In this document: piece by piece, positions 1-64,000 of the stretch | How positions within the stretch are numbered: position 1 is the first letter of the stretch | How the letters are laid out: the number at the start of each line of letters is the position of its first letter | NCBI GenBank assembly: GCA_965207065.1 | Contig: OZ242260.1 | Location: forward strand, 384,001 to 448,000 | Reading direction: 5' to 3' | From: a bacterium | GTDB taxonomy: Bacteria > UBA8248 | Length of the DNA: 64,000 nucleotides | Notes under the pieces: generated by a model | The model's database searches: none | Told to the model about the DNA's origin: nothing | The model's input: the letters and a program-made list of their open reading frames with translations, nothing else | Position numbers and translations under genes: made by a program

Positions 1-297
1 GAAGACGACGAGGGTCTCGATGGGCACGGCCGATTCAATCTGTTTCGTCATCACATCGAGATTGCTCAGCAATTCGACGCGCGTATCCTCGAGCAGGCGG
101 CTCGGAGAGATGGTGCCCACGAGTTCCGCGCCATAGCCGCCGTATTTGGCCGCGTAGTCGGGGTTTCTGGCCACGTGGATGGCCATGACTTCCGCGTTGC
201 GGTTCTCCCCGATCTCCGCCGCGACCTTGAGGACACCCCTGCTGAGGTCCGAGAAATCGACGGCTGCCAGTACTTTCTTGGGATCGTATATTCGCAT
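1..297 (-). CDS. Universal stress protein (5' part; runs off window)
   Basis: Manual translation MRIYDPKKVLAAVDFSDLSRGVLKVAAEIG..AEVMAIHV matches the Usp N-terminal pattern; GGAGG RBS upstream; not in the ORF track because it is truncated. Confidence 0.8.
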   Translation of the reverse strand, partial: MRIYDPKKVLAAVDFSDLSRGVLKVAAEIGENRNAEVMAIHVARNPDYAAKYGGYGAELVGTISPSRLLEDTRVELLSNLDVMTKQIESAVPIETLVVF

Positions 298-529
298 GGC
301 GTTTCCCTCCGATATGAAAAATGCACGATGTTGCATGCACAACCAACAAAAAGCGGAACCTCTGGAGGATCTGCGCCGGCTATCTTTTGTCATCCCCCGA
401 GAGGCCGGCGCGCTGCTTCAGGGGACTAGACTTCATCACGCCATCAACCCCCTATGATCTACTTCAAATATAGGCCCTCGCGGGCCATCTTTCAAGGGAA
501 AATTAAACGCCCGGGCGGCTCCGCCCGCT

Positions 530-1513
530 TCAATCGATCTCAACCACCACGTTCCCGACGTTCGTGAAACTTTCCATGATCTCATGCGCGGCGGCGGTGT
601 CTTCCAGCGAGAACCTCGCGCCGATGTGGTGGGTGAGCGCGCCCGCCCCGCACGCGGCGTTAATGTCCGCGCATGCCTGGGCGATGGCCGAATCCGGCAT
701 CGTGTAGACGAACACCATGCGGATGGCCGTGTTCTCGGGCATCATCTGGTACCAGGGCAGCGCCGGCTCGGGAACCCGCGTGGAGCCGTAGGCCGCGACA
801 GTTCCGTTTCCCTTGAGCACCTTGCGGGTGACGTCCAGGTTCTCGCCGAAATCCACTTCGCAAATCCTGTCCACGCCCGCCCCGCCGGTAATTTCCATGA
901 TGCGCTCCGCCGCGTCTTCATCGCGGTAGTTCACCACGTGGTCCGCGCCCGCATCGCGTGCGATCTCCGTTTTTTCATCATTGCTCACGGTGGCGATGAC
1001 CTCGGCGCCCCCCCACTTGCCGAGCTGCACGCCGTAGCGTCCCACGGCGCCCGCCCCGCCGGTGACGAGCGCGGTCTGCCCCGTGATCGGCCCGTCGAGG
1101 AACAGCGCCCTGTGGGCCGTCATCGCGGGAATCGCCAGGCACGCCCCCTGGGCGAAATCCACCGAATCCGCAAGGGGCACAGCCTGACGCTCGGGCACGA
1201 CGATGAACTCGGCCGCCGTGCCGTAGGCTCTTTGCCACTGGCCGTTGAAAATCCAGACGCGCTCGCCCACGCGGGAGGCGTCCACACCCTTGCCCACGCT
1301 CTCGATGACGCCCGCGCCGTCTGAATGCGGAATAACTCTCGGCCAGCTCATCTCGCCGCGGGAACCCAGGCGCGCCTTGTAATCGGAGGGATTCGCGCCA
1401 GAGGCGTAGAGCCTCACCCGCACTTCGCCTGAGCCCGGTTCCGGCGTATCTAGTTCACCGAATTTCAGCACTTCCCTGGCCGGGCCATACGCTTCATACC
1501 AGACGGCTTTCAT
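530..1513 (-). CDS. NADPH:quinone reductase (zeta-crystallin-like MDR family)
   Basis: NPSD, PHSDGAG and GGAGAVG nucleotide-binding motifs. Confidence 0.9.
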   Translation of the reverse strand: MKAVWYEAYGPAREVLKFGELDTPEPGSGEVRVRLYASGANPSDYKARLGSRGEMSWPRVIPHSDGAGVIESVGKGVDASRVGERVWIFNGQWQRAYGTAAEFIVVPERQAVPLADSVDFAQGACLAIPAMTAHRALFLDGPITGQTALVTGGAGAVGRYGVQLGKWGGAEVIATVSNDEKTEIARDAGADHVVNYRDEDAAERIMEITGGAGVDRICEVDFGENLDVTRKVLKGNGTVAAYGSTRVPEPALPWYQMMPENTAIRMVFVYTMPDSAIAQACADINAACGAGALTHHIGARFSLEDTAAAHEIMESFTNVGNVVVEID

Positions 1514-1564
1514 GATCTCTCCTTAAAATGGCTCTATCGTTAGGAATCACAAACTTCATAACCC

Positions 1565-1637
1565 GTAGGGGACGCATATATGCGTCCCGGATTCAACAGC
1601 CAACCAGCAAGAAGGGACGCAGGTCTGCGTCCCCTAC
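1565..1637. repeat. GTAG-type REP doublet
   Basis: GTAGGGGACGCATATATGCGTCCC ... GGGACGCAGGTCTGCGTCCCCTAC, inverted pair of palindromes. Confidence 0.8.
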
Positions 1638-1713
1638 AAAACCATTCAAATATTCCTCTTGCAGTGAACGTATTTTCATTTCACACGAAACGAATCCGCC
1701 GCCATGAAAGACC

Positions 1714-2832
1714 CTACGCCGCGGCGCGCTCGCGCTCTATCATCTCCTTGATTCGGGGGATCAGGTCGCGCGCGGCGCGGTGGCATTCCTCCACGTGGGG
1801 GTAGCCAGAGAGAATGAACTCGTCGATGCCCAGCCGCCAGTAGCCGAGAAGCTCTTCCGCGATCTGCGCGGGCGTTCCCACAAGTGCCGAGCCGCAGTTC
1901 ACCCGAACCTGGGAGATGCCGTTCCAAAGATGAGGCCCGACCCGGAAATCATCGAACGCGCGCGCCTGGGCGGCGGCGCCCACCATGCTCGTGCCGGCCA
2001 CCAGCGCGCCGCGCTGGGCTTTTACGGAATCATCCGCCCGGCTCAAAAGCTCGCGCGTCTCCTCCCATGCTTCGTCCTCGGTGTCGCGCATCACCAGATG
2101 GGAGCGCACACCAAAGACGGGCGTTCGCCCCGCCTCGGCGAAAGAAGCCCGGGCGCGCTCCAGGTGCTTTCTGGTCTCCTCCACCGGCCCTATCCAGCCC
2201 AGATATACGTCCGACTGCGTTCCCGCAAGCTTGAGCGCGGCGGGCGATGCGCCGCCGAGATAGAACTTTGGCGTCTCTCCCGCCGGGCCGGGCGAGCAGT
2301 GCACGCCGTTTAGCTTCACGAAATCCCCGTCGAAGCTGACAGGCTCAGGCCGCTCCCAGAGTTTTCGGATAGCGGCGATAAATTCTTCTGCGCGCTCGTA
2401 GCGCGTATCGTGGTCGATGCGCTCGCCCATTTTTTCGAACTCGCCCTTGATGCCGCCGGGCACGACGTTCAGATCCACGCGCCCGCCCGTAATCTGGCTG
2501 AGCGTGGCCGCCATCTGGGCGAAGAGGCCCGGGTTCACGAACCCCGGACGCACGGCGATCAGGAAGCGGATTTTTTCGCTTCGCGCGGCAAGGGCCGTCA
2601 CCATCGTCCAGGTCTCCGCCAGCGGCGCTCCCTGGTCGAAAAGCCCGTTGGCGAAGCGCGTGGGAATGAGCATGGAGTAGAAATCGTTCTCCTCCGCCGC
2701 CTTCACCACTTGGCTCAGGTATTCATACGTGGGCGGACGCTCGGCCCGCGTCGTGCCGATGTGCTCGCCGTCGCCGTCAATCGGGATGAACCAGTCGAAG
2801 CGCGGCTCCGGGCGTTCGTGATTGTTCGCCAT
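1714..2832 (-). CDS. LLM-class flavin-dependent oxidoreductase (SsuD-like alkanesulfonate monooxygenase)
   Basis: FDWFIP..GDG, FLIAVRPG, GGRVDLNVV and GIDEFILSGYPH motifs. Confidence 0.85.
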   Translation of the reverse strand: MANNHERPEPRFDWFIPIDGDGEHIGTTRAERPPTYEYLSQVVKAAEENDFYSMLIPTRFANGLFDQGAPLAETWTMVTALAARSEKIRFLIAVRPGFVNPGLFAQMAATLSQITGGRVDLNVVPGGIKGEFEKMGERIDHDTRYERAEEFIAAIRKLWERPEPVSFDGDFVKLNGVHCSPGPAGETPKFYLGGASPAALKLAGTQSDVYLGWIGPVEETRKHLERARASFAEAGRTPVFGVRSHLVMRDTEDEAWEETRELLSRADDSVKAQRGALVAGTSMVGAAAQARAFDDFRVGPHLWNGISQVRVNCGSALVGTPAQIAEELLGYWRLGIDEFILSGYPHVEECHRAARDLIPRIKEMIERERAAA

Positions 2833-2956
2833 GCGGAATTCCCCCCTACGTTTTCAGTATGAAATTCCGGCGATTCTAGTACAGATGTGGGGGAGGCGGA
2901 AAGGCGGGGGTGCTCCGCAGTTCCAATCGCTTCCGAACCTGCAATTCCTTCACACA

Positions 2957-2983
2957 GTAGGGTGGTTCGCGAACCGCCCCTAC
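2957..2983. repeat. GTAG-type REP
   Basis: GTAGGGTGGTTCGCGAACCGCCCCTAC palindrome. Confidence 0.7.
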
Positions 2984-3119
2984 CAAAGGGGGATATCCAT
3001 AAAGAACGGGGAATGAGGAAAGACTGCTTTTGATGCCCTTTTGACTTTTCGGTCCAAAATTACTAGTCTCTGTGTAGAGGACCCGTACTCTTTCTTACTC
3101 ACCAGAGGCGGGCGAGACC

Positions 3120-3602
3120 ATGCAAAAAATCTTCGATCATTTTAAAACCAACGCCGGCGTATGGACGTTTGGACTGTTCATGGCCGCGGTGGCGGGCGGT
3201 ATCTATCAATTCACGGTATTCATGGTCAGCGCCCAGGTCACGCCCGTCAAGGAGCGCGTTGACGCGGAAGTCAAGAGGCTCGACGCGGCGGACGGGAACA
3301 CGAACGTCTCAATCGCAGGCTTCGAGAAGTACATGGATGTGCGTTTCGATGGGTTGAAGAAAGACATACGGCGCAACGGAGAAAGAATAAGCCGCCTGGA
3401 CGAGAAAGTAGGTCGTCTGGACGAGAAACTCGACAGGAAAATCACCCTGCTGAATCAGAAGATAGACAAGCAAATAGAACTGCTGGACCATAAAATCGAG
3501 AAGAAATTCGACCAGTTGGATCAGAAAATAAGCCGCCTGGATGAAAAAATGGACAAGAAATTCGAACTCATTCTGCTGAGGCTGCCACCGCTCAAAAAAT
3601 AG
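3120..3602 (+). CDS. Membrane-anchored coiled-coil repeat protein
   Basis: N-terminal hydrophobic helix followed by RLDEK/LDQKI repeats. Confidence 0.7.
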   Translation: MQKIFDHFKTNAGVWTFGLFMAAVAGGIYQFTVFMVSAQVTPVKERVDAEVKRLDAADGNTNVSIAGFEKYMDVRFDGLKKDIRRNGERISRLDEKVGRLDEKLDRKITLLNQKIDKQIELLDHKIEKKFDQLDQKISRLDEKMDKKFELILLRLPPLKK

Positions 3603-3670
3603 TTTTCAGGATTCGATCAATGAGCACGTAAGACTAATGTGCGCTTACCTTCGAGTTTATTAGCTCTCCC

Positions 3671-4279
3671 TCAAACCAGGGTTTCGCTGAGCGATACGAG
3701 TTCATCCAGCGCGTCCCTCGCGAAGCGGCTCTGGAAGACGGCCTCGGCACCCGGTCCCAGATAGACGGCGCACAACGCGCCCCGCTCGCAGAGAATGATG
3801 GTGCTGAGAGGCCGCAAAACAATCGAGCCAACAGTTTCGTGCACGTCGGGCCGGTTGATCCAGCGCCTGAACGAGGCTTCTGAGTCCGCCGCCAGAGTGA
3901 GTTCCGAATCCCAAAGCGGATCGCCCGAGTAGAAGGTCTGATGATTCGGACTGGCGATTTCATTCTCCAGATAAGCGCGCTCGGGCGACTGCAGGCTCTC
4001 TTCTTTCTTGTGGATTCTGAACGAATGGGAAGCCGTGAAGGCGATCCCGACCCGCATTATGGCGGGGTTCCCGCCGCTTTGCGCGCGATACTCGAACCAG
4101 GCGCGCTTGCCCGAATATCCACCGCTCAGGCGACCTCTTTCGAGGCGGCTCCCCGCATCCAGAATTTCGACCAGCGGCTTCATGCGGCGGGTCAGCCAGA
4201 CGTCGCGGAAGAAAACGCAGTAGACGACCACGCCGAGAACCACCGCCAGAGCAAGCAGGCTCACGCCGTCGATCAGCAT
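3671..4279 (-). CDS. Hypothetical protein with N-terminal membrane anchor
   Basis: Hydrophobic N-terminus; overlaps the end of the upstream VOC gene. Confidence 0.6.
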   Translation of the reverse strand: MLIDGVSLLALAVVLGVVVYCVFFRDVWLTRRMKPLVEILDAGSRLERGRLSGGYSGKRAWFEYRAQSGGNPAIMRVGIAFTASHSFRIHKKEESLQSPERAYLENEIASPNHQTFYSGDPLWDSELTLAADSEASFRRWINRPDVHETVGSIVLRPLSTIILCERGALCAVYLGPGAEAVFQSRFARDALDELVSLSETLV

Positions 4280-4779
4280 TCACTTTTCCCAGCATCCCGC
4301 CAGGCGGGGCGGCTGCCGGGGAACATGTCCGAATCGTGAAACACCTCGATGCGGTTGCCGTCCGGATCCAGGAAATAGATGCCCTCGTGCCCGCCCCAAA
4401 GGCCGTTGCTCTCATCCAAGCGCAAGGGTCCCCAGACGACCTCGATGTCAGGGCGCGAGCGGATGTAGGCCACCGCGTCGTCGAACGCTTGCTGATCCGC
4501 CACCTCGAACGCCAGGTGGTGCAATCCTGTGTCGTGGCGCGGCACGGTGTCCTCGCCCTCCTCATCCACCCAGTCCTCGGGCACGCTGAATATCGCCAGT
4601 TGATGGTGGTAGTCGTCCAGATACATGAACGCCGAGCCGAACGGAGCCGCCGGGTGGCTGCCCGCCTCGTGGCGCGAGCGCAGCTTGAAGCCCAGGACTT
4701 CGGAGTAGAATTTTACGGCGCGCTCCAGGTCGCGCACCTTTATCCCCATGTGCTGCAGGCGGATGGAGCGAATCATCAA
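4273..4779 (-). CDS. VOC (glyoxalase/dioxygenase) family protein
   Basis: LQHMGIKVRDLERAVKFYSEVLG, GLHHLAFEV and YFLDPDGNRIE. Confidence 0.9.
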   Translation of the reverse strand: MMIRSIRLQHMGIKVRDLERAVKFYSEVLGFKLRSRHEAGSHPAAPFGSAFMYLDDYHHQLAIFSVPEDWVDEEGEDTVPRHDTGLHHLAFEVADQQAFDDAVAYIRSRPDIEVVWGPLRLDESNGLWGGHEGIYFLDPDGNRIEVFHDSDMFPGSRPAWRDAGKSEC

Positions 4780-5017
4780 AAGCCTCCCGAGAGAATGACC
4801 CGATAAACGATAGCGGCGCAGGATTCGGTTCGAGAATACGCCGTTTGCCCCTGAAAGTCATGGCTTTGTGCGCGTTGTGCAGGGCAGGTTCGTCACCGGA
4901 GCGCTTCAACACCCGCCATCGACTTGACGGAGCATGACGAGGCAGGATAAGGCTCGAGAACATCAACGCGCCAACCTCACCCTTTTACCGGACTCAAGCC
5001 GTGAGGAGATACTACTT

Positions 5018-6040
5018 ATGCAGATCGGCCTCCGTAGCGGACCCCAGAACGAATTCACGCCGATCCCGGAATATCTGAAATTCGTGCAACGCGCAGAAGC
5101 GCTCGGCTTCGATCCGCTGCTGTTCTCCGACACGGTTTCCCTGTCGCACTTCCACCTGCGTGATCCCTTCGTCGTCATGGCGCTTGCCGCCGGGGCAACC
5201 GAGCGCGCCGGGATTGGAACCGGTGTGACCGTCCCCTTCATCCGGCATCCGGCGGTCGTCGCCAATGCGTTCGGGTCGATCGATGACGCGATCGCCCCGC
5301 GGCGTACTTTTCTCGGGATCGGCTCCGGCGATACGGCGGTATACCTGCTCGGCAAGCGCGCCGCTCGTCTGGCGGAAATGCGGGAATACCTCTCCGTAAT
5401 TCGGGGGTTGCTGGGCGGCGAGACCGTAACCTACGAGGGTGCGCGAATGCGGTCCAACTGGCGGAAGCCGCATGTGCCGATCTGCCTCGCCGCCGACGGT
5501 CCGAAGATGCTGTCCATCGCCGGCGAATTGGCCGATGCGGTCATTCTCGGCGCGGGCGCGACGCCTGAGGTAATCGAGTGGGCGCGGGGCTGCATTGCGG
5601 AGGGTGAGGCGACCGCCGGCCGCGAACCCGGTCACCTGCCGATCTGGTTCGATTTCATCGTCAGCGTCGGCGAAGACCGCGACGCGGTTCGCCGGTCGAT
5701 TCGGGCGCGCCTGTGCAACCGTGCCAATCATAATTTTCGCATGGGCATTCATGCGGTGCCGGAAGAGCACCTGCCGGACGTACAGGCCTTTCGTGAGAAG
5801 TATGACGAGAGCGATGTAGGCCACAAGACAAAAAACGCAAGCCTGATTACCGATTACATGGTGGACCGTTTCGCTGTCGTCGGCACGCCGGATGACGTCG
5901 TCGCCCGCTTCGAAACGCTACAGGAGATAGGCGTGGAGAAGGTCATCGTGGCCATGCCTTTCCGGCTGGAAGAACGCTACGAAATTATCGAAACCCTGGC
6001 CCGTGAAGTCATGCCCCGCTTCGCGAAAACAGGCGCATAA
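5018..6040 (+). CDS. LLM-class oxidoreductase (Mer-like, possibly F420-dependent)
   Basis: GTGVTVPFIRHPAVVA, LGIGSGD, AADGPKML..AGELAD; GAGGAG RBS before ATG 5018. Confidence 0.85.
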   Translation: MQIGLRSGPQNEFTPIPEYLKFVQRAEALGFDPLLFSDTVSLSHFHLRDPFVVMALAAGATERAGIGTGVTVPFIRHPAVVANAFGSIDDAIAPRRTFLGIGSGDTAVYLLGKRAARLAEMREYLSVIRGLLGGETVTYEGARMRSNWRKPHVPICLAADGPKMLSIAGELADAVILGAGATPEVIEWARGCIAEGEATAGREPGHLPIWFDFIVSVGEDRDAVRRSIRARLCNRANHNFRMGIHAVPEEHLPDVQAFREKYDESDVGHKTKNASLITDYMVDRFAVVGTPDDVVARFETLQEIGVEKVIVAMPFRLEERYEIIETLAREVMPRFAKTGA

Positions 6041-6274
6041 GACCGCAGCGCAAGAAAATGAAAACAGAATAAATTAACCGGCGTCAAACTCCCTGCAAGA
6101 CTGCGTCGCCCGAACGAGAATAAGCCGTTCGCCCCTGAGAGTCATGGCTTTTGGCGGCCATCTCAACGCCCGATCCCCCCGCCGCTCTTGCCGATATCCG
6201 CCAAGTGGAGTATTCCATGAGGGCACAAGAAACCATATCGGTCGATTCCTGAAAAATCGTCTGTTTTTCCTTGA

Positions 6275-7075
6275 ATGGAGGTCTTCGCCTTGGGCATCAT
6301 CACGAACGAGACGAAAAGAAAATCCTACGCCGGAGAGGTCACCCTGGGCGCGGGCGTGCGCATGGCGCGAACGGTGGAGGTCGGCCTCGCCATGAAGGCG
6401 GCCGGCTTCGACTGGCTGTTCATCGACCTCGAGCACGGACCCTTCGACCTCGAAACCGCGCAGCAGATATCCATCGCCGCCCTGACTCAAGGGGTCACGC
6501 CGCTCGTGCGCGTAGCGTCGCTCGACGGACACTTGAGCACGCGCATTCTGGACAGCGGCGCGCAGGGCATCGTCCTGCCGCATGTGAACAACGCGCAGGA
6601 AGCTGAGGAATTCGTGAAAATCTGCAAGTTCCCGCCCGAGGGCGGACGCAGCGCGGGCGGGGGGCTGGCCCACGGCCGCTTCGAGGCTATCGGCGCAACC
6701 GAGATGCTGAGCGGCATCAACGACGAGACGCTCCTTGTCGCCATGATCGAGACGCCCGAAGCAGGCGATGAGGCGGACGCCATCGCCGCAGTGGATGGCA
6801 TCGACGTGCTGCTCATCGGCACGAACGATTTGAGCACGGGGATGGGCATCGTCGGCCAGCACGACCACCCCCGCGTCAACAAGGTATATGACCAGGTGAA
6901 CGCGGCATGTAAAAAGCACGGCAAGATAGCCGGCATGGGTGGGTCCTACGATCCCCAGATGATAGAGCGCAGGATCAAGGAGGGGATGCGCTTCATCCTC
7001 TCGGGTAGCGACCTCAACTTCATGATCGCAGGAGCCAAGACCCAGGCGGGCATGATTCGCGAACTCGCAGGCTGA
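6275..7075 (+). CDS. HpcH/HpaI aldolase family protein
   Basis: GFDWLFIDLEHG, LDSGAQG, MIET and LLIGTNDLS. Confidence 0.9.
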   Translation: MEVFALGIITNETKRKSYAGEVTLGAGVRMARTVEVGLAMKAAGFDWLFIDLEHGPFDLETAQQISIAALTQGVTPLVRVASLDGHLSTRILDSGAQGIVLPHVNNAQEAEEFVKICKFPPEGGRSAGGGLAHGRFEAIGATEMLSGINDETLLVAMIETPEAGDEADAIAAVDGIDVLLIGTNDLSTGMGIVGQHDHPRVNKVYDQVNAACKKHGKIAGMGGSYDPQMIERRIKEGMRFILSGSDLNFMIAGAKTQAGMIRELAG

Positions 7076-7138
7076 GGTTTTTCTCTAAAAATCGGATTCA
7101 ATTTTCCATCTATGCTTACGTGAAACTTAGGAGAGAAA

Positions 7139-7981
7139 ATGAAACTTCTGACCTATGAATCAGACACTGGCCCCCGCGTGGCCGTATTGACGGAAAACGG
7201 CGTGGAAGACGTCGTCCCCCATACGGGCGACGCAGCGGAAGTCATCGCCCGGGGCGGAACGCCCGAGACCAACGGGCAGCCAGTGGCGCTCGAATCCATT
7301 ACGATGCTTCCGCCGATAGCGAAACTCGCGCGGCCCGTCCTCGCCGTGGGCCTCAACTACAAGAAACACGCCGATGAGGGCGCGCGCAAATATGGACGCC
7401 CGGTGGGCGTCTACCCTGAGATTCCGGTGTTCTTCTGCAAGTGGTCGGGTTCGCACAACGGGCCGGACGGGGAAATCATCCTCCACGATAACGTGAACGA
7501 ACTCGATTATGAGTGCGAACTCGTCATCGTGATCGGCAAGGAGGGGATCAACATCCCGCTCGATGAGGCGATGGATCACGTATACGGCTACACCATCATG
7601 AACGAGGTCTCGGCCCGCGACGTGCAGCGCGCCCACAACCAGTGGTTCAAGGGCAAGGCGCTCGACAGCTTCGGCCCGCTGGGCCCCTGGATCGTCACCA
7701 GGGACGAGGCGGGCGACGGGAACAATCTGGCCGTAATCTCGCGCGTGAACGGCGGGATAAGGCAGAACTCGAACACGAACGACATGATCTTCGATATCGC
7801 CACCGTCGTCTCGGTGCTCTCGGAGAGCATGACGCTCGTGCCCGGCGACATGATCGCCACCGGCACGCCCGAGGGCGTGGGCTTCGCCATGGACCCCCCG
7901 GGACTTCTGAACGTGGGCGACGTGGTGGAGTGCGAGGTCGAGAACATCGGCGTGCTCAGGAGCACCGTCGTCGCGCCGTAA
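7139..7981 (+). CDS. Fumarylacetoacetate hydrolase family protein
   Basis: VGLNY, LDYECEL, NEVSARD, GKALDSFGPLGP and IATGTPEGVG. Confidence 0.92.
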   Translation: MKLLTYESDTGPRVAVLTENGVEDVVPHTGDAAEVIARGGTPETNGQPVALESITMLPPIAKLARPVLAVGLNYKKHADEGARKYGRPVGVYPEIPVFFCKWSGSHNGPDGEIILHDNVNELDYECELVIVIGKEGINIPLDEAMDHVYGYTIMNEVSARDVQRAHNQWFKGKALDSFGPLGPWIVTRDEAGDGNNLAVISRVNGGIRQNSNTNDMIFDIATVVSVLSESMTLVPGDMIATGTPEGVGFAMDPPGLLNVGDVVECEVENIGVLRSTVVAP

Positions 7982-8121
7982 GGGAATATTGATAGAGTCC
8001 CGAGTTCGTGATTCGGCGAATAGAGGTGACCGGAGAGTGGGGACGTAGAGACAACCCCCTGTGGTTGTCCCTACAAACCCTCTTTTTACAGGGATCCCAT
8101 ACGGGCTTTTTCAACAATCCC
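7982..8121. mobile_element. Degenerate MITE-like element with IS1182-like ends carrying a GTAG REP
   Basis: Left end GGGAATATTGATAGAGTCC, right end GGGCTTTTTCAACAATCCC; internal REP at 8045-8074; sequence after the left end (CCCGAGTTCGTGATTCGGCG) is nearly identical to that at about 10969. Confidence 0.6.
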
Positions 8122-8219
8122 CTAAGGCTGTGAAGCAGACGGGCTGACCGGCGTCTTCCAGTACGAGAACGTGAGAGCGTCCTTGACGCCCTGCGGAACC
8201 TCTCCCGGCGGATAGGGCC

Positions 8220-8720
8220 TTACGTCAGCGTCTGCTTGAGGTAGGGTACGAGGCCGCCCGCCTTCACCATGTCCATGATGTGGTCGGGCAGGGGTTCGGC
8301 TTGCAGCGTCTCGCCCTTGGTGAGGTTTTCGACCCTTCCCGCAATCGGGTCGACGCGGACGCGGTCGCCCTGCTCTATCGATTCCGCATCGGCGCAGATG
8401 AGCACGGGCAGTCCGATGCACAGCGAGTTTCTGAAAAAATTCCGCGCGAACGTCCGCGCGATCACGGCGCCCACACCCGCCTGTTTGATGCCTCGGGGGG
8501 CCGTCTCGCGACTCGAACCGCAGCCGAAATTCCCTCCGCCGATTATCATGTCGCCCGCCTGCACGTTTTTCGGGAAATCGGGGTCGATCCCCTCCATCGC
8601 GTGAGCGGCCAGTTCCTCATCCGGCAGGCTCGCGTATTTCGACGGCATGATGTAGCCCGTATCCACGTTGTCGCCGAACACCCAGGCGCCGCCCTCTATC
8701 GTTTGCGTCTCGTCCCTCAT
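8220..8720 (-). CDS. leuD: 3-isopropylmalate dehydratase/homoaconitase small subunit-like
   Basis: FGDNVDTGYI, GGNFGCGSSRE and FARNFFRN; ATGA overlap with the large subunit. Confidence 0.85.
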   Translation of the reverse strand: MRDETQTIEGGAWVFGDNVDTGYIMPSKYASLPDEELAAHAMEGIDPDFPKNVQAGDMIIGGGNFGCGSSRETAPRGIKQAGVGAVIARTFARNFFRNSLCIGLPVLICADAESIEQGDRVRVDPIAGRVENLTKGETLQAEPLPDHIMDMVKAGGLVPYLKQTLT

Positions 8721-9982
8721 CGGATGAACTCCCTCGGGTCGGCCACGCTGCCCTTGATTGCGCTCGCCGCCACCGTGGCGGCGGAAGCCAGGTATATCGA
8801 CGCCTCGAGGCTTCCCATGCGTCCCTTGTAGTTGCGGTTGGCCGAGGAGATGCACACCTCCCCGTCTCCGAGTTGTCCCGGTCCCCTGCCCGCGCAGACG
8901 CCGCACGTGGTGGGCAGGAGCACGCCGCCCGCGTCGATGAGCGCGCCGAGCGTCCCGTCCGCCATGGCCTTGCTCATGATGTCCTTGCTCGCAGGCGCGA
9001 TGAGAAGCTGAACCCCGTGGGCGACCCGCCTGCCCTTGAGCACCGCCGCCGCCGCCTGCAGGTCGAGGAGCTTCGCCCCCGTGCACGAGCCGATGTGCGC
9101 ACGATTGAGCGGAGGCGAGTCCACCTCCTCCACCGGGTATACGTTGTCCATCCTGTGGGGACACGCCACCTGGGGCGACAAATCGGTCACGTCGTATTCG
9201 TATGATTCGGCGTAGGTCGCATCGGAGTCTGAGCGCACGGCCTCCCAGCCGTCCTCCACGCCTGCGTTTTTCAGGTATTCCGCCGTCGCCTCATCCACGT
9301 CGATAATGGAGCTCTTCGCGCTGAACTCCGCCGCCATGTTCGAGAGCGTCATGCGGTCCTCCACAGGCAGCGCCATGAGCGCCTCCCCCTCGAACTGGAG
9401 CACCTTGTATTCCGCCCCGTCGACCTTGAGGTCCTTGAGCGCGAGCAGCGCCATGTCCTTTCCGTAAATCCCGGCGGGAACCCGTCCCTTGAAGTGTACG
9501 CGTATCGTCTCGGGCACGCGGAGCCAGACCTCTCCCTTGGCGAGCACGCCGATGCTCTCCGTCGGTCCGATGGCCACGCCCAGCGCCCCCAGCGCGCCCG
9601 TGTTGGTGGTGTGGCTGTCCGTGCCGGTGACGAGAACGCCCGGGCGCACGAAGCCCTTCTCGGCCATCAGGATGTGGCAGATGCCCTCCGCGTCATAGAA
9701 ATGGGAGAGCTCCTGCTCGGCCGCCCAGGCTCTGGTGACGTTCAGCACCCTGGACTGTGAATCGCCGGTGGGCGGGTTGTGGTGGTCGGCCGTGAGCATG
9801 AAGCGATCCTTGTTCCAGATGGGAAGGCCCAGATCGGCGAAATCCTTCCCCATGCGGAACGGCCCCTGGTTGTCGTGCATGACGTGGGCGTCGACCTTGG
9901 CCCATACGATGTCGCCCACGTCTACGCGCTCACGCCCGCTGGCGCGGGCCAAGATTTTCTGTGTGGCGGTATCCCCGGACAA
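8717..9982 (-). CDS. leuC: 3-isopropylmalate dehydratase/homoaconitase large subunit-like
   Basis: GICH, GTDSHT, IGSCT, CGVCAG and NRNYKGRMG; TTG start after AGGAG. Confidence 0.85.
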   Translation of the reverse strand: MSGDTATQKILARASGRERVDVGDIVWAKVDAHVMHDNQGPFRMGKDFADLGLPIWNKDRFMLTADHHNPPTGDSQSRVLNVTRAWAAEQELSHFYDAEGICHILMAEKGFVRPGVLVTGTDSHTTNTGALGALGVAIGPTESIGVLAKGEVWLRVPETIRVHFKGRVPAGIYGKDMALLALKDLKVDGAEYKVLQFEGEALMALPVEDRMTLSNMAAEFSAKSSIIDVDEATAEYLKNAGVEDGWEAVRSDSDATYAESYEYDVTDLSPQVACPHRMDNVYPVEEVDSPPLNRAHIGSCTGAKLLDLQAAAAVLKGRRVAHGVQLLIAPASKDIMSKAMADGTLGALIDAGGVLLPTTCGVCAGRGPGQLGDGEVCISSANRNYKGRMGSLEASIYLASAATVAASAIKGSVADPREFIR

Positions 9983-10084
9983 GAGGTTCTCCTTCAATAT
10001 GGGGGTGCGAAAAAACGATAGTCTTGTATACTCGACTTGTCGCACACTATCAAACGAGAAACAAGATTTGAGGATGCAAGTTAA

Positions 10085-10690
10085 ATGGCTGAAGACAAGC
10101 AGATCGACCGCAAGGCGTTCTTCACCGAAGGCCCCCTCTCCTTCATGCGCTCCTTCATGCAGGGAATGCACCAGGGAGAAACCCAGGTGCAGCGCTCGAA
10201 CCTCGAAGGGCCCGTCTTGCGCCCGCCGGGCGCAGCGGCGGAAGCCGATTTCCTGGACCTCTGCACGGGCAGCGCGCAATGCGCGCTCGCGTGTCCGGCG
10301 GACGCCATCCTCATGCTCCCCCGCGAGGACGGCTCCGGCCTCGAGGCGCCCCGCATCATCCCCGTCGACGGGGCCTGCGTGGTCTGCGACGACCTCTCCT
10401 GCATGAAGGTCTGCCCCACCGGGGCGCTCACCCTCGTGCCCCGCGAGGAGATTCGCGTCGGTCTTGCGGAAGTGAACCTCGAGACCTGCTACGCCTGGAA
10501 CGGGACGGACGAGGAATGCAACTTCTGCGTGACGCGCTGTCCCATTGGGGAGAGTGCGATACGGGTCGAGGAGAAAGAGGACGGAAAAGGCCCCGTCATC
10601 GGCGAGACCTGCGTGGGCTGCGGCGTCTGCGAGCAGCACTGCCCCGAATACCCGGGCGCCGTGCGTGTGTTTCCCATCAAACCTTCCTAG
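10085..10690 (+). CDS. NapG/MauM-like multi-4Fe-4S ferredoxin
   Basis: LRPPGA, CALACP, CMKVCPTGAL and CVGCGVCEQHCP. Confidence 0.85.
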   Translation: MAEDKQIDRKAFFTEGPLSFMRSFMQGMHQGETQVQRSNLEGPVLRPPGAAAEADFLDLCTGSAQCALACPADAILMLPREDGSGLEAPRIIPVDGACVVCDDLSCMKVCPTGALTLVPREEIRVGLAEVNLETCYAWNGTDEECNFCVTRCPIGESAIRVEEKEDGKGPVIGETCVGCGVCEQHCPEYPGAVRVFPIKPS

Positions 10691-10795
10691 AACGGAAAAA
10701 ACGAGAACGCCAACATCCCGCCCCGATATGGGGATGCGGATCGGGGTTGTTGCCTCAAGGGGAAGTCATGCCTTTCCGCCTTGTTCGGCAAACCC

Positions 10796-10911
10796 TCCTT
10801 CGAGGGCCTCAGGACAGGCCCCTTCGATACGCCGCTTCGCGGCTACTCAGGGTGAGGAACATAGAAAGCACCCTCATCCCGAGTAGGCGCGTCTGCGCGC
10901 CGTATCGAGGG
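10796..10911. repeat. Palindromic intergenic repeat cluster (CCTTCGA..CTCAGG type)
   Basis: CCCTTCGATACG..CTACTCAGGGTGAGG paired with CCTCATCCCGAGTAG..CGTATCGAGGG. Confidence 0.65.
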
Positions 10912-10952
10912 ATGCGCGCCCGGCGGCGTCGAAACGGCGATGCGAGAAGGAT

Positions 10953-11276
10953 GGGAGTGCTGAAAACTCCCGATTTCGTGATTCGGCGCATGTAATCGAC
11001 TGGGGAGAGAGAAGAATTACTCCCCCCTTGAGGAGGCTGTTGAGAAAGCCGGGTCATAGAGGAATGGCAGTGTAGGGACAACCCTCCGTGGTTGTCCTCT
11101 TTCAGGATGGTTACAACCAGGACAGGCACGGAGGCCTGTCCCTACGGGATCATCACGTCGTTGACTGGGGGGATACAAGGACTTTTTCAACAACCCCTCA
11201 AGGGGGAGTAGTTGTTGGACGCTCTGCAAGGGGAGAAAGATTTGGCCCGACCTGCAAGGGCTTTTTCAACAACCCC
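10953..11276. mobile_element. Nested MITE-like elements with IS1182-like ends (inner element about 11034-11197)
   Basis: Outer ends GGGAGTGCTGAAAACTCCC / GGGCTTTTTCAACAACCCC; inner ends GGCTGTTGAGAAAGCC / GGACTTTTTCAACAACCCC inserted in an ACTCCCCCCTTGAG..GGGGGAGT palindrome; GTAG REP doublet inside. Confidence 0.7.
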
Positions 11277-11317
11277 ATCCCATCATGGATGGGACATGGC
11301 GGCTCAAACCGCGCGGA

Positions 11318-11818
11318 TCAGGAGAATTCCTCTTTCAGAATCTCGTGGATGAACCGCTGAACAGCCAGTGGGTAGAACCGGATGTCCGGCGTGCGGACGA
11401 CGGCGGTGTCCGTGGTCTCCAGGCGCGCGAGTTCGTTCAGCACCTTTTCCGCCAGAACCTCCGGGCTCCACTCGTGGTGGGTGATTTTCAGGTGTTCGTT
11501 CTCGATGTTGAAATTGCCCGCCGCCACGGCGGGAAACGCGAACACGCGGCCGATGAGGTCAGAATCCATCATCTCCGAATCCTTGAAAATCTCGCCGAAC
11601 GTCTTCTGCGCCTCGGCCGGCGTCCACACCAGCTTGGGAGACACCAGGAGCTTGCCGGATATCTGGACCGAACCCGCCTGCTCTTCCATCTCCGGCCCCA
11701 GCACCCGGTAGCCGAGTTCATGATAGCCCGAGACGATGCCAACGTAAGGCCTCTGGATGATGCGGATCTCCTCGCTCACCTGCCTGTGGAAATCGCGCTG
11801 CATGTCGTCGTCGAACAT
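11318..11818 (-). CDS. Hypothetical protein
   Basis: Open frame with host-like codon use; GGAG RBS before ATG 11818. Confidence 0.65.
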   Translation of the reverse strand: MFDDDMQRDFHRQVSEEIRIIQRPYVGIVSGYHELGYRVLGPEMEEQAGSVQISGKLLVSPKLVWTPAEAQKTFGEIFKDSEMMDSDLIGRVFAFPAVAAGNFNIENEHLKITHHEWSPEVLAEKVLNELARLETTDTAVVRTPDIRFYPLAVQRFIHEILKEEFS

Positions 11819-11944
11819 CGAAACGTCTCCGCCAAGGCTGAAAATCCAAAAAAAAACAGGCAGACGTTGATACCAAATGCTATTGCGCCAGGTCAAACAA
11901 AGCGCGAACACCGACGCGCCTCTTCTCTATTCTCTTCTTTTTCC

Positions 11945-13381
11945 TCAGGAATTGATAGCCCGCAAATCGCCGAGAATTTTATCCGCCGCCTCGTTCGCCG
12001 ATTTCACGCAATCGGGAATCCCCACGCCGCGGTAGGCGTTGCCCGCGAGGGCGAGACCCGGCGTCGCCAATAGTTCGTCTTCGATTCTTCGCACCTTGTC
12101 CAGGTGGCCCACCAGGTAATGCGGCAGGGATTCCTCATAGCGGTAAAAGACCATTCCTTCGGGCTCTCCCGAAATCCCCAGAATCGGCCGAAGCTCATTG
12201 GTGAGCTTGCGGATGAGATCCTCATCCGTGAGCCCCGCACGGGAGGCCGCCTCCCCTCCCGCGAATGCGCGTATGAGCACATTCCCCTCAGGCGCTCTGC
12301 CCTGGAACTTGGTGCTCGAAAAAGAACACGCAAGCAGCGTCTTGTTCTCTATCCCAGGGACGACGAAACCCATGGCGTGGAGCGGATTCGCTACCTGCTC
12401 GGCCCGGTACACCAGGTTGAGCGTCGCCAAAGAACCGCTCGGGATGCTCATCAACTCTGCCGAAATACCGGGTATGGCTTTCTCCAACAGCTTTCCCGAC
12501 GCGCGAGGCGGCAGGGTGACGCAAACAGCGTCTGCGTCCATCACCTCCCCGTCCTGAAGATGAACGCGCCAGCCCCGCTCAAATCTTTCGAGTGATTCCG
12601 CCCGGTATCCCGTCCGAACCGATGCGCCGGAAATCTTCTCCGCCAGGGCGTCAACCAACGCTCCCATCCCTCGCGCGAAACTCACGAACAGGCCGTACCT
12701 CGGCCCGCTCGCCGATACGCCCTCGCCCGGACCCCGCCTTTGCATCCGCTTCCTGAGACCCAGGATGAGACTCCTGTGCTCGCGCTCTATCTCGTGGAAC
12801 TGCGGCATGGTGGCTCTCAAGCTCAGCTTTTCCGGGTCGGCCGAATAGATGCCCGCCACCATGGGCTGGGCCATCCGCTCTAACGCCTCGCGCCCGAATC
12901 GCCTGCGCACGAAATCGGCCAGGGATTCATCCGCATCATCCTTCTTGCGCGGAAGAAGAACATCCATCGCCATCCTGAGCTTGCCGAGCGCGCTGAATAT
13001 GGGCGAGGTGAGAAATGGGCCGACCTGATACGGCGCTAAAAGATAATAGCCTTGGGGCACGGGGAGCAGGTCGTCGCCCCGCAGGACGAAGCTTCGCCGG
13101 TAGCGCTCGTTCGTTCCAATGAGTTGCTCCCCGAGACCCAGTTCTTCGCAGAGCTCGACGCCCTCGGGCTTCGAGGTGAGAAAACAATCGGGGCCTTTCT
13201 CCATCAGGACGTCACCGGCGAACTCGGTCTCGATAACGCCGCCGAGCCTGGGAGACGCCTCGATGAGGTGGACTTGCAGTGAGAGATTCTGCTCCTCGGA
13301 AGCCTTGAGGAGCCGGTAGCAGGCGGTTAGACCCGTCACCCCACCGCCAAGCACGACCACTCGCCCGGCGTCCCGAGTCAA
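11945..13381 (-). CDS. hemY: HemY-type (copro/proto)porphyrinogen oxidase
   Basis: GGGVTGL FAD motif, RLGG, EKGPD and LAGNAYRGVGIPDC; in an operon with hemE and hemH. Confidence 0.92.
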   Translation of the reverse strand: MTRDAGRVVVLGGGVTGLTACYRLLKASEEQNLSLQVHLIEASPRLGGVIETEFAGDVLMEKGPDCFLTSKPEGVELCEELGLGEQLIGTNERYRRSFVLRGDDLLPVPQGYYLLAPYQVGPFLTSPIFSALGKLRMAMDVLLPRKKDDADESLADFVRRRFGREALERMAQPMVAGIYSADPEKLSLRATMPQFHEIEREHRSLILGLRKRMQRRGPGEGVSASGPRYGLFVSFARGMGALVDALAEKISGASVRTGYRAESLERFERGWRVHLQDGEVMDADAVCVTLPPRASGKLLEKAIPGISAELMSIPSGSLATLNLVYRAEQVANPLHAMGFVVPGIENKTLLACSFSSTKFQGRAPEGNVLIRAFAGGEAASRAGLTDEDLIRKLTNELRPILGISGEPEGMVFYRYEESLPHYLVGHLDKVRRIEDELLATPGLALAGNAYRGVGIPDCVKSANEAADKILGDLRAINS

Positions 13382-14343
13382 TTTCCACTCCCCTTCATCT
13401 TCGCGCGCACCAGGTCCGAGAGCATCTCGATGAAGGCGGGGTGCGTACCCACCGTGGGCGCGCGATAAAAGCGGAGTCCCGCCCCCTCGGCCGCTTCCCG
13501 CGCCTCGATGTCCAGGTCGAAGAGCACCTCCACGTGATCGCAGATGAAGCCGACCGGCACCACGAGAACGGCCTTTGCGCCGCCTGAGGCGACGCTTCCG
13601 ATTACCTCCGTCACGTCCGGGCCGAGCCAGGTGCCGGGAGGAACGTCCGGGCTGCTCTGGAAGCCGACTTCGTAGCCGCTCAAACCCAGCTTTTGCGCCA
13701 CGAGAGCCGCCGTTTGGCGGAATTCCTCCTCATATGAAGAGGCCCTGGCCATGGAAACGGGGATGGAATGGGCCGTAAAGACGACTTTGGCGTTGCGCAT
13801 GCCGCCCCCCGCCACCGGGACAGCCTGGTTCATCCTGTCTACGATGGCGTCGATGAACCCCGGATGCGTATGCCAGGGCGTTTCCAGAAATTCGACCTCG
13901 GGCGCATCGCCGCCCAGCTCATCTCGCGCCGACGCCACGGCGCCCCGGTAGGCCTCCCAGCTTATTTTCGTGCGATGCGGCGCCAGTATGACGCCCAGGG
14001 CGCGCCTGAGCCCGCGCCTGCCCATCTCGGCCAGCGTCTCCTCCACGTAAGGCGTCCAGAACCGGTAGCCCGTATAGACGGGAACGCCATCGCCCGCTCT
14101 TTCGAGCGCCATCTCCAGCGCGCCCGCCTGTTTCTGGGAGAAAAAAGTGAAAGGGGAGACGCCGCCGAAGTGTTCATAGTGCGCGGCCACCTCTCTAATG
14201 CGCTCGGGGCCGCCCGATCTCTGGCCGACGATGCCCTCCACGTAGCAATACGCCTCGCCCGGGCATTCCTCGTAGCGGCGGCAGCAACCCCGCGTGGGGC
14301 CGCCGAAGCCGATCATGATGATGGAATCGAACCCGTCCTTCAT
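13378..14343 (-). CDS. hemH: Ferrochelatase (likely coproporphyrin ferrochelatase type)
   Basis: FGGP, YEHFGGVSP, FTAHSIP, WLGPDV and PVGFICDHVEVLFDLD. Confidence 0.93.
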   Translation of the reverse strand: MKDGFDSIIMIGFGGPTRGCCRRYEECPGEAYCYVEGIVGQRSGGPERIREVAAHYEHFGGVSPFTFFSQKQAGALEMALERAGDGVPVYTGYRFWTPYVEETLAEMGRRGLRRALGVILAPHRTKISWEAYRGAVASARDELGGDAPEVEFLETPWHTHPGFIDAIVDRMNQAVPVAGGGMRNAKVVFTAHSIPVSMARASSYEEEFRQTAALVAQKLGLSGYEVGFQSSPDVPPGTWLGPDVTEVIGSVASGGAKAVLVVPVGFICDHVEVLFDLDIEAREAAEGAGLRFYRAPTVGTHPAFIEMLSDLVRAKMKGSGN

Positions 14344-15404
14344 TCGGCCTCCGCTTCCCATTCGTGAACGAACTCGATGAGTCTTTTCACGTTGTCGACC
14401 GGCGTGCCCGGCAGAATCCCGTGCCCCAGGTTGAAGATGTGGCCCGGACGCCCGGACCCTTGACGCAGGATGTCCTCAACTCGCGCGAAGATATATTCAG
14501 GCGCCGCGAACAGGACGCACGGGTCGAGGTTTCCCTGAACCGCCATATCGCCCAGACGCTCCCTGGCGTCGGCCAGCTGCACGCGGAAATCCACCCCCAC
14601 CACGTCCCCGCCCGCTCCGGCGAACGCTTCGAGATAGGGCGCAGTTCCCGTGCCGAAGTGGATGACGGGCGCGCCCTCTTCGATACCCCCAATCAGCGCG
14701 CGGCTGTGCGGCAGGACGAACTCCCTGAAATCCCCGGGCGAGAGGCAACCCACCCAGCTGTCGAAAATCTGCACTGCCTGCGCGCCCGCGAGAATCTGCT
14801 CGTTCAGATAGACCCTCAGCCCCCGCACGAGCTTTTCCATCAGCGCGTGCCACGCGCCCGGATCGGCATACATGAACTTTTTCGTGTTCTCGAAATTCCG
14901 CGAGCCGCCGCCTTCGATCATGTAGGACGCCAGCGTGAAGGGAGCGCCGCAAAAGCCGATGAGCGGAAGGGTGGGGTTCATCTGCTCCCTGGTTTTCCGA
15001 ACCGCCTCGTACACGAAGGCTAAGCTCTCGCGCGGCTCCACCTCCTTGAGCCGCTCCACGTCCGCAGCCTCCCGAACCGGGTTATGGAGAACGGGGCCTC
15101 CTTCCATGTATTCCAGGTCCATGCCCATCGGCTGGAGGATGAGCAGAATGTCCGAGAACAGGATGGCGGCGTCAGCACCTATGGCGTCGAGCGCCGTGAC
15201 GGCGACCTCGGCGGCCAGATCGGGCGTGCGGCAAAGCTCGATGAAGGAGACTTTCTCGCGGACGGCGCGGTACTCGCGCATGTACCTGCCCGCCTGACGC
15301 ATGAGCCAGACGGGCGTCCTTGCGTTGGGCAGCCCCCGGCAGGCGCGCATGAAGGCGGAGTCCGCATACGCGGGCGCGTTTCCCACTGCTGGATGCGCCG
15401 ACAT
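14340..15404 (-). CDS. hemE: Uroporphyrinogen decarboxylase
   Basis: PVWLMRQAGRY, FSDIL, GFCGAPFTLASY and IFNLGHG. Confidence 0.96.
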   Translation of the reverse strand: MSAHPAVGNAPAYADSAFMRACRGLPNARTPVWLMRQAGRYMREYRAVREKVSFIELCRTPDLAAEVAVTALDAIGADAAILFSDILLILQPMGMDLEYMEGGPVLHNPVREAADVERLKEVEPRESLAFVYEAVRKTREQMNPTLPLIGFCGAPFTLASYMIEGGGSRNFENTKKFMYADPGAWHALMEKLVRGLRVYLNEQILAGAQAVQIFDSWVGCLSPGDFREFVLPHSRALIGGIEEGAPVIHFGTGTAPYLEAFAGAGGDVVGVDFRVQLADARERLGDMAVQGNLDPCVLFAAPEYIFARVEDILRQGSGRPGHIFNLGHGILPGTPVDNVKRLIEFVHEWEAEAE

Positions 15405-15599
15405 CATCTCCTCCTTCAAAACGTGCGAGAACCCGTCCTGCTGGACGGGGCTTCGAGGTCAGTCTAATCCAAAAACGGCGCGCTCGCCTATCGGGAGAGC
15501 GGTATGAGCATCAATGAAAAAACCGCTGCTCGCTGGACAACGCCGGTTCAGTTAGGATAATAAAGATTCTTGATTTCGGGCGTCACGCCCCGACACCCC

Positions 15600-15674
15600 G
15601 GCGCCATAGCCAAGTGGTAAGGCAGAGGACTGCAAATCCTTTATTCCCCGGTTCGAATCCGGGTGGCGCCTCCA
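15600..15674 (+). tRNA. tRNA-Cys (GCA)
   Basis: GGCGCCA/TGGCGCC acceptor stem, anticodon loop CTGCAAA, GGTTCGAATCC T-arm, encoded CCA. Confidence 0.97.
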
Positions 15675-15699
15675 ATACCCCTCGGAGGGAGGCGAATCG

Positions 15700-16335
15700 A
15701 TGGAGCAAACGACGACAGCGCCGCAGATTGAAACCAAAGAAGAACTTCGCGAGCACTACGGCCCGGCCAACGAGCGCAGCGTCAAGAAGCAGATGGCGAA
15801 ACTCGACGAGCACGCGAAGAGCTTTATCGCGCTCTCTCCGTTCATGGTTATTTCCTCCGCCACGGCGGAAGGCGCCGACGCATCCCCCAAGGGGGACCCG
15901 CCCGGATTCGTCAAGGTTATCGACGACAACACCCTGATCATCCCCGACAGGCCGGGCAACAACCGCGTCGACACCATGAGCAACATCGTGGAGAACAACC
16001 ACGTCGGCCTCCTCTTCCTGGTGCCCGGCATGTGCGAGACGCTGCGCGTGAACGGGCGGGCGCGCATCACCACGGACCCCGAAGTCCTCGAACCACACTC
16101 GGTCAAGGGCAGGCTCCCCCGGTCGGCGATGATCATCGACGTGGACGACGTGTATCTCCACTGCGGCAAGGCCCTCATCCGCGCGGACCTCTGGAACGCG
16201 GAGAAAAATATCGAAAGAAAGTCGTTCCCATCGATGGGGCAGATGCTCTCCGATCAGATAGCCGAAGACGGCTACGGAGACGGAGAGGAACTCAACAAGG
16301 GCATTCAGGAGAGATACAAGACGGACCTGTATTAA
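15700..16335 (+). CDS. Pyridoxamine 5'-phosphate oxidase-like flavin-binding protein (MSMEG_1061-like)
   Basis: DASPKGDPPGFV, PDRPGNNR, ETLRVNG and YLHCGKALIR. Confidence 0.88.
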   Translation: MEQTTTAPQIETKEELREHYGPANERSVKKQMAKLDEHAKSFIALSPFMVISSATAEGADASPKGDPPGFVKVIDDNTLIIPDRPGNNRVDTMSNIVENNHVGLLFLVPGMCETLRVNGRARITTDPEVLEPHSVKGRLPRSAMIIDVDDVYLHCGKALIRADLWNAEKNIERKSFPSMGQMLSDQIAEDGYGDGEELNKGIQERYKTDLY

Positions 16336-16357
16336 CCCGCGGAAGGAGAAGTTGGTT

Positions 16358-16509
16358 CGTCATTCCGGCGCATGCCGGAATCCAGACGGAGGAAAGAGGA
16401 GATATTGCGGACTTCTATTCATTCCCTTCTTCTGATGGGCTCGGCATAACCGCGAAAAACAAAAAACAAAAAGGCAAATTCCTGGATTCCGGCATGCGCC
16501 GGAATGACG
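16358..16509. repeat. Inverted repeat pair CGTCATTCCGGCG..GCCGGAATCCA
   Basis: Ends are reverse complements; a second copy of the family lies at 47031-47170. Confidence 0.8.
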
Positions 16510-16556
16510 GTTACCACAAAGGCGGGCGATGGGGTGGACTCATGGGTTCGCCCCGC

Positions 16557-18473
16557 CTAATGCGTCTCTCTTAGATAAACCACCGCGAGGGGCGGCAGCG
16601 TGACCTCTATCGAATAGGGCTGACCGTTCAGGGGCGCCGCAACCGCGTGGCAGCCATCGGGATTCCCCACGCCGCTGCCTCCGTAATTTTCCGCATCGCT
16701 GTTCAGCACCTCAATCCAATCGCCGTCGGCGGGAACGCCCATCCTGTAGTCCACCCTGGGCACGGGCGTCAGGTTCGCCGCTACGAGCAGCATGGGTTCA
16801 TCCTCCGTGGCGACCCGCACGAAGCCCAGGACGCTGTCATCGGCCGCATCCGCCGCCACCCACTTGAAGCCGCGCGGGTCGTAATCACTCCGGAACAAGG
16901 CGCGCTCCTGATGGTACAAGGCGTTCAGGTCGCTCACCCACTTCATCAGCCCGGCTCTTAACGGCTCCTGCACCAGGTCCCAGTCGAGCGCGCCGTCGTG
17001 GTTCCACTCGCGCCACTGGCCGAACTCCCCGCCCATGAAGAGGAGCTTCTTGCCGGTCTGGGCGAACATCAGCCCGTAGAGTGTGCGCAAATTTGAGAAT
17101 CTCTGTCCGTTGTCTCCCGGCATCTTCCCGAGCAGTGAGCTTTTGCCGTGCACCACCTCGTCGTGGGAGAGGGGAAGCACGAAATTCTCGTTATAGGCAT
17201 AAAGCAAGCGGAACGTGAGCAGATTGTGGTGATACCTGCGGTGAACGGGGTCTTTTTTCATATACGCAAGCGAGTCGTGCATCCAGCCCATGTCCCACTT
17301 CATGCCGAAACCCAGCCCGCCCGTATCCACGGGCCTCGAAACCATCGGCCAGGCGGTGGACTCTTCCGCAATGGTCTGCACGTCGGGGAACCTGCGATAC
17401 ACCTCGGTATTCAGCCGCCTGAGGAAAGAGATGGCCTCCAGATTCTCGCGGCCCCCTTCCTCATTGGGAAGCCACTCGCCCTCTTTTCTCGAGTAATCGA
17501 GATAGAGCATCGAGGCCACGCCGTCGACGCGAAGCCCGTCGGCGTGGAAATTTTCGAGCCAGTACAGAGCGTTGCTTATCAGGAATGCGACGACCTCGTT
17601 CCGTCCGTAGTTGAAGATGTGGCTTCGCCAGTCAGGGTGAAACCCCCGCCTGGGGTCGGCATGCTCGAAGAGATGGGTTCCGTCGAAAAAGCCCAGCCCG
17701 TGACCGTCCGTGGGAAAGTGCGAGGGCACCCAGTCGAGTATCACGCCAATGCCGCGCTGGTGAAGATAGTCGATGAGGTACATCAAATCCTGCGGTGTCC
17801 CGAAGCGGCTCGTGGGCGAGAAGTAGCCCGTTACCTGATACCCCCAGGAACCGTTGAAGGGGTGCTCCATCACCGGCAGGAACTCGACGTGGGTAAACCC
17901 CATGTGGAGCACGTGCTCGGCGAGTTGGGGAGCGAGTTCCCTGTAGGTGAGAGGGCGATTCTCTCCATCCCCCGCCCGCCGCCAGGAGCCGATGTGAAGC
18001 TCGTAAATGGAGATGGGCGCCTCGCGTCCGTTGCATGCGCCCCGGCACTCCATCCAGTCACCATCTCCCCATTCGTAATCGAGACTCCAGACGACCGAAC
18101 CGCTCTTGGGGGGGACCTCGCTGTAAAACCCGAAAGGATCCGCCTTTTCCGCCCGGTAGTCTCCGAACTGCGAGTGAATCCGGTATTTGTATACCTCACC
18201 CTTCCCCACGCCCGGGACGAACCCCGCCCAAACTCCTGAGATTTCAATCGGAGCCAGCGGGTGGGCGTTCTCGTCCCATCCGTTGAAATCCCCGATTACG
18301 CTCACAGCATCCGCGTTCGGCGCCCATACGGCGAAGTGAACACCCTCCTCCCCATCCACCGTAATCAGGTGTGCGCCCATTTTTTCGTACAATGTAAAAT
18401 GGGAGCCCTGGTTGAACAGATAAATATCGTAATCCGTGATGTAGGAAAGCGCGGGGTAGTGGACGACGCTCAT
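16557..18473 (-). CDS. glgB: 1,4-alpha-glucan branching enzyme
   Basis: FAVWAPNA, SWGYQVTGY, DWVPSHF, DGLRVDGVASM, AEEST and LSHDEVVHGK. Confidence 0.95.
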   Translation of the reverse strand: MSVVHYPALSYITDYDIYLFNQGSHFTLYEKMGAHLITVDGEEGVHFAVWAPNADAVSVIGDFNGWDENAHPLAPIEISGVWAGFVPGVGKGEVYKYRIHSQFGDYRAEKADPFGFYSEVPPKSGSVVWSLDYEWGDGDWMECRGACNGREAPISIYELHIGSWRRAGDGENRPLTYRELAPQLAEHVLHMGFTHVEFLPVMEHPFNGSWGYQVTGYFSPTSRFGTPQDLMYLIDYLHQRGIGVILDWVPSHFPTDGHGLGFFDGTHLFEHADPRRGFHPDWRSHIFNYGRNEVVAFLISNALYWLENFHADGLRVDGVASMLYLDYSRKEGEWLPNEEGGRENLEAISFLRRLNTEVYRRFPDVQTIAEESTAWPMVSRPVDTGGLGFGMKWDMGWMHDSLAYMKKDPVHRRYHHNLLTFRLLYAYNENFVLPLSHDEVVHGKSSLLGKMPGDNGQRFSNLRTLYGLMFAQTGKKLLFMGGEFGQWREWNHDGALDWDLVQEPLRAGLMKWVSDLNALYHQERALFRSDYDPRGFKWVAADAADDSVLGFVRVATEDEPMLLVAANLTPVPRVDYRMGVPADGDWIEVLNSDAENYGGSGVGNPDGCHAVAAPLNGQPYSIEVTLPPLAVVYLRETH

Positions 18474-20608
18474 AGGATCGTTTCCCCCCGCGCCACGGGC
18501 GGTTCGTTGCGGCCCCTCAGCAGGACCAGCGACTCTCCGGCGAGATGGTAGGATTCGCCCGAGTGGATCCGCCAGTTCCATCCTTTTTCATCGAATTCAG
18601 CCGTATCCATCACCACGGTCCATCTCTTCTTTCTGTCTTCTTCGAGGAAAACGAAGGGTATCGCCTCATGGTGCGCGTTCATGAGAACCATGAAAATATC
18701 ACGATTCCTGGGCCCAAGCCGAGAAAAATGTTCGTCGCCCGGCACCTCTCTCAGCCTGAAGCCGAAACATTTCATGAAGTGCACATCCCACTCTTCGGCG
18801 CTCATTTCATGGCCCAGGTGATGAAGCCAGGCGATCCCGGGTCTGTCCATCCGGTGCAGGCTTCTTTTCGGGAAAATCTCCATCCGCCGAAACGCCGTCT
18901 GAGACCCGGTCCAGCGGATGAGGTTTTTGACGAAAGAAAGCAGATTTCCGTTTTTCTCCGCCAGACTCCAATCCACCCAGGAGGTCTCGTTGTCCTGGCA
19001 ATAGGCGTTGTTGTTCCCCGTCTGCGTGCGGCCGAACTCGTCTCCCGCCTGAAGCATCGGCACGCCCTGGGAGAGAAACAGGCTCGCGAGCAGATTACGC
19101 TTGCGGCGCGCGCGCATGGTCGATACGAAAACGTCGTCCGTCGGACCTTCCACCCCGCCGTTCCAGCTATGGTTCTCATCCGCGCCGTCTTTGTTGTCCT
19201 CCCCATTCGCTTCGTTGTGCTTGTGCTGAAAGCTCACCAGATCCGCGAGCGTGAGCCCGTCGTGGCAGGCGACGTAGTTCAGACTCGCCTGGGGCGAACG
19301 CCCGCCGGCCTCGAAAACGTCGCTGCTCCCCGTCAGGCGCGTGGCGAACTCCGCCGCCTGGTTGAAATCCGCACGCCAGAAACGGCGGGCTGCGTCCCGG
19401 AATTCACCGTTCCATTCCGTCCAGCCCTCCGGGAAATTCCCCAGTTGATAACCCTCTTCGCCCAAATCCCAGGGTTCGGCGACGAGCTTGCGCTCCGAGA
19501 GGACCGGGTCGTCCGCGACCGCCCTGAAAAACGCGGATTCGGGGTCGAAACCCCTCTCCGTTCGCGCCAGAGTGGGAGCGAGGTCGAACCGGAAACCGTC
19601 GACGTGAAACTCTTCCGCCCAGTAGCGCAGGCTGTCCACGATGAGGCGCAGGACAGCCGGATGCGATACGTTCAGGGAGTGGCCGCAGCCCGTGGTGTCG
19701 GCGTAGCGGCTTTCATCCTTGGGGTCCACGCGGTAATAGACCCGGTTGTCGAGTCCGCGAAATGAGAGATGCGGCCCCCTGAAATCCCCCTCCCCGGTGT
19801 GGTTGTAGGCCACGTCGAGAATCACCTCGATTCCCGCGCGGTGATACGTCTTCACCATCTCCTTGAACTCATCGACCTGCCCGCCCCCTTCGCCGCGGCT
19901 GGAAAAGCGCGCATCGGGCGCGAAAAAGCCGAGCGTCGCGTACCCCCAATAATTGGAAAGCCCCAGCATTTGGAGACGCTGCTCCGAGACTCGGTGATGA
20001 ATGGGCAAGAGTTCGATGGCCGTTACGCCCAGATCTTTCAGGTATTCGATCACGGCCGGATGGGCAAGGCCCGTATACGTGCCCCTAAGTTCTTCGGGGA
20101 CTTCGGGATGCCGCATGGTGAAGCCTTTTACGTGCAGTTCGTAGATAACGGTCTCGGACCAGGGCGTGCCGGGCGGGGAGACATCCTCCCAGTCGAAGGA
20201 AGAATCCACGAGCACGCTCTTGGGCGCCGCGTGTGCGTTGTCCCTTGCATCGAAATGGTGGATGTCGCCATCCCGGTAGCCGTACATCTCATCGCACCAG
20301 TGAACGTCGCCCGCAATCGCCCGCGCATACGGGTCAAGCAGCACCTTGTAACCGTTGAAGCGATGCCCCTGCGCGGGCGCGTAAGGGCCGTGGACGCGGA
20401 ATCCATAGGGTTGCCCCGCGCCCAGGCCTTCCACCTCCGCGCGCCAGATGTCGTCATGCCTTTCGAGAGGAACCCGCGCCGTCTCCCTGCCATGGTCATC
20501 CGCATCGAACAGGCAAAGCTCGACCCCCTCCGCATTCTCGGAGAAAAGAGAGAAACGCACGCCCCCATCTATCCATTCGGCGCCCAGGCGCCCATCCGGC
20601 TGATTCAT
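18470..20608 (-). CDS. glgX: Glycogen debranching enzyme
   Basis: NYWGY, DVAYNHTGEG, DGFRFDLA, AEPWD and GNNNAYCQDNE. Confidence 0.95.
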   Translation of the reverse strand: MNQPDGRLGAEWIDGGVRFSLFSENAEGVELCLFDADDHGRETARVPLERHDDIWRAEVEGLGAGQPYGFRVHGPYAPAQGHRFNGYKVLLDPYARAIAGDVHWCDEMYGYRDGDIHHFDARDNAHAAPKSVLVDSSFDWEDVSPPGTPWSETVIYELHVKGFTMRHPEVPEELRGTYTGLAHPAVIEYLKDLGVTAIELLPIHHRVSEQRLQMLGLSNYWGYATLGFFAPDARFSSRGEGGGQVDEFKEMVKTYHRAGIEVILDVAYNHTGEGDFRGPHLSFRGLDNRVYYRVDPKDESRYADTTGCGHSLNVSHPAVLRLIVDSLRYWAEEFHVDGFRFDLAPTLARTERGFDPESAFFRAVADDPVLSERKLVAEPWDLGEEGYQLGNFPEGWTEWNGEFRDAARRFWRADFNQAAEFATRLTGSSDVFEAGGRSPQASLNYVACHDGLTLADLVSFQHKHNEANGEDNKDGADENHSWNGGVEGPTDDVFVSTMRARRKRNLLASLFLSQGVPMLQAGDEFGRTQTGNNNAYCQDNETSWVDWSLAEKNGNLLSFVKNLIRWTGSQTAFRRMEIFPKRSLHRMDRPGIAWLHHLGHEMSAEEWDVHFMKCFGFRLREVPGDEHFSRLGPRNRDIFMVLMNAHHEAIPFVFLEEDRKKRWTVVMDTAEFDEKGWNWRIHSGESYHLAGESLVLLRGRNEPPVARGETIL

Positions 20609-20854
20609 CTTCCTCCCGCCTGAAAATTTTCATCGCTCCCGACGAACAAAATCACGAGCACAAAAACGTAATCGCTAAAAACATCCGCCGTGTATTAAAA
20701 CATCATACCCGATTTTTGTTGTGATTTTGTTACAAAGATTTGCCTTGTAAGTGGACTGGCCGATTCGGCAAAAGGTCTCATTTCACCTTTTTCCGGAAAA
20801 GGCTGTAGAATCGCCGCGTCCATCGTAAGGCCGAAACATCGAATTCACCCCCAA

Positions 20855-22036
20855 ATGGAGAGCGCTTTGAAGATCATCGACATCCGCGAGACGGTGGTTC
20901 CCATTCAATCGGACTTGAGAAACGCGTTCATCGATTTCTCCCTGATGACGGTGAGCGTCGCCGCGCTGGTCACGGACGTCGTGCGCGACGGGGGGCGCGT
21001 CGTCGGTTTCGGCTTCAACTCGAACGGACGCTACGCCCAGCAGGGGCTTTTGCGCGAGCGCATCATCCCCAGGCTCGAGGAAGCGGAACCCGAGTCGCTG
21101 CTCAACGAGGCGGGGACGAACTTCGACCCTTCAACAATCTGGGACTGCATGATGAAAAACGAAAAGCCCGGCGGGCACGGCGACCGCTCCGTCGCCGTGG
21201 GCATCATCGACATGGCCGTATGGGACATGGTGGCGAAAATCGAGGAAAAACCGCTCTACCGCCACCTGGCGGATACCTATCGTGGCGGGGAGTGCGATGA
21301 AAAGGTATCCGTCTACGCCGCCGGGGGCTATTACTATCCCGGAAAAGACCTGAAAGCGCTTCAGAACGAGATGAGGAGCTATCTCGACCGCGGCTACACC
21401 ACCGTCAAGATGAAGATAGGCGGTGAGGCGCTCGATGACGACGTGAAGAGAATCGAGGCGGTGCTCGAAATCGTGGGCGAGGGGCGGAACCTCGCGGTGG
21501 ACGCCAACGGAAAATTCGACCTTAAAACCGCCATCGCCTACGCCGAGGCGCTCTCGCCCTACAATCTCCACTGGTACGAGGAGGCGGGCGACCCGCTCGA
21601 TTACGCGCTCCAGGCCGAACTCGCCCGGCATTACGACAACCCCATGGCGACGGGGGAGAACCTCTTCTCCACCCAGGATGCGCGAAACCTGATCCGCTAC
21701 GGGGGGATGCGCCCGGGCGTGGATATCCTCCAGTTCGACTGCGCGCTCAGCTACGGCCTGGTGGAATACCTGAGAACGCTGGAAATGGCGGAGGCCCACG
21801 GCTGGTCGGCCCGCTCGTTCATCCCCCACGGAGGACACCAGCTCTCGCTCAACATCGCGGGGGGACTGGGCCTGGGCGGCAGTGAGTCCTACCCCGACGT
21901 GTTCAAGCCCTTCAACGGCTTCGCCGACGGCGTGCCGGTGGAAGACGGCTACGTCGGCTTCCCCGACCTGCCGGGACTCGGCATCGAGGACAAGGCTGCG
22001 CTCAAGGACGTGTTAAGGGAGTTGTCCGCAATCTAG
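20855..22036 (+). CDS. Enolase-superfamily dehydratase (D-tartrate dehydratase-like)
   Basis: GFNSNGRY, NEKPGGHG, KMKIG, VDANG, ATGENLFS and PHGGH. Confidence 0.85.
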   Translation: MESALKIIDIRETVVPIQSDLRNAFIDFSLMTVSVAALVTDVVRDGGRVVGFGFNSNGRYAQQGLLRERIIPRLEEAEPESLLNEAGTNFDPSTIWDCMMKNEKPGGHGDRSVAVGIIDMAVWDMVAKIEEKPLYRHLADTYRGGECDEKVSVYAAGGYYYPGKDLKALQNEMRSYLDRGYTTVKMKIGGEALDDDVKRIEAVLEIVGEGRNLAVDANGKFDLKTAIAYAEALSPYNLHWYEEAGDPLDYALQAELARHYDNPMATGENLFSTQDARNLIRYGGMRPGVDILQFDCALSYGLVEYLRTLEMAEAHGWSARSFIPHGGHQLSLNIAGGLGLGGSESYPDVFKPFNGFADGVPVEDGYVGFPDLPGLGIEDKAALKDVLRELSAI

Positions 22037-22090
22037 ACGACTCAGGATTCACCGCTTCGGCGAAGCGCTCGGCGTCCTCGCCGCGCCGCC

Positions 22091-23395
22091 TCACGACACC
22101 CGTAGCGCAACCCGGTGCATCGTGTTGTTGAGGTATCCATTCGGGTTCCAGTCGATGGCGTGGGGCTGCATCACACCCGCGCTGTCGGTCGCCCGCGCCC
22201 AAATCTCGTAGTAACCGGCTTCCGGGAATCTTAAATCTGCGCGGAAGGTCTGCCAGGCCCCATCGTTCACGGGGGCGTCCAGCGCAGCCGGCTTCCATGT
22301 CGCGCCGAAGTCATCGGAGATGTCGACAGCGGCGACCGTCCGGTCTCCCGACCAGGCATGACCGCGCACTTCCACAGCGCGCGCCGAAACCGCCCCGTTC
22401 GCGGGGTAGGTGATCAGCGATTTGACGGGCATCCGCTCGATGATGACGAAATCTTTCTCCTCCACCTCCTCGCCCGGCTCGATCCTGTATCGCGGCACCC
22501 GGTAGGAGGTCCCCGTCATCTTGGGGCCGTCGTGCACGACGTCGCGGAGGTAGATGCGCCGGAGCCATTTCTGCGAGCAAGACCCCGGCCAGCCGGGAAC
22601 GACGAGCCGCAGCGGCGCCCCGTTCATCGGATGAATCGGGCCGCCATTCTGGCCAAAGGCGATGAGCACGCCCTCCGACATCGCCTTGGCGATCGGCACG
22701 CCGCGCGAGATGGGCAGCTTGCCGGGCTGACCGGAGAGGTCCCCGTCCGCGCCGACGTGGGCGGTGTAGACGACATTGGGCCGCACGCCGGCTTCCGCCA
22801 GCACGTCCTTGAGCCGCACCCCTGTCCACTTCGAACAGGCGACCGCCCCGTGGGTCCACTGGGAGCCCTTTACCGGCGGATTGAAAAAGGCCCGCCCGTT
22901 GCCCCCGCATTCGATGACGAGGGCCATCGTGACGACTTCGAACCTCGAGCGAAGCTCGTCGATCGATAAGGTCATGGGGCGTTCTACGAGACCATCGACG
23001 GTGAGGGTCCAGGCGTCCGCCGACGCTTCGGTGGGCGGGACGCCGTTGTTGCGAATGAAGTGCCGGGATGTCGGGGTGACCGGGTCGTCGAGCAGATGGG
23101 GCGGCGTTTCGGCGTTGAGCGGTCGCTTGTTCAGCAGCGTGAGGCCGTCCTTTCCGACAAGCTGGTTCTCGTCGGCGAAAACGGCCGGAATGAACCCCGC
23201 CGGCATGCTGCGGTGAAACGGAATCGCCGCGCCCACCATCGCCGTCATGGCGGCAAGCCCGGCGCCCCGCAGAAAGCCGCGCCTGTCGAAACTGGTTTCT
23301 CGTCCGAAAAAGGCGCTATCCGCCGCCACCGGGTCCGCGGCGAAGAATTCGTGTATACCCCGGGCCTCGGAGGATGCGGATTCCTCTTTCGACAT
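22091..23395 (-). CDS. Tat-exported sulfite oxidase-family molybdoenzyme
   Basis: DRRGFL twin-arginine motif, LNAETP, FIRNNG, ECGGNGR, GAPLRLVVPGW and WNPNGYLNN. Confidence 0.9.
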   Translation of the reverse strand: MSKEESASSEARGIHEFFAADPVAADSAFFGRETSFDRRGFLRGAGLAAMTAMVGAAIPFHRSMPAGFIPAVFADENQLVGKDGLTLLNKRPLNAETPPHLLDDPVTPTSRHFIRNNGVPPTEASADAWTLTVDGLVERPMTLSIDELRSRFEVVTMALVIECGGNGRAFFNPPVKGSQWTHGAVACSKWTGVRLKDVLAEAGVRPNVVYTAHVGADGDLSGQPGKLPISRGVPIAKAMSEGVLIAFGQNGGPIHPMNGAPLRLVVPGWPGSCSQKWLRRIYLRDVVHDGPKMTGTSYRVPRYRIEPGEEVEEKDFVIIERMPVKSLITYPANGAVSARAVEVRGHAWSGDRTVAAVDISDDFGATWKPAALDAPVNDGAWQTFRADLRFPEAGYYEIWARATDSAGVMQPHAIDWNPNGYLNNTMHRVALRVS

Positions 23396-23443
23396 GGCGT
23401 CCTCCTCTTGCGGACAACCGCCTGGAGAGAATCGCACTGCAGC

Positions 23444-24448
23444 CTAGACGAACTCGGGCATCACCTCTTTGGCGAAGCGCTCGAGCGTCCTCAGGACGAG
23501 CTCCTGCGGCATCCCCGGCCACTGAACCCGGAACGCCATGTGGTCCACGCCCAACTCGTCGCGGTGGCGCCTGATGTCCTCGGCCACGTCTTCCGCCGAG
23601 CCGATCAGGAACCTGTCGGAGCGCAACTCGTCTAGCGGCATCCGGAGCGTGTCGCTCTCGGGCAGCGCCTCGCTCTGGCCCCACTTCACATAGACGTTGT
23701 ATTTCACCCCCAGATAATCCGCGCATTCGCGAAAGGCACTCTCCCTGTCCGCGCCGATGAACATCTCCTTGATGACCGGCGTCGCATCGGGCGCGCCCTT
23801 GCCCGCGGCTTCGCGCTCGGCGTGAAACATCTCCATCTGGCGCTTCAAGGTGTCGAAGCGCGCATGGGGATTCAGGAACCACGCCTCTCCCATCCGCGCC
23901 GCGCGCTTCACCGCGCCGTCGCCATTCGCCGCTATCCAGATGGGAGGTCTCGGCTTCTGGATGGGCCGCATGGTGAGGTTTACGTCTTCGAGCTTTACGA
24001 CCTCGCCCTCATAATCGAGCGTCCCCTCTTCGAGCAGGCGGGTGAGGGCTTCGAGTTTCTCCTCGAAAGCCTTGATGCGATAGGGTTTCGTGAGGCCGAA
24101 CGCGCGGTATTCGGGCTCGCGGTAGCCCAGCCCCACGCCGAGCACGAAGCGGCCCTTCGTCATGGCGTCGAGCGTGGCGACCTGCTCGGCCACGTCCACC
24201 GGGTTGTGAAGAGCGAGCAGCAGGATGCCGGTGCCGACGGTCATATCGCCCGCGTGAGCCGCCACCTGGGCGACGCTCGGCCAGGTCTGCATCATCCAAA
24301 CACCCTCGGTGAGATAGTGCTGTCCGCACCAAACGCTGTGAAAGCCCAAATCCCGAATCAGGCGCACCTGTTCGAGATGCTCCTCCCAGCGTTCCCCGGG
24401 GTCATCCCCCAGGGAGTGCTGGTTCATGACGAACATGCCGAATTTCAT
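23444..24448 (-). CDS. LLM-class flavin-dependent oxidoreductase
   Basis: PVDVAEQVATLD, GRFVLGVGLGYREPEY and QKPRPPIWIA. Confidence 0.9.
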   Translation of the reverse strand: MKFGMFVMNQHSLGDDPGERWEEHLEQVRLIRDLGFHSVWCGQHYLTEGVWMMQTWPSVAQVAAHAGDMTVGTGILLLALHNPVDVAEQVATLDAMTKGRFVLGVGLGYREPEYRAFGLTKPYRIKAFEEKLEALTRLLEEGTLDYEGEVVKLEDVNLTMRPIQKPRPPIWIAANGDGAVKRAARMGEAWFLNPHARFDTLKRQMEMFHAEREAAGKGAPDATPVIKEMFIGADRESAFRECADYLGVKYNVYVKWGQSEALPESDTLRMPLDELRSDRFLIGSAEDVAEDIRRHRDELGVDHMAFRVQWPGMPQELVLRTLERFAKEVMPEFV

Positions 24449-24470
24449 ATCACCCTCTCGTTTTGTCTTG

Positions 24471-25376
24471 TTAGTCCTTGGTTCCGAAATCATCGGCCAG
24501 GGCGATGACTTTTTCCGCCGCCTCGACCACCGGATAGTCGATCATGCGCCCGCCGACGGAGACGCTCGCCTCCCCCCGCGCCGTCGCCTCCTCGAAGGCG
24601 ACGACCACTTCGCGCGCCTTTTCGACTTCATCTTTCGTCGGCGTAAACGCGTGGTTCACGATTTCCACCTGCCTGGGGTGGATGCAGAACTTGCCGAACA
24701 TGCCGAGCAACCGGCACCGCACGGCGCTCGCCGCGAGGCCCTCCTGATCGTCCAGGGCTATCCACACCGTGTCGAGCGGTTTCTCCCGGCCCGCGCTGCG
24801 CGAGGCCACAGCGATTCGAGAGCGCGGGTAGTCGAAAGTGAACTCATCGCGCGGCCACTCGATGTCCAGATCGTTGGTGTAATCCCCCGCCCCGAATGCG
24901 AGCTGGAAACGCCGCTCTCCCGTATCGGCGGAGGCTATCGAGAAAGCATCCTCCACGCCCCGGGCGTTCTCGATGATGGCGAGCAGGTGAATGCCTCCCG
25001 CCTCACAGCCCGCTTTTCTTTCCGCATCGCGGATCAGCCTGTCGGCCGCCAATATCTGTCCGGCGTTCTCCGCCTTGGGCAGCACGATTCCCCGCAGCGC
25101 GGGCCCCACGACGGCCGCGATGTCCTCGGGACCGCAGGCGATGGAAAAGCCCGTCACGTCATCCAAGGGATTCACACGCACGAAAACGTCCGCCCCGTCT
25201 TCTTCGGCAATCGTCTTGACCGCTGCACCGAGCGCATCGCGCGTGGATGTCTTCTCATCGGCGGGTACGGCGTCTTCCAGGTCCAGAACGACGGCGTCGG
25301 CCCCGGCCTTGCCCACTTTGGCGAGCATTCTCTCCCTGTTTCCGGGGGCGAAGAGAATCGTCCGGTAGAGTTTCAT
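24471..25376 (-). CDS. CitE-like CoA ester lyase
   Basis: LFAPGN, DLEDAVP, LPKAE, GKFCIHPRQV and MIDYP. Confidence 0.88.
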   Translation of the reverse strand: MKLYRTILFAPGNRERMLAKVGKAGADAVVLDLEDAVPADEKTSTRDALGAAVKTIAEEDGADVFVRVNPLDDVTGFSIACGPEDIAAVVGPALRGIVLPKAENAGQILAADRLIRDAERKAGCEAGGIHLLAIIENARGVEDAFSIASADTGERRFQLAFGAGDYTNDLDIEWPRDEFTFDYPRSRIAVASRSAGREKPLDTVWIALDDQEGLAASAVRCRLLGMFGKFCIHPRQVEIVNHAFTPTKDEVEKAREVVVAFEEATARGEASVSVGGRMIDYPVVEAAEKVIALADDFGTKD

Positions 25377-25551
25377 GGATGGTTCTCCTTTTCTCTCATT
25401 ATCTAAAGTGATGTGTTTTTACCCTTGATGGCGGCGCTTGCCAAGCCGTAGCGGCCTTGCATTTCGGGACAAACACCTGCTTTCGTTTCGGCTCGTCGGC
25501 GGATGGAATATAATCACCCGAAAATCAACGAAACCCCTTTGGAGAGTTTTC

Positions 25552-27225
25552 ATGAATCCCGATGAACTGCTGCACCGCCCCATCACGGAGTTGTCCGCCC
25601 TCATCCAGGCCGGCGAAACGAAGCCGAGCGAGGTGCTTGAAGCCCACATCGCCAGAACCCAGGGGCTGGACGCCACAATCAACGCCTTCACGAGGACCAC
25701 CTTCGACCTCACCAGGGAACAGGCGGAGCGGCTGGATTCAGAACTCGCCGCTGGAAACTACCGGGGGCCGCTCCACGGGATTCCCGTCGCGCTCAAGGAC
25801 CTGTTCGACCTCGAAGGCCACCCGACCACGGCGGGCAGCCGGATTCTGGGGAAAGTCGCGGCGGTCGAGACGGCGGAATGCGTGCGCAGGCTCATCGAAG
25901 CGGGGGCGGTCATCATCGGAAAGACGAACTTGCAGGAATTCGCGCGCGGCGGCACCGGGGCGAACAGCGCTTTCGGCCCGGCGCGAAACCCCTGGAGCCT
26001 CGACCACACGCCCGGGGGGAGCAGCAGCGGCTCAGCCGCCTGCGTGGCGGCGGGGATGGCGGCGGCAGCGCTCGGCTCCGACACGGGCGGCTCGGTGCGC
26101 CTGCCCGCTTCGTTCTGCAACCTGGTGGGCATCCGCTCCACCTATGGGCGTGTGAGCAGGGCGGGGGCCGTGCCCTTGGGTTTGAGCTTCGACAACGTGG
26201 GTCCCCTCACGCGCACGGTGGAAGACGCCGCCCTCATCCTGCAAGCCATCGCAGGCTCAGACCCCAAAGACCCGACGACGGGAACCGGGCCTGCTCCCGA
26301 TTTCCTGGATTCCGTGAACGAGGGCGTGCGCGGCATGACGCTCGGCGTCGCGACCAACCATTTCTGGCCGGGGGAGGATCCCGAGGCGGAGGCTATTGTG
26401 CGCGAGGGTATCGCCCGGTTTGAGGCGTTGGGCGCGCGTGTCGTGGAAGTGGAAATCCCCTGGGCGAGGCTCGGCCAGGTCGCCTACGCCGCGACCGTGG
26501 GGCCTGAGGGTGCGGAATACCACCGTAAATTCCTCGAAAACCACCGGGATGGGTATGTATCCCCCGGAGCGGATTTTTTCGAGTACAGCCTCTTCATTCC
26601 GGGCTGGCGGTACGTGCAGGCGCAAAAGGCCCGAACGTTCTTCATCCGTCAGGCGGCGGAGGTGTTCAGAAAAGTGGACGCCGTGCTCACGCCCACTGTT
26701 GCCATTGCGCCCCCCACAATCGCGGATTGTCTCGACGGCATGAAGATGTGGCCGATAGTGAGCGACAATACGGCCGCCTTCAGCACCATCGGCAACCCCG
26801 TGCTCCAGGTCCCCTGCGGGTTCACGAAACGGCGCCTGCCCGTCGGCCTCCAGATTGCGGGGAGATGGGGGGATGAAGCGCGCCTGTTCCGAATCGGCAA
26901 GGCGCTGGAAGACGATAATCCGCTGTGGAATATTAAGCCGCCCGAGGTGGACGAGCAGCCGCCTCCCCAAGAATATCCAGACCCCTCCGCCTCACCGCCG
27001 CAAGAAATGACGGAGACAGAAGCCGCCGCCCACATTCTCGCCATGGCGAAAACCATGGGCTATGCGATCGACAGGGATAAAATATCGCCGGATGGACTCG
27101 CCCAGGGCGTTTCGAACATGCTCGCGGGACTGGAAAAACTCGACGACCTCGCCCTCGATGATTGCGAACGCGCGGAGACGCTCAACCTGCTCGAAATGGA
27201 TTTCGACTCCATCCCCAGCCCGTAA
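25552..27225 (+). CDS. Amidase-signature enzyme with C-terminal extra domain
   Basis: GPLHGIPVALKD, GKTN, PGGSSSGS and GSDTGGSVRLP; GGAG RBS before ATG 25552. Confidence 0.9.
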   Translation: MNPDELLHRPITELSALIQAGETKPSEVLEAHIARTQGLDATINAFTRTTFDLTREQAERLDSELAAGNYRGPLHGIPVALKDLFDLEGHPTTAGSRILGKVAAVETAECVRRLIEAGAVIIGKTNLQEFARGGTGANSAFGPARNPWSLDHTPGGSSSGSAACVAAGMAAAALGSDTGGSVRLPASFCNLVGIRSTYGRVSRAGAVPLGLSFDNVGPLTRTVEDAALILQAIAGSDPKDPTTGTGPAPDFLDSVNEGVRGMTLGVATNHFWPGEDPEAEAIVREGIARFEALGARVVEVEIPWARLGQVAYAATVGPEGAEYHRKFLENHRDGYVSPGADFFEYSLFIPGWRYVQAQKARTFFIRQAAEVFRKVDAVLTPTVAIAPPTIADCLDGMKMWPIVSDNTAAFSTIGNPVLQVPCGFTKRRLPVGLQIAGRWGDEARLFRIGKALEDDNPLWNIKPPEVDEQPPPQEYPDPSASPPQEMTETEAAAHILAMAKTMGYAIDRDKISPDGLAQGVSNMLAGLEKLDDLALDDCERAETLNLLEMDFDSIPSP

Positions 27226-27232
27226 GAAACGC

Positions 27233-28357
27233 CTAGTCCGGCTTGAGCAGGACTTTCAGACACTCACCCGTGCCCGTGACCTCGATGCCCGCCTGCACCT
27301 GGGAGAGCGGCAGGCGGTGGGTGAAGATGTCGTCAATCGGCAGGTCCGTTCTGAGCAGCATGTCCATCGCCGGTTCGAACTGCACCTGGGGATACGCCCA
27401 TGAGCCGCAGATGTCCACGTCCTTGTTGCACACCTGGTGGGGCCTGATCTCCACCCCGCCCGGGTCGCCGTAATGCCCGACCTCGACGAGCTTCCCGCCG
27501 CGGCGGACGATGTCCAGCCCCTCGGCGAAGGCAGCGGGAACGCCTGCCGCCTCGATAACCACGTCGGGCCCCACGCCGTCCGTCCAGGAGAGGATCTGTT
27601 CTTTTCTTTCTTCCTGCGTGAGCGCCGACAGGCTCACCATCTTCGTGGCGCCGAATTTTCTGGAGAACGCGAGTCGTTCTTCGCTCATATCCACCGCGAT
27701 TATCTCGCCCGCCCCCATCGTCTTGAGAGAAGCCACAACGAGCAGACCGATGGGGCCCACGCCCATGACGGCGCACCGAGCGCCCACGCCGAACCCCTCC
27801 CCCGCGTAGGGGATGCCCGGCGAGAGCGAACGTCCCGCCGCTCTCTGGGCCACCGCCAGGGGTTCGCATAGCGTGGCGCGCTCGAGCGAGAGACCCTCGG
27901 GCAGCTTCAGGACGAAGGAGTTTCCCGGGATGTACATATATTCCGAAAACGCCCCGAAAAGGTGCGGCGCCTCGGCCGAGGTGCGGAAACCGAAAACCGT
28001 GCGGTTCGGGCACAACTGGGGCCGGTGCGGCGTGTGAATGCAGAACCAGCATTTCCCGCAGGCCTGGCTCCCCGGCGCCACGGTGATGGCGTCTCCTTCT
28101 TCGATGGGGCCGCCCACGATCTTCATGTTCGCATTCGCCAGGGGACCCATCTTCTCGACGATCCCGCTGAACTCATGACCCGGAATTACCGGCCACGCCA
28201 GGTTCAGGTTGCCCCCGTACATGTGCTTGTCCGAACCGCAGACGCCGACGGCGGACACCTTCATCAAAAGGGCGTCGTCCTCAATCTCGGGCATGGGGTA
28301 TTCACGCAGGGCGATCTCGCCCGGCTGTAGGATCGTGGCGGCCTGAACGGTGGACAT
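27233..28357 (-). CDS. Zinc-binding (MDR) alcohol dehydrogenase
   Basis: GVCGSD, PGHE, CGKCWFC..C and GVGPIG. Confidence 0.9.
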   Translation of the reverse strand: MSTVQAATILQPGEIALREYPMPEIEDDALLMKVSAVGVCGSDKHMYGGNLNLAWPVIPGHEFSGIVEKMGPLANANMKIVGGPIEEGDAITVAPGSQACGKCWFCIHTPHRPQLCPNRTVFGFRTSAEAPHLFGAFSEYMYIPGNSFVLKLPEGLSLERATLCEPLAVAQRAAGRSLSPGIPYAGEGFGVGARCAVMGVGPIGLLVVASLKTMGAGEIIAVDMSEERLAFSRKFGATKMVSLSALTQEERKEQILSWTDGVGPDVVIEAAGVPAAFAEGLDIVRRGGKLVEVGHYGDPGGVEIRPHQVCNKDVDICGSWAYPQVQFEPAMDMLLRTDLPIDDIFTHRLPLSQVQAGIEVTGTGECLKVLLKPD

Positions 28358-28508
28358 CGAATCCGTCTCCTCGAAGCGATGGTTTTGAGCGCCGGAAATC
28401 GGCGCGGAGCGTCTCTGGAAGTTGTTATGAGCGCTACTTTAGCGTATCTCTAATTCCCGCCACAATGAACGCAGTGGAAGCGAACACCGAATTACTTGAG
28501 GAACCTTC

Positions 28509-29372
28509 ATGCCGCTCGATAAGACGCTCGCTATCTTCGGCTACCCCCTGGGGCATACGCTCTCGCCCGTCATGCACAACGCGGCGGCGCAGGCGCTGGG
28601 GCTGCCCTACCGTTTCACGGCGTATGAGGTGCACCCGGACCAGTACGAAGAAGCGGTTCGCGGCGCGGGCGCGATGGGTTTCGCGGGCTTTTGCGTCACC
28701 ATTCCCCATAAGGTCGCCACGTTCGAACTCGTGGACGACGTGAGCGAAGATGCGAGGCTCATGGGCGCGGTGAACATGGTGACGTTCGAGGAGGGCGGCA
28801 GGCTCAAGGGCCACAACACCGACGGCGCGGGCTGGCTCCGCTCCCTGGAAGAGGAAACGGGCGTATCGCCCAAAGGAAAAAGATGCCTGATTCTGGGCGC
28901 GGGCGGGGCCGCGCGGGCCATCGCCATCAAGCTTGCGCAAACCGGCGCGGCGCATATCGAGATTCGAAACCGCACGGCGGAAAAGGCGGTATCGCTGGCG
29001 GAAGAAGTGAAATCCCATTTTCCGAATACTGAAATTCACGGAGGTGGCCTGGATGCGCTTGAATCCGCCGCCCGAGAACGGGATATTATCGTCAACACGA
29101 CGAGCCTGGGGATGAGCGGGGATAAAGAAAGGGAGGCGGCCTGCTGTCTTCCCGAGGAGTTCATACCGCCGGATAGCATCTGCGCTGATGCGGTCTATAG
29201 CCCGCTCGACACCCCGTTTCTGAAGGCCGCCCGAAGAAAAGGCGCGCGCGCCGTCTCCGGTATCGGCTGGCTTTTACACCAGGGCGCCCTGGGCTGGGAG
29301 CTTTGGACAGGTACGCAGATGCCGGTCGAACATGTGCGCGAGAAGATGCTCGAAGCGCTTCAGAATCGATAG
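28509..29372 (+). CDS. aroE: Shikimate dehydrogenase
   Basis: GYPLGHTLSP.MHN, VTIPHK, GAVN, NTDG, LGAGGAARA and NRT. Confidence 0.88.
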   Translation: MPLDKTLAIFGYPLGHTLSPVMHNAAAQALGLPYRFTAYEVHPDQYEEAVRGAGAMGFAGFCVTIPHKVATFELVDDVSEDARLMGAVNMVTFEEGGRLKGHNTDGAGWLRSLEEETGVSPKGKRCLILGAGGAARAIAIKLAQTGAAHIEIRNRTAEKAVSLAEEVKSHFPNTEIHGGGLDALESAARERDIIVNTTSLGMSGDKEREAACCLPEEFIPPDSICADAVYSPLDTPFLKAARRKGARAVSGIGWLLHQGALGWELWTGTQMPVEHVREKMLEALQNR

Positions 29373-29405
29373 TATCCACCTGAGACAAGGAGCCTGAGAA
29401 ATTCC

Positions 29406-30596
29406 ATGAGTATGCCTCTTGAGGGGATTCGCGTCCTCGATCTTTCCAGAATTCTGGCGGGACCGTTCTGCACCATGATGCTCGGCGACATGGGGGCCGA
29501 AGTCATCAAGGTCGAAAACCCCGTCGGCGGAGACGACACGCGCGGCTGGCCGCCTTTTTATGAGGGCGGCGAGAGCAGTTATTTCCAGTCCGTGAACCGC
29601 AACAAGAAAAGCCTCACGCTGAACCTGAAAGCCGAGGAAGGAAAATCGATTTTAAGGGGACTCGTCGAGGAATCGGACATCCTCATCCAGAATTTCCGGC
29701 CCGGCGCCATTGAGCGGCTCGGCTTCGACTGGGATACCTGCCACGCGCTCAACCCCCGGCTCATCTACGCCAGCGTCTCGGGCTACGGCCAGAGCGGCCC
29801 CTCCAAAGAGAGACCCGCCTACGACATCCTCCTGCAAGGCGAAGGGGGCCTCATGAGCATCACGGGCGCAGAAGGTGGCGGGGGCTTCAAGACGGGCATC
29901 GCCATCGCCGACCTCACCACCGCCATGTTCGCGACCCAGGGGATCCTGCTGGCCATCATCGCCCGCGAGAGGACGGGGAAGGGCCAGTACGTCGACACGG
30001 CGATCCAGGACGGACAAGCCGCGCTCATGAGCCACGCCGCGGGGAACTTCTTCGCAACGGGAACGCCTCCCGGACGGTTGGGGAACCGCCACCCGAGCAT
30101 CGCGCCGTACCGTGATTTTCCCTGCTCGGACGGGGAACTCATCGTCGCGGCGGCCAACGACTCCTTGTGGCAGCGGTTCGCCCGCGCCATCGGCAGGGCG
30201 GATCTGGCGGACGATCCAAAATGGGATACGAACGCGGCGCGCGTATCGGGGCGCGATGAACTGGAAGCGGAGATCGAGGAGACCATGCGGGTCAGGACCC
30301 GCGCGGAGTGGGCCGAAATCGTATCGGACGCCGGGGTGCCCTGCGGGCCGGTGCGGACGATCGAGGAGTTGTGCGCGGACCCGCAGATACATCACCGCGA
30401 GATGGTCGTCGAGATGGAACACGCGAGGACCGGCGTCCTGAAGGTGATGGGGAACCCCATGAAGCTCTCGGATACCCCCGGTGAAATCCGCATGCCACCT
30501 CCCCTGCTGGGAGAGCACACGGATGAAATTCTCACCAGCCTGCTCGGCAAGTCGGGTGAGGAAATCACCGCGCTGAAAGAAAAGGGCGTCGCCTAG
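29406..30596 (+). CDS. Family III CoA-transferase (CaiB/BaiF)
   Basis: PLEGIRVLDLSRILAGP, NRNKKS, NFRPG and PPLLGEHT. Confidence 0.93.
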   Translation: MSMPLEGIRVLDLSRILAGPFCTMMLGDMGAEVIKVENPVGGDDTRGWPPFYEGGESSYFQSVNRNKKSLTLNLKAEEGKSILRGLVEESDILIQNFRPGAIERLGFDWDTCHALNPRLIYASVSGYGQSGPSKERPAYDILLQGEGGLMSITGAEGGGGFKTGIAIADLTTAMFATQGILLAIIARERTGKGQYVDTAIQDGQAALMSHAAGNFFATGTPPGRLGNRHPSIAPYRDFPCSDGELIVAAANDSLWQRFARAIGRADLADDPKWDTNAARVSGRDELEAEIEETMRVRTRAEWAEIVSDAGVPCGPVRTIEELCADPQIHHREMVVEMEHARTGVLKVMGNPMKLSDTPGEIRMPPPLLGEHTDEILTSLLGKSGEEITALKEKGVA

Positions 30597-30690
30597 CGCG
30601 TATGGGGAGCCAAGCCTTGTCAGACGCGGCCCTCGCCGATAGGATGCGGGAGAAATCGCGGACTTTACTCGACAGAAACGGAGAAACGCC

Positions 30691-31692
30691 CTGAGAACGG
30701 TCACGTATTCATTCAACTTCACCTTGCCCATCACGAACTGGTGCGTGAACCACTGCGGCTATTGCAGCTTCCGCAGCAGCGTTCCCCTCCTGCTCTCGAT
30801 GGAGGAGTGCGAACGGCTTGCGAGACAGGCCTACGCTCAGGGTGTGGTAGAGGCGCTCGTCATGACGGGCGAAGGTATCGACAGGCACAAGGGCCTCAAG
30901 AATCAGTTGAAAGAGTGGGGGTATGACTCCTACGCCGCCTACACGGCTGCGGTGTGCAAAATGTGCCTCGACGTCGGCCTGCTGCCCCACGCCAACATCG
31001 GCACGCTGGAGGAGTGGGAATACGAGATTCTAAAGCCCTACAACGTCTCGATGGGCATGATGATGGAGTCCGTGAGCCCCGAGGCCACGCGGGTCGCCCA
31101 CCGGACGGCGCCGACGAAAACGCCTGAGGTCCGGCTCGCCTCCCTGGAGGCGGCGGGCAAGCTCGGGGTCGCGTTCACGACGGGAATCCTCATCGGCATC
31201 GGGGAATCGCCCGCCGAGCGCGTGGAGACGCTCGAAGCCATCGCCGAGGTGCACAGTCGCTACGGACACATTCAGGAGATTATTCTGCAGCCATTGAATC
31301 CCCAGCCCCTGACGCCCATGGCCAGGTGGACCCGGCCGCCGGATGAAGATATTGCGGCGCTGATTCCAGAGGTGCAAAGGCTCATGCCGGGCGTGCACAT
31401 CCAGGTTCCGCCGAATCTGGTGGACGATCTGCTCGGCCTCATCATGGCGGGGGCGGACGACATCGGCGGCATCGCGCCGGAGCCGGATCACATCAACCCG
31501 AACCGCGGCTGGCCCAAACTGGGGAATCTCGACCAGTCCCTGCATCAGGAAGACATCGCCCTGCGCCTGCGGATGCCGGTGTATGACGAATTCATCGAGG
31601 CGGGCTGGTGTCCGCCCGAAACCATGCCCGCGCTCCGCCGGATGCTGGAGAGGCGCGAAGCGCAGGAAGCCCTGCCCCTGGAGATCGCATGA
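30691..31692 (+). CDS. cofG: FO synthase subunit CofG (radical SAM)
   Basis: VTYS..LPITNWCVNHCGYC radical SAM motif, LLPHANIG, FTTGILIGIGE, YGHIQEII and IQVPPNL; probable CTG start. Confidence 0.9.
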   Translation: MRTVTYSFNFTLPITNWCVNHCGYCSFRSSVPLLLSMEECERLARQAYAQGVVEALVMTGEGIDRHKGLKNQLKEWGYDSYAAYTAAVCKMCLDVGLLPHANIGTLEEWEYEILKPYNVSMGMMMESVSPEATRVAHRTAPTKTPEVRLASLEAAGKLGVAFTTGILIGIGESPAERVETLEAIAEVHSRYGHIQEIILQPLNPQPLTPMARWTRPPDEDIAALIPEVQRLMPGVHIQVPPNLVDDLLGLIMAGADDIGGIAPEPDHINPNRGWPKLGNLDQSLHQEDIALRLRMPVYDEFIEAGWCPPETMPALRRMLERREAQEALPLEIA

Positions 31693-32942
31693 ACGCCCTT
31701 TTCGCCCATGAAATTCTAGACGCCTTCGAGGCGGGAGATGAAATCTCGCGCGAGGGCGCAACCGCCCTGCTCGCCGAGAGTGATGAGGAACTCACCGAGC
31801 GCCTCTATGAGACAGCGGACGCGGAGAGGAAGAAAACCGTCGGCGACGAGGTGAGCTACGTCATCAACGCGAACGTGAATTTCACGAACGTGTGCTACAC
31901 GGATTGCAAATACTGCGGCTTCTGGCGGCGCCCGAACGCACCGGACGCCTATACGCACGACGACGACGTGCTGCGCGAGAAATTCGAGCGCGCCAGGGAT
32001 TTCGGCGTGCGTGAAATCTGCATGCAGGGGGGGCTGAACCCCCAGATATCGATCGACCGCTACGAGGAAGTGCTCAGGCTCGCGCGGGAAGTCATCCCCG
32101 GCGTCCACATGCACGCCTATTCACCCGCGGAAGTCGACCACATCCAGCGAAAAACCAGGCTTCCGCTCGAAGTGGTGCTCACCAGGCTCAAAGAAGCGGG
32201 GCTCGGCTCCGTCCCCGGGACGGCGGCAGAGATACTCGTGGAGAGGGTGAAGAAGCTCATCAGCCCGGGAAGAATCCCCGTCGAGAGATGGTGCGAGATC
32301 ATCCGGACCGCTCACGCCGTGGGCATCCCGACGACGTCCACCGTCATGTACGGCCACATCGAGAGCAGCGCCGATCTGGCCGAGCACATGGATATTCTCC
32401 GGAAGATGCAAAAAGACTCGCTCAAGACGGACAGTGAGGGCCGGTTCACGGAGTTCGTTCCCCTGCCCTTCATCCCCTACGACAACAAGATGGGCGAGGA
32501 GTTCGGCATCGAGAAAATGGCGGACCTGGAAACCATCTTCAGACTTCACGCCGTGGCCCGGCTCTTCTTCCGGGGGATGATCGCCAACATTCAGGTGGCA
32601 TGGCCCAAGATCGGAATCGACGCCGCGAAGAAGGCGCTCTCCCTCGGGGTGAACGACCTGGGCGGAACGCTGATCGAGGAGAACATCTCCCGCGAATCGG
32701 GTTCCGAATACGGACAAAGCCTGAGCCCCAAACAATTCAACGACGCCATCCTGGGAGCGGGACGCATTCCCGTCCAGCGCACCACTACCTACGACATCAT
32801 CAGAGAAGACGATCCGAGATACCGACCTCCACGTGCGGATGACGAAGCGCTGCTCGGCGCCGGCTTCTCGGGCGGGCAAAAGACGGGCGACTTCATCCCG
32901 GATACCCACCTGGGCGTCTCGAATCCCGAACTCCCCCGCTAA
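31689..32942 (+). CDS. cofH: FO synthase subunit CofH (radical SAM)
   Basis: NVNFTNVCYTDCKYC, EICMQGG, PGTAAEIL and NDLGGTLIEENISR. Confidence 0.9.
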   Translation: MNALFAHEILDAFEAGDEISREGATALLAESDEELTERLYETADAERKKTVGDEVSYVINANVNFTNVCYTDCKYCGFWRRPNAPDAYTHDDDVLREKFERARDFGVREICMQGGLNPQISIDRYEEVLRLAREVIPGVHMHAYSPAEVDHIQRKTRLPLEVVLTRLKEAGLGSVPGTAAEILVERVKKLISPGRIPVERWCEIIRTAHAVGIPTTSTVMYGHIESSADLAEHMDILRKMQKDSLKTDSEGRFTEFVPLPFIPYDNKMGEEFGIEKMADLETIFRLHAVARLFFRGMIANIQVAWPKIGIDAAKKALSLGVNDLGGTLIEENISRESGSEYGQSLSPKQFNDAILGAGRIPVQRTTTYDIIREDDPRYRPPRADDEALLGAGFSGGQKTGDFIPDTHLGVSNPELPR

Positions 32943-32961
32943 CAGGCCGGAGAAAGAATCC

Positions 32962-34404
32962 TTGAACGAACTTCACCATCATTCCTTCAAAGACATGATG
33001 AACGACGTGGTAGACGCGGGCAGTTGCTGCGAGTGCGGAAGCTGCGTCCTCGTCTGCCCGCACAACGTCATCGAATACATCAATTCCAAGCCCAAGCAGA
33101 CGGCCAAGGCAAAAGCCGATTTCGATTACTGCGGCATCAGCGAAGGGGTGGGCTGCGACGTGTGCGCGTCGGTATGCCCGAGGCTCTGGCCAAGAGAGAA
33201 CCACCTGAAAGACGCCACATTCCAGGAAACGAGGAGCGAGACGTACGAGGGCATCTTCGGCGCCTATCAGCACATCTTCATGGCGAGAACCAAGCGCGAC
33301 GACGTGATGGCGCGCGCTCAGGACGGCGGCATCGTCACCGCGCTTTTGGCATGGGCGCTCGAGGCGGGCGTGATCGACGGGGCGGTGGTCTCCGCCGTCG
33401 GGGAGGACGACCCGCCCTGCGACCCGAGCCCCAAGGTCGCCACGACGTACGAGGAGATTCGAGCGAGCGCGGGCAGCTGGTACACCTATTGTCCGAACAA
33501 CCTCGCACTTGAGGAAGTGAAAGAAAGAGACCTGAAAAAGGTCGGCTTCGTGGGCGTCCCCTGTCAGGTCACGCCAATTCGCAAGATGGAGCTCATCGAC
33601 CCCGCCTTTCTGGTCTCGCACAAGAAAAGACCCCAGCACATCGAGAAGCAGCGCGGCTTTCTGAGAGGATTTTCGGAGCGCGTGGCGTTCCAAATCGGGC
33701 TTTTCTGCACCGAGGTCTTCACCTTCGACCTGATGACGGAGAAAATCGAAAAGGACCTCGGCATCCCCCTCACTGATGTGGCGAAGTTCAACGTGAAGGG
33801 CGAGGTGCTCGTGCACAAGAAAGACGGGGAACTCGTCACCTTCTCGCTCCAGGAGGCGATGGAGAACTACCAGCGCCCCGAGTGCCAGCACTGCGCGGAT
33901 TTCTCCGCCGAGCTGGCGGACATCGCCTGCGGCGGCGTGGGCACAAGGGGCTGGACCATCGTGGTACTGAGAACCGAGAAGGGCAAGGAGATCTGGAGCG
34001 AATTCGAAAAAGAGGGACTCGTGGAGATTCAGCCGATGCAGGAGAACCGGCGGGCCTGGAACATCCTGCACATTCTGGCGCGAAGGCAGCGCAACCGCGT
34101 GCCGACCTTAGGACCCAGGAGCGGCACGCCGGAAGGCCTCCCACAATACGACCCGTTCGATGGCGCCGGTTTCGCCGCTCAAAACATGGTCGACAGCCCC
34201 AAGACGCCCGAGGAACTGGAAGAATGCCTCGATACGGCCTACGGGGATGAGGCGCGCCCCGAAGGCGTGCGCGGTTTCCTCGCGGGCCAGCCGATTCCGG
34301 ACACCCCGGCAGACCCGCCCCCCGGGGAGAAGCGCAAACTTCCACCGCCCCCGAGCCCGGCCCAGGGCGGCGCGCCGCCGGGCTGGGAGCCACAAGAGTC
34401 ATAA
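32962..34404 (+). CDS. FrhB/FpoF-like F420-binding iron-sulfur flavoprotein
   Basis: Two N-terminal ferredoxin motifs, AQDGGIVTALL, VGVPCQ, IGLFC, CQHCADF and ADIACG. Confidence 0.85.
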   Translation: MNELHHHSFKDMMNDVVDAGSCCECGSCVLVCPHNVIEYINSKPKQTAKAKADFDYCGISEGVGCDVCASVCPRLWPRENHLKDATFQETRSETYEGIFGAYQHIFMARTKRDDVMARAQDGGIVTALLAWALEAGVIDGAVVSAVGEDDPPCDPSPKVATTYEEIRASAGSWYTYCPNNLALEEVKERDLKKVGFVGVPCQVTPIRKMELIDPAFLVSHKKRPQHIEKQRGFLRGFSERVAFQIGLFCTEVFTFDLMTEKIEKDLGIPLTDVAKFNVKGEVLVHKKDGELVTFSLQEAMENYQRPECQHCADFSAELADIACGGVGTRGWTIVVLRTEKGKEIWSEFEKEGLVEIQPMQENRRAWNILHILARRQRNRVPTLGPRSGTPEGLPQYDPFDGAGFAAQNMVDSPKTPEELEECLDTAYGDEARPEGVRGFLAGQPIPDTPADPPPGEKRKLPPPPSPAQGGAPPGWEPQES

Positions 34405-34405
34405 G

Positions 34406-35041
34406 TTGGACACTCCCTCCACCGAAGACAAAAAAACGGCGCTCTCCATTTCGCTGGATGAAGCCTTGCGCAAAAGGCGATCCATCCGGCATTTCACGGC
34501 CGAGCCCGTCCCGATGGAGATACTGAAAACAGCCATCTCCGCCGCGTGCCTCGCCCCCAGCCCGCACGGAACGGGCCCCTGGCGGTTTTGCATCCTCGAT
34601 TCCAAAGAGGCGAAAGAGACCTTAGCCGCCGAGATGGGCGAGGATTTTCTGCGCGACATGAAAGCGGAGGGCGTGCCCGAGGAAGAGCGGACGCGCAGGC
34701 ACCGGGGGAGCATCCGCCTGCTGACGGGCGCGCCGGTTCTCATCATGGCGTCCCTCTCCTTCGCGGACCTGGACGTTTACGAAGAACCCGAAAAACAGGC
34801 CAATGAGTGGATGATGGCCGAACACAGCCTGGGCGGCGCTCTTCAAAATTTGATGCTCGCCCTCGCAGTCCATGAGGTGGGCTCCGTGTGGCGCTGCGCT
34901 CCCCTGTTCTGTCCCGAAACGGCCAGAAAGGCCCTGGAGCTGCCCGCAGACTGGGTGCCCAGGGCCCTCATCGTCGCGGGCTACCCCTCACAGCAGCCCG
35001 CACCCAAAGAAACGCCCGAGCCGGTGTTGATAATCCGATGA
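34406..35041 (+). CDS. Nitroreductase family protein (FbiB C-terminal/FbiE-like)
   Basis: RRSIRHF, APSPHGTGPWRF, QNLMLAL and GSVWRCAPLFCPE; located inside the cof operon. Confidence 0.8.
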   Translation: MDTPSTEDKKTALSISLDEALRKRRSIRHFTAEPVPMEILKTAISAACLAPSPHGTGPWRFCILDSKEAKETLAAEMGEDFLRDMKAEGVPEEERTRRHRGSIRLLTGAPVLIMASLSFADLDVYEEPEKQANEWMMAEHSLGGALQNLMLALAVHEVGSVWRCAPLFCPETARKALELPADWVPRALIVAGYPSQQPAPKETPEPVLIIR

Positions 35042-35994
35042 GCTTTTCCGGCCCTGTCGTTGCGCTCGCAGGAGGGGTGGGAGGCGCCAAGCTCGCCGTC
35101 GGCCTGGCCCATGCACTGCCCGAGGGGGCGCTCACCGTCGTCGTAAACACCGCGGACGACCTGGTGCTTCACGGCCTGCACATCAGCCCGGACATCGACA
35201 CCGTGATGTACAACCTCGCGGGCATGTCGAACCCCGAGACGGGCTGGGGCATCGACGGCGACGGGACGAGCGCGCTCGACCTCCTGGGTCGCTACGGGGG
35301 GCCGACCTGGTTCCGGCTCGGCGACAAAGACCTGGCAACCCACATCCGCAGAACCCAGCGCCTGGCCGAGGGCGCTCGCTTAACAGAAGTGACGCGCGAA
35401 CTCGCCGCATCCCTGGGCATCAAGGCGAACATACTGCCGATGACGGATTCTTCCATCGCCACGCGCGTGAAGACGCCCGAGGGAGAGCTCGAGTTTCAGG
35501 ATTACTTCGTCGCCAGAGGAACGCGGCCGAGCGTATGCGGTGTGCGCTTCCAGGGGGCGGATGAGGCGCGCGCCACGCCCGAGGTCATGCACGCGTTCGA
35601 TGAAGCGCGCGCGATCGTTTTTTGTCCGTCGAACCCGATTGTGAGCATCGGCCCCATTCTCGCGATATCGGACATTCACGAGCGGCTGCGCAGTGCGTCC
35701 GCGCCGCGCGTGGGGGTGAGCCCCATCATCGGGGGCGCGGCCCTGAGAGGCCCCGCCGCCGAGATGCTGAAAAGCCTGGGGCATGAGGTGTCGGCTCTGG
35801 GCGTCGCCCGGATCCTCAAAGACGTGCTCGACGGGTTCGTCGTGGACACCGAAGATGAAGCCCTCGTTCCCGCCATCGAAGATATCGGGCTTAGTAGCAT
35901 CGCGCTGCCCAGCATCATGTCCGACGTTGAATCGAAGAAAAAACTGGCGCAGGGTGTTTTGGCGTTCGCCTCATCGGTGCAAAAGATGGCATAA
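35038..35994 (+). CDS. cofD: 2-phospho-L-lactate/PEP transferase CofD/FbiA
   Basis: LAGGVGGAKL, NTADD, PDIDTVMY, WFRLGDKD, FQDYFV and PSNPIVSIGPI. Confidence 0.95.
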   Translation: MSFSGPVVALAGGVGGAKLAVGLAHALPEGALTVVVNTADDLVLHGLHISPDIDTVMYNLAGMSNPETGWGIDGDGTSALDLLGRYGGPTWFRLGDKDLATHIRRTQRLAEGARLTEVTRELAASLGIKANILPMTDSSIATRVKTPEGELEFQDYFVARGTRPSVCGVRFQGADEARATPEVMHAFDEARAIVFCPSNPIVSIGPILAISDIHERLRSASAPRVGVSPIIGGAALRGPAAEMLKSLGHEVSALGVARILKDVLDGFVVDTEDEALVPAIEDIGLSSIALPSIMSDVESKKKLAQGVLAFASSVQKMA

Positions 35995-36031
35995 GAGGAT
36001 TCAGGTATACTCAAAAACACGTTTTCTCATT

Positions 36032-36703
36032 ATGACCCCGGGATGGATGATGAGTCTTTCTAGCCATTGCGTCGCCCTGATACCCGTTCGCGATTTCAGA
36101 ACCGGAAACTCGAGGCTCGCGCAGACCCTGGACGAGAACACGAGAAACCTCCTGGGCCGCTGGATGCTGGAACGCGTCCTGAAGGCCGTCGGCAATGCTG
36201 AGCGCATCGACGAAATCGCTGTGCTGAGCGATTCCGCGGAAGTCCTGACGCTCGCCGGTGAATACGGCGCAGTCGGTCTGCTCCAGGAATCAGGCGGCCT
36301 CAACAACGATCTGGAAATCGGACGCTCATGGGCAAGAGAGAGAAACGCTTGTTCTTTGTTGATCGTCCACGGAGATTTGCCGTTTCTGACGACTGAAGAA
36401 GTGAATGAACTTCTCCAAGGACTCGAACCATTAAAAAATCCCGGGCGCGACATACGCATCGCCCGCTCGAAGGACGGCGGAACGACCGCTCTTTTCACCC
36501 GGCCGATCGACGCAATTCCCTTCTTGTTCGGGGAGCAGAGTTTCGAGAAACACATCAACACCGCGCGGGAAAAAGGCTGTTCGGCGCAATCTTATGAATC
36601 TTTCGGCTTCGCGCACGACATCGACTCGCCAGAAGACCTCGAATTCCTGCTCTCCCACGAAAAAGAAACGCCGGAGTGGCTCGCTTCTGCTCCCATGAGA
36701 TGA
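36032..36703 (+). CDS. cofC: Guanylyltransferase CofC/FbiD
   Basis: LIPV..SRL, GLN, HGDLP, DGGT, FGEQSF..H and DIDSPEDL; start uncertain (36032 or 36047). Confidence 0.88.
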   Translation: MTPGWMMSLSSHCVALIPVRDFRTGNSRLAQTLDENTRNLLGRWMLERVLKAVGNAERIDEIAVLSDSAEVLTLAGEYGAVGLLQESGGLNNDLEIGRSWARERNACSLLIVHGDLPFLTTEEVNELLQGLEPLKNPGRDIRIARSKDGGTTALFTRPIDAIPFLFGEQSFEKHINTAREKGCSAQSYESFGFAHDIDSPEDLEFLLSHEKETPEWLASAPMR

Positions 36704-37461
36704 AAAACGTCGCAATCATCCCCGTAACCGGATTGCCTGAAATCAAGGCGGGCGACGCGCTCGCACCCCTGATCCTGGAGGCGATTGAGGCGGACGGCCT
36801 GAAAATCCGGGACCGGGACGTCCTCGTCCTCGCGCAGAAGATCGTCAGCAAGTCCGAAGGCAGGCTTTTGGACCTGAAAAGCATTAAGCCATCCAAGGAA
36901 GCGCTTGATATCGCGAACCGCGACGGGCGCGACCCGAGGCTGGTGGAGGCGGTGCTCGGAGAGTCGAAAGAGATCGTCGTCGCCTCGGAACGCGCGCTCA
37001 TCGTGGAGCACCGCACGGGCGCAGTATGCGCCCATGCAGGGATTGATCGCTCGAACGTCGGGGGGGATGAAGACCAGGTGCTGCTGTTGCCCCGCGACGC
37101 CGACCTCTCCGCCCGGAAACTCCATGAAGAGATCAAGAGCGCGACGAACGCCTTCGTTCCCGTCCTCATCGCCGACACCCAGGGGCGCGCATTCCGGCGC
37201 GGCGTCGTCGGCGTAGCGATAGGCTGCGCAGGCCTGGAGCCCCTGGTGGACTTAAGGGGTGAGAAAGACAGAACGGGCCGAATGCTCGAGATCACCATAC
37301 TCGCGCACGCGGATGAAATCGCGGCGGCGGCGAGCCTGGTGATGGGACAGGACAAGCAGGGCGTTCCCGCCGTCTTGATTCGCGGCCTCGAGTACCATGA
37401 GGGAGACCGTCCCGCGCAAACGCTCTACCGCACGAAAGAGGAAGACTTGTTTCGCCCATAA
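36700..37461 (+). CDS. cofE: F420-0:L-glutamate ligase
   Basis: GLPEIKAGD, KIVSKSEG, AGIDRSN, DTQGRAFRRG and ADEIAAAASLVMG. Confidence 0.95.
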   Translation: MKNVAIIPVTGLPEIKAGDALAPLILEAIEADGLKIRDRDVLVLAQKIVSKSEGRLLDLKSIKPSKEALDIANRDGRDPRLVEAVLGESKEIVVASERALIVEHRTGAVCAHAGIDRSNVGGDEDQVLLLPRDADLSARKLHEEIKSATNAFVPVLIADTQGRAFRRGVVGVAIGCAGLEPLVDLRGEKDRTGRMLEITILAHADEIAAAASLVMGQDKQGVPAVLIRGLEYHEGDRPAQTLYRTKEEDLFRP

Positions 37462-37491
37462 AGCCACAACTCTCAATATGAGGATGCGCTC

Positions 37492-37824
37492 ATGGCTATA
37501 CTTCATTGGAACGACGTCGAGGAAAGACAACTGAACGACATCATCCGGGGCAGGATCGTCAAAACCGACAACGTGATGGCGTGCCGGATCACGGCGAAGA
37601 CCGGAAACCCCATCAAAACCCATACCCACGAGTTCGACCAGATAACACACATGATCCGGGGAAAACTGAAGTTCCACTCGGGAGACGGGGATTACCAGGT
37701 CGTTCAGCCGGGAGACGTCATGATCTTTCCGGCGGGAACCCCGCACGGAGGGGAAGTCCTCGAAGATGCGGAATATATCGACATGTTCTCGCCGCCGAAT
37801 CCTGATTTTCAGTGGGACAAATAA
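37492..37824 (+). CDS. Cupin domain protein
   Basis: HTHEFDQ..G and PGD..FPAGTPHG cupin motifs. Confidence 0.85.
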   Translation: MAILHWNDVEERQLNDIIRGRIVKTDNVMACRITAKTGNPIKTHTHEFDQITHMIRGKLKFHSGDGDYQVVQPGDVMIFPAGTPHGGEVLEDAEYIDMFSPPNPDFQWDK

Positions 37825-37878
37825 TACCCGGAATGCAATCGCTCTCTTACCGGGAAAACATCAGGCGCAAAACAAGAT

Positions 37879-37912
37879 GAACCGGCCCTCCCCGAATCGG
37901 GAGAGCCGGTTC
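37879..37912. terminator. Hairpin between convergent cupin and phage-like operons
   Basis: GAACCGGCCCTCCC-GAATC-GGGAGAGCCGGTTC. Confidence 0.6.
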
Positions 37913-37913
37913 T

Positions 37914-38120
37914 CTAGCTCTTGAATCGTCTGAGATTCGTGCTTTTCCCCGTCTCCCGCCGGTTCATCCGCTCCAGCGCAAGGCCGGCTTCGAGCACCTC
38001 CTGATTGAAGCGAAACTCCTCCCAGGAGCATCGGGCCAGCAGGTGCGGGGGAAGGCCATAGGTCTTCGCCTGGAAATGAATGACCGCCAGCAGCTCTTTT
38101 CTACGCCGCCGGAAACGCAT
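37914..38120 (-). CDS. Putative tail assembly chaperone C-terminal (GT-type) extension
   Basis: Short ORF overlapping the chaperone 3' end in another frame; position after tail tube and chaperone. Confidence 0.5.
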   Translation of the reverse strand: MRFRRRRKELLAVIHFQAKTYGLPPHLLARCSWEEFRFNQEVLEAGLALERMNRRETGKSTNLRRFKS

Positions 38121-38493
38121 CGCCTCCCGGCGCGTCCTCCCCGGGAGCAGGGGCCGCCGCCTCGTTCTGAAGCGCCGTGACCGCCGTGAAGATAGCGTCG
38201 GCATCCGCCGGGGCGAGTTCATGGATGCTCAGTTCATCGGGCAGGCAACGCCCCGGTTCTTTTTCCGTCATCGAGCCGCGCCCGGGAACGAAGCAGCGCC
38301 TCAGGATGCAATGCACCCACTCCCCGGTAAGCGCGTATCGCTCCTCCTCGCCCGCAGCGCCGTTAGCGGCCCCTGCGAACAGCTTGGGATACGCCGCCAT
38401 GTCCAGGAGATTCGGTGCGCGTACAAAGCCCTTGAGCCCCGAGGGCAGGGTGATGGGCTTGCGTCCATGGTTCCTGTATTCTGATATTTCCAC
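38101..38493 (-). CDS. Putative tail assembly chaperone
   Basis: Directly after the tail tube gene; size and ITLPSG..VRAP pattern; GTG start with GGAGGA RBS. Confidence 0.6.
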   Translation of the reverse strand: MEISEYRNHGRKPITLPSGLKGFVRAPNLLDMAAYPKLFAGAANGAAGEEERYALTGEWVHCILRRCFVPGRGSMTEKEPGRCLPDELSIHELAPADADAIFTAVTALQNEAAAPAPGEDAPGGDAFPAA

Positions 38494-38565
38494 GATTCCT
38501 CCCGTTCGTTTTTTCTGAATCAATAGCTTAACCAAATGAAAAAGAAGCCGCTTGTCGAATAACGA

Positions 38566-39705
38566 CTAGGTGAAGACGATTGCTATCTCGTCATCGCCCG
38601 CATCGCGTGCCAGGCGGAAGGGTGCATCGTAGGTCAGCAGGCCGTCGCGATCCGAAAAACCCATATCCGCGTACTGGCATCTGGGCGCGGTGATGGTGCA
38701 GATGTTCCCGGCCCTGTGGCCGACTTGCACTTTCAGAGGGAGCCTCGCGCCATTTTCCCAATTCTTGAACGCATCATTGGTGGCTATGAGTACGGCCTCG
38801 GGATCGAAGGAACCGGAGGGTGCCCGCCCCGTCACGACGGCGTTGACGTGCCCGCCGGATGCGTTGGCGCTTTGGCGCAGCACCACTTCGTTGTTCATGG
38901 CGAAGCGGATGTTCGTCACGTCGAAATGAAACCCGCCGAACGAAAAGCCGCTCATGAGGACGGGTTCGGGCGTCTGGTCGTCGTAGGACGCGCCGTCAAG
39001 GATCGGTGCGTCGCTCACCTCGAAATCGGCCGCCTCGAATTCCCAATCCACCGTGGGAACGCCATCCAGAGGGCAGTTGATGGAAAAACTCCCCATGCAG
39101 CCCAGATACATGACCCGCAATCCATCGATGAACGCCGTCAGGCAGATTCTCGTATAGCCCGATTTATCGGAGGCGGGCGCGTAAGCGACGGAGGTATCCT
39201 CGACGATGGTTTCCTTCATCGCGCACGCCTTGAACAGCAATCCATAATCCGGCGCGACGCCCGCTGCGCCCGAACCGCGCAACTCGGTGGAGAAAGAAAT
39301 CTGCGCGGAGCGCTTCCCGGGAATCGAGGGAAAAGGCGAGAGGCTCGCATCCTCCACCGCGCGTTCCAGCTGCTCTACGCTGACCTCATGAGAGAAGTTG
39401 CCCGCCCGAAACAATTCCGAGGCAGCCGCCGGTCGATCCAGGAGGCAGGCCGTGCCCGCAGCGGGGGTGGTGTCCCAGGCGTCGTCCACCGTGAGCGTGT
39501 CCGAGGTCGCGTCAAAAATACTCACCTTTCTTCTTTGCCCGACGCCCACTCCCCGGATCGTGCGCAGCACCGAGCCATTCCAGAAATCATCATCCTCGGA
39601 AAGCGCGGCGTCCACGAGGGTGGAGGCATCTGCGGAATCCGCCACGAGTTCTTTCTCTTCCGTCGCGCCAATCGTTTGCCGATCCATCAAAATCGTATCG
39701 CCCAT
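38566..39705 (-). CDS. Phage-like tail tube (major tail) protein
   Basis: FSTELRGSG.AG.APDYG.L.KACA, GCMGSFSI and TGRAPSGSFDPEA patterns; position after tail completion genes; GGAGGAG RBS. Confidence 0.75.
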   Translation of the reverse strand: MGDTILMDRQTIGATEEKELVADSADASTLVDAALSEDDDFWNGSVLRTIRGVGVGQRRKVSIFDATSDTLTVDDAWDTTPAAGTACLLDRPAAASELFRAGNFSHEVSVEQLERAVEDASLSPFPSIPGKRSAQISFSTELRGSGAAGVAPDYGLLFKACAMKETIVEDTSVAYAPASDKSGYTRICLTAFIDGLRVMYLGCMGSFSINCPLDGVPTVDWEFEAADFEVSDAPILDGASYDDQTPEPVLMSGFSFGGFHFDVTNIRFAMNNEVVLRQSANASGGHVNAVVTGRAPSGSFDPEAVLIATNDAFKNWENGARLPLKVQVGHRAGNICTITAPRCQYADMGFSDRDGLLTYDAPFRLARDAGDDEIAIVFT

Positions 39706-39778
39706 CCCTTGTTCTCCTCCTTTCAGTTTTTTGAGGCGAAGGCGCATCCCTCGCCGGTATTCATTCCCCGTTCTCGTA

Positions 39779-40312
39779 TCAATCCCGCCGAATCCGCTCT
39801 ATCGCCCGGAGCCGGATTTCGGCGTAATGGCAAAGCACGTTTCCAAACGTCCTCAGTTCAATCAGGTCCACCTGCGGAGGCTGAAGGCGCTCCAGCGAGC
39901 GGACGCGCGGGGAGCCTGATTCATCGAGGAGGCGGAGCGTCCTGTCGTCCCGGAAGCGGTCGCAAATCTCCTCAAGCAGTTCCTGAAAGGCCACCTCGCT
40001 GCCCACCGCGTCCTCGGCGCTCATGATGCCGAACAGCAAGAACGTGTGGGTTCGCCTGCTGATGCCGGCGGGCGTGAAGCCACCAGCCGCATTCGAGCCG
40101 ACCGATGCAGCCTCCTCCCCTGCTCTCTCGCGCGTCAGCACCCAGCCCCTGATCTGGGCGAGGCCGTCGCCCGTCTGCCACCGGAAATGGTCCAGGTATT
40201 TCCCCAGGTCGGCCGACCAGCGCTGATAGCTGTGAACCCGCCCTGCCCCCGCCACACTCGATATTTCCGCCAAAATGGCGTCGCCGATTTCTCTGTATCG
40301 TGAATTAGCCAC
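39779..40312 (-). CDS. Putative tail terminator/completion protein
   Basis: Gene order between gp10-like gene and tube; SEVAFQELLEEICDRF and GNVLCHYAEIRL patterns. Confidence 0.6.
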   Translation of the reverse strand: MANSRYREIGDAILAEISSVAGAGRVHSYQRWSADLGKYLDHFRWQTGDGLAQIRGWVLTRERAGEEAASVGSNAAGGFTPAGISRRTHTFLLFGIMSAEDAVGSEVAFQELLEEICDRFRDDRTLRLLDESGSPRVRSLERLQPPQVDLIELRTFGNVLCHYAEIRLRAIERIRRD

Positions 40313-40808
40313 TCATTCTCCTCGCAATCTCATCCACCAGTTCAAGAATGCGCCTATCGATTCGGCTCTGGTTCTCCTCGAAGGCGCCCGCGAACATGCG
40401 ACGCCCCGGTATCCCGTGCCGGGCGATTGATCGGGCAACGAGGAAGGACACCCTCTCGATAGACCCATCGGGCGGCCCCAGTTTGTGGGCCACCCAGCGA
40501 TACAGGGACGTGCCCTCCCTCCAGGGCGGCATTCTGCCGCCCGCCCGACGCCCGAATTCCACGTACCTGGCGTATGGGGTGCGTGAGGCGACCACGCCGC
40601 GCAACACGCTTGGGTTCTCTCCTTTGATTTCGGTGTAAATACTGCCCCTGAGGTTTCCGCTCGCGCCGATGGGCGTTCGCGCTATGACCTCGCGCCTGAG
40701 CATTCCGGTAATCTCGGCCATCGACTCGTGCGCGAGGAGAAGAACCCCCTCCCACGCGATAGCCGGCATCTCCGGCAATTCTTCAAGCGTTACATATCGA
40801 CGAAACAC
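40305..40808 (-). CDS. HK97 gp10-like neck/tail component
   Basis: RTPIGASGNLRGSI, YARYVEFG, PP..L..WV..K and GIPGRRMF..AF. Confidence 0.8.
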   Translation of the reverse strand: MFRRYVTLEELPEMPAIAWEGVLLLAHESMAEITGMLRREVIARTPIGASGNLRGSIYTEIKGENPSVLRGVVASRTPYARYVEFGRRAGGRMPPWREGTSLYRWVAHKLGPPDGSIERVSFLVARSIARHGIPGRRMFAGAFEENQSRIDRRILELVDEIARRMSG

Positions 40809-40826
40809 TCCGCCTCTCCTATCCGC

Positions 40827-41537
40827 CTAGCGATCTTCGGACGCGCCGTGCGTGAAATACTCACCGCGCGCCAGTGAAAGAAGCACGTCCCAATCGAGAG
40901 ACGCGCCCGCCGGACCCGCCACTTCGCCTTCTTTGCGGCCGAGATGGTTCTGGTATTTGCGCTCGAGTTCCCGCCCCAGGCGCGTGTATTCCGAGGACTT
41001 GCTCTGGTAGTCCACTGAATCCGCCGCGAGGGTCGGGCTCGAGGACTGGGCGAAGCGGCGGGCCAGGAGGTGACAGCCCTCCGCGGCGGCCAGCCAGGCT
41101 ACGGCGGTCCGATCGTTTTCGGGAATGCTCGTGCGCTCGTCATCGGCCGTGTGCTTGATCGTGTAGAACAGGCGAAGCGTGTGGCCCATTTGAGGAGCGA
41201 AGTACATGAGCCTGAACCTCGCCGCCGGCGTCCCCTTGGCATAGATGATCCAGGAACTCCTTCGCAAAAAGGAGGGCTTTCTCTCCCCCTGGGGATATTC
41301 CACCTCCCGGATGAAGGAGAGGGAATCGTCCCAGTCCTCGGGGAGGGGAAAATCGAACGTCTCGCTATCGCCTGAGTAATCGGCGAACGAGACGAGCGGC
41401 ACGTCTTTGCTGTAGCGCGTGAGCGCCGCGTTCACCAGATCGGCGTAGTCCGCCTCCTCGACGCCGAACTCCCGGGGCAGCGCGCCCGCCTTCAACAAGA
41501 CCTTCACCTCTTTGATGATCGTCTGCCTGCTCGCCAT
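40827..41537 (-). CDS. Putative head-tail adaptor/connector
   Basis: Position after capsid; AALTRYSKD.P, EVEYP.G and ADSVDY.SKS..Y patterns. Confidence 0.6.
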   Translation of the reverse strand: MASRQTIIKEVKVLLKAGALPREFGVEEADYADLVNAALTRYSKDVPLVSFADYSGDSETFDFPLPEDWDDSLSFIREVEYPQGERKPSFLRRSSWIIYAKGTPAARFRLMYFAPQMGHTLRLFYTIKHTADDERTSIPENDRTAVAWLAAAEGCHLLARRFAQSSSPTLAADSVDYQSKSSEYTRLGRELERKYQNHLGRKEGEVAGPAGASLDWDVLLSLARGEYFTHGASEDR

Positions 41538-41580
41538 TTCAGTTTTCTCCTCTCCTCTCGCTTCCCGGATGCAGTCGGTC

Positions 41581-41922
41581 TCAAGTCTTCAGCGCGAGCC
41601 TGGCCTCGAACGTGAACAAAGCCTCCTCCCCGCCGACGGACCACGCGAGCCTGAGCCAGGGGCCGATGTTCGCGAGCATTGCGAGGGTTTTTCCGGCCGA
41701 TGTGATTTGCTCAGGCCTGGTATGGACGAAAGCTACTTCATCATCCGCCGGGCCGGTTTGCACCTCGAAATCAAGCGTGGGCGATGCGCCCGAGACCACC
41801 TTCACGTCGATGAACAAGAGCGCCTCGGTGAAGCGGCTCACTTCGAACGCCGTGCTGCCTCCCGCGGCGACGCGGGCCGCGGGAGGAGCGAGGACTATCG
41901 TGTGGGTTCGCCTGTCGGACAT
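41581..41922 (-). CDS. Small beta-rich virion protein (possible capsid decoration)
   Basis: Follows capsid gene; VSGASPTLD..VQT and WLRL.W.V.G..FTF beta pattern; AGGAG RBS. Confidence 0.55.
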   Translation of the reverse strand: MSDRRTHTIVLAPPAARVAAGGSTAFEVSRFTEALLFIDVKVVSGASPTLDFEVQTGPADDEVAFVHTRPEQITSAGKTLAMLANIGPWLRLAWSVGGEEALFTFEARLALKT

Positions 41923-41955
41923 GGCTTCTCCTTGATAAGGGCAATCGCCATGCCA

Positions 41956-44034
41956 CTAGGCGGGCGCGCCTCGGTAAAAGCCGCGAAAGTCAAGGACGGC
42001 GCCGCCGTAGACGTGTCTGATCTTGTAGCGAATCTTGTCCGCGCTGAATCCGCTGCCTGCGGAGGGGTTGTCCTCGACGAACAGCTCGGGCTCGCGCATG
42101 TCGTCCATGAAGCCGATTTCGATTGTGTCCATGAGGCCCGGATCGGCGATCAAGTACCAATCGTTCGTCTCGGTGAGTTCGGGCACCCACAAGGGTTCGA
42201 TGCCCAGGCGGTTGATGAAGCTCGGCTGATTGGAGTTCCCGTCCGAGACAACCTTGACGGGCGACTGGGTGACGTCGAATGCCTCTTCGAGCAACTCCGT
42301 GGGGTGGACGAGATATTTCGGCCGAGCCTGGGCCGCTATTTCAACGCCTTCCTCTCCATAAAACGTCTGCTGACCCATCGCCTTGATGGCGGCGACGGCG
42401 CCCTCGTACGTGAGCTCGTTCGCGGAGGTGTTGTTGTGGTCAGCGTGGAACAGCGCATGGCCGTCGTATATGTTGGCATTGGACATGAGAAAATCGAATA
42501 CGAAGCCATTCAGGGTGCGCTGGGCCGCTCGGGCGAGACGCTGGGGAATCATGCGAATCGCGCCCATGTCGTCGTTCTGGATCATCTCCCATGTGAGATC
42601 CTCCACGCCGCCGCGCTTGGCTACGGCGTACGTCACTTCCTCATCCGTCGGGGAGGTAAGCGCCGGATAAGTGGCCTGTTCGGCGACTTTTTGCAGATCG
42701 CCGTAGCCGCCCACACGCACCCGGCGGTTCGTACGGAAATCCTTAACGGGCGTCACGGAAGAGGCGATCTTCTTCCACTGGTGAAAGCGCTCGTCCCTGA
42801 AATCGCGCAGCATGGCGCGGCGGATGGAATCTCCAAAAGCCTCGCCCCACGTGCTCGTCTGCAAGGAGGCGGAGAGGCGCCGCACCCCGTTCCAGTCCTC
42901 GGCGGCGCGGTGATAGTGGAACGTCTCTGCGAAGAACTGGCGCGGGGTCAGGCGATGTCCCGTGAAATCCTGAAACGCCTCGCTCATGAAGCGATAGGGG
43001 CGTTCGCCGTCTACCACCTCGTCGCGCGAACCCCAGAGCCCGTCGAGAGCCGCTTTCTTGCGGTCCGCCTCGTCGCGCATTACCTCCGCACGCGCGCCGA
43101 AACCACGGAGCGCGCCGCTCGCCGTGAGTTTTTCCAGCGTGGCCGCCTCAACCCGGATCGCCTCTTCGATCTCCTCTTCTGTAAAACTCCCGTCCCCGAA
43201 CTGGGCGAGCATCTTCTCCTGAACGGCTTCGGGCAACGCGGAGGCCGTCAGTTTCTGAGCGAGCAACCTGCGAGCCGCAGCCCCGGTTTCGGTTCCATCC
43301 TTCATGGTGTTTCCTCCTTTTTCCTTCAAGTCCAGCTCGAGACCAGCGTCTTCACAAGCCGCGAGGAACTGTTGCGGCGTCCAGGCATCGCCGAGCCTCT
43401 TGCCCGATTCGGGCGCCATGCTCTTGAGTTTCTTTCCGAGCTTTTCGAACATTTTCACCTCCGATTGAATGGAATGATTGGCGGCGAGACCCAGAATCCC
43501 GCCCCCGAGCTTGCCTTTGTGCACGACGTCGACGGAGTGGACCGCCAGAATCTTTTCGAAATGCAAAACGAGCCCATCGGCCTCCTCGCGGAACTCCGCC
43601 TGCGCGAGCACGTCGAAGGAAAAGCCAAAGGGCTCCTCAAGACCCCGGGCCAGCGCATCGTGCGCCAGCGCCTGAAACCAGGCCGCTGATCGCGAAACCG
43701 CAAACGTGCTCAGAAGCCCCTCCTCGCCCATGCGGACCTTGCGGTGCCAGCCGACCAGGTTCCTGATGTCGGGACCGCCCGAGGCGGCGTGGTTGGCAAA
43801 GGCTTGCGCACCCTCGAACAGGGGAGCGGCCTCGCGCAGAACGTCGCGGGGCAGGAACCACTCCCCGTCCCTCGAGTAGCCGGCGCGCGCGATCAACACC
43901 TCGAAATCCCAGGCTTCATCCGGCGGCTGCGCTTCTTCCGCAACCGCGCGGATGAGGTGGCCATGCAGCCTTAAGGTATGAGAATCCTTCTGCGCCTCGG
44001 CGCGCGCCCACATACGGTTCAACCATTTTTTCAA
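41956..44034 (-). CDS. Fused prohead protease-scaffold-major capsid protein (Mu gpT-like, HK97 fold)
   Basis: N-terminal FANH/GFS/SVDVV protease-like motifs; C-terminal DFR..RVRVGGYGDL, TWEMIQNDD.GA and DG.ALFHADHNN capsid motifs. Confidence 0.85.
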   Translation of the reverse strand: MKKWLNRMWARAEAQKDSHTLRLHGHLIRAVAEEAQPPDEAWDFEVLIARAGYSRDGEWFLPRDVLREAAPLFEGAQAFANHAASGGPDIRNLVGWHRKVRMGEEGLLSTFAVSRSAAWFQALAHDALARGLEEPFGFSFDVLAQAEFREEADGLVLHFEKILAVHSVDVVHKGKLGGGILGLAANHSIQSEVKMFEKLGKKLKSMAPESGKRLGDAWTPQQFLAACEDAGLELDLKEKGGNTMKDGTETGAAARRLLAQKLTASALPEAVQEKMLAQFGDGSFTEEEIEEAIRVEAATLEKLTASGALRGFGARAEVMRDEADRKKAALDGLWGSRDEVVDGERPYRFMSEAFQDFTGHRLTPRQFFAETFHYHRAAEDWNGVRRLSASLQTSTWGEAFGDSIRRAMLRDFRDERFHQWKKIASSVTPVKDFRTNRRVRVGGYGDLQKVAEQATYPALTSPTDEEVTYAVAKRGGVEDLTWEMIQNDDMGAIRMIPQRLARAAQRTLNGFVFDFLMSNANIYDGHALFHADHNNTSANELTYEGAVAAIKAMGQQTFYGEEGVEIAAQARPKYLVHPTELLEEAFDVTQSPVKVVSDGNSNQPSFINRLGIEPLWVPELTETNDWYLIADPGLMDTIEIGFMDDMREPELFVEDNPSAGSGFSADKIRYKIRHVYGGAVLDFRGFYRGAPA

Positions 44035-44131
44035 GGGGAACTCCTTTCTCGCTGGTCTTTCAGAAATTCAACTTCCGGCGATGCGCCGGAGACCGCCGCC
44101 TGGTTAAACAAGGAGCGGGTGCAACGGCGAT

Positions 44132-44184
44132 AATTTAGGGCAAGGAGACTCGAACGCGGGCCGGGCAAATGCGGGGAAATGCGC
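44132..44184 (-). promoter_or_regulatory. Shared activator box plus -10 element upstream of the capsid operon
   Basis: GCGCATTTCCCCGCATTTGC-N24-CCCTAAATT on the minus strand; near-identical copy at 56613-56665. Confidence 0.75.
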
Positions 44185-44377
44185 ATCCGGCGTCTTTTTT
44201 TGCGGAATTTTGAAATTGCTAATTGAAAATTTTAAGAAAATGCGGTAAATTACGGAAAATTCTGGAGTTGCGGATGATGCGGGTGGTCCCGGCGTCTACC
44301 AATTCTGGATACTTCGCCCGCCACTCAGGAATAGCCTGAATTCGCCGAGCAAAAAGACCGCCCCTTGAACAGGACGT

Positions 44378-45688
44378 ATGAGGTTTGATCTCATGTGGGG
44401 CGTCGCTCAACCGGTCTTGAATTTCATCCAGAAACTCTCCTGGAACCATATGCTCGACATCGGGATCATGTGGTTCCTGCTTTACCAGGTCTATATTCGC
44501 TTCAAAGGCACCCAGGCGATGCGCCTCCTCGTGCGCGTGTTCGGAGTGTGGCTCATCTATCTCGCCTCCCAGGCCGCGGGTCTGCACCTGACCTCGTTTC
44601 TCCTTTGGGCCATCTGGATCGCCGTGCTCATCCTGTTTCTCATCAATTTCCACGGCGAGATCCAAAAGATATTCTTTCAACTCAACCCGGTGCGCAGAAT
44701 CTCAATCCTGCTGCGCCGGGCGATGCGAATCCGCCTGCCGGACGTAAGCGTCGCCACCATCGCCCAATCCGCTTTTTCGCTCTCGGAGAAGCAGATGGGC
44801 GCCATCATCGTTGTGGAGCGCCGGGATTTGACCGACTCCCTGCTGAGAAGTCCGGGAGAGGAGATCGAGGCGGACATCCAGCCGGCGCTGCTGGAAACCA
44901 TTTTCTTCAAGGGAGCGCCCTACCACGACGGCGCCGCCGTCGTTCGCGAGAACAAGATCTCGCGCGTGGGATGCGTATTGCCCCTTTCAGATAACCGCGC
45001 CCTGCCGCCGGAGTTCGGCACGCGCCACAGGGCGGCGGTCGGCATCACGGAGCGGTCCGACGCCCTGGCGATCGTGATATCCGAGGAACGCGGAGAGATT
45101 ACATGCGTGGAAGGCAGCCAAACAAAGACGATAGATAATGAGGAAGAACTCGCCTCCTGGCTCACGGCGCGGCTGCGCGCGGCCCGCGAGACGGGACAGA
45201 CGATGGGACGCATATCGCTCCGCCACGTTTTCGAGAACTGGCGGCCCAAGCTCGCCGCCCTGGCCGCCGTCATATTCCTCTGGTCGCTCGGCGGGCAGGA
45301 AAACCAGAATCCGCAGAATTTCTTCCCGCAACTCGAAAGCAAGGTGGAGGAGGAATTCCGCGTCCGCGTCCATTATTACAATGTTCCGAGCGGCGTCACC
45401 CTGCCGGCCGATGCGGCGAAAGAAGTCAAAATACGCATCAGGGGCAGGCGCGATCTGCTCAATTACATCGACGCCACCCGCCTGCGCGTGAACGTGAACC
45501 TCGCCAAAATGACGCCCGGCGCGCATTCGCGCACGCTGTCGGGACGCGACATCGACCTGCCAAACGGTCTCGAATTCCTGAGCGCGGAGCCCAAGGCCCT
45601 GGATTTGAATCTCGCCAAGGCGCCGGCGCCTGAGAAAATGACGAAATCGAGCGCCTCCACCGAGACGCCGGAGTCCTCAAACTTTTAA
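44378..45688 (+). CDS. cdaA: Diadenylate cyclase (CdaA-type) fused to a YbbR/CdaR-like domain
   Basis: Three N-terminal TM helices, HDGA and GTRHRAA catalytic motifs, SEERG; then NW.PKL.A TM helix and YbbR-like beta domain. Confidence 0.88.
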   Translation: MRFDLMWGVAQPVLNFIQKLSWNHMLDIGIMWFLLYQVYIRFKGTQAMRLLVRVFGVWLIYLASQAAGLHLTSFLLWAIWIAVLILFLINFHGEIQKIFFQLNPVRRISILLRRAMRIRLPDVSVATIAQSAFSLSEKQMGAIIVVERRDLTDSLLRSPGEEIEADIQPALLETIFFKGAPYHDGAAVVRENKISRVGCVLPLSDNRALPPEFGTRHRAAVGITERSDALAIVISEERGEITCVEGSQTKTIDNEEELASWLTARLRAARETGQTMGRISLRHVFENWRPKLAALAAVIFLWSLGGQENQNPQNFFPQLESKVEEEFRVRVHYYNVPSGVTLPADAAKEVKIRIRGRRDLLNYIDATRLRVNVNLAKMTPGAHSRTLSGRDIDLPNGLEFLSAEPKALDLNLAKAPAPEKMTKSSASTETPESSNF

Positions 45689-46082
45689 GGCCCTTCTTTT
45701 CAGATACTTGAATTTCTACCTTCAGAAAAATTTGCTTTTTTCGCTTAAAATACCGATATTGAATGAACCGGGCTACAGTCGCTGAGACGTCCAGGAGCTT
45801 TGACGAGCACTAAGGGCGAACCATTTTCGATGGTACTTGGCTGGCCCAAGTGAGGCGGCAAGGAGCCGACACAGAAAACGGCTCCGGCCCGGGTTCAAGG
45901 AACCCTTCAACAGAAGGAGGATGCGATGATATCAACGATAAATCGCTTCAGCCGTGCGGAAACGCCACCCTCCCCGGCCCCATCGCGTCAGCCGGGCGGG
46001 GAGGAAGACAAAGGCTGATGCACAAATAAAGGCGACAAAACGCCTTCGTGAGGTGAGACGAGTTCTCACCCTGAAAAAGAGC

Positions 46083-46126
46083 AAAAAAAGAGAGCGGGGT
46101 GCAACGCCCCGCTCTTCTTTTTTTTT
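46083..46126. terminator. Bidirectional intrinsic terminator
   Basis: A7-GAGAGCGGGG..CCCCGCTCTTC-T9. Confidence 0.85.
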
Positions 46127-46127
46127 C

Positions 46128-46322
46128 CTAGCTCTTGGCCTCGAGTTTCCGCATCTCGATTTCGAGTTGCTGGAGCCTGTTCTTGATCATGTTGAAGTCG
46201 TACTCGAACCCCTCGGCGAGCAGCGTGAGACCATGATAGAGCTGGTGCTTTTCCGGCTCTTCCTCCGCGTTCACCGAATCGAGCATCTCGGCGAAAACCT
46301 CTCTGGCATGATGAAAGCTCAA
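46128..46322 (-). CDS. Small hypothetical coiled-coil protein
   Basis: 64 aa helical ORF ending directly at the terminator. Confidence 0.6.
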   Translation of the reverse strand: MSFHHAREVFAEMLDSVNAEEEPEKHQLYHGLTLLAEGFEYDFNMIKNRLQQLEIEMRKLEAKS

Positions 46323-46457
46323 AACGCCTTCCCCCTTTTTGAATGAGAACGCACATTAAGAAGCCATAAATCTTTTGCAGGAAGAATCCCGCTCCTATCT
46401 TTGCTAGAATCCATCGCACCGACAAATAAACCACATCGCAAACGAGGAGTCATCTTC

Positions 46458-46955
46458 ATGCCGGAAAGACCAAACACGCCGCAAGTCATCCTCCGCCACA
46501 TTCAGGGCACCCAGCTTCAGATGCTCACCACCACGGGCAAACACTCCTACGTGCTCGATGAGCCCGAAACCAGAGGCGGCACGGACCTGGCCGCCACGCC
46601 GTTCGAGTTCTTCATCGCAGGGCACGCGGGCTGAGGCCTCTACACGCTGCTGGGAGCGGCGAAGGCCAAGGGCATCCATATCGACGACGTGGAGGTCCAC
46701 GCGGAGTTCAAACGGAATATTTCACCCAAATTTCATTCGGATTACCACGCGGACCCCGAGCGGAGAAAACTCGCCATCGGCGTCATCCGTACGAGCTATT
46801 ACATCCACGGCGACGTAACCGAAGAGCAAAAGGCGGAACTTCTCGATGAACTTGAGAACTGCCCCATCCACAACACGCTGATGACGCCGCCCAGGCTCGA
46901 GGAGCGGATCGTCGTTCTGGAGAAGGATGAAACCGCGCCCATAGAGATTTCGTAA
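46458..46955 (+). CDS. OsmC-like selenoprotein (in-frame TGA at 46632-46634 read as Sec)
   Basis: DEP..RGGTD..ATPFE....HAG-TGA-G continues in frame to ENCPIHNTL; TGA sits at the OsmC catalytic Cys position; SECIS-like hairpin follows. Confidence 0.85.
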
Positions 46956-46984
46956 GGGCGGGGAAAGAGCCGCTCGCTAAATTA

Positions 46985-47224
46985 GGGGTTCTTGAAAAAG
47001 TTCTCATCGGTCGGTCGGAATCGACCACTGCCGTCATTCCGGCGAAAGCCGGAATCCATTTTCGGATGCGGGTGAATGAACGGCGGCGTTTCATTCCCCA
47101 CCAATGCGCGGGAACCCTGACGAAAGGCAAAAGGCGTAAAAATAGATTCCGGCTTTCGCCGGAATGACGGTGAATACTCTCGATGGGGGCAACAACCCCA
47201 TTGAGGGACTTTTTCAACAACCCC
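46985..47224. mobile_element. MITE-like element with IS1182-like ends carrying a CGTCATTCC repeat pair
   Basis: Ends GGGGTTCTTGAAAAAGTTC / GGACTTTTTCAACAACCCC; internal inverted pair at 47031-47170. Confidence 0.75.
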
Positions 47225-47279
47225 AATAATGGGAGCCTTGAACTTCGGCAGGAAAGGAAGACACCCTTCAAAATGAGTC

Positions 47280-47753
47280 TTAGTAGGAAATCTTGTCTTC
47301 CATCTGAGCCCATAGATTGAAGGATTCGAGGGCTTCATCTTCCAGGAGCCGCGTTGCTTCGAGCTTTCTGTCAGCGACCGGCAGGGCGATTTCCTTGTAG
47401 AGAAATTCATCGGAAAACCCGATGGCGTCAGCCTCGACGATGGAGTTTCCAAAATACATACGGTCGAGTCTCGACCAGTAAATTGCGCTCAAACACATCG
47501 GGCAGGGTTCACAGCTCGTATATATCTCACAGCCTGACAAATCGAAATTCTTCAGTTTCGCGCAGGCCGCCCGTATGGCGATCATCTCGGCATGGGCTGT
47601 GGGATCGCAAGATGACGTCACCCGGTTCGTACCCTCGCCGATGATTTCGCCATCCTTCACGACGACGGACCCGAAAGGCCCGCCGAGTCCTTCCCTCACG
47701 TTTTGAGAAGCGAGCGATATCGCCTTTCTCATAAAAGCTTCCCGTGTCTCCAT
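47280..47753 (-). CDS. Nucleoside/guanine deaminase (CDA superfamily, GuaD-like)
   Basis: GGPFG, DPTAHAE and SCEPCPMC. Confidence 0.9.
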   Translation of the reverse strand: METREAFMRKAISLASQNVREGLGGPFGSVVVKDGEIIGEGTNRVTSSCDPTAHAEMIAIRAACAKLKNFDLSGCEIYTSCEPCPMCLSAIYWSRLDRMYFGNSIVEADAIGFSDEFLYKEIALPVADRKLEATRLLEDEALESFNLWAQMEDKISY

Positions 47754-47959
47754 TTCCGCATCTCCCGTTGAGTTCCACCTTTCCGCCGATGTTTTCTCTT
47801 CTCTGCGTCTATATTTTCCCTGATTCCCCTCATCTTAACTTGTTTTTGGAATGGTTTGCATTTATTTTGCAGGCACTCCATTTATCGTCTCCAAAGAGCG
47901 GAGCCTGAAACGAGAGAAACCCTGCTGCGCGAAATTCGCAATCCAATAAGGATTTGATT

Positions 47960-48865
47960 ATGAAAATCGGATTCATCGGACTGGGAAACATGGGGGCAGG
48001 CATAGCGGCCAACCTCCAGAAAGCGGGCTATGAACTCGTCGTTCACGACATCGTCCGCGATGCCGCGACGGATCACATCGAACGAGGCGCACTCTGGGCG
48101 GACTCCCCTGAAGAGGTGGCCCACGCGAGTGAGATCATCTTCACCTCGCTGCCGGGTCCCAAGGAAGTCGAGAGCGTCGCCACGGGGCCGAACGGGATTC
48201 TCGCAGGCATCAGCGCGGGGAAAGTCTACGTCGACTTGAGCACGGTATATCCTTCCATCGTCCGCCGCATCCACGAGAAATTCTCAGAAGCAGGCGCGCA
48301 CATGCTCGAAGCACCGGTGAGCGGCTCCACAATCGGCGCGAACACGGGGCGACTCGCCATCATGGCGGGAGGTGAGAAGGAGGTATATGAGCGCTGCAAG
48401 CCCCTTCTCGACGCCATTGGAGACAGCCCCTCCTACACGGGTCCCATCGGCACCGGCGCCGTGTGCAAGCTCGCCCACAATTGCCTGAGCTACGGCATCC
48501 AAGCCATCGCGGCGGAATGCTTTACCCTGGGCGTCAAGGCGGGGGCGGACCCCGAGGTATTGGCCGAGGTGATCCGAAACGGCGCGGTGGGCCGGGCCGT
48601 GCACTTCAACTTCATCTTCTACGAGACATTCTTCAAGGGGAAATTCGACGAGCCACACTTTCCCATCAAGGGCGCCGTGAAGGACGTAGGGCTCGCGCTC
48701 CAACTCGCCAGAGAGCACGACGTACCCATGACGATAGGCAACATCGCCTACGGGGAGCTCATCTCGGGCTTGAACCGCGGCTGGGGGGATGATGACGCGA
48801 GGCGCGCCATGACGCTCCAGGAAGAACGCGCGGGCGGCGTGCAGGTGAGAATTCCAGAAAAGTAG
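47960..48865 (+). CDS. Beta-hydroxyacid dehydrogenase family NAD(P)-dependent oxidoreductase
   Basis: IGFIGLGNMG, EAPVSG and KLAHN. Confidence 0.9.
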   Translation: MKIGFIGLGNMGAGIAANLQKAGYELVVHDIVRDAATDHIERGALWADSPEEVAHASEIIFTSLPGPKEVESVATGPNGILAGISAGKVYVDLSTVYPSIVRRIHEKFSEAGAHMLEAPVSGSTIGANTGRLAIMAGGEKEVYERCKPLLDAIGDSPSYTGPIGTGAVCKLAHNCLSYGIQAIAAECFTLGVKAGADPEVLAEVIRNGAVGRAVHFNFIFYETFFKGKFDEPHFPIKGAVKDVGLALQLAREHDVPMTIGNIAYGELISGLNRGWGDDDARRAMTLQEERAGGVQVRIPEK

Positions 48866-48874
48866 ATTTTACGC

Positions 48875-49879
48875 ATGAAACACGGAATCGCCATGCTGCC
48901 TCCCGCGCCCGAGACCTACGCGCACTGGTGCCGGCTCTCAGAAGAAGCGGGCTTCGACGTCGTCTGGGTGCCGGACTCACAATCGCTTTACCGGGAGCTT
49001 TACGTCTCGTGCGCCATCTGCGCGGCGAACACCTCGCGTGTCCTGCTGGGTCCCAATGTCACCAACCCGCTCACGCGGCATCCCGCGACAGCGGCGAGCG
49101 CTATCGCCACCGTGGATGAGTATTCGGGTGGTCGCGCGCTGTTCGGAATCGCCACGGGCGACAGCGCCGTCCTGAACCTGGGCCTGCGCCCCGGCCGCGT
49201 GGACGACATGAGAGACTACGTGCTCGCCATGCGCGGGATGCTAGAGGAGGGCACGGCCCACTACCGGGGAAAGCCCTGCACGCTGAACTGGCACAAAAAG
49301 CGGGTTCCGCTCTACATCGCCGCCGAGGGGCCGCGCACCATCCGCCTTGCGGGCGAGATCGCCGACGGCGTCACCATCGGCACAGGCCTCACGCCCGAAG
49401 TGGTGGCCGATTCCCTCACCTGGCTCGAGGAGGGCGCGAGGAAATCGGGCCGCAAGGTGAACGATCTCGACATCTGGTGGCTCGCCAAGGTGAACGTGCG
49501 CGATGACGGCGAACAGGCACGCGAAGAAATCCGCATGGCCCTGGCCGCGAGCGCGCACCACGCCTTTCGCTTCACGCTCGAGGGCAAGCGGATTCCCAAG
49601 GAACTCCTCTCCGCCGTCGAAACCCTCAAAAAAGGGTATGCGTTCCACGAACACGAGATGGTGGACAAGCAGACGAACGCCGAACTCGTGGACAGGCTCG
49701 GCCTCCGCGAGTACCTGCTCGATCGCTTCGCCATCGCGGGCTCGCCTGCCGAATGCAGACAGAAGATAGAGGACATGAATTCGTTCGGCGTGGAGAACTT
49801 GAGGATCGCCGCCCACGTGCACGACAAGCCCGCCTTTATCCGGGCGTGGGGCCGCGAGATAATCAGCCGGAGCAAGTAA
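48875..49879 (+). CDS. LLM-class oxidoreductase (Mer-like)
   Basis: PDSQSLYRE, VTNPLTRHP, GIATGDSA and AAEGP..LAGEIADG. Confidence 0.88.
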   Translation: MKHGIAMLPPAPETYAHWCRLSEEAGFDVVWVPDSQSLYRELYVSCAICAANTSRVLLGPNVTNPLTRHPATAASAIATVDEYSGGRALFGIATGDSAVLNLGLRPGRVDDMRDYVLAMRGMLEEGTAHYRGKPCTLNWHKKRVPLYIAAEGPRTIRLAGEIADGVTIGTGLTPEVVADSLTWLEEGARKSGRKVNDLDIWWLAKVNVRDDGEQAREEIRMALAASAHHAFRFTLEGKRIPKELLSAVETLKKGYAFHEHEMVDKQTNAELVDRLGLREYLLDRFAIAGSPAECRQKIEDMNSFGVENLRIAAHVHDKPAFIRAWGREIISRSK

Positions 49880-49896
49880 CCAAAGAGGCCATCATC

Positions 49897-50898
49897 ATGA
49901 GACACGGCATTTCCTTCAGACCGCCCGACACGGATTCATTCGCCCGCTGGTGCAGGTGCGCGGAAGAGCTCGGTTTCGACGCGGTGTTCATCCCCGATAC
50001 ACAATCCCTCTACCGGGAGGTCTACGTATCGAGCGCGATATGTGCGATGGAGACGAGTGAGATCATTTTCGGCCCTTGCGTCACGAACCCCGTCACGCGG
50101 CACCCGGCGGTTGCCGCGAGCGCCATCGGCACCATCAGCGAGCTATCGGGCGGACGCGCCTTCTGGGGGATCGCCACGGGCGACAGCGCAGTCCTGAATC
50201 TGGGTCTCAGGCCCGCGAAGCTCGCCGAGATGCGCGAGTACATCCTCGCCGTGCGGGGCATGCTCGAAGAAGGAAGCGCCCAGTACAAGGGGAACAACGC
50301 CCGGCTGAGCTGGCATAAATCCCACGTGCCCATCCACATCGCTGCAGAAGGCCCCAAGACCTTAAGCCTGGCGGGCGAGGTGGCCGACGGCGTCATCATC
50401 GGAACGGGCCTCATTCCCGAGGTCATCGCGGACACGCTCTCCTTCATCGACGAGGGCGCCAGGAAGTCCGGCCGAAGGGTGGAAGACCTTGACCTCTGGT
50501 GGCTGGTGGACGCCCATGTGGACGCGGACGGGGAGCGCGCCCGCGCGGACATCCGCACCGCCCTCGCCGCGAGCGCGCATCATTCCTTCTCCTTCACGTT
50601 GGAGAACAAGCGGATTCCCAAGGAACTCGAATCCGGCATCCGCGCGCTGAGGGACGGTTACCAGACTTCGGAGCACGGCTTCATGGATAAATCCAACAAC
50701 GCAGGCTTGGTCGATGAGTACGGACTGAGGGACTACCTGGCGGAGCGCTTCGCCATCGTCGGCACGCCTGAAGAATGCCGGGAGAGACTCCAGCACCTCG
50801 AAAACCTGGGCGTCAGGGGGCTTCGCATCAACAACAACCTGCCCGACAGGACGGTCTTCATGAACGCCTGGGCGAAGGATGTTCGGGGGATCGCTTAA
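49897..50898 (+). CDS. LLM-class oxidoreductase (Mer-like), paralog of the upstream gene
   Basis: Same motifs as 48875-49879 and visibly high similarity. Confidence 0.88.
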   Translation: MRHGISFRPPDTDSFARWCRCAEELGFDAVFIPDTQSLYREVYVSSAICAMETSEIIFGPCVTNPVTRHPAVAASAIGTISELSGGRAFWGIATGDSAVLNLGLRPAKLAEMREYILAVRGMLEEGSAQYKGNNARLSWHKSHVPIHIAAEGPKTLSLAGEVADGVIIGTGLIPEVIADTLSFIDEGARKSGRRVEDLDLWWLVDAHVDADGERARADIRTALAASAHHSFSFTLENKRIPKELESGIRALRDGYQTSEHGFMDKSNNAGLVDEYGLRDYLAERFAIVGTPEECRERLQHLENLGVRGLRINNNLPDRTVFMNAWAKDVRGIA

Positions 50899-51044
50899 AC
50901 TCCGCGCGAGTAAAACGCCAAATTCCCACCGAGTAGACGCAAACCGATAATTTCCCTCGGGACGCCGCTTCGGTTAGAATGGCGGAAATGATCGAGACAG
51001 GCGAAATTCGACCTCCCCGTACAATCTCTCACAGGAGGGTGGGC

Positions 51045-51599
51045 ATGAGCGAAATGACGAAGGAAAAGGAAAAAATTCTCGTCTACGAGCCCGTGGCGGA
51101 GGCTCCGGGCGCGAGCGCCGTCATGGCCGCGCGGCCCGAGAGCTTAAACGGCAAGAGCGTGGGCCTCATCAACAACACCAAGGATTTCACGGACGATATT
51201 TTCGACGTCATGGGCGCCGCGCTCGAAGAGCAATTCCCGGGCGTGCGCGTGGTTCGCTACCGGAAGGAATCCGTGAGCGGCGCATCGCCCGCCCTGATGG
51301 AGCAGGTGGAAGGAGAGTGCGACGCCGTCGTTTCCGCACTCGGCGACTGAGGCTCGTGCACGTCGTGGAGTATCCACGACAGCGTCGCTCTCGAGAAAAG
51401 AGGGCTGGCCACGGTCACCATCGTCACCGACGCTTTTGCGAGCTATGCGAAGCAACTCACCAAGCTGCACAAGATGAACGAGCTTCCCCTCGTTACACTG
51501 CCCCACCCCATCGCTGGCAGAAAGCGCGAGGAGGTGGATGAGATGTCGGCAGAAGCGAGTGCGCATCTGGCAGGCGCCCTGACGCAAACGAGCGGCTAG
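51045..51599 (+). CDS. UGSC-motif selenoprotein (in-frame TGA at 51348-51350)
   Basis: ALGD-TGA-GSCTSWSIHD..LEKRG..TV.IVTDAF continues in frame to TAG at 51597-51599; SECIS-like hairpin follows; AGGAGG RBS. Confidence 0.85.
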
Positions 51600-51606
51600 T
51601 CTATCC

Positions 51607-52707
51607 ATGAGCGAACCAAGTCCCGCCCGCCAGATAGCGCTCGACCAAGACGCCGGCGCGATATACGAGCACTTCTACGAGGAGGGCTGGACAGACGGGC
51701 TGCCCATCATCCCGCCAACCGAGGAGCGCGTCGCGGAAACCCTGCGTTACACGGACTACGCGCCGGGCGATATTATCGCCCATGTTCCGCCACGGAACGC
51801 GCCGGCCACGGCGGAAGTCATCGCCATCAACGCCGTGATGGCGGGCTGCAAGCCTGAATACCTGCCCGTGCTCATCGCCGCCGTCCAGGCCATGACGGAG
51901 CCCGCTTACAACCTATACGGCCGCCAGACGACCACCCATCCGGGCGCGCACCTGATGATCGTCCACGGGCCAGTAAGGAATGAAATCGAAGTCAACTGCC
52001 GCCAGAACGTCTTCGGCCAGGGCTGGCGAGCCAACGCGACGATGGGCCGCGCGGTGCGGCTCCTGATGATGAACGCGGGCGGCGGCATCCCCGGCGTGAC
52101 GGACATGGCCACTCACGGGCATCCGGGAAAATACTCCTACACCATCGGCGAGGATGAGGAGGGAAGCCCCTGGCCGGCATTTCACGTCGACAGGGGTTTT
52201 TCGCCGGATACTTCCGCCGTCACCATGCTCTGCGCCGAGTCGCCCCACAACGTAAACGACCTGGTGAGCAAGACGCCGCATAAATACCTGGGCACGGCGG
52301 CTTCGGCCATGAGCCACCTGGGCGCGAACGGCGTCTACCGGAGCGGGCTGCCGAGTGAGCAGATGCTCGTCCTGACAGCCGAGGCCGCCACGTGGCTATC
52401 GAACCAGGGGTGGACGAAGGCCGACGTATCCCAGTTCATCTACGAGAACGCGCGTCAGCCGATTCGTCTCATGCGTGACCGGGGGGGGTTCGACATGACG
52501 CCGCTCGCTCCTTTCGTGAATCTCGAAGAAGACGAGGACATGGCCCCCATCGTCCCGAGGCCCGAAGACATCCTCATCGTCGTAGCCGGCGGCCACGGCC
52601 GCCACATGCAGGCCGTCCTCACGGCGAGCTACAACCTGAGCGTTACAAAGGCCATCACCAGAAAAGACGGAACGCCGATTGAGTCGGTAAGGGAGTTTGT
52701 GTCGTGA
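51607..52707 (+). CDS. Conserved protein, partner of the UGSC protein
   Basis: GWTDGLPIIPPT, AINAVMAGC.PEY.PV and RANAT.GRA.RL motifs, typically seen beside UGSC genes. Confidence 0.7.
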   Translation: MSEPSPARQIALDQDAGAIYEHFYEEGWTDGLPIIPPTEERVAETLRYTDYAPGDIIAHVPPRNAPATAEVIAINAVMAGCKPEYLPVLIAAVQAMTEPAYNLYGRQTTTHPGAHLMIVHGPVRNEIEVNCRQNVFGQGWRANATMGRAVRLLMMNAGGGIPGVTDMATHGHPGKYSYTIGEDEEGSPWPAFHVDRGFSPDTSAVTMLCAESPHNVNDLVSKTPHKYLGTAASAMSHLGANGVYRSGLPSEQMLVLTAEAATWLSNQGWTKADVSQFIYENARQPIRLMRDRGGFDMTPLAPFVNLEEDEDMAPIVPRPEDILIVVAGGHGRHMQAVLTASYNLSVTKAITRKDGTPIESVREFVS

Positions 52708-52773
52708 GGGGGATTGCATTTCCGCTCTGTCTCGCGGAACGATACGGGGGTCCGGGCGGGTTCTCCTCGCAGA

Positions 52774-53061
52774 TTAGGCTACCCTGAACTTATCCACCTT
52801 GATTTCGTCGGCCCGGGCGCGCGCCTTCCAAAGATCGTAAGCCATCTGCAGGCCGAGCCAGGTCTCCGGTGTCGAGCCGAACGCTTTGGACAGGCGAATC
52901 GCCATTTCCACGGAGATGCCGGTGTGTTCGTTGACCAGTTCCGACAAGGTCTGACGCGTGACGCCAATCCCCTCGGCCGCTTTCGTCACGGACAATCCGA
53001 GCGGCTCAAGACATTGCCGTTTCACGATCCCACCCGGATGTGGAGGATTTTGCATCGCCAT
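52774..53061 (-). CDS. higA: HigA antitoxin (HTH)
   Basis: NPPHPG, SVTKAA..GVTRQTLS, EMAIRLSKAFG and WLGLQMAYDL. Confidence 0.92.
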   Translation of the reverse strand: MAMQNPPHPGGIVKRQCLEPLGLSVTKAAEGIGVTRQTLSELVNEHTGISVEMAIRLSKAFGSTPETWLGLQMAYDLWKARARADEIKVDKFRVA

Positions 53062-53074
53062 CACAGTACCCTCG

Positions 53075-53353
53075 TCAATGGTAGTCGAGGTAATCTAGAT
53101 CGACTACGTCACCCTCTTCGAATCGAAAGGTTACCCGCCAATTCCCTGAAACCGTCACTGCATAATGACCCTTCAGTTCCCCCTTCAGTCGGTGGAGCCG
53201 AAAACCAGGGAGAGCAACATCTTGCGGCTGCCGACTCCTGTCCAGAACGGCCAGAATATCCCTTAGTTTCTGAACATGCTCCGGCGCGACTCGCCGCGCC
53301 GTTCGACCATCGTAGAGTGCTTTCAGGCCCCGATGTTTGAAAGACGCGATCAT
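53075..53353 (-). CDS. higB: HigB toxin (RelE/ParE family)
   Basis: MIASFKHRGLK, PGFRLH.LKG, VSGNWRVTF and DYLDYH. Confidence 0.92.
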   Translation of the reverse strand: MIASFKHRGLKALYDGRTARRVAPEHVQKLRDILAVLDRSRQPQDVALPGFRLHRLKGELKGHYAVTVSGNWRVTFRFEEGDVVDLDYLDYH

Positions 53354-53513
53354 CGATGAAGAATAATGCGTCAGGCGTCGCCTGTCAACTGACGAACCGG
53401 CAACGATAACGTCAGGAGGGCGAGGCGGGTGACCCCTCGTTTGAATTTTCGTATGTGAAGACAGAGATAGAATTCAGGCCTAGAAAACGCCCTTGGGCCG
53501 CGTTCTTCCCCCC

Positions 53514-54863
53514 CTACCCCTCCATATCCATACCGAACTGGCCCGCCAAGTGGGTGATGAGCTTGCCGGCGGCATCGTCGCTCATCCAGCCGCGTGAGGT
53601 GGCCGTCTCGAGCGCGGTGCTGACGCGCAAAAGGGCTTCGGACATCTTCTCGGTGTCGCGGACGGAGATATCCGGCAGAACGGGCGATACGCCGGAGCGG
53701 AGCGCTTCTTCTGGCAGCGCGCCCGCGCGGTGGGCTTCTTCCAACTGCTTGTCGGCCATGGCTTGCAGGATATGGCGCACGGTGCGCTGGCGGCGCGTCA
53801 TCTTCTTCAAGGTGGGCTGATCCATCGACTCGGCCGAGGCGCGGTTCACGTCCTCCCCCTGGGCGAACCAGTGGGACGGGATCCCCACGCCGCCTAATAG
53901 AAGCCCCCGCATCATCTTGGCGATGCCCTGCGCGCCGGATTCGCCTCCCTTGAGATCGGGCGAGACGGCCTGCCACTCCTCTTTCTCGTTGTGGACGCGG
54001 ACGCTCGAGGGCTTTGGCGCGACGCCGTTCTCAGCGAGCCACTCGGCTATCTTCTCGGGGCCGGCGCCTTTCAGGGTGACGTCGTAGATGAAGCTGTTCT
54101 GCAGGCGCGCGCGCTCCACGGCGTCGAAGATGAAGCGCTCATACGTGTCTATCCAGTCGATGGCGGCGAGCAGGTCCGAAGCGCCGCGCGCGGCGTCGCT
54201 CGCCTTGTTGATCTGGAACAGGAACGCCTCCCCATCCGTAAAGCGCGCACGCTCCCTCCGGGCGGATGCGCTCAGATAGCCGCGCGGATCGCCGCCCAGC
54301 ACCGTCCGGATTCGCTTGCCCTTTCGTGCAGTTCCACTCGGCCCCCCGGCGCGCAGGACGACCCCGATGGGCAGGGCGCAGTTGTCCGGGTCCGTCACCA
54401 CCTCTTCAATCAGGCGGGGGCTGACGTAGCCCAGCCGAACCCGTCCCTCGAAGCGCGAGACGGCGACGGGCAGCAAGAGTTCCCCGAAGATGCCGAGTTC
54501 AGATACGAGCCGCTCGAAACGGATGTCCATCTGGTTCACGGGATCGCCCCAGAACGCCTTCACCGCGCTCAGGGCGCGCTCATCCTCCCCGTGCCAGCTT
54601 ATTCCCTCGCCCACGACGTGATCCGTCACGATTTCGATCAAGCGCTGGCCCATGAGGTTCGTGAGCCAAAGCTCATACGCCAACGCCTGCATACGCGCGT
54701 GCGTGTAAGGCGAAACTCCGCCGCGCCCCTCTCCCAGGGGACGCCAGATTCTCTCGTCCGGATCAATCTCCGCACTCATTCGCCCTGTACGCTGCGAGCC
54801 CTCTCCTTTTCTCCCTGCTCCCGATTTCCGCCCGGCTGCCTTCACCTTCTTCACACTCTCCAT
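53514..54863 (-). CDS. Phage-like portal protein
   Basis: Follows terminase; VVGEG, GE.LL, GASDL, GIPSHWF and VNRASAESM..PT.K...RRQ patterns. Confidence 0.75.
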   Translation of the reverse strand: MESVKKVKAAGRKSGAGRKGEGSQRTGRMSAEIDPDERIWRPLGEGRGGVSPYTHARMQALAYELWLTNLMGQRLIEIVTDHVVGEGISWHGEDERALSAVKAFWGDPVNQMDIRFERLVSELGIFGELLLPVAVSRFEGRVRLGYVSPRLIEEVVTDPDNCALPIGVVLRAGGPSGTARKGKRIRTVLGGDPRGYLSASARRERARFTDGEAFLFQINKASDAARGASDLLAAIDWIDTYERFIFDAVERARLQNSFIYDVTLKGAGPEKIAEWLAENGVAPKPSSVRVHNEKEEWQAVSPDLKGGESGAQGIAKMMRGLLLGGVGIPSHWFAQGEDVNRASAESMDQPTLKKMTRRQRTVRHILQAMADKQLEEAHRAGALPEEALRSGVSPVLPDISVRDTEKMSEALLRVSTALETATSRGWMSDDAAGKLITHLAGQFGMDMEG

Positions 54864-54865
54864 GC

Positions 54866-55507
54866 TTATCTCCTCTTTAGAATCCGCTTGTGAAAAGCCT
54901 GCGGGACCACCGTGCCCCCGGCGAGGGGGGCCAGCACTCCCTCGCTCTGCGCCAGGGATTCGGCCAGCCGCGCGTAGGCGCAGGCGAAGCCGAAATGGTT
55001 CTCGTTTCGCTCATACGACAGCACCGTCTCCCCGGAGGAGCGGATGCGCGGCTTTTTCCTCAAATTCATGAGGTGACGCTCCACCTTGCCCAAAAGCGCC
55101 TCCTCCCCTGTATCTCCGGGCTGCGGCAGCAGGACCCGTCCGGCTCCCTCGTGAAACTCCTCCACGAGGTGATCCAGCAGGTCCTCGCGGTTCATCCGCA
55201 CGTGGCGACGCTCCACCCCCAGGAACGAGACTTCCCTGGTCTGCATCTCGCCCTCCGTGTGCCGCCAGATGAAGCCGCCGTCTGGATTCAGGTCGTACAC
55301 CGCGCGCGCCTCCCGGGTGTGGGGACCGCCGTCTATGACGAACGCCTCCACGCCCAGGTCCGAGAACACGGCGCGGCAGCGCTCGATGAGCCGCTCGACG
55401 GGAGGCGCTTCGAAATACATCCACCGGGCGGGCCGGCCCTCCTCGCGCACAGCAAGCGCGCAGACGTCGCCCGTGTCGATCCCGCAGAAGCGATGGCGCG
55501 CGCTCAT
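54866..55507 (-). CDS. Terminase large subunit, nuclease part (separate ORF)
   Basis: RFCGIDTGD, FVIDGGP and C-terminal NHFGFACAY RNase H-like pattern; own GGAGG RBS and ATGA overlap. Confidence 0.65.
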   Translation of the reverse strand: MSARHRFCGIDTGDVCALAVREEGRPARWMYFEAPPVERLIERCRAVFSDLGVEAFVIDGGPHTREARAVYDLNPDGGFIWRHTEGEMQTREVSFLGVERRHVRMNREDLLDHLVEEFHEGAGRVLLPQPGDTGEEALLGKVERHLMNLRKKPRIRSSGETVLSYERNENHFGFACAYARLAESLAQSEGVLAPLAGGTVVPQAFHKRILKRR

Positions 55508-56562
55508 GCGGGCGCCTCCGCCAGATGGTAGGGCGCAGCGTCGCGCAGCTTGCGGAGAAGTTCGCGCGAGATCGGCTGGGTATCGCCCGCATCGGGGGCG
55601 GCGAGGGCCGAGCAGCGAAAGCGCGCCTTCTCGCTCGGGAGGCGGGCGGCGGCCCATTTCGCCGCGACCCGGTCGAGACGCACCGCGCCGATAGCGAGTT
55701 GGGAGAGGCGATAGCTCCTGTGCCGGGGTCTCTCGCGCGCGGCCTCCCACCGCCCCGCTCCCCTGTCGAGCGCGCCGCCGCAGGCCGGACAGGCGAGCGC
55801 ATCGCCGCTAAAGACTTTCGGCCAGTGCTCCTCCAGGACGCTATCGGCATGGCACGCCTGACACCTCACATGCCAGCGTCTCCGGTCACCCGCCTCAAAC
55901 ATGGCGTGAATGCCCGCGCCCGGGGTTCTGCCGACGGCCAGGTTGAGCGTCAGGGCGAGTGACGAGGCGTCGATGCGGTCGTTAGACCACTTGAGGTTGT
56001 CCGCCGGCAGGTCGTCCACCTCGTCACGGATCAGCACATCGAGCGGGATGGATATGGCGTTGCCGATGTCCCGGAGGCCAAGGATGTAGAGAAATCGTGA
56101 GCCCCCGCGCCCGGGGAATTCCTTCAAACCCCTGGGCGACGCGCCCTTGTATTTCCCATCACGCATGAGCGAGGCGAGTCCCCTGCGCCTGAGCGTGGAG
56201 CGCACGCGCGTCTGGTCGAAGCGGTCGGCGAAATCCTGATCCGGCAGAAAATAGCCCACGTTCAGGCGGTGGATGGTGACGCAGTAGAGCGCAAAACCGA
56301 TGGCGAGGGTGGTCATGCCCACCTGCGCGCCCTTCAGGACGCTGATGGTCTGATCGGGCGTGCGGTTATTCAGAACCTCGTCGAGCGCGGAGACGACCTC
56401 CAGCATCGCCTCTCTTCCCTCGAAGGTGAACGCGCCCTTGTCGGTCGACATCTCGCTCATCAGAAACCGAGCCAACCCGTGCATCTCGCCCGAATAGCGC
56501 GATGAGCCGCCCGACGCGAGAGCCATGGCGGGCGCCCCGATGATTTTCCGGGATTTGCGCAA
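55504..56562 (-). CDS. Terminase large subunit, GpA-like ATPase part
   Basis: Walker A-like VLKGAQVGMTT, Walker B LIRDEVD, TP..GI..F..GD.R.W.V.C..C and CPACG zinc motif. Confidence 0.8.
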   Translation of the reverse strand: MRKSRKIIGAPAMALASGGSSRYSGEMHGLARFLMSEMSTDKGAFTFEGREAMLEVVSALDEVLNNRTPDQTISVLKGAQVGMTTLAIGFALYCVTIHRLNVGYFLPDQDFADRFDQTRVRSTLRRRGLASLMRDGKYKGASPRGLKEFPGRGGSRFLYILGLRDIGNAISIPLDVLIRDEVDDLPADNLKWSNDRIDASSLALTLNLAVGRTPGAGIHAMFEAGDRRRWHVRCQACHADSVLEEHWPKVFSGDALACPACGGALDRGAGRWEAARERPRHRSYRLSQLAIGAVRLDRVAAKWAAARLPSEKARFRCSALAAPDAGDTQPISRELLRKLRDAAPYHLAEAPA

Positions 56563-56612
56563 AGCCGGAACTCCTCCCTATCCAGGATGCCGTGCGCATC
56601 CTCTCGGGGAGG

Positions 56613-56665
56613 AATATAGGGGTTGGTGCCGGCAAACCATGACGCGCAATTGCGGGGAAATGCGC
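56613..56665 (-). promoter_or_regulatory. Shared activator box plus -10 element upstream of the terminase operon
   Basis: GCGCATTTCCCCGCAATTGC-N24-CCCTATATT on the minus strand; matches 44132-44184. Confidence 0.75.
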
Positions 56666-56674
56666 GCTCAGGTT

Positions 56675-57160
56675 CTAGTCGCGCATGTTCTCGAACTGAA
56701 GCGCGAGTTTGAGGTCGAGCTCCCGGCAGAGGGTGATCACCTGCTGCAAGTCGTCGCGCTTCTTGCCGGTCACTCTCAACTGGTCACCCTGAATCGCGAC
56801 CTGCACCTTCATTTTCGTCGCCTTCACCTTCTTGACGATCTCACGCGCCGCGTCCTGATCCACGCCTTGTTTCACCAATAGGGTCTGCCTGAGCGCGCCG
56901 CCTGCGGCGGATTCGGGTTCCTTGAAGTCGAGCGCGCGCAGATCCACCTTCCGTCTCGTGAAATGGGTATGCACCAGATCGTGCATCTGCCTGAGCTTGA
57001 AATCATCGTCAGCCAGCAGGGTGACCTCCGTATCATTTCGCTCAAGCGCGCATTTCGACCCCTTGAAATCAAACCGCTGGGCGATTTCCCGACGCACCCC
57101 GTTGATCGCGTTGTCGACTTCCTGTAAATCCGTCCTTGAAACAATGTCGAATGAAGGCAT
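56675..57160 (-). CDS. yajQ: YajQ family nucleotide-binding protein
   Basis: MPSFDIVS, RFDFKG and IQGDQLRVTGKKRDDLQ. Confidence 0.95.
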   Translation of the reverse strand: MPSFDIVSRTDLQEVDNAINGVRREIAQRFDFKGSKCALERNDTEVTLLADDDFKLRQMHDLVHTHFTRRKVDLRALDFKEPESAAGGALRQTLLVKQGVDQDAAREIVKKVKATKMKVQVAIQGDQLRVTGKKRDDLQQVITLCRELDLKLALQFENMRD

Positions 57161-57558
57161 GGTAATCGCAAAGCTCCTCTTGAAATCGAGCGCACGCTAC
57201 ACATCCGGCGCTCCTGATGGTATAGTGGGGGTAGCTCATCCAACGCCCAGGATTGTTCTGGAGACGATTGGGGGTTTCCCCCGAAAGGAATCCCTATTTT
57301 CCTTGACTCAATGACCGGTTCCGACGCCCACCGGGGCGCGAGACCATCTCAAGGAGACTCGTGTATGCGTCGAAATGCGACGAGAATCAAGTCCGAAGAC
57401 GTCGGGTGAGCACCGCTCTGGCGCGACGGGACTGATGAGATTTCCATCCGCGCGTCGGGAGACGGCGCCCGGATCGGCGAGCGGGCGAAGCCGCCGCTTC
57501 AGATCTGAGTAAACATTTTTCGCATTATTGCTTCAATTTCTAAAGGAGGTTCAAAAAG

Positions 57559-58842
57559 ATGAAACGCTTCATGTTGGTCCTTTGGGCCACGGCGCTCACC
57601 TTGGCCCCGGGGGTCGCATTCGCGGCCGATAAGCTCGACACCGGGAACACGGCCTGGATCCTGACGTCTACCGCCCTCGTCCTGTTCATGACGCTTCCGG
57701 GCCTCTCGCTGTTCTATGGCGGCCTCGTGCGCGCGAAAAACGTGCTCTCGGTGCTGATGCAGTGCTTCACCATCGCCTGCGCCGTATCCATCGTCTGGCT
57801 CATCGTGGGCTACAGCCTGGTGTTCGAGTCCGGCAACGCCTTCATCGGCGGTCTGGGCAAGGCGTTTTTCGCGGGCGTGGGCGTGGATTCTCTCTCGGGC
57901 AACATACCCGAGACGGTCTTCGCCATGTTCCAGCTCACTTTCGCCATCATCACGCCCGCGCTGATCGTGGGCAGCTTCGCCGAACGGATGCGGTTTTCGG
58001 CACTGTTCATCTTCTCGGTAGCGTGGGTAATCCTCGTCTATGCACCGGTGGCCCACTGGGTGTGGGGCGGCGGATGGCTCGGCGCGATGGGCGCGCTCGA
58101 TTTCGCGGGCGGCACCGTGGTGCACATCAACTCAGGAATAGCGGCCCTGGTAGCCGCCAAGATGATCGGCCCGAGGCACGGCTTTCCCAACACGGCCATG
58201 CCGCCCCATAACCTGCCCATGGCGGTGACGGGCGCGGGCATCCTGTGGGTGGGCTGGTTCGGCTTCAACGCGGGCAGCGCATTGGCGGCCGACGGCGCGG
58301 CGGGTATGGCCATGCTCGTGACCCACATCTCCTCGGCGGCAGGCGCCCTCGCGTGGATGTTCGCGGAGTGGGCGAAACACGGCAAGGCGAGCGTGCTCGG
58401 CATCGTGACGGGCATGGTGGCCGGCCTCGTCGGCATCACGCCGGCCTCGGGCTTCGTGGGTCCGGTGGGCGCGCTGCTGCTCGGCGCGATAGCGGGCCTG
58501 GGCTGCTACGCCGCCACCAACTACATGAAACAGGTGCTGAAGATAGACGATTCGCTCGACGTGTTCACCGTGCACGGCGTGGGCGGCATCATCGGCGCGA
58601 TACTGACCGGCGTGTTCGTCGCCAAGGGATTCGGCGGCATGGGCCTCGCCGAGGGCGTCGGCATGGGCAAGCAGGTCTGGGTACAGATCGTGAGCGTCGT
58701 CGCCACGCTCGTCTATTCGGGCGTCGTCTCCTTCATCCTGTTCAAAATCGTGGACGCCATGGTGGGCTTAAGAGCCGACGCCAACGAGGAGTCGGGCGGT
58801 CTCGACCTCATGATGCACAACGAATCGGCCTACGAACGCTAG
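57559..58842 (+). CDS. amtB: Ammonium transporter
   Basis: PGLSLFYGG, FQLTFAIIT, DFAGGTVVH, GWFGFNAGS and DD.LDVF.VHG. Confidence 0.96.
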   Translation: MKRFMLVLWATALTLAPGVAFAADKLDTGNTAWILTSTALVLFMTLPGLSLFYGGLVRAKNVLSVLMQCFTIACAVSIVWLIVGYSLVFESGNAFIGGLGKAFFAGVGVDSLSGNIPETVFAMFQLTFAIITPALIVGSFAERMRFSALFIFSVAWVILVYAPVAHWVWGGGWLGAMGALDFAGGTVVHINSGIAALVAAKMIGPRHGFPNTAMPPHNLPMAVTGAGILWVGWFGFNAGSALAADGAAGMAMLVTHISSAAGALAWMFAEWAKHGKASVLGIVTGMVAGLVGITPASGFVGPVGALLLGAIAGLGCYAATNYMKQVLKIDDSLDVFTVHGVGGIIGAILTGVFVAKGFGGMGLAEGVGMGKQVWVQIVSVVATLVYSGVVSFILFKIVDAMVGLRADANEESGGLDLMMHNESAYER

Positions 58843-58859
58843 GCCGTAAGACCAAAGCG

Positions 58860-58895
58860 AAAAAGACCCCGGGGCTGAGTCCCCGGGGTCTTTTT
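58860..58895 (+). terminator. Intrinsic terminator after amt
   Basis: AAAAGACCCCGGGG-CTGAGT-CCCCGGGGTCTTTTT. Confidence 0.88.
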
Positions 58896-58998
58896 CGTTC
58901 ACGCGAAAGCGCAGTCTCTCCTGTTCGGAGTTGTTGAAAAAGTCCTCAGGAGTGATTTTGGTTGCGCGCACGCCTTTGAAGTTCACTCCCCCCTTGAG

Positions 58999-60518
58999 GG
59001 GTCTGTTGAAAAACCCCCGGCATTGTGATTGGGTGTAAGGACACTATCTCGCCCGAGATGGGAGTTCCCTCGATGATAGGCAGCAAGAGGCGCGAGCAGA
59101 TGGATTTGTTCGTGGCGGGCTCGCTGGATCGGCTGATCCCCGAGGATCACGTTCTGTACCGCGTGCATCAGGTGCTGGATTTGAGTTGGCTTCGGGAGGA
59201 GGTGGCGGATTGCTATTGCGCGGACAACGGTCGTCCGGGGATCGACCCGGAGGTGGCGGTTCGCCTGATGCTGGCGGGTCTTCTGCTGGGCTACGTTCAC
59301 GACCGCCGTCTGCTTCGCGAGGCGCGGGCGCACCTGGCGATCCGGTGGTTCATCGGGTACGGGCTGCACGAGGAGTTGCCGGACCATTCGAGCCTGACGC
59401 GGATTCGTCAGCGCTGGGGGGAGGCGCGCTTCCGGGCGATATTCCGCCGGACGGTGCAGGCGTGCCTGGAGGCGAAGGTGGCGAAGGGGGAGGTGGTTCA
59501 CGTGGACGCTTCCCTGATCCGTGCGGACGTGAGCTGGGAGAGTCTGGCGGCGCACCACGCGGACGAGGTGATTCGGGAGAATCCCGTGGAGGATAAGCCT
59601 GAGAAGAAGGGGCGTGGCCGCGGCGGCGGGGGACCGGTGAGCCGGACGGACCCCGACGCGCGGCTTGCGCGCAAGAGCGCGCGGGCGAGGTTCGAGCCGA
59701 GCTACAAGCACCACGCGGTGGTGGACGATGAGGGGGGTGTGGTTCTCGACGTGTCGGTGACGGAGGGGACGCTGAACGAGCGGGAGATGATGGCGTCCCA
59801 TATAGAGGCGGTAAGCGAGTTGTCGGGCCGCGCGCCGGAGATGGTGACGGCGGATTCGGGGTATGCGTATTCGAAGGTGTACGCGGCATTGGAGGGTCGG
59901 GGCGTGTCCGCGCTCATCCCGGCGAAGAAAGAACCCTCGCAGAGCCGGGTTCCGTTGCGGCTGTTCCGCTACGATGCGCGCCACGGGATCGTGAAGTGTC
60001 CGGGTGGCAAGACGCTGCGTCCCCGGCGGAGCGAGGAGCGGGGGCGCTACTATGGTTCGAGGACGCGGGATTGCGCGGGCTGCGCGCTCAGGTCCGATTG
60101 TCTGCCGAAGTCGCAAACGAGCAAGGAGGTTTTGATTCCCAACGAGTACCCGGCGCTGTTGCGCGCGCGCCGGCGCCATGCGCGGTGGGGAGGGGACGAG
60201 CGCCGGCTGTGGCGTCGGCACATGGGGCGCTCGGAGGGTTATCACGGGGAAGCGAAGAGTTGGCACGGACTGGGGCGGGCGATGCGCCGCGGTCTGGAGA
60301 ACGTGCGGATCCAGTCCTACCTGACGGCGATGGCGGTGAACCTCAAGCGGCTGGCCGCCGCCCTTGCGGCGCGTATATTCGCCCTGTGGAGGGCCTGTGC
60401 CGCCCGGAAACGCCGTCTGCGCGCACATGGCGCCCTCACGCGCCGATGGGGCTCCCTCTCCGCCGCCGCGTGAACCGCCATACCGCCCGCTTCAAAAACG
60501 GAGTTTTTCAACAGGCCC
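58999..60518 (+). mobile_element. IS1182-family insertion sequence
   Basis: Terminal IRs GGGTCTGTTGAAAAA / TTTTTCAACAGGCCC, flanking direct repeat TTGAG and an internal transposase. Confidence 0.9.
59073..60473 (+). CDS. IS1182-family DDE transposase
   Basis: LIPEDH, GRPGIDP, LPDHSSL, VDAS.I.A, SRTDPDA, ADSGY and RGLENV...NLKRL. Confidence 0.9.
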   Translation: MIGSKRREQMDLFVAGSLDRLIPEDHVLYRVHQVLDLSWLREEVADCYCADNGRPGIDPEVAVRLMLAGLLLGYVHDRRLLREARAHLAIRWFIGYGLHEELPDHSSLTRIRQRWGEARFRAIFRRTVQACLEAKVAKGEVVHVDASLIRADVSWESLAAHHADEVIRENPVEDKPEKKGRGRGGGGPVSRTDPDARLARKSARARFEPSYKHHAVVDDEGGVVLDVSVTEGTLNEREMMASHIEAVSELSGRAPEMVTADSGYAYSKVYAALEGRGVSALIPAKKEPSQSRVPLRLFRYDARHGIVKCPGGKTLRPRRSEERGRYYGSRTRDCAGCALRSDCLPKSQTSKEVLIPNEYPALLRARRRHARWGGDERRLWRRHMGRSEGYHGEAKSWHGLGRAMRRGLENVRIQSYLTAMAVNLKRLAAALAARIFALWRACAARKRRLRAHGALTRRWGSLSAAA

Positions 60519-60797
60519 TTGAGGGTCTGGCTTCCCGAGGGGAAAGCCAGACGGCAAGACGAGGGCGAAGCCCGAAGTCGCGCCGGTGGGGGGTATAATT
60601 CGGAGTGGCGATAAAACGCGATTCACCCCCCACCGCATCAGCCTTCGCAAAAAACGCTCGGCTTCTGTCGGGCTTTCCCCTCGGGAAGCCCGACCCCCTC
60701 CAGGGGGGAGTGATTGGTTGGCGCTCTGCAAGACGGGAGTGGTTCAGTTTTCTCGGACTTTCTCAACAACCCCTGTCCGGTGTGAAAGGGGAATACC

Positions 60798-62651
60798 CTA
60801 CGCGCTCGATTGCGCGGCGGATTCCCTGACCTTTTCGAAATACGCCTTGGCGTCATCGGGCAGGGATGTGAAGCGAAGCATCAGCCGGCTCCCGTCCGCC
60901 TCCACGACCTTCGCGTAGACGTCTGAAACGTCGGTTTCCTCACCCACCCGCAGCATGAGGTTCGCGTTCCTCTCGAAGGGGGTTTCCGCCTCCACGTCCA
61001 GGCAGTTCTCGGAAGCCCGCTCTATCGCAGCATCTACCGCTTCTTCCGACACCGTCTTGCCCTCTACCGCGAACACCAGCACCTCGATCGGCGAGGCGAG
61101 GTCCACGAACGTCTCGGGCGCGGCTTCGGGCATCTCGCACGCATAAGGCCCCGACATGCCCCGCACCTCGTAGACGCGAACCGGCTCATCCAGCCCCTTG
61201 AAGCGAAGGTCCTGCGTATCGCCCACCTGAACGAATTCTGCCATTTTCTCATACGTATCCATGCTGATGAGCACCTGCCCGCTCACGGTGTAGGACTCGA
61301 TGCGGTAGGCCATGTTGATGGCCGTGCCCATCGCGCCGTACTTGGTGCGTTTCTCCGAACCGATGTTGCCGACGATCACCTCGCCCGTGTTGATGGCGAC
61401 CCCCATGTGAAGATCGGGCATGCCCCGCGCGCGCTGCTCCTCGTTGATCTCGACGAGGGCGCGCTGCATCTCCACGGCGCAGGCCACGGCCCGGGCGGAG
61501 TCGTCGGGCTCGGCGAGCGGCGCTCCGAAGAACGCGAGAATGCCGTCGCCCTGGAACTCGTCCACCGTGCCCCGGTGTCTGGTGATGATATCCACCATCG
61601 GCTCCAGGAAACGGTTCACCACATCGATGACTTCGCCCGGTTCAAGGCGCGAGGAGAGGGCGGTGAACCCCCTGAGATCCGATACCAGAAAAGTCACCTC
61701 GCGCACCTCGCCGCCGAGCTTGAGGCCATCGGGCGAGTTCAGGAGTTCGTCCACGATCTCCTTGCTGATGTAGCGCCCGAAGGTGTCGCGGATAAAATCG
61801 CGCTGTTTCAGGCCATCGATCATGCCCTCGAAAGAGGTGGCCAGGCGGCCCACCTCGTCGCGGCTCCTCTTCTCGGGAACAGTGACGTCGAGGTTGCCCC
61901 GGCTCACCTCTTCCGCCGCGCTCGTCAGGTTCCTAATCAGGCGCAGCATCCGGGAGGAGATGACCCAGAAAAGGATGAGGCCCAGGGCGACCAGGATGAT
62001 CGTAAAGCGCAGCAGCTTGAAGGTGTTCGTCGCCACCTGCTCGGCCACGGGGTTCGCAATCTTGTTGAGCACGAGGATGGCCACTACCTTGCCGCCCAGC
62101 TTGAGCGGCGTGTTGAGCTGCAGGAACTGGTCGAACTCGCGATCCCCCACCTTTCCGCCGAAGAGCCGGGAGCGCATCATCTCGCCCTTGTTCCAGGTGT
62201 CGTTCGTGGCCTTGTAGGTGGCGGGGAAGAGCTTGTGGATGTGGGCGTCCTGGCCGATTTGGAACCCGTCGTGAGCGGCGGCGACGTATCCGTAGCTTCC
62301 ATCGGCGCGCCGGCGCATGATGATGGCGTTGTCCACGCCCGAGTTCTGCTTGATGCGCCGAAGGGCGGCGAGCACCTCCCTGTACTCGGCGGTGTTCTTG
62401 TCGCCGGGAACCCTCAGGCTGTGGACGGCTTCCGCATCAATCAAGGCGGAGCCGCGCTCGGCGATGAACTCGAGTCTGGCCGATAGCACGTTGAGCTCGT
62501 AATTGTAGCTCGACTGATAATACCGATAGGACATCGGAACGATGGCGACGATGAGAATGATCAGGACGAGGACGAGGCTCTTGAAGGCGATAGAGCAGTA
62601 AAAACCCTGCCTTGCTTCGGCGCCCGGTTCGGGATTGCTGGATTGGGACAT
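60798..62651 (-). CDS. Membrane sensor-HAMP-class III nucleotidyl cyclase
   Basis: Two TM helices, HAMP (RDEVGRLA..F..M), SDLRGFT, GDGILAFFGAP and GNIGSEKR. Confidence 0.9.
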   Translation of the reverse strand: MSQSSNPEPGAEARQGFYCSIAFKSLVLVLIILIVAIVPMSYRYYQSSYNYELNVLSARLEFIAERGSALIDAEAVHSLRVPGDKNTAEYREVLAALRRIKQNSGVDNAIIMRRRADGSYGYVAAAHDGFQIGQDAHIHKLFPATYKATNDTWNKGEMMRSRLFGGKVGDREFDQFLQLNTPLKLGGKVVAILVLNKIANPVAEQVATNTFKLLRFTIILVALGLILFWVISSRMLRLIRNLTSAAEEVSRGNLDVTVPEKRSRDEVGRLATSFEGMIDGLKQRDFIRDTFGRYISKEIVDELLNSPDGLKLGGEVREVTFLVSDLRGFTALSSRLEPGEVIDVVNRFLEPMVDIITRHRGTVDEFQGDGILAFFGAPLAEPDDSARAVACAVEMQRALVEINEEQRARGMPDLHMGVAINTGEVIVGNIGSEKRTKYGAMGTAINMAYRIESYTVSGQVLISMDTYEKMAEFVQVGDTQDLRFKGLDEPVRVYEVRGMSGPYACEMPEAAPETFVDLASPIEVLVFAVEGKTVSEEAVDAAIERASENCLDVEAETPFERNANLMLRVGEETDVSDVYAKVVEADGSRLMLRFTSLPDDAKAYFEKVRESAAQSSA

Positions 62652-62827
62652 GTCGCGCCTCCGGCGGCGGCTCCAGAGGCCAGTATACACCAGCGGCTCG
62701 TGAGGAAAAGCCAAAAACGTGGGGGATTTCCACCCCTAAATGCGGGCGGCGGCCAGCGCTCCCCGGCGCGCAAGGACAACTAAGAAGCCCTCCGTACGCG
62801 GGGCTGTAGATGAAGCCCCCCTGACAA

Positions 62828-63090
62828 GGAGCTGTTGAAAAAATACCCTTTTCAAGGGATGGAGGGGACGCACCTCTCCACTGGAAACCCAACCCCCCCT
62901 ACCCCCCCTTGTCGGGGGGTAAGAAAGAGCAAAGCCCTCTCTACCCGGCGGGGCGCATCGCCTTTTTATACCCCCCTGACAAGGGGGGGGTAGGGGGGGT
63001 TGCTTCCGACATGGGAGGTCGGGGGTTCGCGCGAAAGCGGCCTTCCCGCTAAAGGCAATGTCCCCCGACGAGGATTTTTTCAACAACCGC
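62828..63090. mobile_element. MITE-like element with IS1182-like ends carrying C/G-run palindromes
   Basis: Ends GGAGCTGTTGAAAAAATACC / GGATTTTTTCAACAACCGC; internal CCCCCCTGACAAGGGGGG repeats. Confidence 0.65.
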
Positions 63091-63091
63091 C

Positions 63092-64000
63092 TCAAGCCGT
63101 GCGCTTTTTTCCCACGTAGTCGAGCAGGACGGCGAGGATGATGATCGCCCCCACGGCCAGGAGCTGCCAGTCGGCGGCTATCCCTAAGAGGTTCAGGCCG
63201 TTTCGGATACACGCGATGATGAGCGTGCCGATGACGGTGCCGATGATGCGCCCCTCGCCGCCCAGCAGCGAGGCGCCGCCGATGACGACCGCGGCGATGA
63301 CGTCCATCAAGTCGAACATGCCCATAATGGCCTGGGCGGCCATGAGGCGCGAGGCCATCACCACGCCCGCGAGCGCGCCGCAGAAGCCGCTGAAGACGAG
63401 CACGAACAGCTTGACGGCGAAGACGTTCACGCCGGCGACGCGGGCGGCCTCCTTGTTGCCGCCGACGGCGTAGATGTTCGTGCCCAGGACGGTGCGCGAG
63501 AGGATGAGGTGCGCGGCCAGGAAGACGACGCCCATGATGACGGCGGCCATGGGAAACGGACCCAGGTAGCCCTGCCCCACCACGCTGAACGCCTCGGGCA
63601 GGCCGAAGATGGACTGCTCGCCCGTGAGGATGAGCGCGCCGCCGCGTGCGAGGCTGTCCATCGCCAGGGTGAGGATGAAGGCGGGAATCGCGAACCAGCC
63701 CACGAACACCCCGCTCACCCCGCCCAGGATCACCCCGAGAATCAGCGTGGCGATCACCGCCGGGACGATGGGCACGCCGTATTCCTTGAGCAGCAGGGCG
63801 ACAACAACCGCGCCCATCGACTGGATGGAGGCCACCGAGAGGTCGATCTCTGCACAGATGATGACCAGCGTGAGGCCCGCCGCCATGATGCCGATGTTAG
63901 ACGACTGGAGCAGGATGTTCATCATGTTCGAGACGGTGAAGAAGTTCTCCGCCGTGATGGAGAGAAAGACGATCAGCAGGATGAGCGCAAGGTTCAAGCC
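63092..64000 (-). CDS. Sugar (ribose-type) ABC transporter permease, 5' end outside window
   Basis: IDLSV, IPAFILTL, G.NIYAVGGN.EAAR.AG and IAAVVIGGASL.GGEG. Confidence 0.9.
   Translation of the reverse strand, partial: GLNLALILLIVFLSITAENFFTVSNMMNILLQSSNIGIMAAGLTLVIICAEIDLSVASIQSMGAVVVALLLKEYGVPIVPAVIATLILGVILGGVSGVFVGWFAIPAFILTLAMDSLARGGALILTGEQSIFGLPEAFSVVGQGYLGPFPMAAVIMGVVFLAAHLILSRTVLGTNIYAVGGNKEAARVAGVNVFAVKLFVLVFSGFCGALAGVVMASRLMAAQAIMGMFDLMDVIAAVVIGGASLLGGEGRIIGTVIGTLIIACIRNGLNLLGIAADWQLLAVGAIIILAVLLDYVGKKRTA

Follow-up and report, generated by a model that had tools for sequence, protein, structure and literature searches.

Two groups of minus-strand phage morphogenesis genes lie between ordinary housekeeping genes in a bacterium whose lineage is labelled Nitrospinota, and the question is whether they are a decaying prophage, a rearranged phage, or a particle system that the host has kept for its own use, possibly as a gene transfer agent (GTA). 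The stretch of DNA analysed, here called the window, comprises 64,000 nucleotides (positions 384,001 to 448,000 of contig OZ242260.1, assembly GCA_965207065.1). Genomes used for comparison are numbered G001 and upward, and the genome carrying the window is G000. To answer the question, we first examined the gene content by profile searches, and then the distribution, synteny, selection and phylogeny of the genes in related genomes.

Both modules were found where the initial annotation had placed them. The packaging module encodes a large terminase and a portal, whereas the capsid-tail module encodes a capsid fusion, four connector-type proteins (in part assigned by position only), a tail tube and chaperone frames (Table 1). 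The 9.5 kb between them consists of host genes. Host genes between and beside the modules were confirmed as cdaA/DAC, a deaminase, two luciferase-like monooxygenases, HigB/HigA, CofC/CofD/CofE/FrhB, DUF520 (yajQ) and Amt, as well as a UGSC selenoprotein with an in-frame TGA at residue 124. An OsmC gene proposed in the initial annotation was not found.

Table 1. Features of the three modules; positions refer to the window unless stated otherwise.
Position	Strand	Feature	Family matches	Median dN/dS
53514-56562	-	Packaging module		
56646-56665	-	Direct-repeat promoter element before the terminase; -10-like TATATT at 56613-56618		
55504-56562	-	Large terminase, ATPase half (352 aa; TTG start after GGAGGAG)	PF05876 GpA_ATPase 2.6e-15	0.232
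54866-55507	-	Large terminase, nuclease half (213 aa); ATG overlaps the ATPase stop (ATGA) and follows a GGAGG	phrog_675 terminase large subunit 6.5e-10, profile positions 358-549 of 576	0.216
53514-54863	-	Portal protein (449 aa)	phrog_10963 portal 3e-46	0.139
45954-46955		Three small ORFs between the modules	No Pfam hit	
37914-44034	-	Capsid-tail module		
44165-44184	-	Direct-repeat promoter element before the capsid gene, exact copy of the motif; -10-like TAAATT at 44132-44137		
41956-44034	-	N-terminal domain / scaffold / major capsid protein fusion (692 aa)	PF25209 7.4e-47; phrog_29592 3.5e-131 over residues 9-689; phrog_4523 'major head and protease protein' 4.8e-52	0.185
41581-41922	-	113-aa protein of the head module, role not assigned	No family hit	0.321
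40827-41537	-	236-aa connector-position protein	No family hit	0.256
40305-40808	-	HK97-gp10-like tail completion / neck protein (167 aa)	PF04883 2e-6; phrog_5 8e-13	0.452
39779-40312	-	177-aa protein in the tail-terminator position (assigned by position only)	No family hit	0.194
38566-39747	-	Tail tube protein (393-aa ORF; true start probably the ATG at 39705)	PF18906 Phage_tube_2 3.3e-14; phrog_290 1.8e-21	0.183
38101-38535	-	Tail assembly chaperone-position protein (144-aa ORF)	No family hit	0.187
37914-38222	-	Second chaperone frame, overlapping the first by 122 nt	No family hit	0.209
G000:C1 2480133-2486889 (outside the window)		Tail-tip module: six tail-end genes (one TipJ-like, one membrane protein) plus the tape measure		

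The terminase, which had been annotated as one gene, consists of two overlapping ORFs. The junction GGAGG..(A/G)TGA is conserved in 10 of 10 genomes, and a search for relatives of the nuclease half gave 52 stand-alone proteins of 117-304 aa, down to 49% identity, with no longer fused form found. The Walker A-like motif LKGAQVG(M/L)TT and the Walker B motif LDVL(I/V)RDEVDD of the ATPase half are invariant in 10 genomes, as are FCGIDTGD and YERNENHFGFACAYARLAE of the nuclease half. The ATPase domain scored 57.2 bits (cut-off 25.6) and is followed by a nuclease half, as in the lambda gpA-type large terminase, but here on two polypeptides instead of one and without a Nu1-like small subunit that we could find. 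We infer that the two halves work as a complex made by coupled translation.

The capsid fusion gave 192.5 bits with the prohead protease/major capsid fusion model NF045541 and 157.5 bits with NF045540, below the respective cut-offs of 525 and 475. Only residues 252-689 align, so the N-terminal 250 residues are unassigned. The 113-aa, 177-aa and first chaperone-position proteins lack family matches but are present in 9 of 9 genomes examined. The 177-aa protein is also conserved in G032 and G027, and the 236-aa protein has a 31% identical homolog at the same position in the contiguous cluster of G032. The second chaperone frame is conserved from about residue 42 on without a conserved start codon, and is probably reached by a +1 frameshift at CGTTTCC, which is present in 10 of 10 genomes; the frameshift is an inference.

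Tail-tip and tape-measure genes are missing from both modules, and the initial annotation predicted that the remaining genes should lie elsewhere in the genome. This was borne out by a third locus 2.06 Mb away. Its tape measure has a weak match to NF058675 (1.4e-8) and to phrog_1535, and a 403-aa tail protein is nearest to Phage-tail_3/TipJ clusters, which is a lead only. A 122-aa membrane protein in this locus is unassigned. No small terminase, endolysin or holin was recognised in any of the three loci.

The promoter element that the initial annotation described as shared by both modules, GCGCATTTCCCCGCAWTTGC, is real and also stands before the third module. The class consists of a 10-bp direct repeat, 27 nt, and a -10-like hexamer. 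Motif plus hexamer were found before all three modules in 9 of 9 other genomes (27 of 27 sites at up to 4 mismatches), and before the terminase the spacing is conserved while the spacer varies. However, the motif has 48 copies at up to 2 mismatches and 92 at up to 3 in the genome. Co-regulation of the modules is plausible but not shown.

We examined whether the arrangement recurs in other genomes. In 9 of 9 genomes, window 28.4-58.9 kb is collinear, including the host genes between the modules. Short-read contigs from 4 sequencing runs bridge the cupin/chaperone, capsid/cdaA and terminase/yajQ junctions. In G056, which belongs to a sister genus, the tape-measure and tail-tip genes still follow the tube, between cdaA and CofE, at the same chromosomal site. 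No flanking direct repeats were seen. The genome has 54 tyrosine recombinases, but none lies in the window, within about 58 kb of it, or within about 100 kb of the third locus; gene-by-gene inspection was limited to window 28-64 kb. Apart from the unusual layout nothing favored a recent or still mobile phage or a chimera, and this explanation is refuted as far as these data allow.

The genes have been inherited with the chromosome. Capsid, tube, terminase ATPase and the 403-aa TipJ-like protein were each found once in 20 of 22 other species of the genus. The portal was found in 21 and is full-length in 19, being in pieces in G016 and reduced in G010 to a remnant of 26 or 27 aa. In the family, the capsid gene was found in 32 of 41 other genomes at E <= 1e-20, the tail protein in 31 and the ATPase in 33 at E <= 1e-10. 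Trees of the three modules and of host genes share the pairs (G007,G001) and (G022,G008), the deep position of G020 and a 7-genome crown. Agreement is not complete, since in the tail-tip module tree G000 groups with G002 (84/84), whereas the host tree groups G000 with G014 (100/100). Species G009 and G010 keep the host genes but lack all three modules, apart from the portal remnant in G010, and on a 3697-column host tree these two losses need 2 changes in 200 of 200 bootstrap trees.

A dead prophage that has simply not yet decayed could also be carried along with its host neighbours. In line with this, only structural genes remain, and decay is apparent in some lineages (G013, G016, G023, G046, G050, G055, G057 and G058). 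G013 has a 1.8-kb insert in the tube gene, genus g2 has partial, broken or missing genes in 4 of 5 genomes, and genus g22 (4 genomes) and G048 lack the system, which indeed is dispensable. On the other hand, synonymous divergence of about 0.4-0.6 per site has accumulated across the genus without an internal stop in 170 gene copies (17 genes in 10 genomes), disregarding an N-terminal over-extension; in the tube gene, in-frame stops in relatives lie only within the first 13 codons. Median NG86 dN/dS values were 0.139-0.452, against 0.073-0.305 for 25 host neighbours with similar dS. These pairs are not independent, and both synteny and dN/dS rest on 9 of the 20 carrier species, as the 11 more fragmented assemblies were left out. 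GC3 was 0.77, against 0.74 for host neighbours. Promoters are conserved while their spacers drift, the tail-tip module stayed intact with its own promoter after moving 2 Mb away, and loss was all-or-none and happened twice. A dead remnant is therefore very unlikely.

The results are best explained by a domesticated, siphovirus-derived particle system (a viriform). An ancestor of this bacterial family would have acquired a roughly 40-kb-type tailed phage next to the F420 operon, of which only packaging, head and tail genes appear to have been kept as chromosomal genes, split in this genus over three places. The closest isolated phage for the capsid fusion is Microcystis phage Mae-JY22 (41.4 kb siphovirus record PP438414.1; 33.7% identity over 95% of the query, 1e-80). 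Its gene order is the same: portal, small gene, capsid fusion, three small genes, tube-sized gene, two small genes, tape measure and tail genes. Mae-JY22 is, however, a complete, contiguous phage genome with non-structural genes. We hold domestication with high confidence. We further infer that the products assemble into DNA-filled, non-contractile-tailed particles that cannot carry a replicating phage genome and so package host DNA, i.e., act as a gene transfer agent. For the whole statement, gene transfer included, our confidence is only moderate; there is no evidence of expression, particles or packaged DNA.

The evidence for selection fits any beneficial particle function equally well. The benefit could lie in a killing particle, in release of DNA or protein, in a defence decoy against related phages, or in a helper that packages some satellite element. 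The same promoter class also drives many small repeated elements and stands near two integrase genes, so the regulon may be linked to mobile DNA, and no DNA-uptake link was found. However, capsid, portal and both terminase halves are among the more constrained genes of the set (dN/dS 0.14-0.23) and the catalytic motifs of the terminase halves are invariant. This points to selected DNA packaging, which a tail-only killing particle would not need. F-type tailocins and capsid-forming phage satellites (cf-PICI) are likewise phage-derived structural gene sets kept in chromosomes, but tailocins would typically lack capsid, portal and terminase genes, and satellites tend to be mobile, with integrases and a patchy distribution, whereas here the chromosomal site is fixed and no tyrosine recombinase is nearby. 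A function other than gene transfer remains possible but is the less likely reading.

RcGTA-type agents of Alphaproteobacteria (Rhodobacter capsulatus, Caulobacter) likewise have chromosomal head-tail and packaging genes without replication or integration functions (which the present system only appears to lack), several loci far apart, vertical inheritance over a large clade with occasional loss, and a siphovirus-type tail (PMC11841831; PMC5026251 for the multilocus organization). The gene families differ, the present system having a PF25209 capsid fusion, a GpA-type terminase (PF05876) split in two ORFs and a PF18906 tube. Of 10 proteins scanned against NCBIfam, only the tape measure touches an RcGTA model, with 34.8 bits against the RcGTA_tape cut-off of 220. 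BaGTA (Bartonella), VSH-1 (Brachyspira), Dd1 (Desulfovibrio) and VTA (Methanococcus voltae) are independent domestications of different tailed phages (PMC11841831), defined by observed transfer, and the present system, defined by comparative genomics only, would be a further one. It is about as likely as not that this is an independently evolved gene transfer agent built from a Mae-JY22-like siphovirus, running with a naturally two-piece large terminase and no recognisable small terminase, with its three modules wired into a lineage-specific direct-repeat promoter regulon. The motif of that regulon has changed together in host sites and particle genes between genera (CGCATTT repeats here, CGAATTT repeats in G049).

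Only a handful of independent gene transfer agents are known, and all were found by experiment in cultured organisms; we found no description of the present system in searches for Nitrospinota with 'gene transfer agent' or 'prophage'. Bioinformatic discovery is considered blocked because GTAs look like dead prophages, sit in several loci and arose from different phages (PMC11841831). This case shows that comparative genomics alone can separate a domesticated particle system from a remnant, the signals being a fixed chromosomal site over a family, selection, all-or-none loss of unlinked modules, and conserved module promoters. It gives a testable candidate in a phylum with no cultured model for gene exchange, and the conserved two-ORF terminase, with no recognisable small subunit, bears on how GTAs package DNA without sequence specificity.

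The capsid-tail module of this 4.48-Mb single-contig genome (G000) encodes a 692-aa capsid fusion (PF25209 7.4e-47; phrog_29592 3.5e-131; phrog_4523 'major head and protease protein' 4.8e-52), for which NF045541 scored 192.5 bits, below its cut-off of 525, with only residues 252-689 aligned. It further contains ORFs of 113 and 236 aa with no family hit, an HK97-gp10-like protein (PF04883 2e-6; phrog_5 8e-13), a 177-aa ORF with no family hit, a tail tube protein (PF18906 3.3e-14; phrog_290 1.8e-21), and two overlapping frames of 144 and 102 aa, again with no family hit. The packaging module encodes a GpA-type terminase ATPase of 352 aa (PF05876 2.6e-15), a 213-aa ORF that matches the C-terminal third of large terminases (phrog_675 6.5e-10) and a portal (phrog_10963 3e-46). 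The 9.5 kb between the modules holds host genes, i.e., cdaA, three small ORFs without hits, a deaminase, a dehydrogenase, two luciferase-like monooxygenases, a UGSC selenoprotein, a 366-aa ORF and HigBA. The F420 genes (FrhB, CofD, CofC, CofE) and a cupin lie on one side, and yajQ/DUF520 and amt on the other. An OsmC gene listed in the initial annotation was not found. Record titles of close relatives describe Nitrospinota or uncultured Nitrospinaceae MAGs, whereas some protein records of relatives carry the name Candidatus Tectomicrobia.

Coordinates of the modules and of other features observed in the genome and in relatives (L numbers denote extracted regions)
Feature	Sequence	Position	Strand
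Capsid-tail module	window	44034->37914	minus
Packaging module	window	56562->53514	minus
Place hit by ORFs of G032 (in the third locus)	G000:C1	2484047-2486889	
32-nt inverted repeat	window	47031-47170 (within 46696-47359)	
Two luciferase-like monooxygenase genes	window	48875-50898	
UGSC-family selenoprotein	window	50979-51599	
HigB/HigA pair	window	52774-53353	
yajQ (DUF520)	window	56675-57160	
Example of facing promoter motifs	L086 (G000:C1:1863401-1864400)	320-650	
Tyrosine-recombinase arrays (examples)	G000:C1	34559-36935, 902899-905275, 1151174-1153550, 2323717-2326093	
Three lipoprotein genes	L071 (G001)	13794-15581	
One lipoprotein gene	L078 (G022)	12625-13278	
Split tube gene	G013:C2	994475-997423	
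Portal in three pieces	G016:C31	16116-17434	

Some of the host genes have features of their own. The two luciferase-like monooxygenase genes are tandem paralogs, with a 300-nt direct repeat at 70% and proteins that are about 58-60% identical. The selenoprotein frame reads through a TGA at residue 124 in the motif GDUGSC and stays open to 206 aa. A 32-nt inverted repeat (97% complementary, 76 nt apart) lies in a stretch whose summed contig depth is about 20-25 times that of its flanks in four runs, and many contigs end or branch there. It looks like a high-copy MITE-like repeat.

The terminase is split. The ATPase ORF ends in a TGA that overlaps the ATG of the nuclease ORF, 8 nt after a GGAGG, and the junction GGAGG...(A/G)TGA is the same in all 10 genomes compared. 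The Walker A-like motif, the Walker B motif, a Cys-rich stretch, and both FCGIDTGD and YERNENHFGFACAYARLAE in the nuclease half are invariant. A database search identified 52 stand-alone relatives of the nuclease half (117-304 aa, down to 49% identity), all of them unnamed or 'hypothetical' and derived from Nitrospinae-, Nitrospinota- or Tectomicrobia-labelled MAGs. No longer, fused form was found among 5169 candidates, although this is weak evidence. We read this arrangement as an old, functional two-gene terminase with coupled translation, the coupling being an inference.

To examine how widely the system occurs, we searched the 22 other species of the genus. Capsid, tube, terminase ATPase and the 403-aa tail protein encoded at the third locus each matched once in 20 of 22, and the portal matched in 21, one of them a 27-aa remnant. 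Two species, G009 and G010, lack the four proteins that matched in 20. Two carrier species show early decay: in G013 a 1.8-kb insert splits the tube gene, and in G016 the portal is in three pieces with a TGA. For nine carriers with complete or few-contig assemblies (G001, G002, G007, G008, G011, G014, G015, G020 and G022), 40 kb was compared, whereas the other 11 carriers were left out as too fragmented. Every gene from window 28.5 kb to 58.8 kb is collinear, including the host genes between the modules. The HigBA pair just downstream of the portal is found in none of the nine, so it is a recent insertion, and contigs of all four runs break at about 53319-53344. The yajQ gene, which lies directly upstream of the terminase, is reduced to fragments in G002, G011 and G015 and absent in G020 while the terminase stays intact, and is therefore not needed by the system. 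Short-read contigs of four runs bridge the cupin/chaperone, capsid/cdaA and terminase/yajQ junctions; the layout is therefore not an assembly artefact.

The missing tail genes were located with the help of G032, a class-level relative that has a contiguous cluster of a single-ORF terminase, portal, capsid fusion, connectors, a phrog_290 tube, and then further tail genes. When the ORFs of G032 were searched against the whole G000 genome, they hit a third locus, 2.06 Mb from the window. There, on one strand, lie ORFs of 402 (probably 358), 177, 403, 313 and 231 aa, a 122-aa membrane protein (181-aa ORF) and a 559-aa protein. The 559-aa protein is a tape measure by weak matches, i.e., phrog_1535 at 9.4e-8 and NF058675 at 1.4e-8, the latter with 34.8 bits against a cut-off of 220. 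The 403-aa protein lies nearest to viral clusters that carry Phage-tail_3/TipJ (score 0.95-0.97, which is no more than a lead), and the 358-aa protein lies nearest to viral clusters without a name. AlphaFold2 models of these two proteins, built from 7-row alignments, had mean pLDDT values of 40.4 (403 aa) and 42.6 (358 aa), too poor to search with, and profile searches of the same alignments against PDB sequences gave no hit or only chance hits at E 0.18 or worse. The ORFs of 231, 313 and 177 aa had no family hit. No further loci were found when ORFs of the contiguous relatives G032, G049, G024 and G023 were used as queries against the whole genome, a search that would have missed lysis or regulator loci with no homolog in these relatives.

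All seven genes of the third locus are present in the nine genomes. Upstream host genes are shared in 6-9 of 9, whereas the flank beyond the tape measure differs, the aminotransferase there matching in 1 of 9. Some relatives carry one to three extra lipoprotein genes before the tape measure: between the membrane protein and the tape measure, G001 has three tandem paralogs (67-74% identical) and G022 has one, while G000 has none. This is a variable accessory slot inside the system. The gene between portal and capsid in relatives (313 aa in G049, 329 aa in G032) likewise has no homolog in G000, and since the two are also unrelated to each other, this is a variable slot and not a missing core gene.

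Selection on the system was assessed in 10 genomes. The 17 phage-derived genes have no in-frame stop, except inside N-terminal ORF over-extensions (first 11-21 codons). Median pairwise NG86 dN/dS values, for which pairs with dS outside 0.05-3 were dropped (e.g., 44 of 45 pairs were kept for cdaA), can be compared with 0.073-0.305 for 25 host neighbours, and median dS lies mostly between 0.4 and 0.65 in both sets. The pairs are not independent, and NG86 is a crude estimator. GC3 is 0.77 for the system and 0.74 for its neighbours.

Median pairwise NG86 dN/dS of the phage-derived genes
Gene	dN/dS
portal	0.139
177-aa tail-tip protein (third locus)	0.181
tube	0.183
capsid fusion	0.185
144-aa chaperone	0.187
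177-aa terminator-position protein (window)	0.194
second chaperone frame (102-aa ORF)	0.209
terminase nuclease	0.216
terminase ATPase	0.232
403-aa tail protein	0.237
tape measure	0.250
236-aa connector	0.256
402-aa tail protein	0.264
313-aa tail protein	0.268
membrane protein	0.279
113-aa head protein	0.321
231-aa tail protein	0.322
gp10-like	0.452

Of the two chaperone frames, the 102-aa frame is conserved only from about residue 42 on and has no conserved start codon. It overlaps the end of the 144-aa gene, where CGTTTCC is present in 10 of 10 genomes. A +1 shift on TTT-C would join the two frames in a manner that may resemble the G/GT chaperone pairs of siphoviruses, but the shift is an inference.

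Maximum-likelihood trees were built from concatenated proteins of the capsid-tail module (1846 columns), the packaging module (945), the tail-tip module at the third locus (1996) and the host neighbours (4664). All four trees recover (G007,G001), (G022,G008), a deep G020 and the 7-genome crown with 98-100% support, whereas support within the crown is low. One conflict stands out, since the tail-tip module tree joins G000 with G002 (84/84) and the host tree joins G000 with G014 (100/100), which could reflect recombination among close species.

The two species without the system keep the host genes in order but have none of the three modules. In G010, cupin is followed after about 0.7 kb by cdaA, and a 26-aa portal end plus a yajQ fragment remain before amt. 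In both G009 and G010, the M23 peptidase side of the third locus is present without the tail genes. On a 12-genome host tree (3697 columns), G010 is sister to G015 (99/99) and G009 groups with G007+G001 (93/96), and the absence needs two changes in 200 of 200 bootstrap trees. That three unlinked modules were lost together, twice, argues that each is useless without the others.

Among the 51 genomes examined for the phylum, the family (f1) has 41 besides G000. The capsid gene was found in 32 of 41 (E <= 1e-20), the 403-aa tail protein in 31 and the terminase ATPase in 33 (E <= 1e-10). By our reading, 28 have all three at about full length, though one of these, G049, has its ATPase in two frames; 7 have none (G009, G010, G048 and the four small genomes of genus g22), and 6 have partial or broken sets (G023, G046, G050, G055, G057 and G058). 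In G056 (genus g2), the order is terminase, portal, LLM and cdaA, capsid through tube, tape measure, the 177- and 403-aa tail proteins, further DNA, and then CofE-CofC-CofD-FrhB, which is the same chromosomal site as in G000 with the tail-tip genes still attached. G044 (g17) and G047 (g19) also have cdaA next to the capsid gene. In G024, the tape measure is followed by the 402-, 177- and 403-aa tail proteins. G023 has the same site, but portal, nuclease half and 403-aa tail gene are in pieces, and everything from the capsid to the 402-aa gene is gone. In G049 (g20), portal to the 402-aa gene is contiguous, and the terminase lies 11 kb away and is read in two frames. From these layouts we infer one old acquisition beside the F420 operon, then an early insertion of host genes between portal and capsid, and then, in this genus, a move of the tail-tip block to a distant place, with the tape measure now at its end.

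The promoter element GCGCATTTCCCCGCAWTTGC consists of two 10-bp repeats and lies 83-130 nt before the starts of the terminase, capsid and 402-aa tail genes, with 1, 0 and 1 mismatches, respectively. Each copy is followed after 27 nt by TATATT, TAAATT or a comparable hexamer. In the nine other genomes, motif and hexamer are kept at all 27 sites (25 at up to 2 mismatches), while the spacer changes. On the other hand, the motif is not private to the system: G000 has 2 exact copies, 24 at up to 1 mismatch, 48 at up to 2 and 92 at up to 3. Many of these stand before short repeated elements or small ORFs, and two stand before integrase-like genes. Many copies sit as facing pairs 220-330 bp apart around an AT-rich block of AATTTATCGA-like repeats, with a hairpin plus T-run on one side. 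An Rfam scan of three sites that carry the motif found nothing at E <= 0.1, and these repeated elements, unexplained at present, are possibly small RNA genes or a mobile-element relic. In G049, the three internal sites, before the capsid gene, ahead of the tape-measure region and before the 402-aa gene, carry a variant, CCGAATTTCCCCGAATTTCC, which has 10 copies at up to 2 mismatches in that genome, whereas the G000 form has none there. No form of the motif was found in the clusters of G056, G044, G047, G023, G024, G027 or G032. We conclude that the modules use a lineage-wide promoter class. Module-level promoters predate the scattering, which may be why scattering was tolerated.

The nearest isolated phage for the capsid fusion is Microcystis phage Mae-JY22 (41.4 kb; 33.7% identity over 95%), which has the same structural gene order. 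By gene family, the system is not RcGTA-like. As far as tyrosine-recombinase matches show, no integrase lies near any of the three loci. There are 54 such matches in the genome, and several sit in arrays of three adjacent genes that recur with identical scores at four places, which suggests a multi-copy three-recombinase mobile element. By the criteria set out in a review (PMC11841831), i.e., only packaging and structural genes, several distant loci, and independent origins from different phages, the system is consistent with a gene transfer agent, although no small terminase or lysis gene was recognised and the functional label has no support as yet from RNA, particles or packaged DNA. The initial annotation, which proposed that the split morphogenesis genes form a domesticated particle system with its remaining genes elsewhere in the genome and are a candidate gene transfer agent, is confirmed in its observation, and its interpretation is supported and extended. 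We hold with high confidence that this is a domesticated particle system under selection, and consider it about as likely as not, or slightly more so, that it works as a gene transfer agent.

Follow-up and report, generated by a model that had tools for sequence, protein, structure and literature searches.

Two phage-derived modules and the promoters at their heads

The window, that is, the whole stretch of 64,000 nucleotides analysed, which comes from an uncultured marine bacterium, holds two phage-derived modules on the minus strand, one headed by a protease-capsid gene and the other by a large-terminase (TerL) gene:

41956-44034, minus: protease and major capsid fusion, 692 aa, first gene of module 1 (Pfam Phage_capsid_4, 7.4e-47; PHROG 29592, 133 and 4523)
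37914-41537, minus: rest of module 1, by Pfam and PHROG annotation, with the five genes that follow
40827-41537, minus: 236-aa protein of unknown function
40305-40808, minus: Neck1/HK97 gp10-like protein
39779-40312, minus: 177-aa protein of unknown function
38566-39747, minus: tail-tube-like protein
37914-38222, minus: 102-aa protein of unknown function
55504-56562, minus: ATPase part of the large terminase, 352 aa (Pfam GpA_ATPase, 2.6e-15; positions 17-345 of the 576 in profile phrog_675)
54866-55750, minus: nuclease part of the large terminase, 294 aa, in an overlapping second frame (phrog_675 positions 351-549 of 576, E 2.6e-10)
53514-54863, minus: portal protein, 449 aa (phrog_10963, 3e-46)

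The capsid, found in 35 of 44 genomes and 9 of 11 genera of the order, showed dN/dS values of 0.12-0.19 for the fusion against six orthologues, with a capsid dS of 0.39-0.88. One RNA run yielded three short assembled contigs, one of which (151 nt) lies inside the capsid gene and may be DNA carry-over.

Located 5' of both head genes, the minus strand carries the pattern GCGCATTTCCCCGCAWTTGC, exactly 24 nt and CCCTAWATT, which is laid out as follows:

44184-44132, minus: full capsid-module promoter, 5' of the protease-capsid gene
44184-44165, minus: its upstream element, GCGCATTTCCCCGCATTTGC, which spans about -59 to -40 and consists of the two 10-bp direct-repeat units GCGCATTTCC and CCGCATTTGC
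44141-44164, minus: its spacer of 24 nt, without a -35 hexamer, invariant in length and not conserved in sequence
44132-44140, minus: its -10 region, CCCTAAATT, with the hexamer TAAATT at 44137-44132
56665-56613, minus: full terminase-portal promoter, 5' of the large-terminase gene
56665-56646, minus: its upstream element, GCGCATTTCCCCGCAATTGC, with direct-repeat units GCGCATTTCC and CCGCAATTGC
56622-56645, minus: its spacer of 24 nt, without a -35 hexamer
56613-56621, minus: its -10 region, CCCTATATT, with the hexamer TATATT at 56618-56613

When the minus strand was re-read at 44184-44165 and 56665-56646, the identity of 19 of 20 positions between the two 20-mers, reported in an earlier note on this DNA, was confirmed, and so was the -10-like box that it had placed after exactly 24 unrelated nt at both sites. 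Identity between the capsid and TerL sites was 13/30 in the upstream 30 nt, 19/20 in the 20-mer, 10/24 in the spacer, 8/9 in the 9-mer and 6/22 downstream, so that the boxes and their distance are the only parts common to both window sites. With up to three mismatches allowed, the 20-mer was found at only two places in the window, where 0.03 were expected, and none of 100 shuffles reached two. Neither window site yielded a sigma-70-type -35/-10 pair on the minus strand. Taking the hexamer as the -10, the 20-mer, which ends 27 nt before it, lies at -59 to -40, and transcription would start near 44125 (capsid) and 56606 (TerL). Eight of the 20 positions are A/T and 12 are conserved G or C, and the element contains two ATTT tracts, at about -55 to -52 and -45 to -42. 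Upstream of the capsid site, AT-rich sequence with degenerate repeat units was also observed.

Five dispersed modules and their conservation in related genomes

Three more modules with the same promoter architecture were found beyond the window, namely those of the small terminase, of a lysozyme with a GTA-type holin and of the tail/tape measure, and the module annotations include Phage_lysozyme, Pfam GTA_holin_3TM and a Mu gp27-like small terminase. All five modules share one upstream site type, which consists of two 10-bp units, CGCAWTTSCC-CGCAWTTGC, followed exactly 27 bp downstream by TAnnnT, without a -35 box; their spacers are pairwise identical at just 2-11 of 24 positions. The phage structural, packaging and lysis genes are dispersed, with host metabolic genes between the five modules, and no replication or integrase genes were seen in the modules examined, where some small ORFs are unnamed. 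Module order and spacing are alike in G007 and G033, two congeners.

All five promoters recur at orthologous positions in 14-21 related genomes, where their spacing is unchanged although the spacers diverge. At the TerL gene, the distance of exactly 24 nt was found at 21/21 loci of the genus, in all of which TATATTCCT was invariant, while the three bases before it varied and were mostly CCC. The capsid promoter was full at 21 of 27 loci, and in a further three the proximal unit alone was present, at an unchanged distance; it was absent at 3/27, of which one locus had a replaced upstream region, one was truncated and one aligned poorly. The tail promoter was recognised at all 21 loci by reading (15 by a strict regular expression), the lysis promoter at 18/19 and the small-terminase promoter at 14/19. 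Moreover, a change of upstream neighbour did not separate the promoters from their modules.

Mean pairwise identity among orthologues was 0.89-0.97 in the 20-mer and 0.72-0.95 in the -10 box, as against 0.60-0.71 in the spacer and 0.41-0.63 in the upstream flank (spacer versus 20-mer, 0.60 versus 0.89 for the capsid promoter and 0.64 versus 0.94 for the TerL promoter). This agrees with the earlier view that only the boxes and their spacing are conserved, by selection rather than by duplication. Together with the capsid dS, these identities argue that the G and C positions of the repeat, and not the A/T tracts alone, are held by selection.

Judged by sequence and geometry, both window sites are predicted promoters of one conserved, -35-less type. 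Orthologous conservation with divergent spacers, together with the shared architecture, makes common control of the modules plausible and, because one promoter type heads all five blocks, they would most likely be switched on together. Dispersed modules, apparent purifying selection across species and a common site at all loci qualify the set as a putative GTA-like regulon.

Copies of the motif across the genome and the genus

Genome-wide, the 20-mer was present in 6 exact copies, 30 with at most one mismatch, 56 with at most two and 97 with at most three. Same-strand CGCAWTT pairs exactly 10 bp apart numbered 57, whereas no other distance up to 45 gave more than 4, which bore out the direct repeat of 10-bp period that had been described in the 20-mer; as a control, the reversed unit gave no pairs at 10-bp spacing. 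TAnnnT began at position 48 in 25 of these 57 arrays, while no other offset was seen in more than 3, and A49 and T53 were each present at 69 of the 97 sites matching the 20-mer with up to three mismatches. The 183 motif hits collapsed to 147 arrays, many of them with more than two units, and a correctly placed -10 was found in 82. Five of these 82 are at phage modules and 77 outside them, with 60 leading into a 29-bp AT-rich repeat whose core has 65 copies in the genome versus 0 in the reversed genome. This repeat element is bordered by convergent copies of the same promoter type.

Motif arrays also lie 5' of integrase, luciferase-like, pyruvate dehydrogenase E1, peptidase, transaldolase and cyclase genes. 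In this genome, the signal is not private to the phage modules: a few host genes carry the promoter too. The expected rarity of the motif at unrelated sites was contradicted when the genome and its relatives were scanned, both by the 147 arrays, 82 with a -10, and by arrays 5' of host genes in G007 (thiolase, radical-SAM and MFS genes). Because the motif is a genome-wide signal with dozens of other sites, the window is not representative of the genome; for annotation, the lesson is that such a signal is not evident from two matching sites in one window.

A scan of the congeners for the full pattern, with up to three mismatches and a control, gave counts that ranged from 0 to 47 over the five compared (G009, 0; G016, 2; G010, 5; G033, 5; G007, 47). 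In G033 (control 0), the matches were the capsid, TerL, tail and lysis promoters and one site without a -10, and in G016 (control 0) the capsid and TerL promoters only. This near-exclusive placement at phage modules (4/5 and 2/2) is unlike that in the genome of the window (G000). By the pattern used, the AT-rich repeat had no match in G033 and was at background level in G016. As for G010 (control 0), the -10 was in register at 3 of 5 double-unit sites examined, and none of the four module genes searched (capsid, TerL, first gene of the tail module, holin) was found there, nor was a 110-aa protein that heads the small-terminase module. Such motif promoters in a genome where no module gene was found imply that a binder, should there be one, is independent of the modules. 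Some non-module sites are orthologous between species, such as the G000 site at 496 kb and locus L131 of G010. In G037, which belongs to another genus, a variant, CGAAATTG..CGAAATTGCGG with TAnnTT, was present in 10 copies (control 0), one of them about 120 nt upstream of the capsid gene.

The likeness of the window sites might result, not from selection for common control, but from one mobile repeat, in the form of a miniature element with an outward promoter, having inserted 5' of both modules. In line with this, 60 of the 82 promoter-like copies belong to the one family with the 29-bp core (65 copies versus 0 reversed), separate motif-bearing repeat families exist in G007, and degenerate repeat units lie in the AT-rich sequence upstream of the capsid site; many copies belong to repeat families, and their likeness is indeed due partly to recent copying and not to selection. 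However, the AT-rich core is absent downstream of both window sites, the promoters remain with the modules despite a changed upstream neighbour, and they are present in other genera and in G033 and G016, where the repeat is not above background. With the -10 spacing invariant and the flanks divergent as well, we regard such an insertion as most improbable.

Alternatively, a dedicated, GafA-like activator of the phage-derived element could be involved, with the other copies being non-functional or parasitic passengers on repeats. This would fit the site at all five modules, the share of the modules among full matches in G033 and G016, where the AT-rich repeat is unmatched or at background level, and the site 5' of the capsid gene in other genera too. 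A lead, and only that, is the highly conserved 110-aa protein (82-96% identity), whose nearest named Atlas clusters are winged-helix-type families (scores of 0.85-0.87), but its structure model (pLDDT 54) is too poor for use. Moreover, 77 of the 82 promoter-like copies in G000 lie elsewhere, several non-module sites are orthologous between species, and G010 has motif promoters with neither the modules nor the 110-aa protein, all of which makes this alternative quite improbable. The earlier note had proposed a dedicated activator co-inducing the modules; common control is plausible in view of the five modules and their orthologous conservation, whereas "dedicated" is not supported in this genome, with only 5 of 82 copies at modules.

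Possible readers of the repeat

Direct reading of the ATTT tracts by the alpha subunit is a real alternative because the genome's single rRNA promoter (TTGACA-N18-TACTCT) has an A/T-rich element, GCGCATTTTCAGGCATTTCC, which lies in exactly this register and ends 3 nt before a perfect TTGACA; like UP elements in general, this stretch is A/T-rich and variable in sequence across 21 genomes of the genus. The repeat would then be a lineage-specific strong UP element read by both alpha C-terminal domains with no extra protein; the promoters would be strong and constitutive, and the modules would be regulated elsewhere, for example through structured leaders, the 5' end of the TerL leader being able to pair with the ribosome-binding site as a separate control layer. 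In its position (about -59 to -40) and in its two A/T tracts one helical turn apart, the 20-mer resembles the E. coli rRNA UP element, for which the available part of PMC4390567 gives critical adenines at -41 to -43 in the proximal subsite, and it could in principle compensate for the absent -35. Unlike an UP element, however, it is A/T at 8/20 positions only, and its G and C positions are conserved like the A/T tracts despite the diverged spacers, for which minor-groove reading of A-tracts does not account. Among the 183 motif hits, the rRNA promoter alone has TTGACA in place, two others being within one mismatch. Furthermore, arrays with at least three units are common, and these count for a separate activator, since each RNA polymerase provides just two alpha C-terminal domains. 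Finally, full matches number 0, 2, 5 and 47 in G009, G016, G033 and G007, while an alpha preference should vary less if alpha is alike genus-wide. Overall, we consider direct reading by alpha unlikely.

The repeat is, instead, probably the site of a sequence-specific activator which coordinates the GTA-like regulon, and this site would later have been spread by repeats. Activator protomers would bind the tandem repeat on one face of the helix, in the place where UP elements are usually contacted by the alpha C-terminal domains, and would recruit the housekeeping holoenzyme. In this lineage, the promoter type heads every block of a dispersed, domesticated GTA-like system (small terminase, lysis, large terminase-portal, capsid-tail tube and tail), and the 29-bp AT-rich repeat with its convergent promoters has carried the signal to about 60 more places.

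Several known systems share part of this architecture. OmpR/PhoB-family response regulators, including CtrA, bind two short direct repeats of 10-11 bp period as tandem protomers, beside or replacing the -35, and CtrA controls gene transfer agents along with many other genes; the sequences here differ from those boxes. Lambda CII recognises the direct repeat TTGC-N6-TTGC, and TTSC-N6-TTGC is present in the 20-mer; relative to the -10, however, the CII repeat lies some 14 bp nearer, across the -35 region. As in Mu Mor/C and lambda CII promoters, where the -35 is poor or lacking, the -10 hexamer is combined with a presumed activator site just upstream. The earlier comparison with a Mu C-type late promoter holds for the good -10 without a -35, but not for the upstream site: in the available part of PMC4390567, the Mu middle promoter joins an alpha contact to an activator site whose centre is at -43.5, and Mor binds an inverted repeat, while the 20-mer is a direct repeat of 10-bp period centred at about -49.5, with no dyad near -43.5.

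With regard to the gene transfer agent of Rhodobacter capsulatus, its head-spike, tail-fibre and lysis loci have putative CtrA half-sites and GafA sites, according to the accessible portion of PMC9638019. Both systems have domesticated-phage genes at separate loci with shared promoter sites, which in R. capsulatus (GafA, CtrA) are structural, head-completion and lysis genes and here form five separate modules with one upstream site, one module with a Pfam GTA_holin_3TM protein. The present system differs in its phylum (records labelled Nitrospinota) and site sequence, in being known from genes alone, and in that most site copies lie outside phage-derived genes. Within the partial records retrieved on gene transfer agents and Nitrospinota, the only literature was metagenome work on a desert salt pan.

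A wider reading, which we think rather unlikely as a whole, is that a family of uncultured, apparently sponge-associated Nitrospinota has an undescribed GTA-like particle system, in which one activator, through a tandem-repeat operator, wires five dispersed modules; a repeat of the crown species would have copied this operator as convergent promoter pairs around some 65 AT-rich sites, and switching on the particle genes would fire these sites too. If so, the repeat sites thus transcribed might act as sources of small RNAs, as decoys or even as places where the small terminase initiates packaging. The main reading, should it hold, would offer a clean, sequence-defined handle on the coordination of a domesticated phage particle system in a phylum without a described one. 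The operator is sharply defined (20 bp, fixed spacing), is usable for finding the binder and predicting the full regulon of each species, and lets one trace how a repeat element multiplied a regulatory site that was at first linked with phage-derived genes.

The two window transcripts would begin with the following leaders:

44035-44124, minus: putative leader at the 5' end of the capsid mRNA, including a G+C-rich hairpin (44090-44074)
56563-56612, minus: TerL leader, with a 9-bp hairpin and a 5' CCUCC pairing with the ribosome-binding site GGAGG

The capsid leader, whose hairpin is a terminator-like stem (TCCGGCGCATCGCCGGA), is conserved in relatives. Across 20 sequences of the TerL leader, 13 pairs were predicted, two of which had changes on both sides.

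Paired sites upstream of the capsid and large terminase modules

The two look-alike sites described in the earlier note were recovered upstream of the capsid module (site 1) and of the large terminase (TerL) module (site 2). Their 20-mers were identical at 19 of 20 positions and their second boxes at 8 of 9, with 24 nt between the two elements at both sites, while the spacers agreed at 10/24 positions, the upstream flanks at 13/30 and the downstream flanks at 6/22. Allowing up to three mismatches, the 20-mer matched the window only at these two sites (0.03 matches expected), and no sigma-70-type -35/-10 pair was found on the minus strand at either of them.

Sites and genes of the two modules (window positions)
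44184-44165, minus strand: 20-mer of site 1, GCGCATTTCCCCGCATTTGC, followed by 24 nt
44140-44132, minus strand: second box of site 1, CCCTAAATT
41956-44034: fusion of head protease and major capsid protein, 692 aa, starting 90 nt after site 1
56665-56646, minus strand: 20-mer of site 2, GCGCATTTCCCCGCAATTGC, followed by 24 nt
56621-56613, minus strand: second box of site 2, CCCTATATT
55504-56562, minus strand: ATPase part of TerL, preceded by site 2
54866-55750, minus strand: nuclease part of TerL, in a frame overlapping the ATPase part
53514-54863: portal gene, after TerL

Downstream of the capsid fusion lie a Neck1/HK97-gp10-like gene and a tail-tube-like gene, and the two modules are separated by host genes (diadenylate cyclase, deaminase, dehydrogenases and luciferase-like oxygenases). 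A single, small sponge metatranscriptome run (X20) yielded three short contigs across 19.5 kb, one on the capsid gene (window 42777-42927) and two on host genes, the uncovered parts being uninformative.

Several further features of this region were recorded. TerL (54866-56562, minus strand) is split into an ATPase and a nuclease ORF, which lie in different frames and share about 250 nt; in most relatives, too, the open frame here has only about 365 aa, but it reaches 560 aa in the congener G033. The split could represent a conserved frameshift or two subunits. The TerL leader (56563-56612, minus strand) contains a conserved 9-bp hairpin, two pairs of which covary among 20 sequences, and its 5' CCUCC is able to pair with the ribosome-binding site GGAGG; the capsid leader has a hairpin rich in G+C (44090-44074). 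Upstream of site 1 the sequence is AT-rich and includes a sigma-70-like promoter (TTGAAA, 17 nt, TAAATT; 44223-44251, plus strand) that faces a diadenylate cyclase/YbbR fusion gene (44378-45688). The segment 46463-47113, with a summed contig depth about 20-fold above its flanks in three DNA runs and with many joints and loose ends, is repeat or mobile sequence common to other DNA in the samples.

Genome-wide register of the motif and its probable reading

In the window's own genome (G000), a single 4.48-Mb contig, the 20-mer occurs 6 times without mismatch; allowing up to one, two and three mismatches raised the count to 30, 56 and 97. Same-strand pairs of the repeat unit CGCAWTT, defined independently of the full site, were counted at distances up to 45: 57 pairs lay exactly 10 bp apart and no other distance gave more than four, while the reversed unit formed no pairs at 10 bp. 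Among these 57 arrays, TAnnnT started at site position 48 in 25 and at any other offset in three at most; furthermore, A49 and T53 were each present in 69 of 97 sites, often with (T)GG just before. A weight-matrix scan returned 183 matches, compared with 4 in the reversed genome, and merging these left 147 arrays, of which 82 carry a -10-like box in register. Sites 1 and 2 conform exactly to this genome-wide pattern. From the position table of the 97 sites, two other promoter classes were rejected by eye: sigma-54, as there is no GG-N10-GC register, and a long-spacer -35, as TTGC would sit 25 nt from the hexamer.

The rRNA operon promoter provided an internal register. In the promoter upstream of the single 16S gene (promoter at G000 1913914-1913966, plus strand), an A/T-rich UP-like element, GCGCATTTTCAGGCATTTCC, is followed by CGG, TTGACA, 18 nt and TACTCT, with the hexamer at position 48-53. 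TTGACA was present in 21/21 genus genomes (as GTTGACA in 20 and as CTTGACA in the congener G007), and the -10 element kept TA and the final T with a variable middle (TACTCT, TATTCT, TAATCT, TAGTCT and others). The stretch from -59 to -40 was A/T-rich and variable in these 21 genomes and, judged by its sequence, behaves as a classical UP element. PMC4390567 gives -41 to -43 as the position of the critical adenines in the proximal UP subsite. In the motif, the two ATTT tracts lie at about -55 to -52 and -45 to -42.

In the proposed mechanism, the hexamer would be the -10 element of the housekeeping holoenzyme, and the repeat, acting from the UP position, would recruit polymerase in place of the -35 element. 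We favour, with moderate confidence, a sequence-specific activator that would bind the repeat as tandem protomers, because conservation is as strong at the G/C positions as in the A/T tracts, arrays of more than two units are common, and copy number among congeners spans zero to dozens. Direct reading of the repeat by the alpha subunit of the polymerase is a serious rival, although a distinctly less probable one. With regard to known activator sites, the motif differs from those of Mu Mor/C, which are dyads centred at -43.5. The sites of lambda CII have the same TTGC-N6-TTGC form as the motif, yet they straddle the -35 region, which the motif does not.

The 82 promoter-like arrays comprise 60 at an AT-rich core, five at phage-derived modules and 17 others, among which is the single rRNA operon. 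The 29-bp core, AATTTATCGAAAAACCCCGTGAATTTATC, occurs 65 times in G000 and not at all in the reversed control. The 60 arrays reach it within 330 nt, 31 from one side and 29 from the opposite side, thus forming convergent promoter pairs (for example G000 1863727-1864049, outside the window). Genes downstream of further arrays encode an integrase, a luciferase-like oxygenase, pyruvate dehydrogenase E1, a peptidase, a transaldolase and a cyclase; of the 47 tRNA/tmRNA genes, none had a motif site in the 300 nt upstream. The earlier note had held that a motif common at unrelated genomic sites would refute its proposal of a dedicated activator; as 77 of the 82 arrays lie outside the phage modules, that proposal had to be abandoned for G000. 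Passive spread of the site by a mobile repeat is very improbable and leaves the module promoters unexplained.

In one orientation of the AT-rich core, many predicted small ORFs read through and end in ..IDKFTGFFDK.., but other copies of the repeat contain stop codons or are missing the start codon. The repeat had no match in Rfam, nor had any of 12 loci with the motif (E up to 0.1), and at the gathering threshold the window gave only one tRNA.

Five modules and their conservation at orthologous loci

By following motif sites beyond the window, three further modules were reached in G000.

Further motif-bearing modules (G000 positions)
460306: lysis module, with a 49-aa membrane protein, a phage lysozyme and a holin of Pfam GTA_holin_3TM
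458292: small-terminase module, with a 110-aa conserved protein and a Mu gp27-like small terminase
2486992: tail module, with a 358-aa protein, then five ORFs and a 559-aa protein with weak tape-measure matches

In all five module promoters, the spacer was exactly 24 nt and was followed by nnnTAnnnT; in pairwise comparisons, 15-19 of 20 positions were identical in the 20-mer and 2-11 of 24 in the spacer. The idea that one activator co-induces both window modules was retained in part: the promoters are common and extend to five modules, which are probably under common control, but they are not exclusive to them in G000.

The modules themselves are widely kept. TerL and the 358-aa protein were each found in 21/23 genus genomes and the holin in 19/23, while the capsid was present in 35/44 genomes of the order (9/11 genera), with dN/dS values of 0.12-0.19 at dS of 0.39-0.88 against six orthologues. 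At TerL loci, the motif, exactly 24 nt and TATATT were present in 21/21, including loci with a different upstream neighbour gene. Of 27 capsid loci, 21 had the full site, three the proximal unit alone at the same distance, and three nothing (one each with a replaced upstream region, a truncated contig and a poor alignment). Similarly, the site was found in 21/21 tail loci by reading (15/21 by strict regular expression), in 18/19 lysis loci and in 14/19 small-terminase loci, most of the remainder of the latter two being truncated at the end of a contig. Averaged over pairs of orthologues, identity was 0.89-0.97 in the 20-mer and 0.72-0.95 in the -10 box, versus 0.60-0.71 in the spacer and 0.41-0.63 in the upstream flank. 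The boxes and their distance are therefore under selection, which bears out what had been deduced from two sites.

The first gene of the small-terminase module (G000 457765-458094, minus strand) encodes the 110-aa protein, which is 82-96% identical across 16 genomes and is more conserved than TerL or the capsid. It matched no Pfam or PHROG family, a PDB sequence search gave chance-level matches only (E ~1), and its AlphaFold model had a pLDDT of 54; its nearest named Atlas clusters were winged-helix-type families, with weak scores.

The motif promoter is a variant, itself new, of a known promoter architecture, and is attached to what looks like a domesticated phage system that is family-wide and undescribed. 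In function, this system most resembles the gene transfer agent (GTA) of Rhodobacter, in which separate head-spike, tail-fibre and lysis loci have putative GafA and CtrA sites (PMC9638019; see also PMC6363796, PMC11150451 and bioRxiv 10.1101/2024.11.20.624540). "GTA-like" refers here to gene content and conservation only.

Distribution of the motif among relatives

Of 18 congeners sampled, 15 had 16-61 copies of the exact 19-mer; the reversed control was never matched, and the 19-mer was absent from all 12 genomes of other genera. With up to three mismatches, the full pattern matched 47 times in G007, five times each in G033 and G010, twice in G016 and not in G009, controls being 0 throughout. 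In G033, the matches were those of capsid, TerL, tail and lysis, plus one without a -10 element, and in G016 those of capsid and TerL; the AT-rich core had no match in G033 and was at background level in G016. These two congeners would fit a strictly dedicated activator, but G000 and G010 do not, and we consider this reading unlikely. No capsid, TerL, 358-aa protein, holin or 110-aa protein was found in G010; there, a -10 element was in register in three of the five sites examined, and one site was orthologous to a G000 site. The 110-aa protein was likewise not found in G009.

Across 44 genomes, the capsid was present in 24 of 26 with strict-pattern matches and in 11 of 18 without, counts from which no statistical conclusion is taken, the genomes being related and the strict pattern missing diverged sites. 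In G007, the motif precedes thiolase, radical-SAM and MFS genes via repeat families of its own. Two near-identical motif promoters 2.5 kb apart were also observed in this genome (574900-580600), the first followed by a 683-aa ORF that matched no Pfam or PHROG family. In G037, a genome of another genus, a variant consisting of CGAAATTG..CGAAATTGCGG and TAnnTT occurred in 10 copies (control 0; for example C17:8721-8772), one of them just upstream of the capsid gene.

Follow-up and report, generated by a model that had tools for sequence, protein, structure and literature searches.

By its sequence, the large terminase (TerL) of the bacterium studied here is a genuine two-gene enzyme, and its division into an ATPase gene and a nuclease gene is neither an error nor a recent event. 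This two-chain terminase is probably part of a putative gene transfer agent (GTA)-like particle system, which is phage derived, scattered over the chromosome, and vertically inherited. The host family is Nitrospinota/Tectomicrobia labelled, uncultivated, and sponge and groundwater associated. The window, i.e., the whole stretch of DNA analyzed, comprises 64,000 nucleotides of contig OZ242260.1.

Organization of the terminase-portal operon

TerL is normally one polypeptide, and the small terminase (TerS) gives sequence specificity. In the window, the following features were found.

55504..56562, minus strand: TerL-N (ORF1), ATPase chain of the terminase large subunit with a zinc ribbon and a predicted C-terminal docking tail, 352 aa
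54866..55507, minus strand: TerL-C (ORF2), nuclease chain of the terminase large subunit with a predicted RNase H-like fold, 213 aa
55504..55519, minus strand: TerL-N/TerL-C junction, with an ATGA stop/start overlap (55504-55507) and GGAGG (55515-55519)
53514..54863, minus strand: portal protein gene, starting 2 nt past the TerL-C stop
56675..57160, minus strand: yajQ (DUF520, E 5e-62), directly upstream of TerL-N with no ORF between

The GpA-like ATPase ORF with a zinc motif, which the original prediction had placed with its end at 55504, was confirmed on the minus strand. It starts with TTG, carries GGGAGGAG 8 nt upstream, and matched Pfam GpA_ATPase (PF05876) over residues 68-266 (E 2.6e-15) and phrog_675, annotated as terminase large subunit, at positions 17-345 of 576 (E 7.3e-50). 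In 12 TerL-N sequences, K77, G82, T84, T85, D180-E181, and the four cysteines of a zinc-type CxxC...CxxC pattern (C234, C237, C258, and C261) were invariant, as were the motifs LKGAQVGxTT and LxRDEVDD, which we take to be the Walker A motif and the Walker B motif with the catalytic Glu, respectively. By PF05876, phrog_675, and these motifs, TerL-N has the N-terminal P-loop packaging ATPase of a GpA-type TerL.

The second ORF likewise carries the predicted GIDTG and VIDGG motifs (in FCGIDTGD and FVIDGGP), and its GGAGG lies inside the last TerL-N codons at a measured spacing of 7 nt before the ATG. TerL-C aligned with positions 358-549 of phrog_675 (E 6.5e-10) and had no match in Pfam or NCBIfam. 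Residues D11, D59, E116, E117, and E169-N170-H171 were invariant in 17 sequences, and the conserved acidic ones would be metal binders. The portal protein matched phrog_10963 (E 3e-46). By their layout, TerL-N, TerL-C, and the portal gene form one operon with the portal gene last.

Conservation and age of the split

Junctions were readable in 24 among 25 species loci and the window. A 4-nt overlap occurred in 22 of them (ATGA in 18 and GTGA in 4), and the remaining two were spacers of 67 and 243 nt with new starts. All 24 readable junctions thus separate two cistrons, and TerL was encoded as one polypeptide at none of them. Relatives therefore keep the split, and the prediction of translational coupling rather than a random frameshift is supported by the conserved overlap and Shine-Dalgarno sequence, which are not a lesion. 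The second chain would be translated from its own start and coupled to the first via the ATGA overlap and the internal Shine-Dalgarno sequence.

The source of the window is a single-contig assembly of a type in which indels can occur, and 81 open codons precede the ORF2 start in the -1 frame, as expected if the break were a sequencing or assembly error, a recent strain-specific frameshift in a fused gene, or a site of programmed frameshifting that yields a fused protein. We regard these explanations as practically discarded. The overlap recurs across species loci, and positions 55200-55800 of the window were covered by contigs of four runs from three studies without any indel at the junction, although the best-matching run may be the window's own source; the sole indel, present in one run, added 6 nt in frame at 55441. 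Furthermore, three different frame relations between the halves were found across loci, including an in-frame one with two stops (locus L023), so that no single recoding event could fuse them. Nor was a fused form found inside the family, including by a word-based search of 5169 longer candidates, which by itself is weak evidence.

Standalone homologues with a length of about 215 aa numbered 52. When 1.84 billion representatives were searched with a profile, just two clusters of full-length standalone proteins scored above 300 bits, and the next matches (at most 112 bits) were mostly TerLs of 500-600 aa, aligned at approximately positions 330-550. Of the short nuclease-only matches outside the family, P0055 was rejected as a fragment of a fused TerL, and P0058 had no counterpart in viral contigs.

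The nearest viral relative, a 560-aa TerL of IMG/VR contig UViG_3300031111_000022 (locus L031), is one chain. Residues 15-347 of TerL-N are 43% identical to its N-terminal 341 residues, and TerL-C is 32% identical to it and collinear; the chain ends account for 10 residues here versus about 8 in the fused protein.

Predicted nuclease fold and chain complex

The AlphaFold model of TerL-C (pLDDT 85.7) has the RNase H-like fold of a terminase nuclease. Its best Foldseek matches were terminase nuclease domains, namely G20c (5m1f; E 3.5e-5, TM 0.57), SPP1, Sf6, HCMV UL89, and T4 gp17, with RuvC ranking lower. The model, the Foldseek matches, and residues D11, D59, and E169 together identify TerL-C as an RNase H-like nuclease with conserved acidic residues. 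TerL-N modeled alone was poor (pLDDT 46) and unfit for structure search, and a PDB sequence search returned no matches for either chain.

When the two chains were modeled together, the ipSAE was 0.82 compared with 0.01 for the best control; 58 of 80 solved complexes attained this mark, as did 2 of 110 mismatched pairs (the counts apply only approximately, since custom alignments were used here). Contact agreement among runs was at least 80%, and the partner pLDDT was 81-82. The modeled interface places TerL-N residues 309-352 against residues 20-51 and 112-151 of TerL-C. Since this C-terminal tail (approximately residues 309-352) is conserved and docks on TerL-C in the model, the two chains are predicted to reassemble, and docking would restore the layout of a normal single-chain TerL. 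The complex score may, however, stem from single-chain TerL structures that the model has memorized.

A dispersed set of phage-like genes

The terminase-portal operon would belong to a larger set that includes a gp27-like TerS, a holin, a lysozyme, a capsid-neck-tube cluster, and distal tail genes. These phage-like genes for head, neck, tube, tail, lysis, and a TerS-like protein are spread over at least five loci, at approximately 0.42-0.46 Mb and 2.49 Mb in this genome. Downstream of the terminase-portal operon by 9.5 kb lies the protease-capsid, neck, and tail-tube cluster (37914-44034).

41956..44034, minus strand: prohead protease/scaffold-major capsid fusion gene, 692 aa (PF25209, PHROG)
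41581-41922, minus strand: head/neck gene, 113 aa, order conserved in genome G039
40827-41537, minus strand: head/neck gene, 236 aa, order conserved in G039
40305-40808, minus strand: HK97 gp10-like Neck1/tail completion gene, 167 aa (phrog_5, E 8e-13; PF04883)
39779-40312, minus strand: gene of 177 aa, order kept in G039
38566-39747, minus strand: tail tube gene, 393 aa (PF18906 Phage_tube_2, E 3.3e-14; phrog_290)
38101-38535 and 37914-38222, minus strand: two overlapping small ORFs, placed like tail assembly chaperones

Residues 391-688 of the capsid fusion matched PF25209 Phage_capsid_4 (E 7.4e-47), and the protein matched phrog_29592 and phrog_4523, the 'major head and protease protein'; its score against the NCBIfam prohead protease/MCP fusion model was below the cut-off. 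Of the 41 other family genomes, 33 had the fusion, at a distance of 6-13 kb from TerL-C. The order of the three head/neck genes is kept in G039 and partly in G004, and the two small ORFs, by position and overlap, may be tail assembly chaperones. The distal tail genes (locus L034) lie 2 Mb off in this genome but directly adjoin the head genes in G039, G010, and G004. As PHROG and Pfam scans of this locus were nearly blank, its assignment to the tail rests on that synteny; several tail ORFs had no family match, and no clear tape-measure gene was found.

The original prediction had stated that no small terminase lay upstream. None lies next to TerL, where yajQ is found instead, but a Phage_Mu_Gp27-type candidate lies 16.6 kb upstream of TerL-N, 9.2 kb past the window end. 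It matched PF11985 above the cut-off and shares its phyletic pattern with the split TerL; in the nearest viral contig, a homologous gene stands immediately before the fused TerL. To infer nonspecific packaging, and from there a GTA, from the lack of a TerS therefore fails genome-wide. Together with this candidate, a holin matching PF11351 GTA_holin_3TM and a lysozyme matching PF00959 were found in the region approximately 17-19 kb upstream.

No integration, replication, or lysogeny genes were found in the annotated stretches (window 29406-58842, L034, and L035), where the neighbours are F420 biosynthesis genes, amt, yajQ, a cdaA-like gene, monooxygenases, hydrolases, and toxin-antitoxin pairs. 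Elsewhere in the window, an ORF at 59025-60473 reads, from its translation, as IS transposase-like.

A 19-nt tandem direct-repeat element precedes the operon, and a second copy precedes the capsid fusion.

56645..56663, minus strand: repeat element approximately 100 nt upstream of TerL-N, followed by conserved CCTATATTCC and a hairpin
44164..44182, minus strand: second copy approximately 150 nt upstream of the capsid fusion, an exact match to the search pattern

The element lay at -98 to -102 upstream of TerL-N in 19 of 20 loci examined, and it also precedes the capsid, TerS, lysis, and tail loci (five of five loci), approximately 25 nt upstream of a -10-like hexamer at each of the five. The 56645..56663 region is likely the promoter region of the terminase-portal operon. 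Among the sequencing runs searched, none of RNA contained the region, a blank that speaks neither for nor against expression. Because 109 matches with up to three mismatches were found genome-wide compared with none in the reversed genome, the repeat is a general host element, and with approximately 109 copies it defines no dedicated regulon. Its use as a system-specific signal was dropped for this reason, and it was retained only as a sign of host-type promoters.

We initially read the terminase-portal operon as a capsid-less, self-standing domesticated module that might act as a decoy or exploit the capsids of phages infecting the cell. Only three phage-like genes stand at the site, the neighbours there differ in L023, and the HK97-type capsid PF05065 occurs in only 3 of 42 family genomes. 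That reading was dropped on the Pfam match of the capsid fusion and is now highly unlikely, since the PF25209 capsid gene lies 9.5 kb away and shares the phyletic pattern and upstream element of the operon, and all four markers were lost together. No encapsulin (PF04454), lambda E (PF03864), or Mu gpT (PF10124) was found in the genome itself. An HK97-type head cluster at 3.88 Mb was rejected as the partner because it is sporadic, its capsid protein occurring in 5 of the 42 genomes of the family.

Vertical inheritance and purifying selection

The gene set is vertically inherited and under purifying selection in one family. The four markers were all present in 29 of 42 family genomes, all absent in 7, and mixed in 6, counts that overstate the number of events because the genomes are related and non-independent (the minimum is about three losses). 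All six mixed genomes are fragmented assemblies. In G023, synteny is kept and both window clusters are gone by separate deletions, leaving an 86-nt portal remnant. Median dN/dS was 0.23 for TerL-N, 0.21 for TerL-C, and 0.15 for the portal gene, compared with 0.15 for flanking amt and 0.11 for orf366; values of 0.17, 0.25, and 0.26 were obtained for the capsid gene, the TerS gene, and one tail gene, respectively. Divergence of the gene set follows that of its flanks (Mantel rho 0.86, a value reached in 0 of 2000 permutations). The dN/dS values, the Mantel test, and the phyletic patterns thus show the purifying selection and vertical inheritance expected of a GTA.

Some lineages carry broken members, namely portal frameshifts in L015, a TerL-C frameshift in L019, a portal stop in L024, a TerL-C TGA in G039, and tail-gene stops in G031 and G019. 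This suggests that the system is dispensable and sometimes decaying, unless these are assembly errors. Together with the clear phage origin, the interruption of the set by cellular genes, and its loss from seven genomes, they could point to a cryptic prophage broken by rearrangements and slowly decaying, with the split as an old functionless frameshift lesion. We consider this very improbable. The dN/dS of six genes (0.15-0.26) resembles that of flanking housekeeping genes; of the 25 loci, 23 have an intact copy of each of TerL-N, TerL-C, and the portal gene taken singly; the junction, like its Shine-Dalgarno sequence, is conserved or else replaced by spacers with new starts; and scattered loci were lost together. 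Among the 20 loci where yajQ was matched at all, this neighbour is fragmentary in 10, whereas the terminase-portal module is whole. Moreover, decaying prophages preferentially lose portal and terminase genes, according to PMC7744054, yet these are kept here.

Comparison with known packaging and particle systems

The viral L031 TerL resembles the present enzyme in domain order and family (phrog_675 and PF05876), and it too has a Mu gp27-like gene upstream and a portal gene downstream. Unlike the present locus, it is a single polypeptide with TerS adjacent on a viral contig, and its portal is unrelated by BLASTP; the present locus has two cistrons, lies 16.6 kb from the TerS candidate, and is chromosomal and vertically inherited. 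The portal here is 39.5% identical to a protein of Microcystis phage Mae-JY22, which was rejected as a relative of the system because its TerL is unrelated despite the similar portal.

The set resembles RcGTA and other GTAs in being a phage-derived head-tail set without replication or integration genes, and its holin matches the GTA holin family PF11351. It is no homologue of the RcGTA set, and differs from RcGTA in that the capsid is PF25209 rather than PF05065, TerL is GpA type and split, and the packaging genes lie apart from the head genes. None of the 10 proteins matched an NCBIfam GTA model, and only the capsid fusion hit any NCBIfam model. RcGTA genes occupy at least five loci regulated by host proteins, according to PMC7947584, in which the word 'split' is absent; RcGTA has a small terminase, as reported in PMC6854486.

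Large terminases encoded as two separate genes have precedent in the 'fractured' gp17-like genes with split inteins of marine metagenomes, described by Dassa et al. 2009 (PMC2677866). Those halves, in contrast, bear portions of a split intein, 33-122 residues long, and splicing presumably joins them into a single chain. Intein halves were not found at the TerL-N and TerL-C ends, and we conclude that no intein exists here because the broken ends are collinear with the fused homologue and hold no extra residues. As in phi29 gp16, whose packaging ATPase has a vestigial nuclease domain according to PMC7672431, the ATPase chain here has no nuclease domain active in DNA cutting; unlike in phi29, where nuclease activity is lost altogether, a separate chain retains the invariant acidic residues. 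In the literature searched, a published two-gene terminase like the present one was not found, and the nearest entries listed were intron, intein, P2 gpP/gpM naming, and herpesvirus cases.

PBSX-type defective prophages and phage-like bacteriocins are chromosomal, form non-infectious particles, package host DNA, and are released by lysis; their sets are contiguous clusters with a single-chain terminase. It could be argued that the conserved set makes a particle not used for transfer, either a PBSX-like killer or phage-like bacteriocin or a means of interference with infecting phages, in which the two-chain terminase is merely tolerated. All the evidence for domestication would fit equally, and lysis genes are present. 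We judge this unlikely, since the ATPase and nuclease motifs, the portal, and the TerS candidate are all kept under selection, arguing that DNA is actually packaged, and Pfam names the family of the holin after GTA release. Defective phages in which host DNA is packaged also count as GTA-like.

The most likely reading is a GTA-like particle, because of vertical inheritance, selection, the lack of integration and replication genes in the annotated stretches, and a scatter too wide for packaging as a unit. In the annotated stretches, the genes for structure and lysis are not joined by any for replication, integration, or lysogeny, and with loci 2 Mb apart the set would not transfer itself as a unit; a span of 2 Mb would exceed any tailed-phage head. 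The idea of a GTA accordingly stands on its scattered, co-inherited, co-lost, and selected phage-like genes, and not on an absence of TerS. Under this reading, the set would make a host-controlled, non-replicating, phage-like particle, and we infer that particles are produced and that host DNA is packaged and transferred. A bolder version, which we hold tentatively and find somewhat doubtful, is that the system is an independently domesticated GTA whose packaging enzyme was divided into a motor chain and a nuclease chain able to dock on it, making DNA cutting separable and possibly regulated. Such an arrangement could underlie sequence-independent headful packaging of host DNA, with the loci placed under a host promoter element in place of phage regulators.

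TerL is regarded as an enzyme of one chain with its two activities coupled through a linker. A natural TerL of separate chains, selected across seven genera, is a ready system for questions of communication between motor and nuclease. No Pfam or NCBIfam model matched the nuclease chain, the portal, or most of the tail genes; because the genes are scattered and many match no family, prophage and GTA finders that need contiguous clusters or a full-length TerL would miss the set. In the literature searched, no published report of gene transfer agents in Nitrospinota or Tectomicrobia was found, the matches being unrelated by title, and phage, capsid, and terminase go unmentioned in the published accounts of these bacteria that were searched. 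If the system is a GTA, it would represent a new non-RcGTA lineage in a phylum without a GTA report in the literature searched, and it would suggest that genes are exchanged by way of particles in communities of sponge symbionts.

A large terminase encoded by two genes

The terminase-portal operon of the window and its neighbours are arranged as follows.

Terminase-portal operon and neighbouring genes
51607-52707, plus strand: orf366, convergent neighbour of the portal gene, conserved in the genus
52774-53353, minus strand: HigB/HigA pair, between the portal gene and orf366
53514..54863, minus strand: portal gene, 449 aa (phrog_10963, E 3e-46), starting 2 bases past the ORF2 stop
54866..55507, minus strand: ORF2, 213 aa, in ATGA overlap with the ORF1 stop
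55504..56562, minus strand: ORF1, 352 aa, TTG start, GGGAGGAG before the start
56675-57160, minus strand: yajQ (DUF520), immediate upstream neighbour of ORF1
59025-60473, plus strand: 482-aa ORF just beyond amt, translation resembling an IS-type DDE transposase

ORF1, the ATPase chain of a GpA-type large terminase (TerL), matched GpA_ATPase in Pfam (PF05876, E 2.6e-15) and, in the PHROG 675 profile ("terminase large subunit," 576 positions), covered positions 17-345 (E 7.3e-50). ORF2, the nuclease chain, had no match in Pfam or NCBIfam and covered positions 358-549 of PHROG 675 (E 6.5e-10); a Shine-Dalgarno-type GGAGG lies 7 nt upstream of its start, within the last ORF1 codons. Every feature listed in the original prediction, namely an ATPase ORF, an overlapping second ORF with its own ribosome-binding site and yajQ upstream, was present in the sequence.

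Among the neighbours, yajQ was intact in the window and 9 other loci and gave fragmentary matches in 10 others of the same genus (L001, L003, L004, L006, L009-L011, L012, L019, and L020), where the adjoining terminase-portal operon is whole. The HigB/HigA insert is confined to this genome, other species having nothing or other inserts at that place. orf366 has no Pfam family and belongs to a large paralogous family, with 13 matches in G023 and 9 in G024, two genomes of the phylum.

A survey of one genome per species yielded 25 loci, and the MAGs that contain them bear the labels Nitrospinota, Nitrospinaceae or Tectomicrobia; the gene order of the window was found in 25/25. Junctions were readable at 24 loci including the window, leaving out L024 (masked) and L025 (contig end), and a 4-nt overlap occurred at 22 of them (18 ATGA and 4 GTGA). 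At L022 the ORFs are separated by a 67-nt spacer (+1 frame), and at L023 by one of 243 nt, with both ORFs in the same frame and two stops; with three junction geometries, a single recoding event could not fuse them all. Furthermore, the junction was free of indels in contigs of 4 public runs from 3 studies, the best-matching of which may be the window's own source. These data indicated that the split is conserved in orthologs and is neither a sequencing error nor a recent lesion, the two alternatives raised when it was proposed.

A word-based search found 52 standalone ORF2 homologues, each roughly 215 aa in length; longer (fused) forms were absent from its results. When 1.84 billion representatives were searched with a profile, only two full-length standalone ORF2 clusters exceeded 300 bits; the remaining matches (≤112 bits) were mostly 500-600-aa terminases aligned at approximately positions 330-550. 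P0055, a short ORF2-like match, was rejected as a standalone nuclease, being a fragment of a fused terminase. The nearest viral contig, UViG_3300031111_000022 (L031), encodes a single 560-aa TerL that is collinear with ORF1 plus ORF2 (43% identity to ORF1 over residues 15-347, 32% to ORF2), with about 8 residues where the chains meet. Given this one-chain TerL and the 500-600-aa length of most distant ORF2 relatives, the ancestor was fused, and the 8 residues leave no room for an intein. The split goes back to the base of the window's bacterial family. The closest precedent is a "fractured" terminase of gp17-like type (PMC2677866), which differs from ORF1 and ORF2 in carrying split inteins. 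Split terminases in the accessible literature were only intron, intein and naming cases, to which supplementary lists could add.

Folds, selection and predicted complex

The ORF2 model (pLDDT 85.7) was closest to the terminase nuclease domains of G20c, SPP1, Sf6, HCMV, P74-26, and T4, with RuvC ranking lower. Across 17 ORF2 sequences with identities as low as 51%, the invariant residues were D11 (GIDTG), D59 (VIDGG), E116, E117, and E169-N170-H171. The predicted fold and the invariant acidic residues of GIDTG and VIDGG thus point to a terminase nuclease-like protein, as had been proposed. Comparison of 12 ORF1 sequences showed an invariant P-loop (LKGAQVGxTT), an invariant RDE in the Walker B strand and four invariant zinc-ribbon cysteines, and much of the 45-residue C-terminal end was likewise without variation.

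Structure prediction had been suggested for both ORFs and their complex. ORF1 modelled alone was poor (pLDDT 46). The predicted complex passed with an ipSAE of 0.82 (best control, 0.01), a mark reached by 58/80 solved complexes and 2/110 mismatched pairs, counts that are only approximate because our own alignments were used. Runs shared at least 80% of contacts, at a partner pLDDT of 81-82, and the ORF1 C-terminal tail (309-352) is predicted to contact ORF2 residues 20-51 and 112-151. No sequence relative of either ORF was found in the PDB; homologous terminases were solved as one chain, so the ipSAE pass may partly reflect model memory.

Median pairwise dN/dS was 0.23 for ORF1, 0.21 for ORF2, and 0.15 for the portal gene, compared with 0.15 for amt and 0.11 for orf366 in the flanks. 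Each of the three genes was intact in 23/25 loci, the exceptions being an ORF2 frameshift (L019), a portal frameshift (L015), a portal stop (L024) and contig ends. The gene set is unlikely to be a phage remnant in simple decay; portal and terminase are the first genes lost by decaying prophages (PMC7744054), and their retention here argues against it.

Partner genes at scattered loci

The operon, whose next genes are a HigBA pair and cellular genes in convergent orientation, looks isolated by itself, but a second phage-like cluster lies 9.5 kb downstream on the same strand.

Capsid-tube cluster and upstream repeats
37914-38222 and 38101-38535, minus strand: two overlapping small ORFs after the tube gene, both kept in genome G039
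38566..39747, minus strand: tail tube gene (PF18906)
41956..44034, minus strand: prohead protease/scaffold-capsid fusion, 692 aa (PF25209, E 7.4e-47)
44164-44182, minus strand: 19-nt direct repeat before the capsid fusion
56645-56663, minus strand: 19-nt direct repeat before ORF1

The cluster also holds three small genes, one encoding an HK97 gp10-like neck protein. The placement of the two post-tube ORFs resembles that of the tail assembly chaperones of siphophages, a pair linked by frameshifting; the usual successor, a tape-measure gene, was missing after them in the window. Cellular genes (F420 biosynthesis, a cdaA-like cyclase, a deaminase and luciferase-like monooxygenases) lie between and around both clusters, and at L023 the terminase-portal trio sits among quite different neighbours.

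An HK97-type capsid (PF05065) was found in only 3/42 family genomes. That of the window's own genome was rejected as a partner, since it sits at 3.88 Mb in a head-only cluster that is separate and of sporadic occurrence. This cluster (C1:3876000-3885000, L029 4005-12852, minus strand, outside the window) contains an unsplit TerL (476 aa, phrog_9), HK97-type capsid, protease, adaptor, head protein, portal and HNH genes and occurs, by its capsid, in only 5/42 family genomes; it resembles capsid-forming satellites or a prophage remnant.

The original prediction held that no small terminase (TerS) was adjacent and that packaging might be non-specific, as in a gene transfer agent (GTA). The absence did not hold genome-wide. 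The gene before the fused TerL of L031 is a Mu gp27-type TerS candidate (PF11985, E 2.7e-20), and its homologue in the window's genome (190 aa, above the PF11985 cut-off) lies 16.6 kb upstream of ORF1, 9.2 kb past the window end. It is adjoined by a PF11351 (GTA_holin_3TM) holin and a phage lysozyme; a HicA/HicB-like pair is also adjacent (L035 8467-9054). The GTA of Rhodobacter capsulatus (RcGTA) is reported to possess a small terminase (PMC6854486).

G004, a distant relative from another bacterial family, has a contiguous cluster (L033 3918-5600; L032/L033) in which a fused TerL of a different PHROG family stands alongside head genes (portal, protease-like gene and capsid fusion) and neck, tube and tail genes. 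This cluster may reflect the ancestral order or belong to a related prophage. A homologue of its post-tube gene occurs at 2.49 Mb in the window's genome, within a run of unannotatable ORFs, and in G039 and G010 this homologue and its neighbour directly follow the tube cluster. Language-model look-alikes of the 2.49-Mb genes were viral, one TipJ-like, and serve as leads only.

All five loci (terminase, capsid, TerS, lysis and tail) are preceded, on the coding strand, by a tandem direct repeat of 19 nt made of two 10-nt units, which usually stands about 25 nt before a -10-like hexamer. The five loci have 14 short sequence stretches in common (average of 25 shuffles, 0.08), and the repeat before ORF1 was kept at -98 to -102 in 19/20 loci examined. 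Genome-wide, there were 109 matches at ≤3 mismatches and 0 in the reversed genome, which makes it a general host promoter-linked motif rather than a dedicated switch. It could mark the site of a global regulator, belong to an unusual class of promoter or be a small repeat element. The sites often form oppositely oriented pairs 250-450 nt apart, many with near-identical downstream sequence. Its occurrence at all five loci suggests that the phage-derived genes may be under host-type control.

Inheritance of the gene set

Four markers, namely ORF2, the TerS candidate, the capsid fusion and the tail gene, were searched for across the 51 genomes of the phylum. All four were present in 29/42 genomes of the window's family and none in 7/42 (G023, G024, G038, and four small genomes of genus g8); the 6/42 with a mixed pattern were all fragmented assemblies. 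These genomes are kin and not independent, and approximately three loss events were counted. ORF2 and the TerS candidate were found in 0/10 genomes of other families. G023 keeps the window's gene order, with 425 nt replacing the 6.3-kb capsid-tube cluster and an 86-nt remnant of the portal 3′ end left of the operon, indicating separate secondary deletions. Operon divergence followed that of the flanks (Mantel rho 0.86; 0/2000 permutations as high), and dN/dS was 0.17 for the capsid, 0.25 for TerS and 0.26 for the tail gene (7 genomes, 21 pairs each).

No integration or replication genes were found in the stretches annotated around the set. Being scattered, vertically inherited, selected and without such genes, the set bears the genomic signature of a GTA. 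RcGTA occupies at least five loci and uses host regulators (PMC7947584), and the present set similarly spans at least five loci and may be under host-type control. The two are not homologous by NCBIfam comparison. Literature on GTA with "Nitrospin" was unrelated by title and there was none with "Tectomicrobia," supplements aside. The set may instead encode a killer particle, and the same data fit killer and GTA roles alike. The distances between the parts of the set are too great for a single head to carry them together. The window encodes a real, ancient two-chain large terminase that is part of a phage-derived gene set, scattered over the genome, inherited vertically and under selection.
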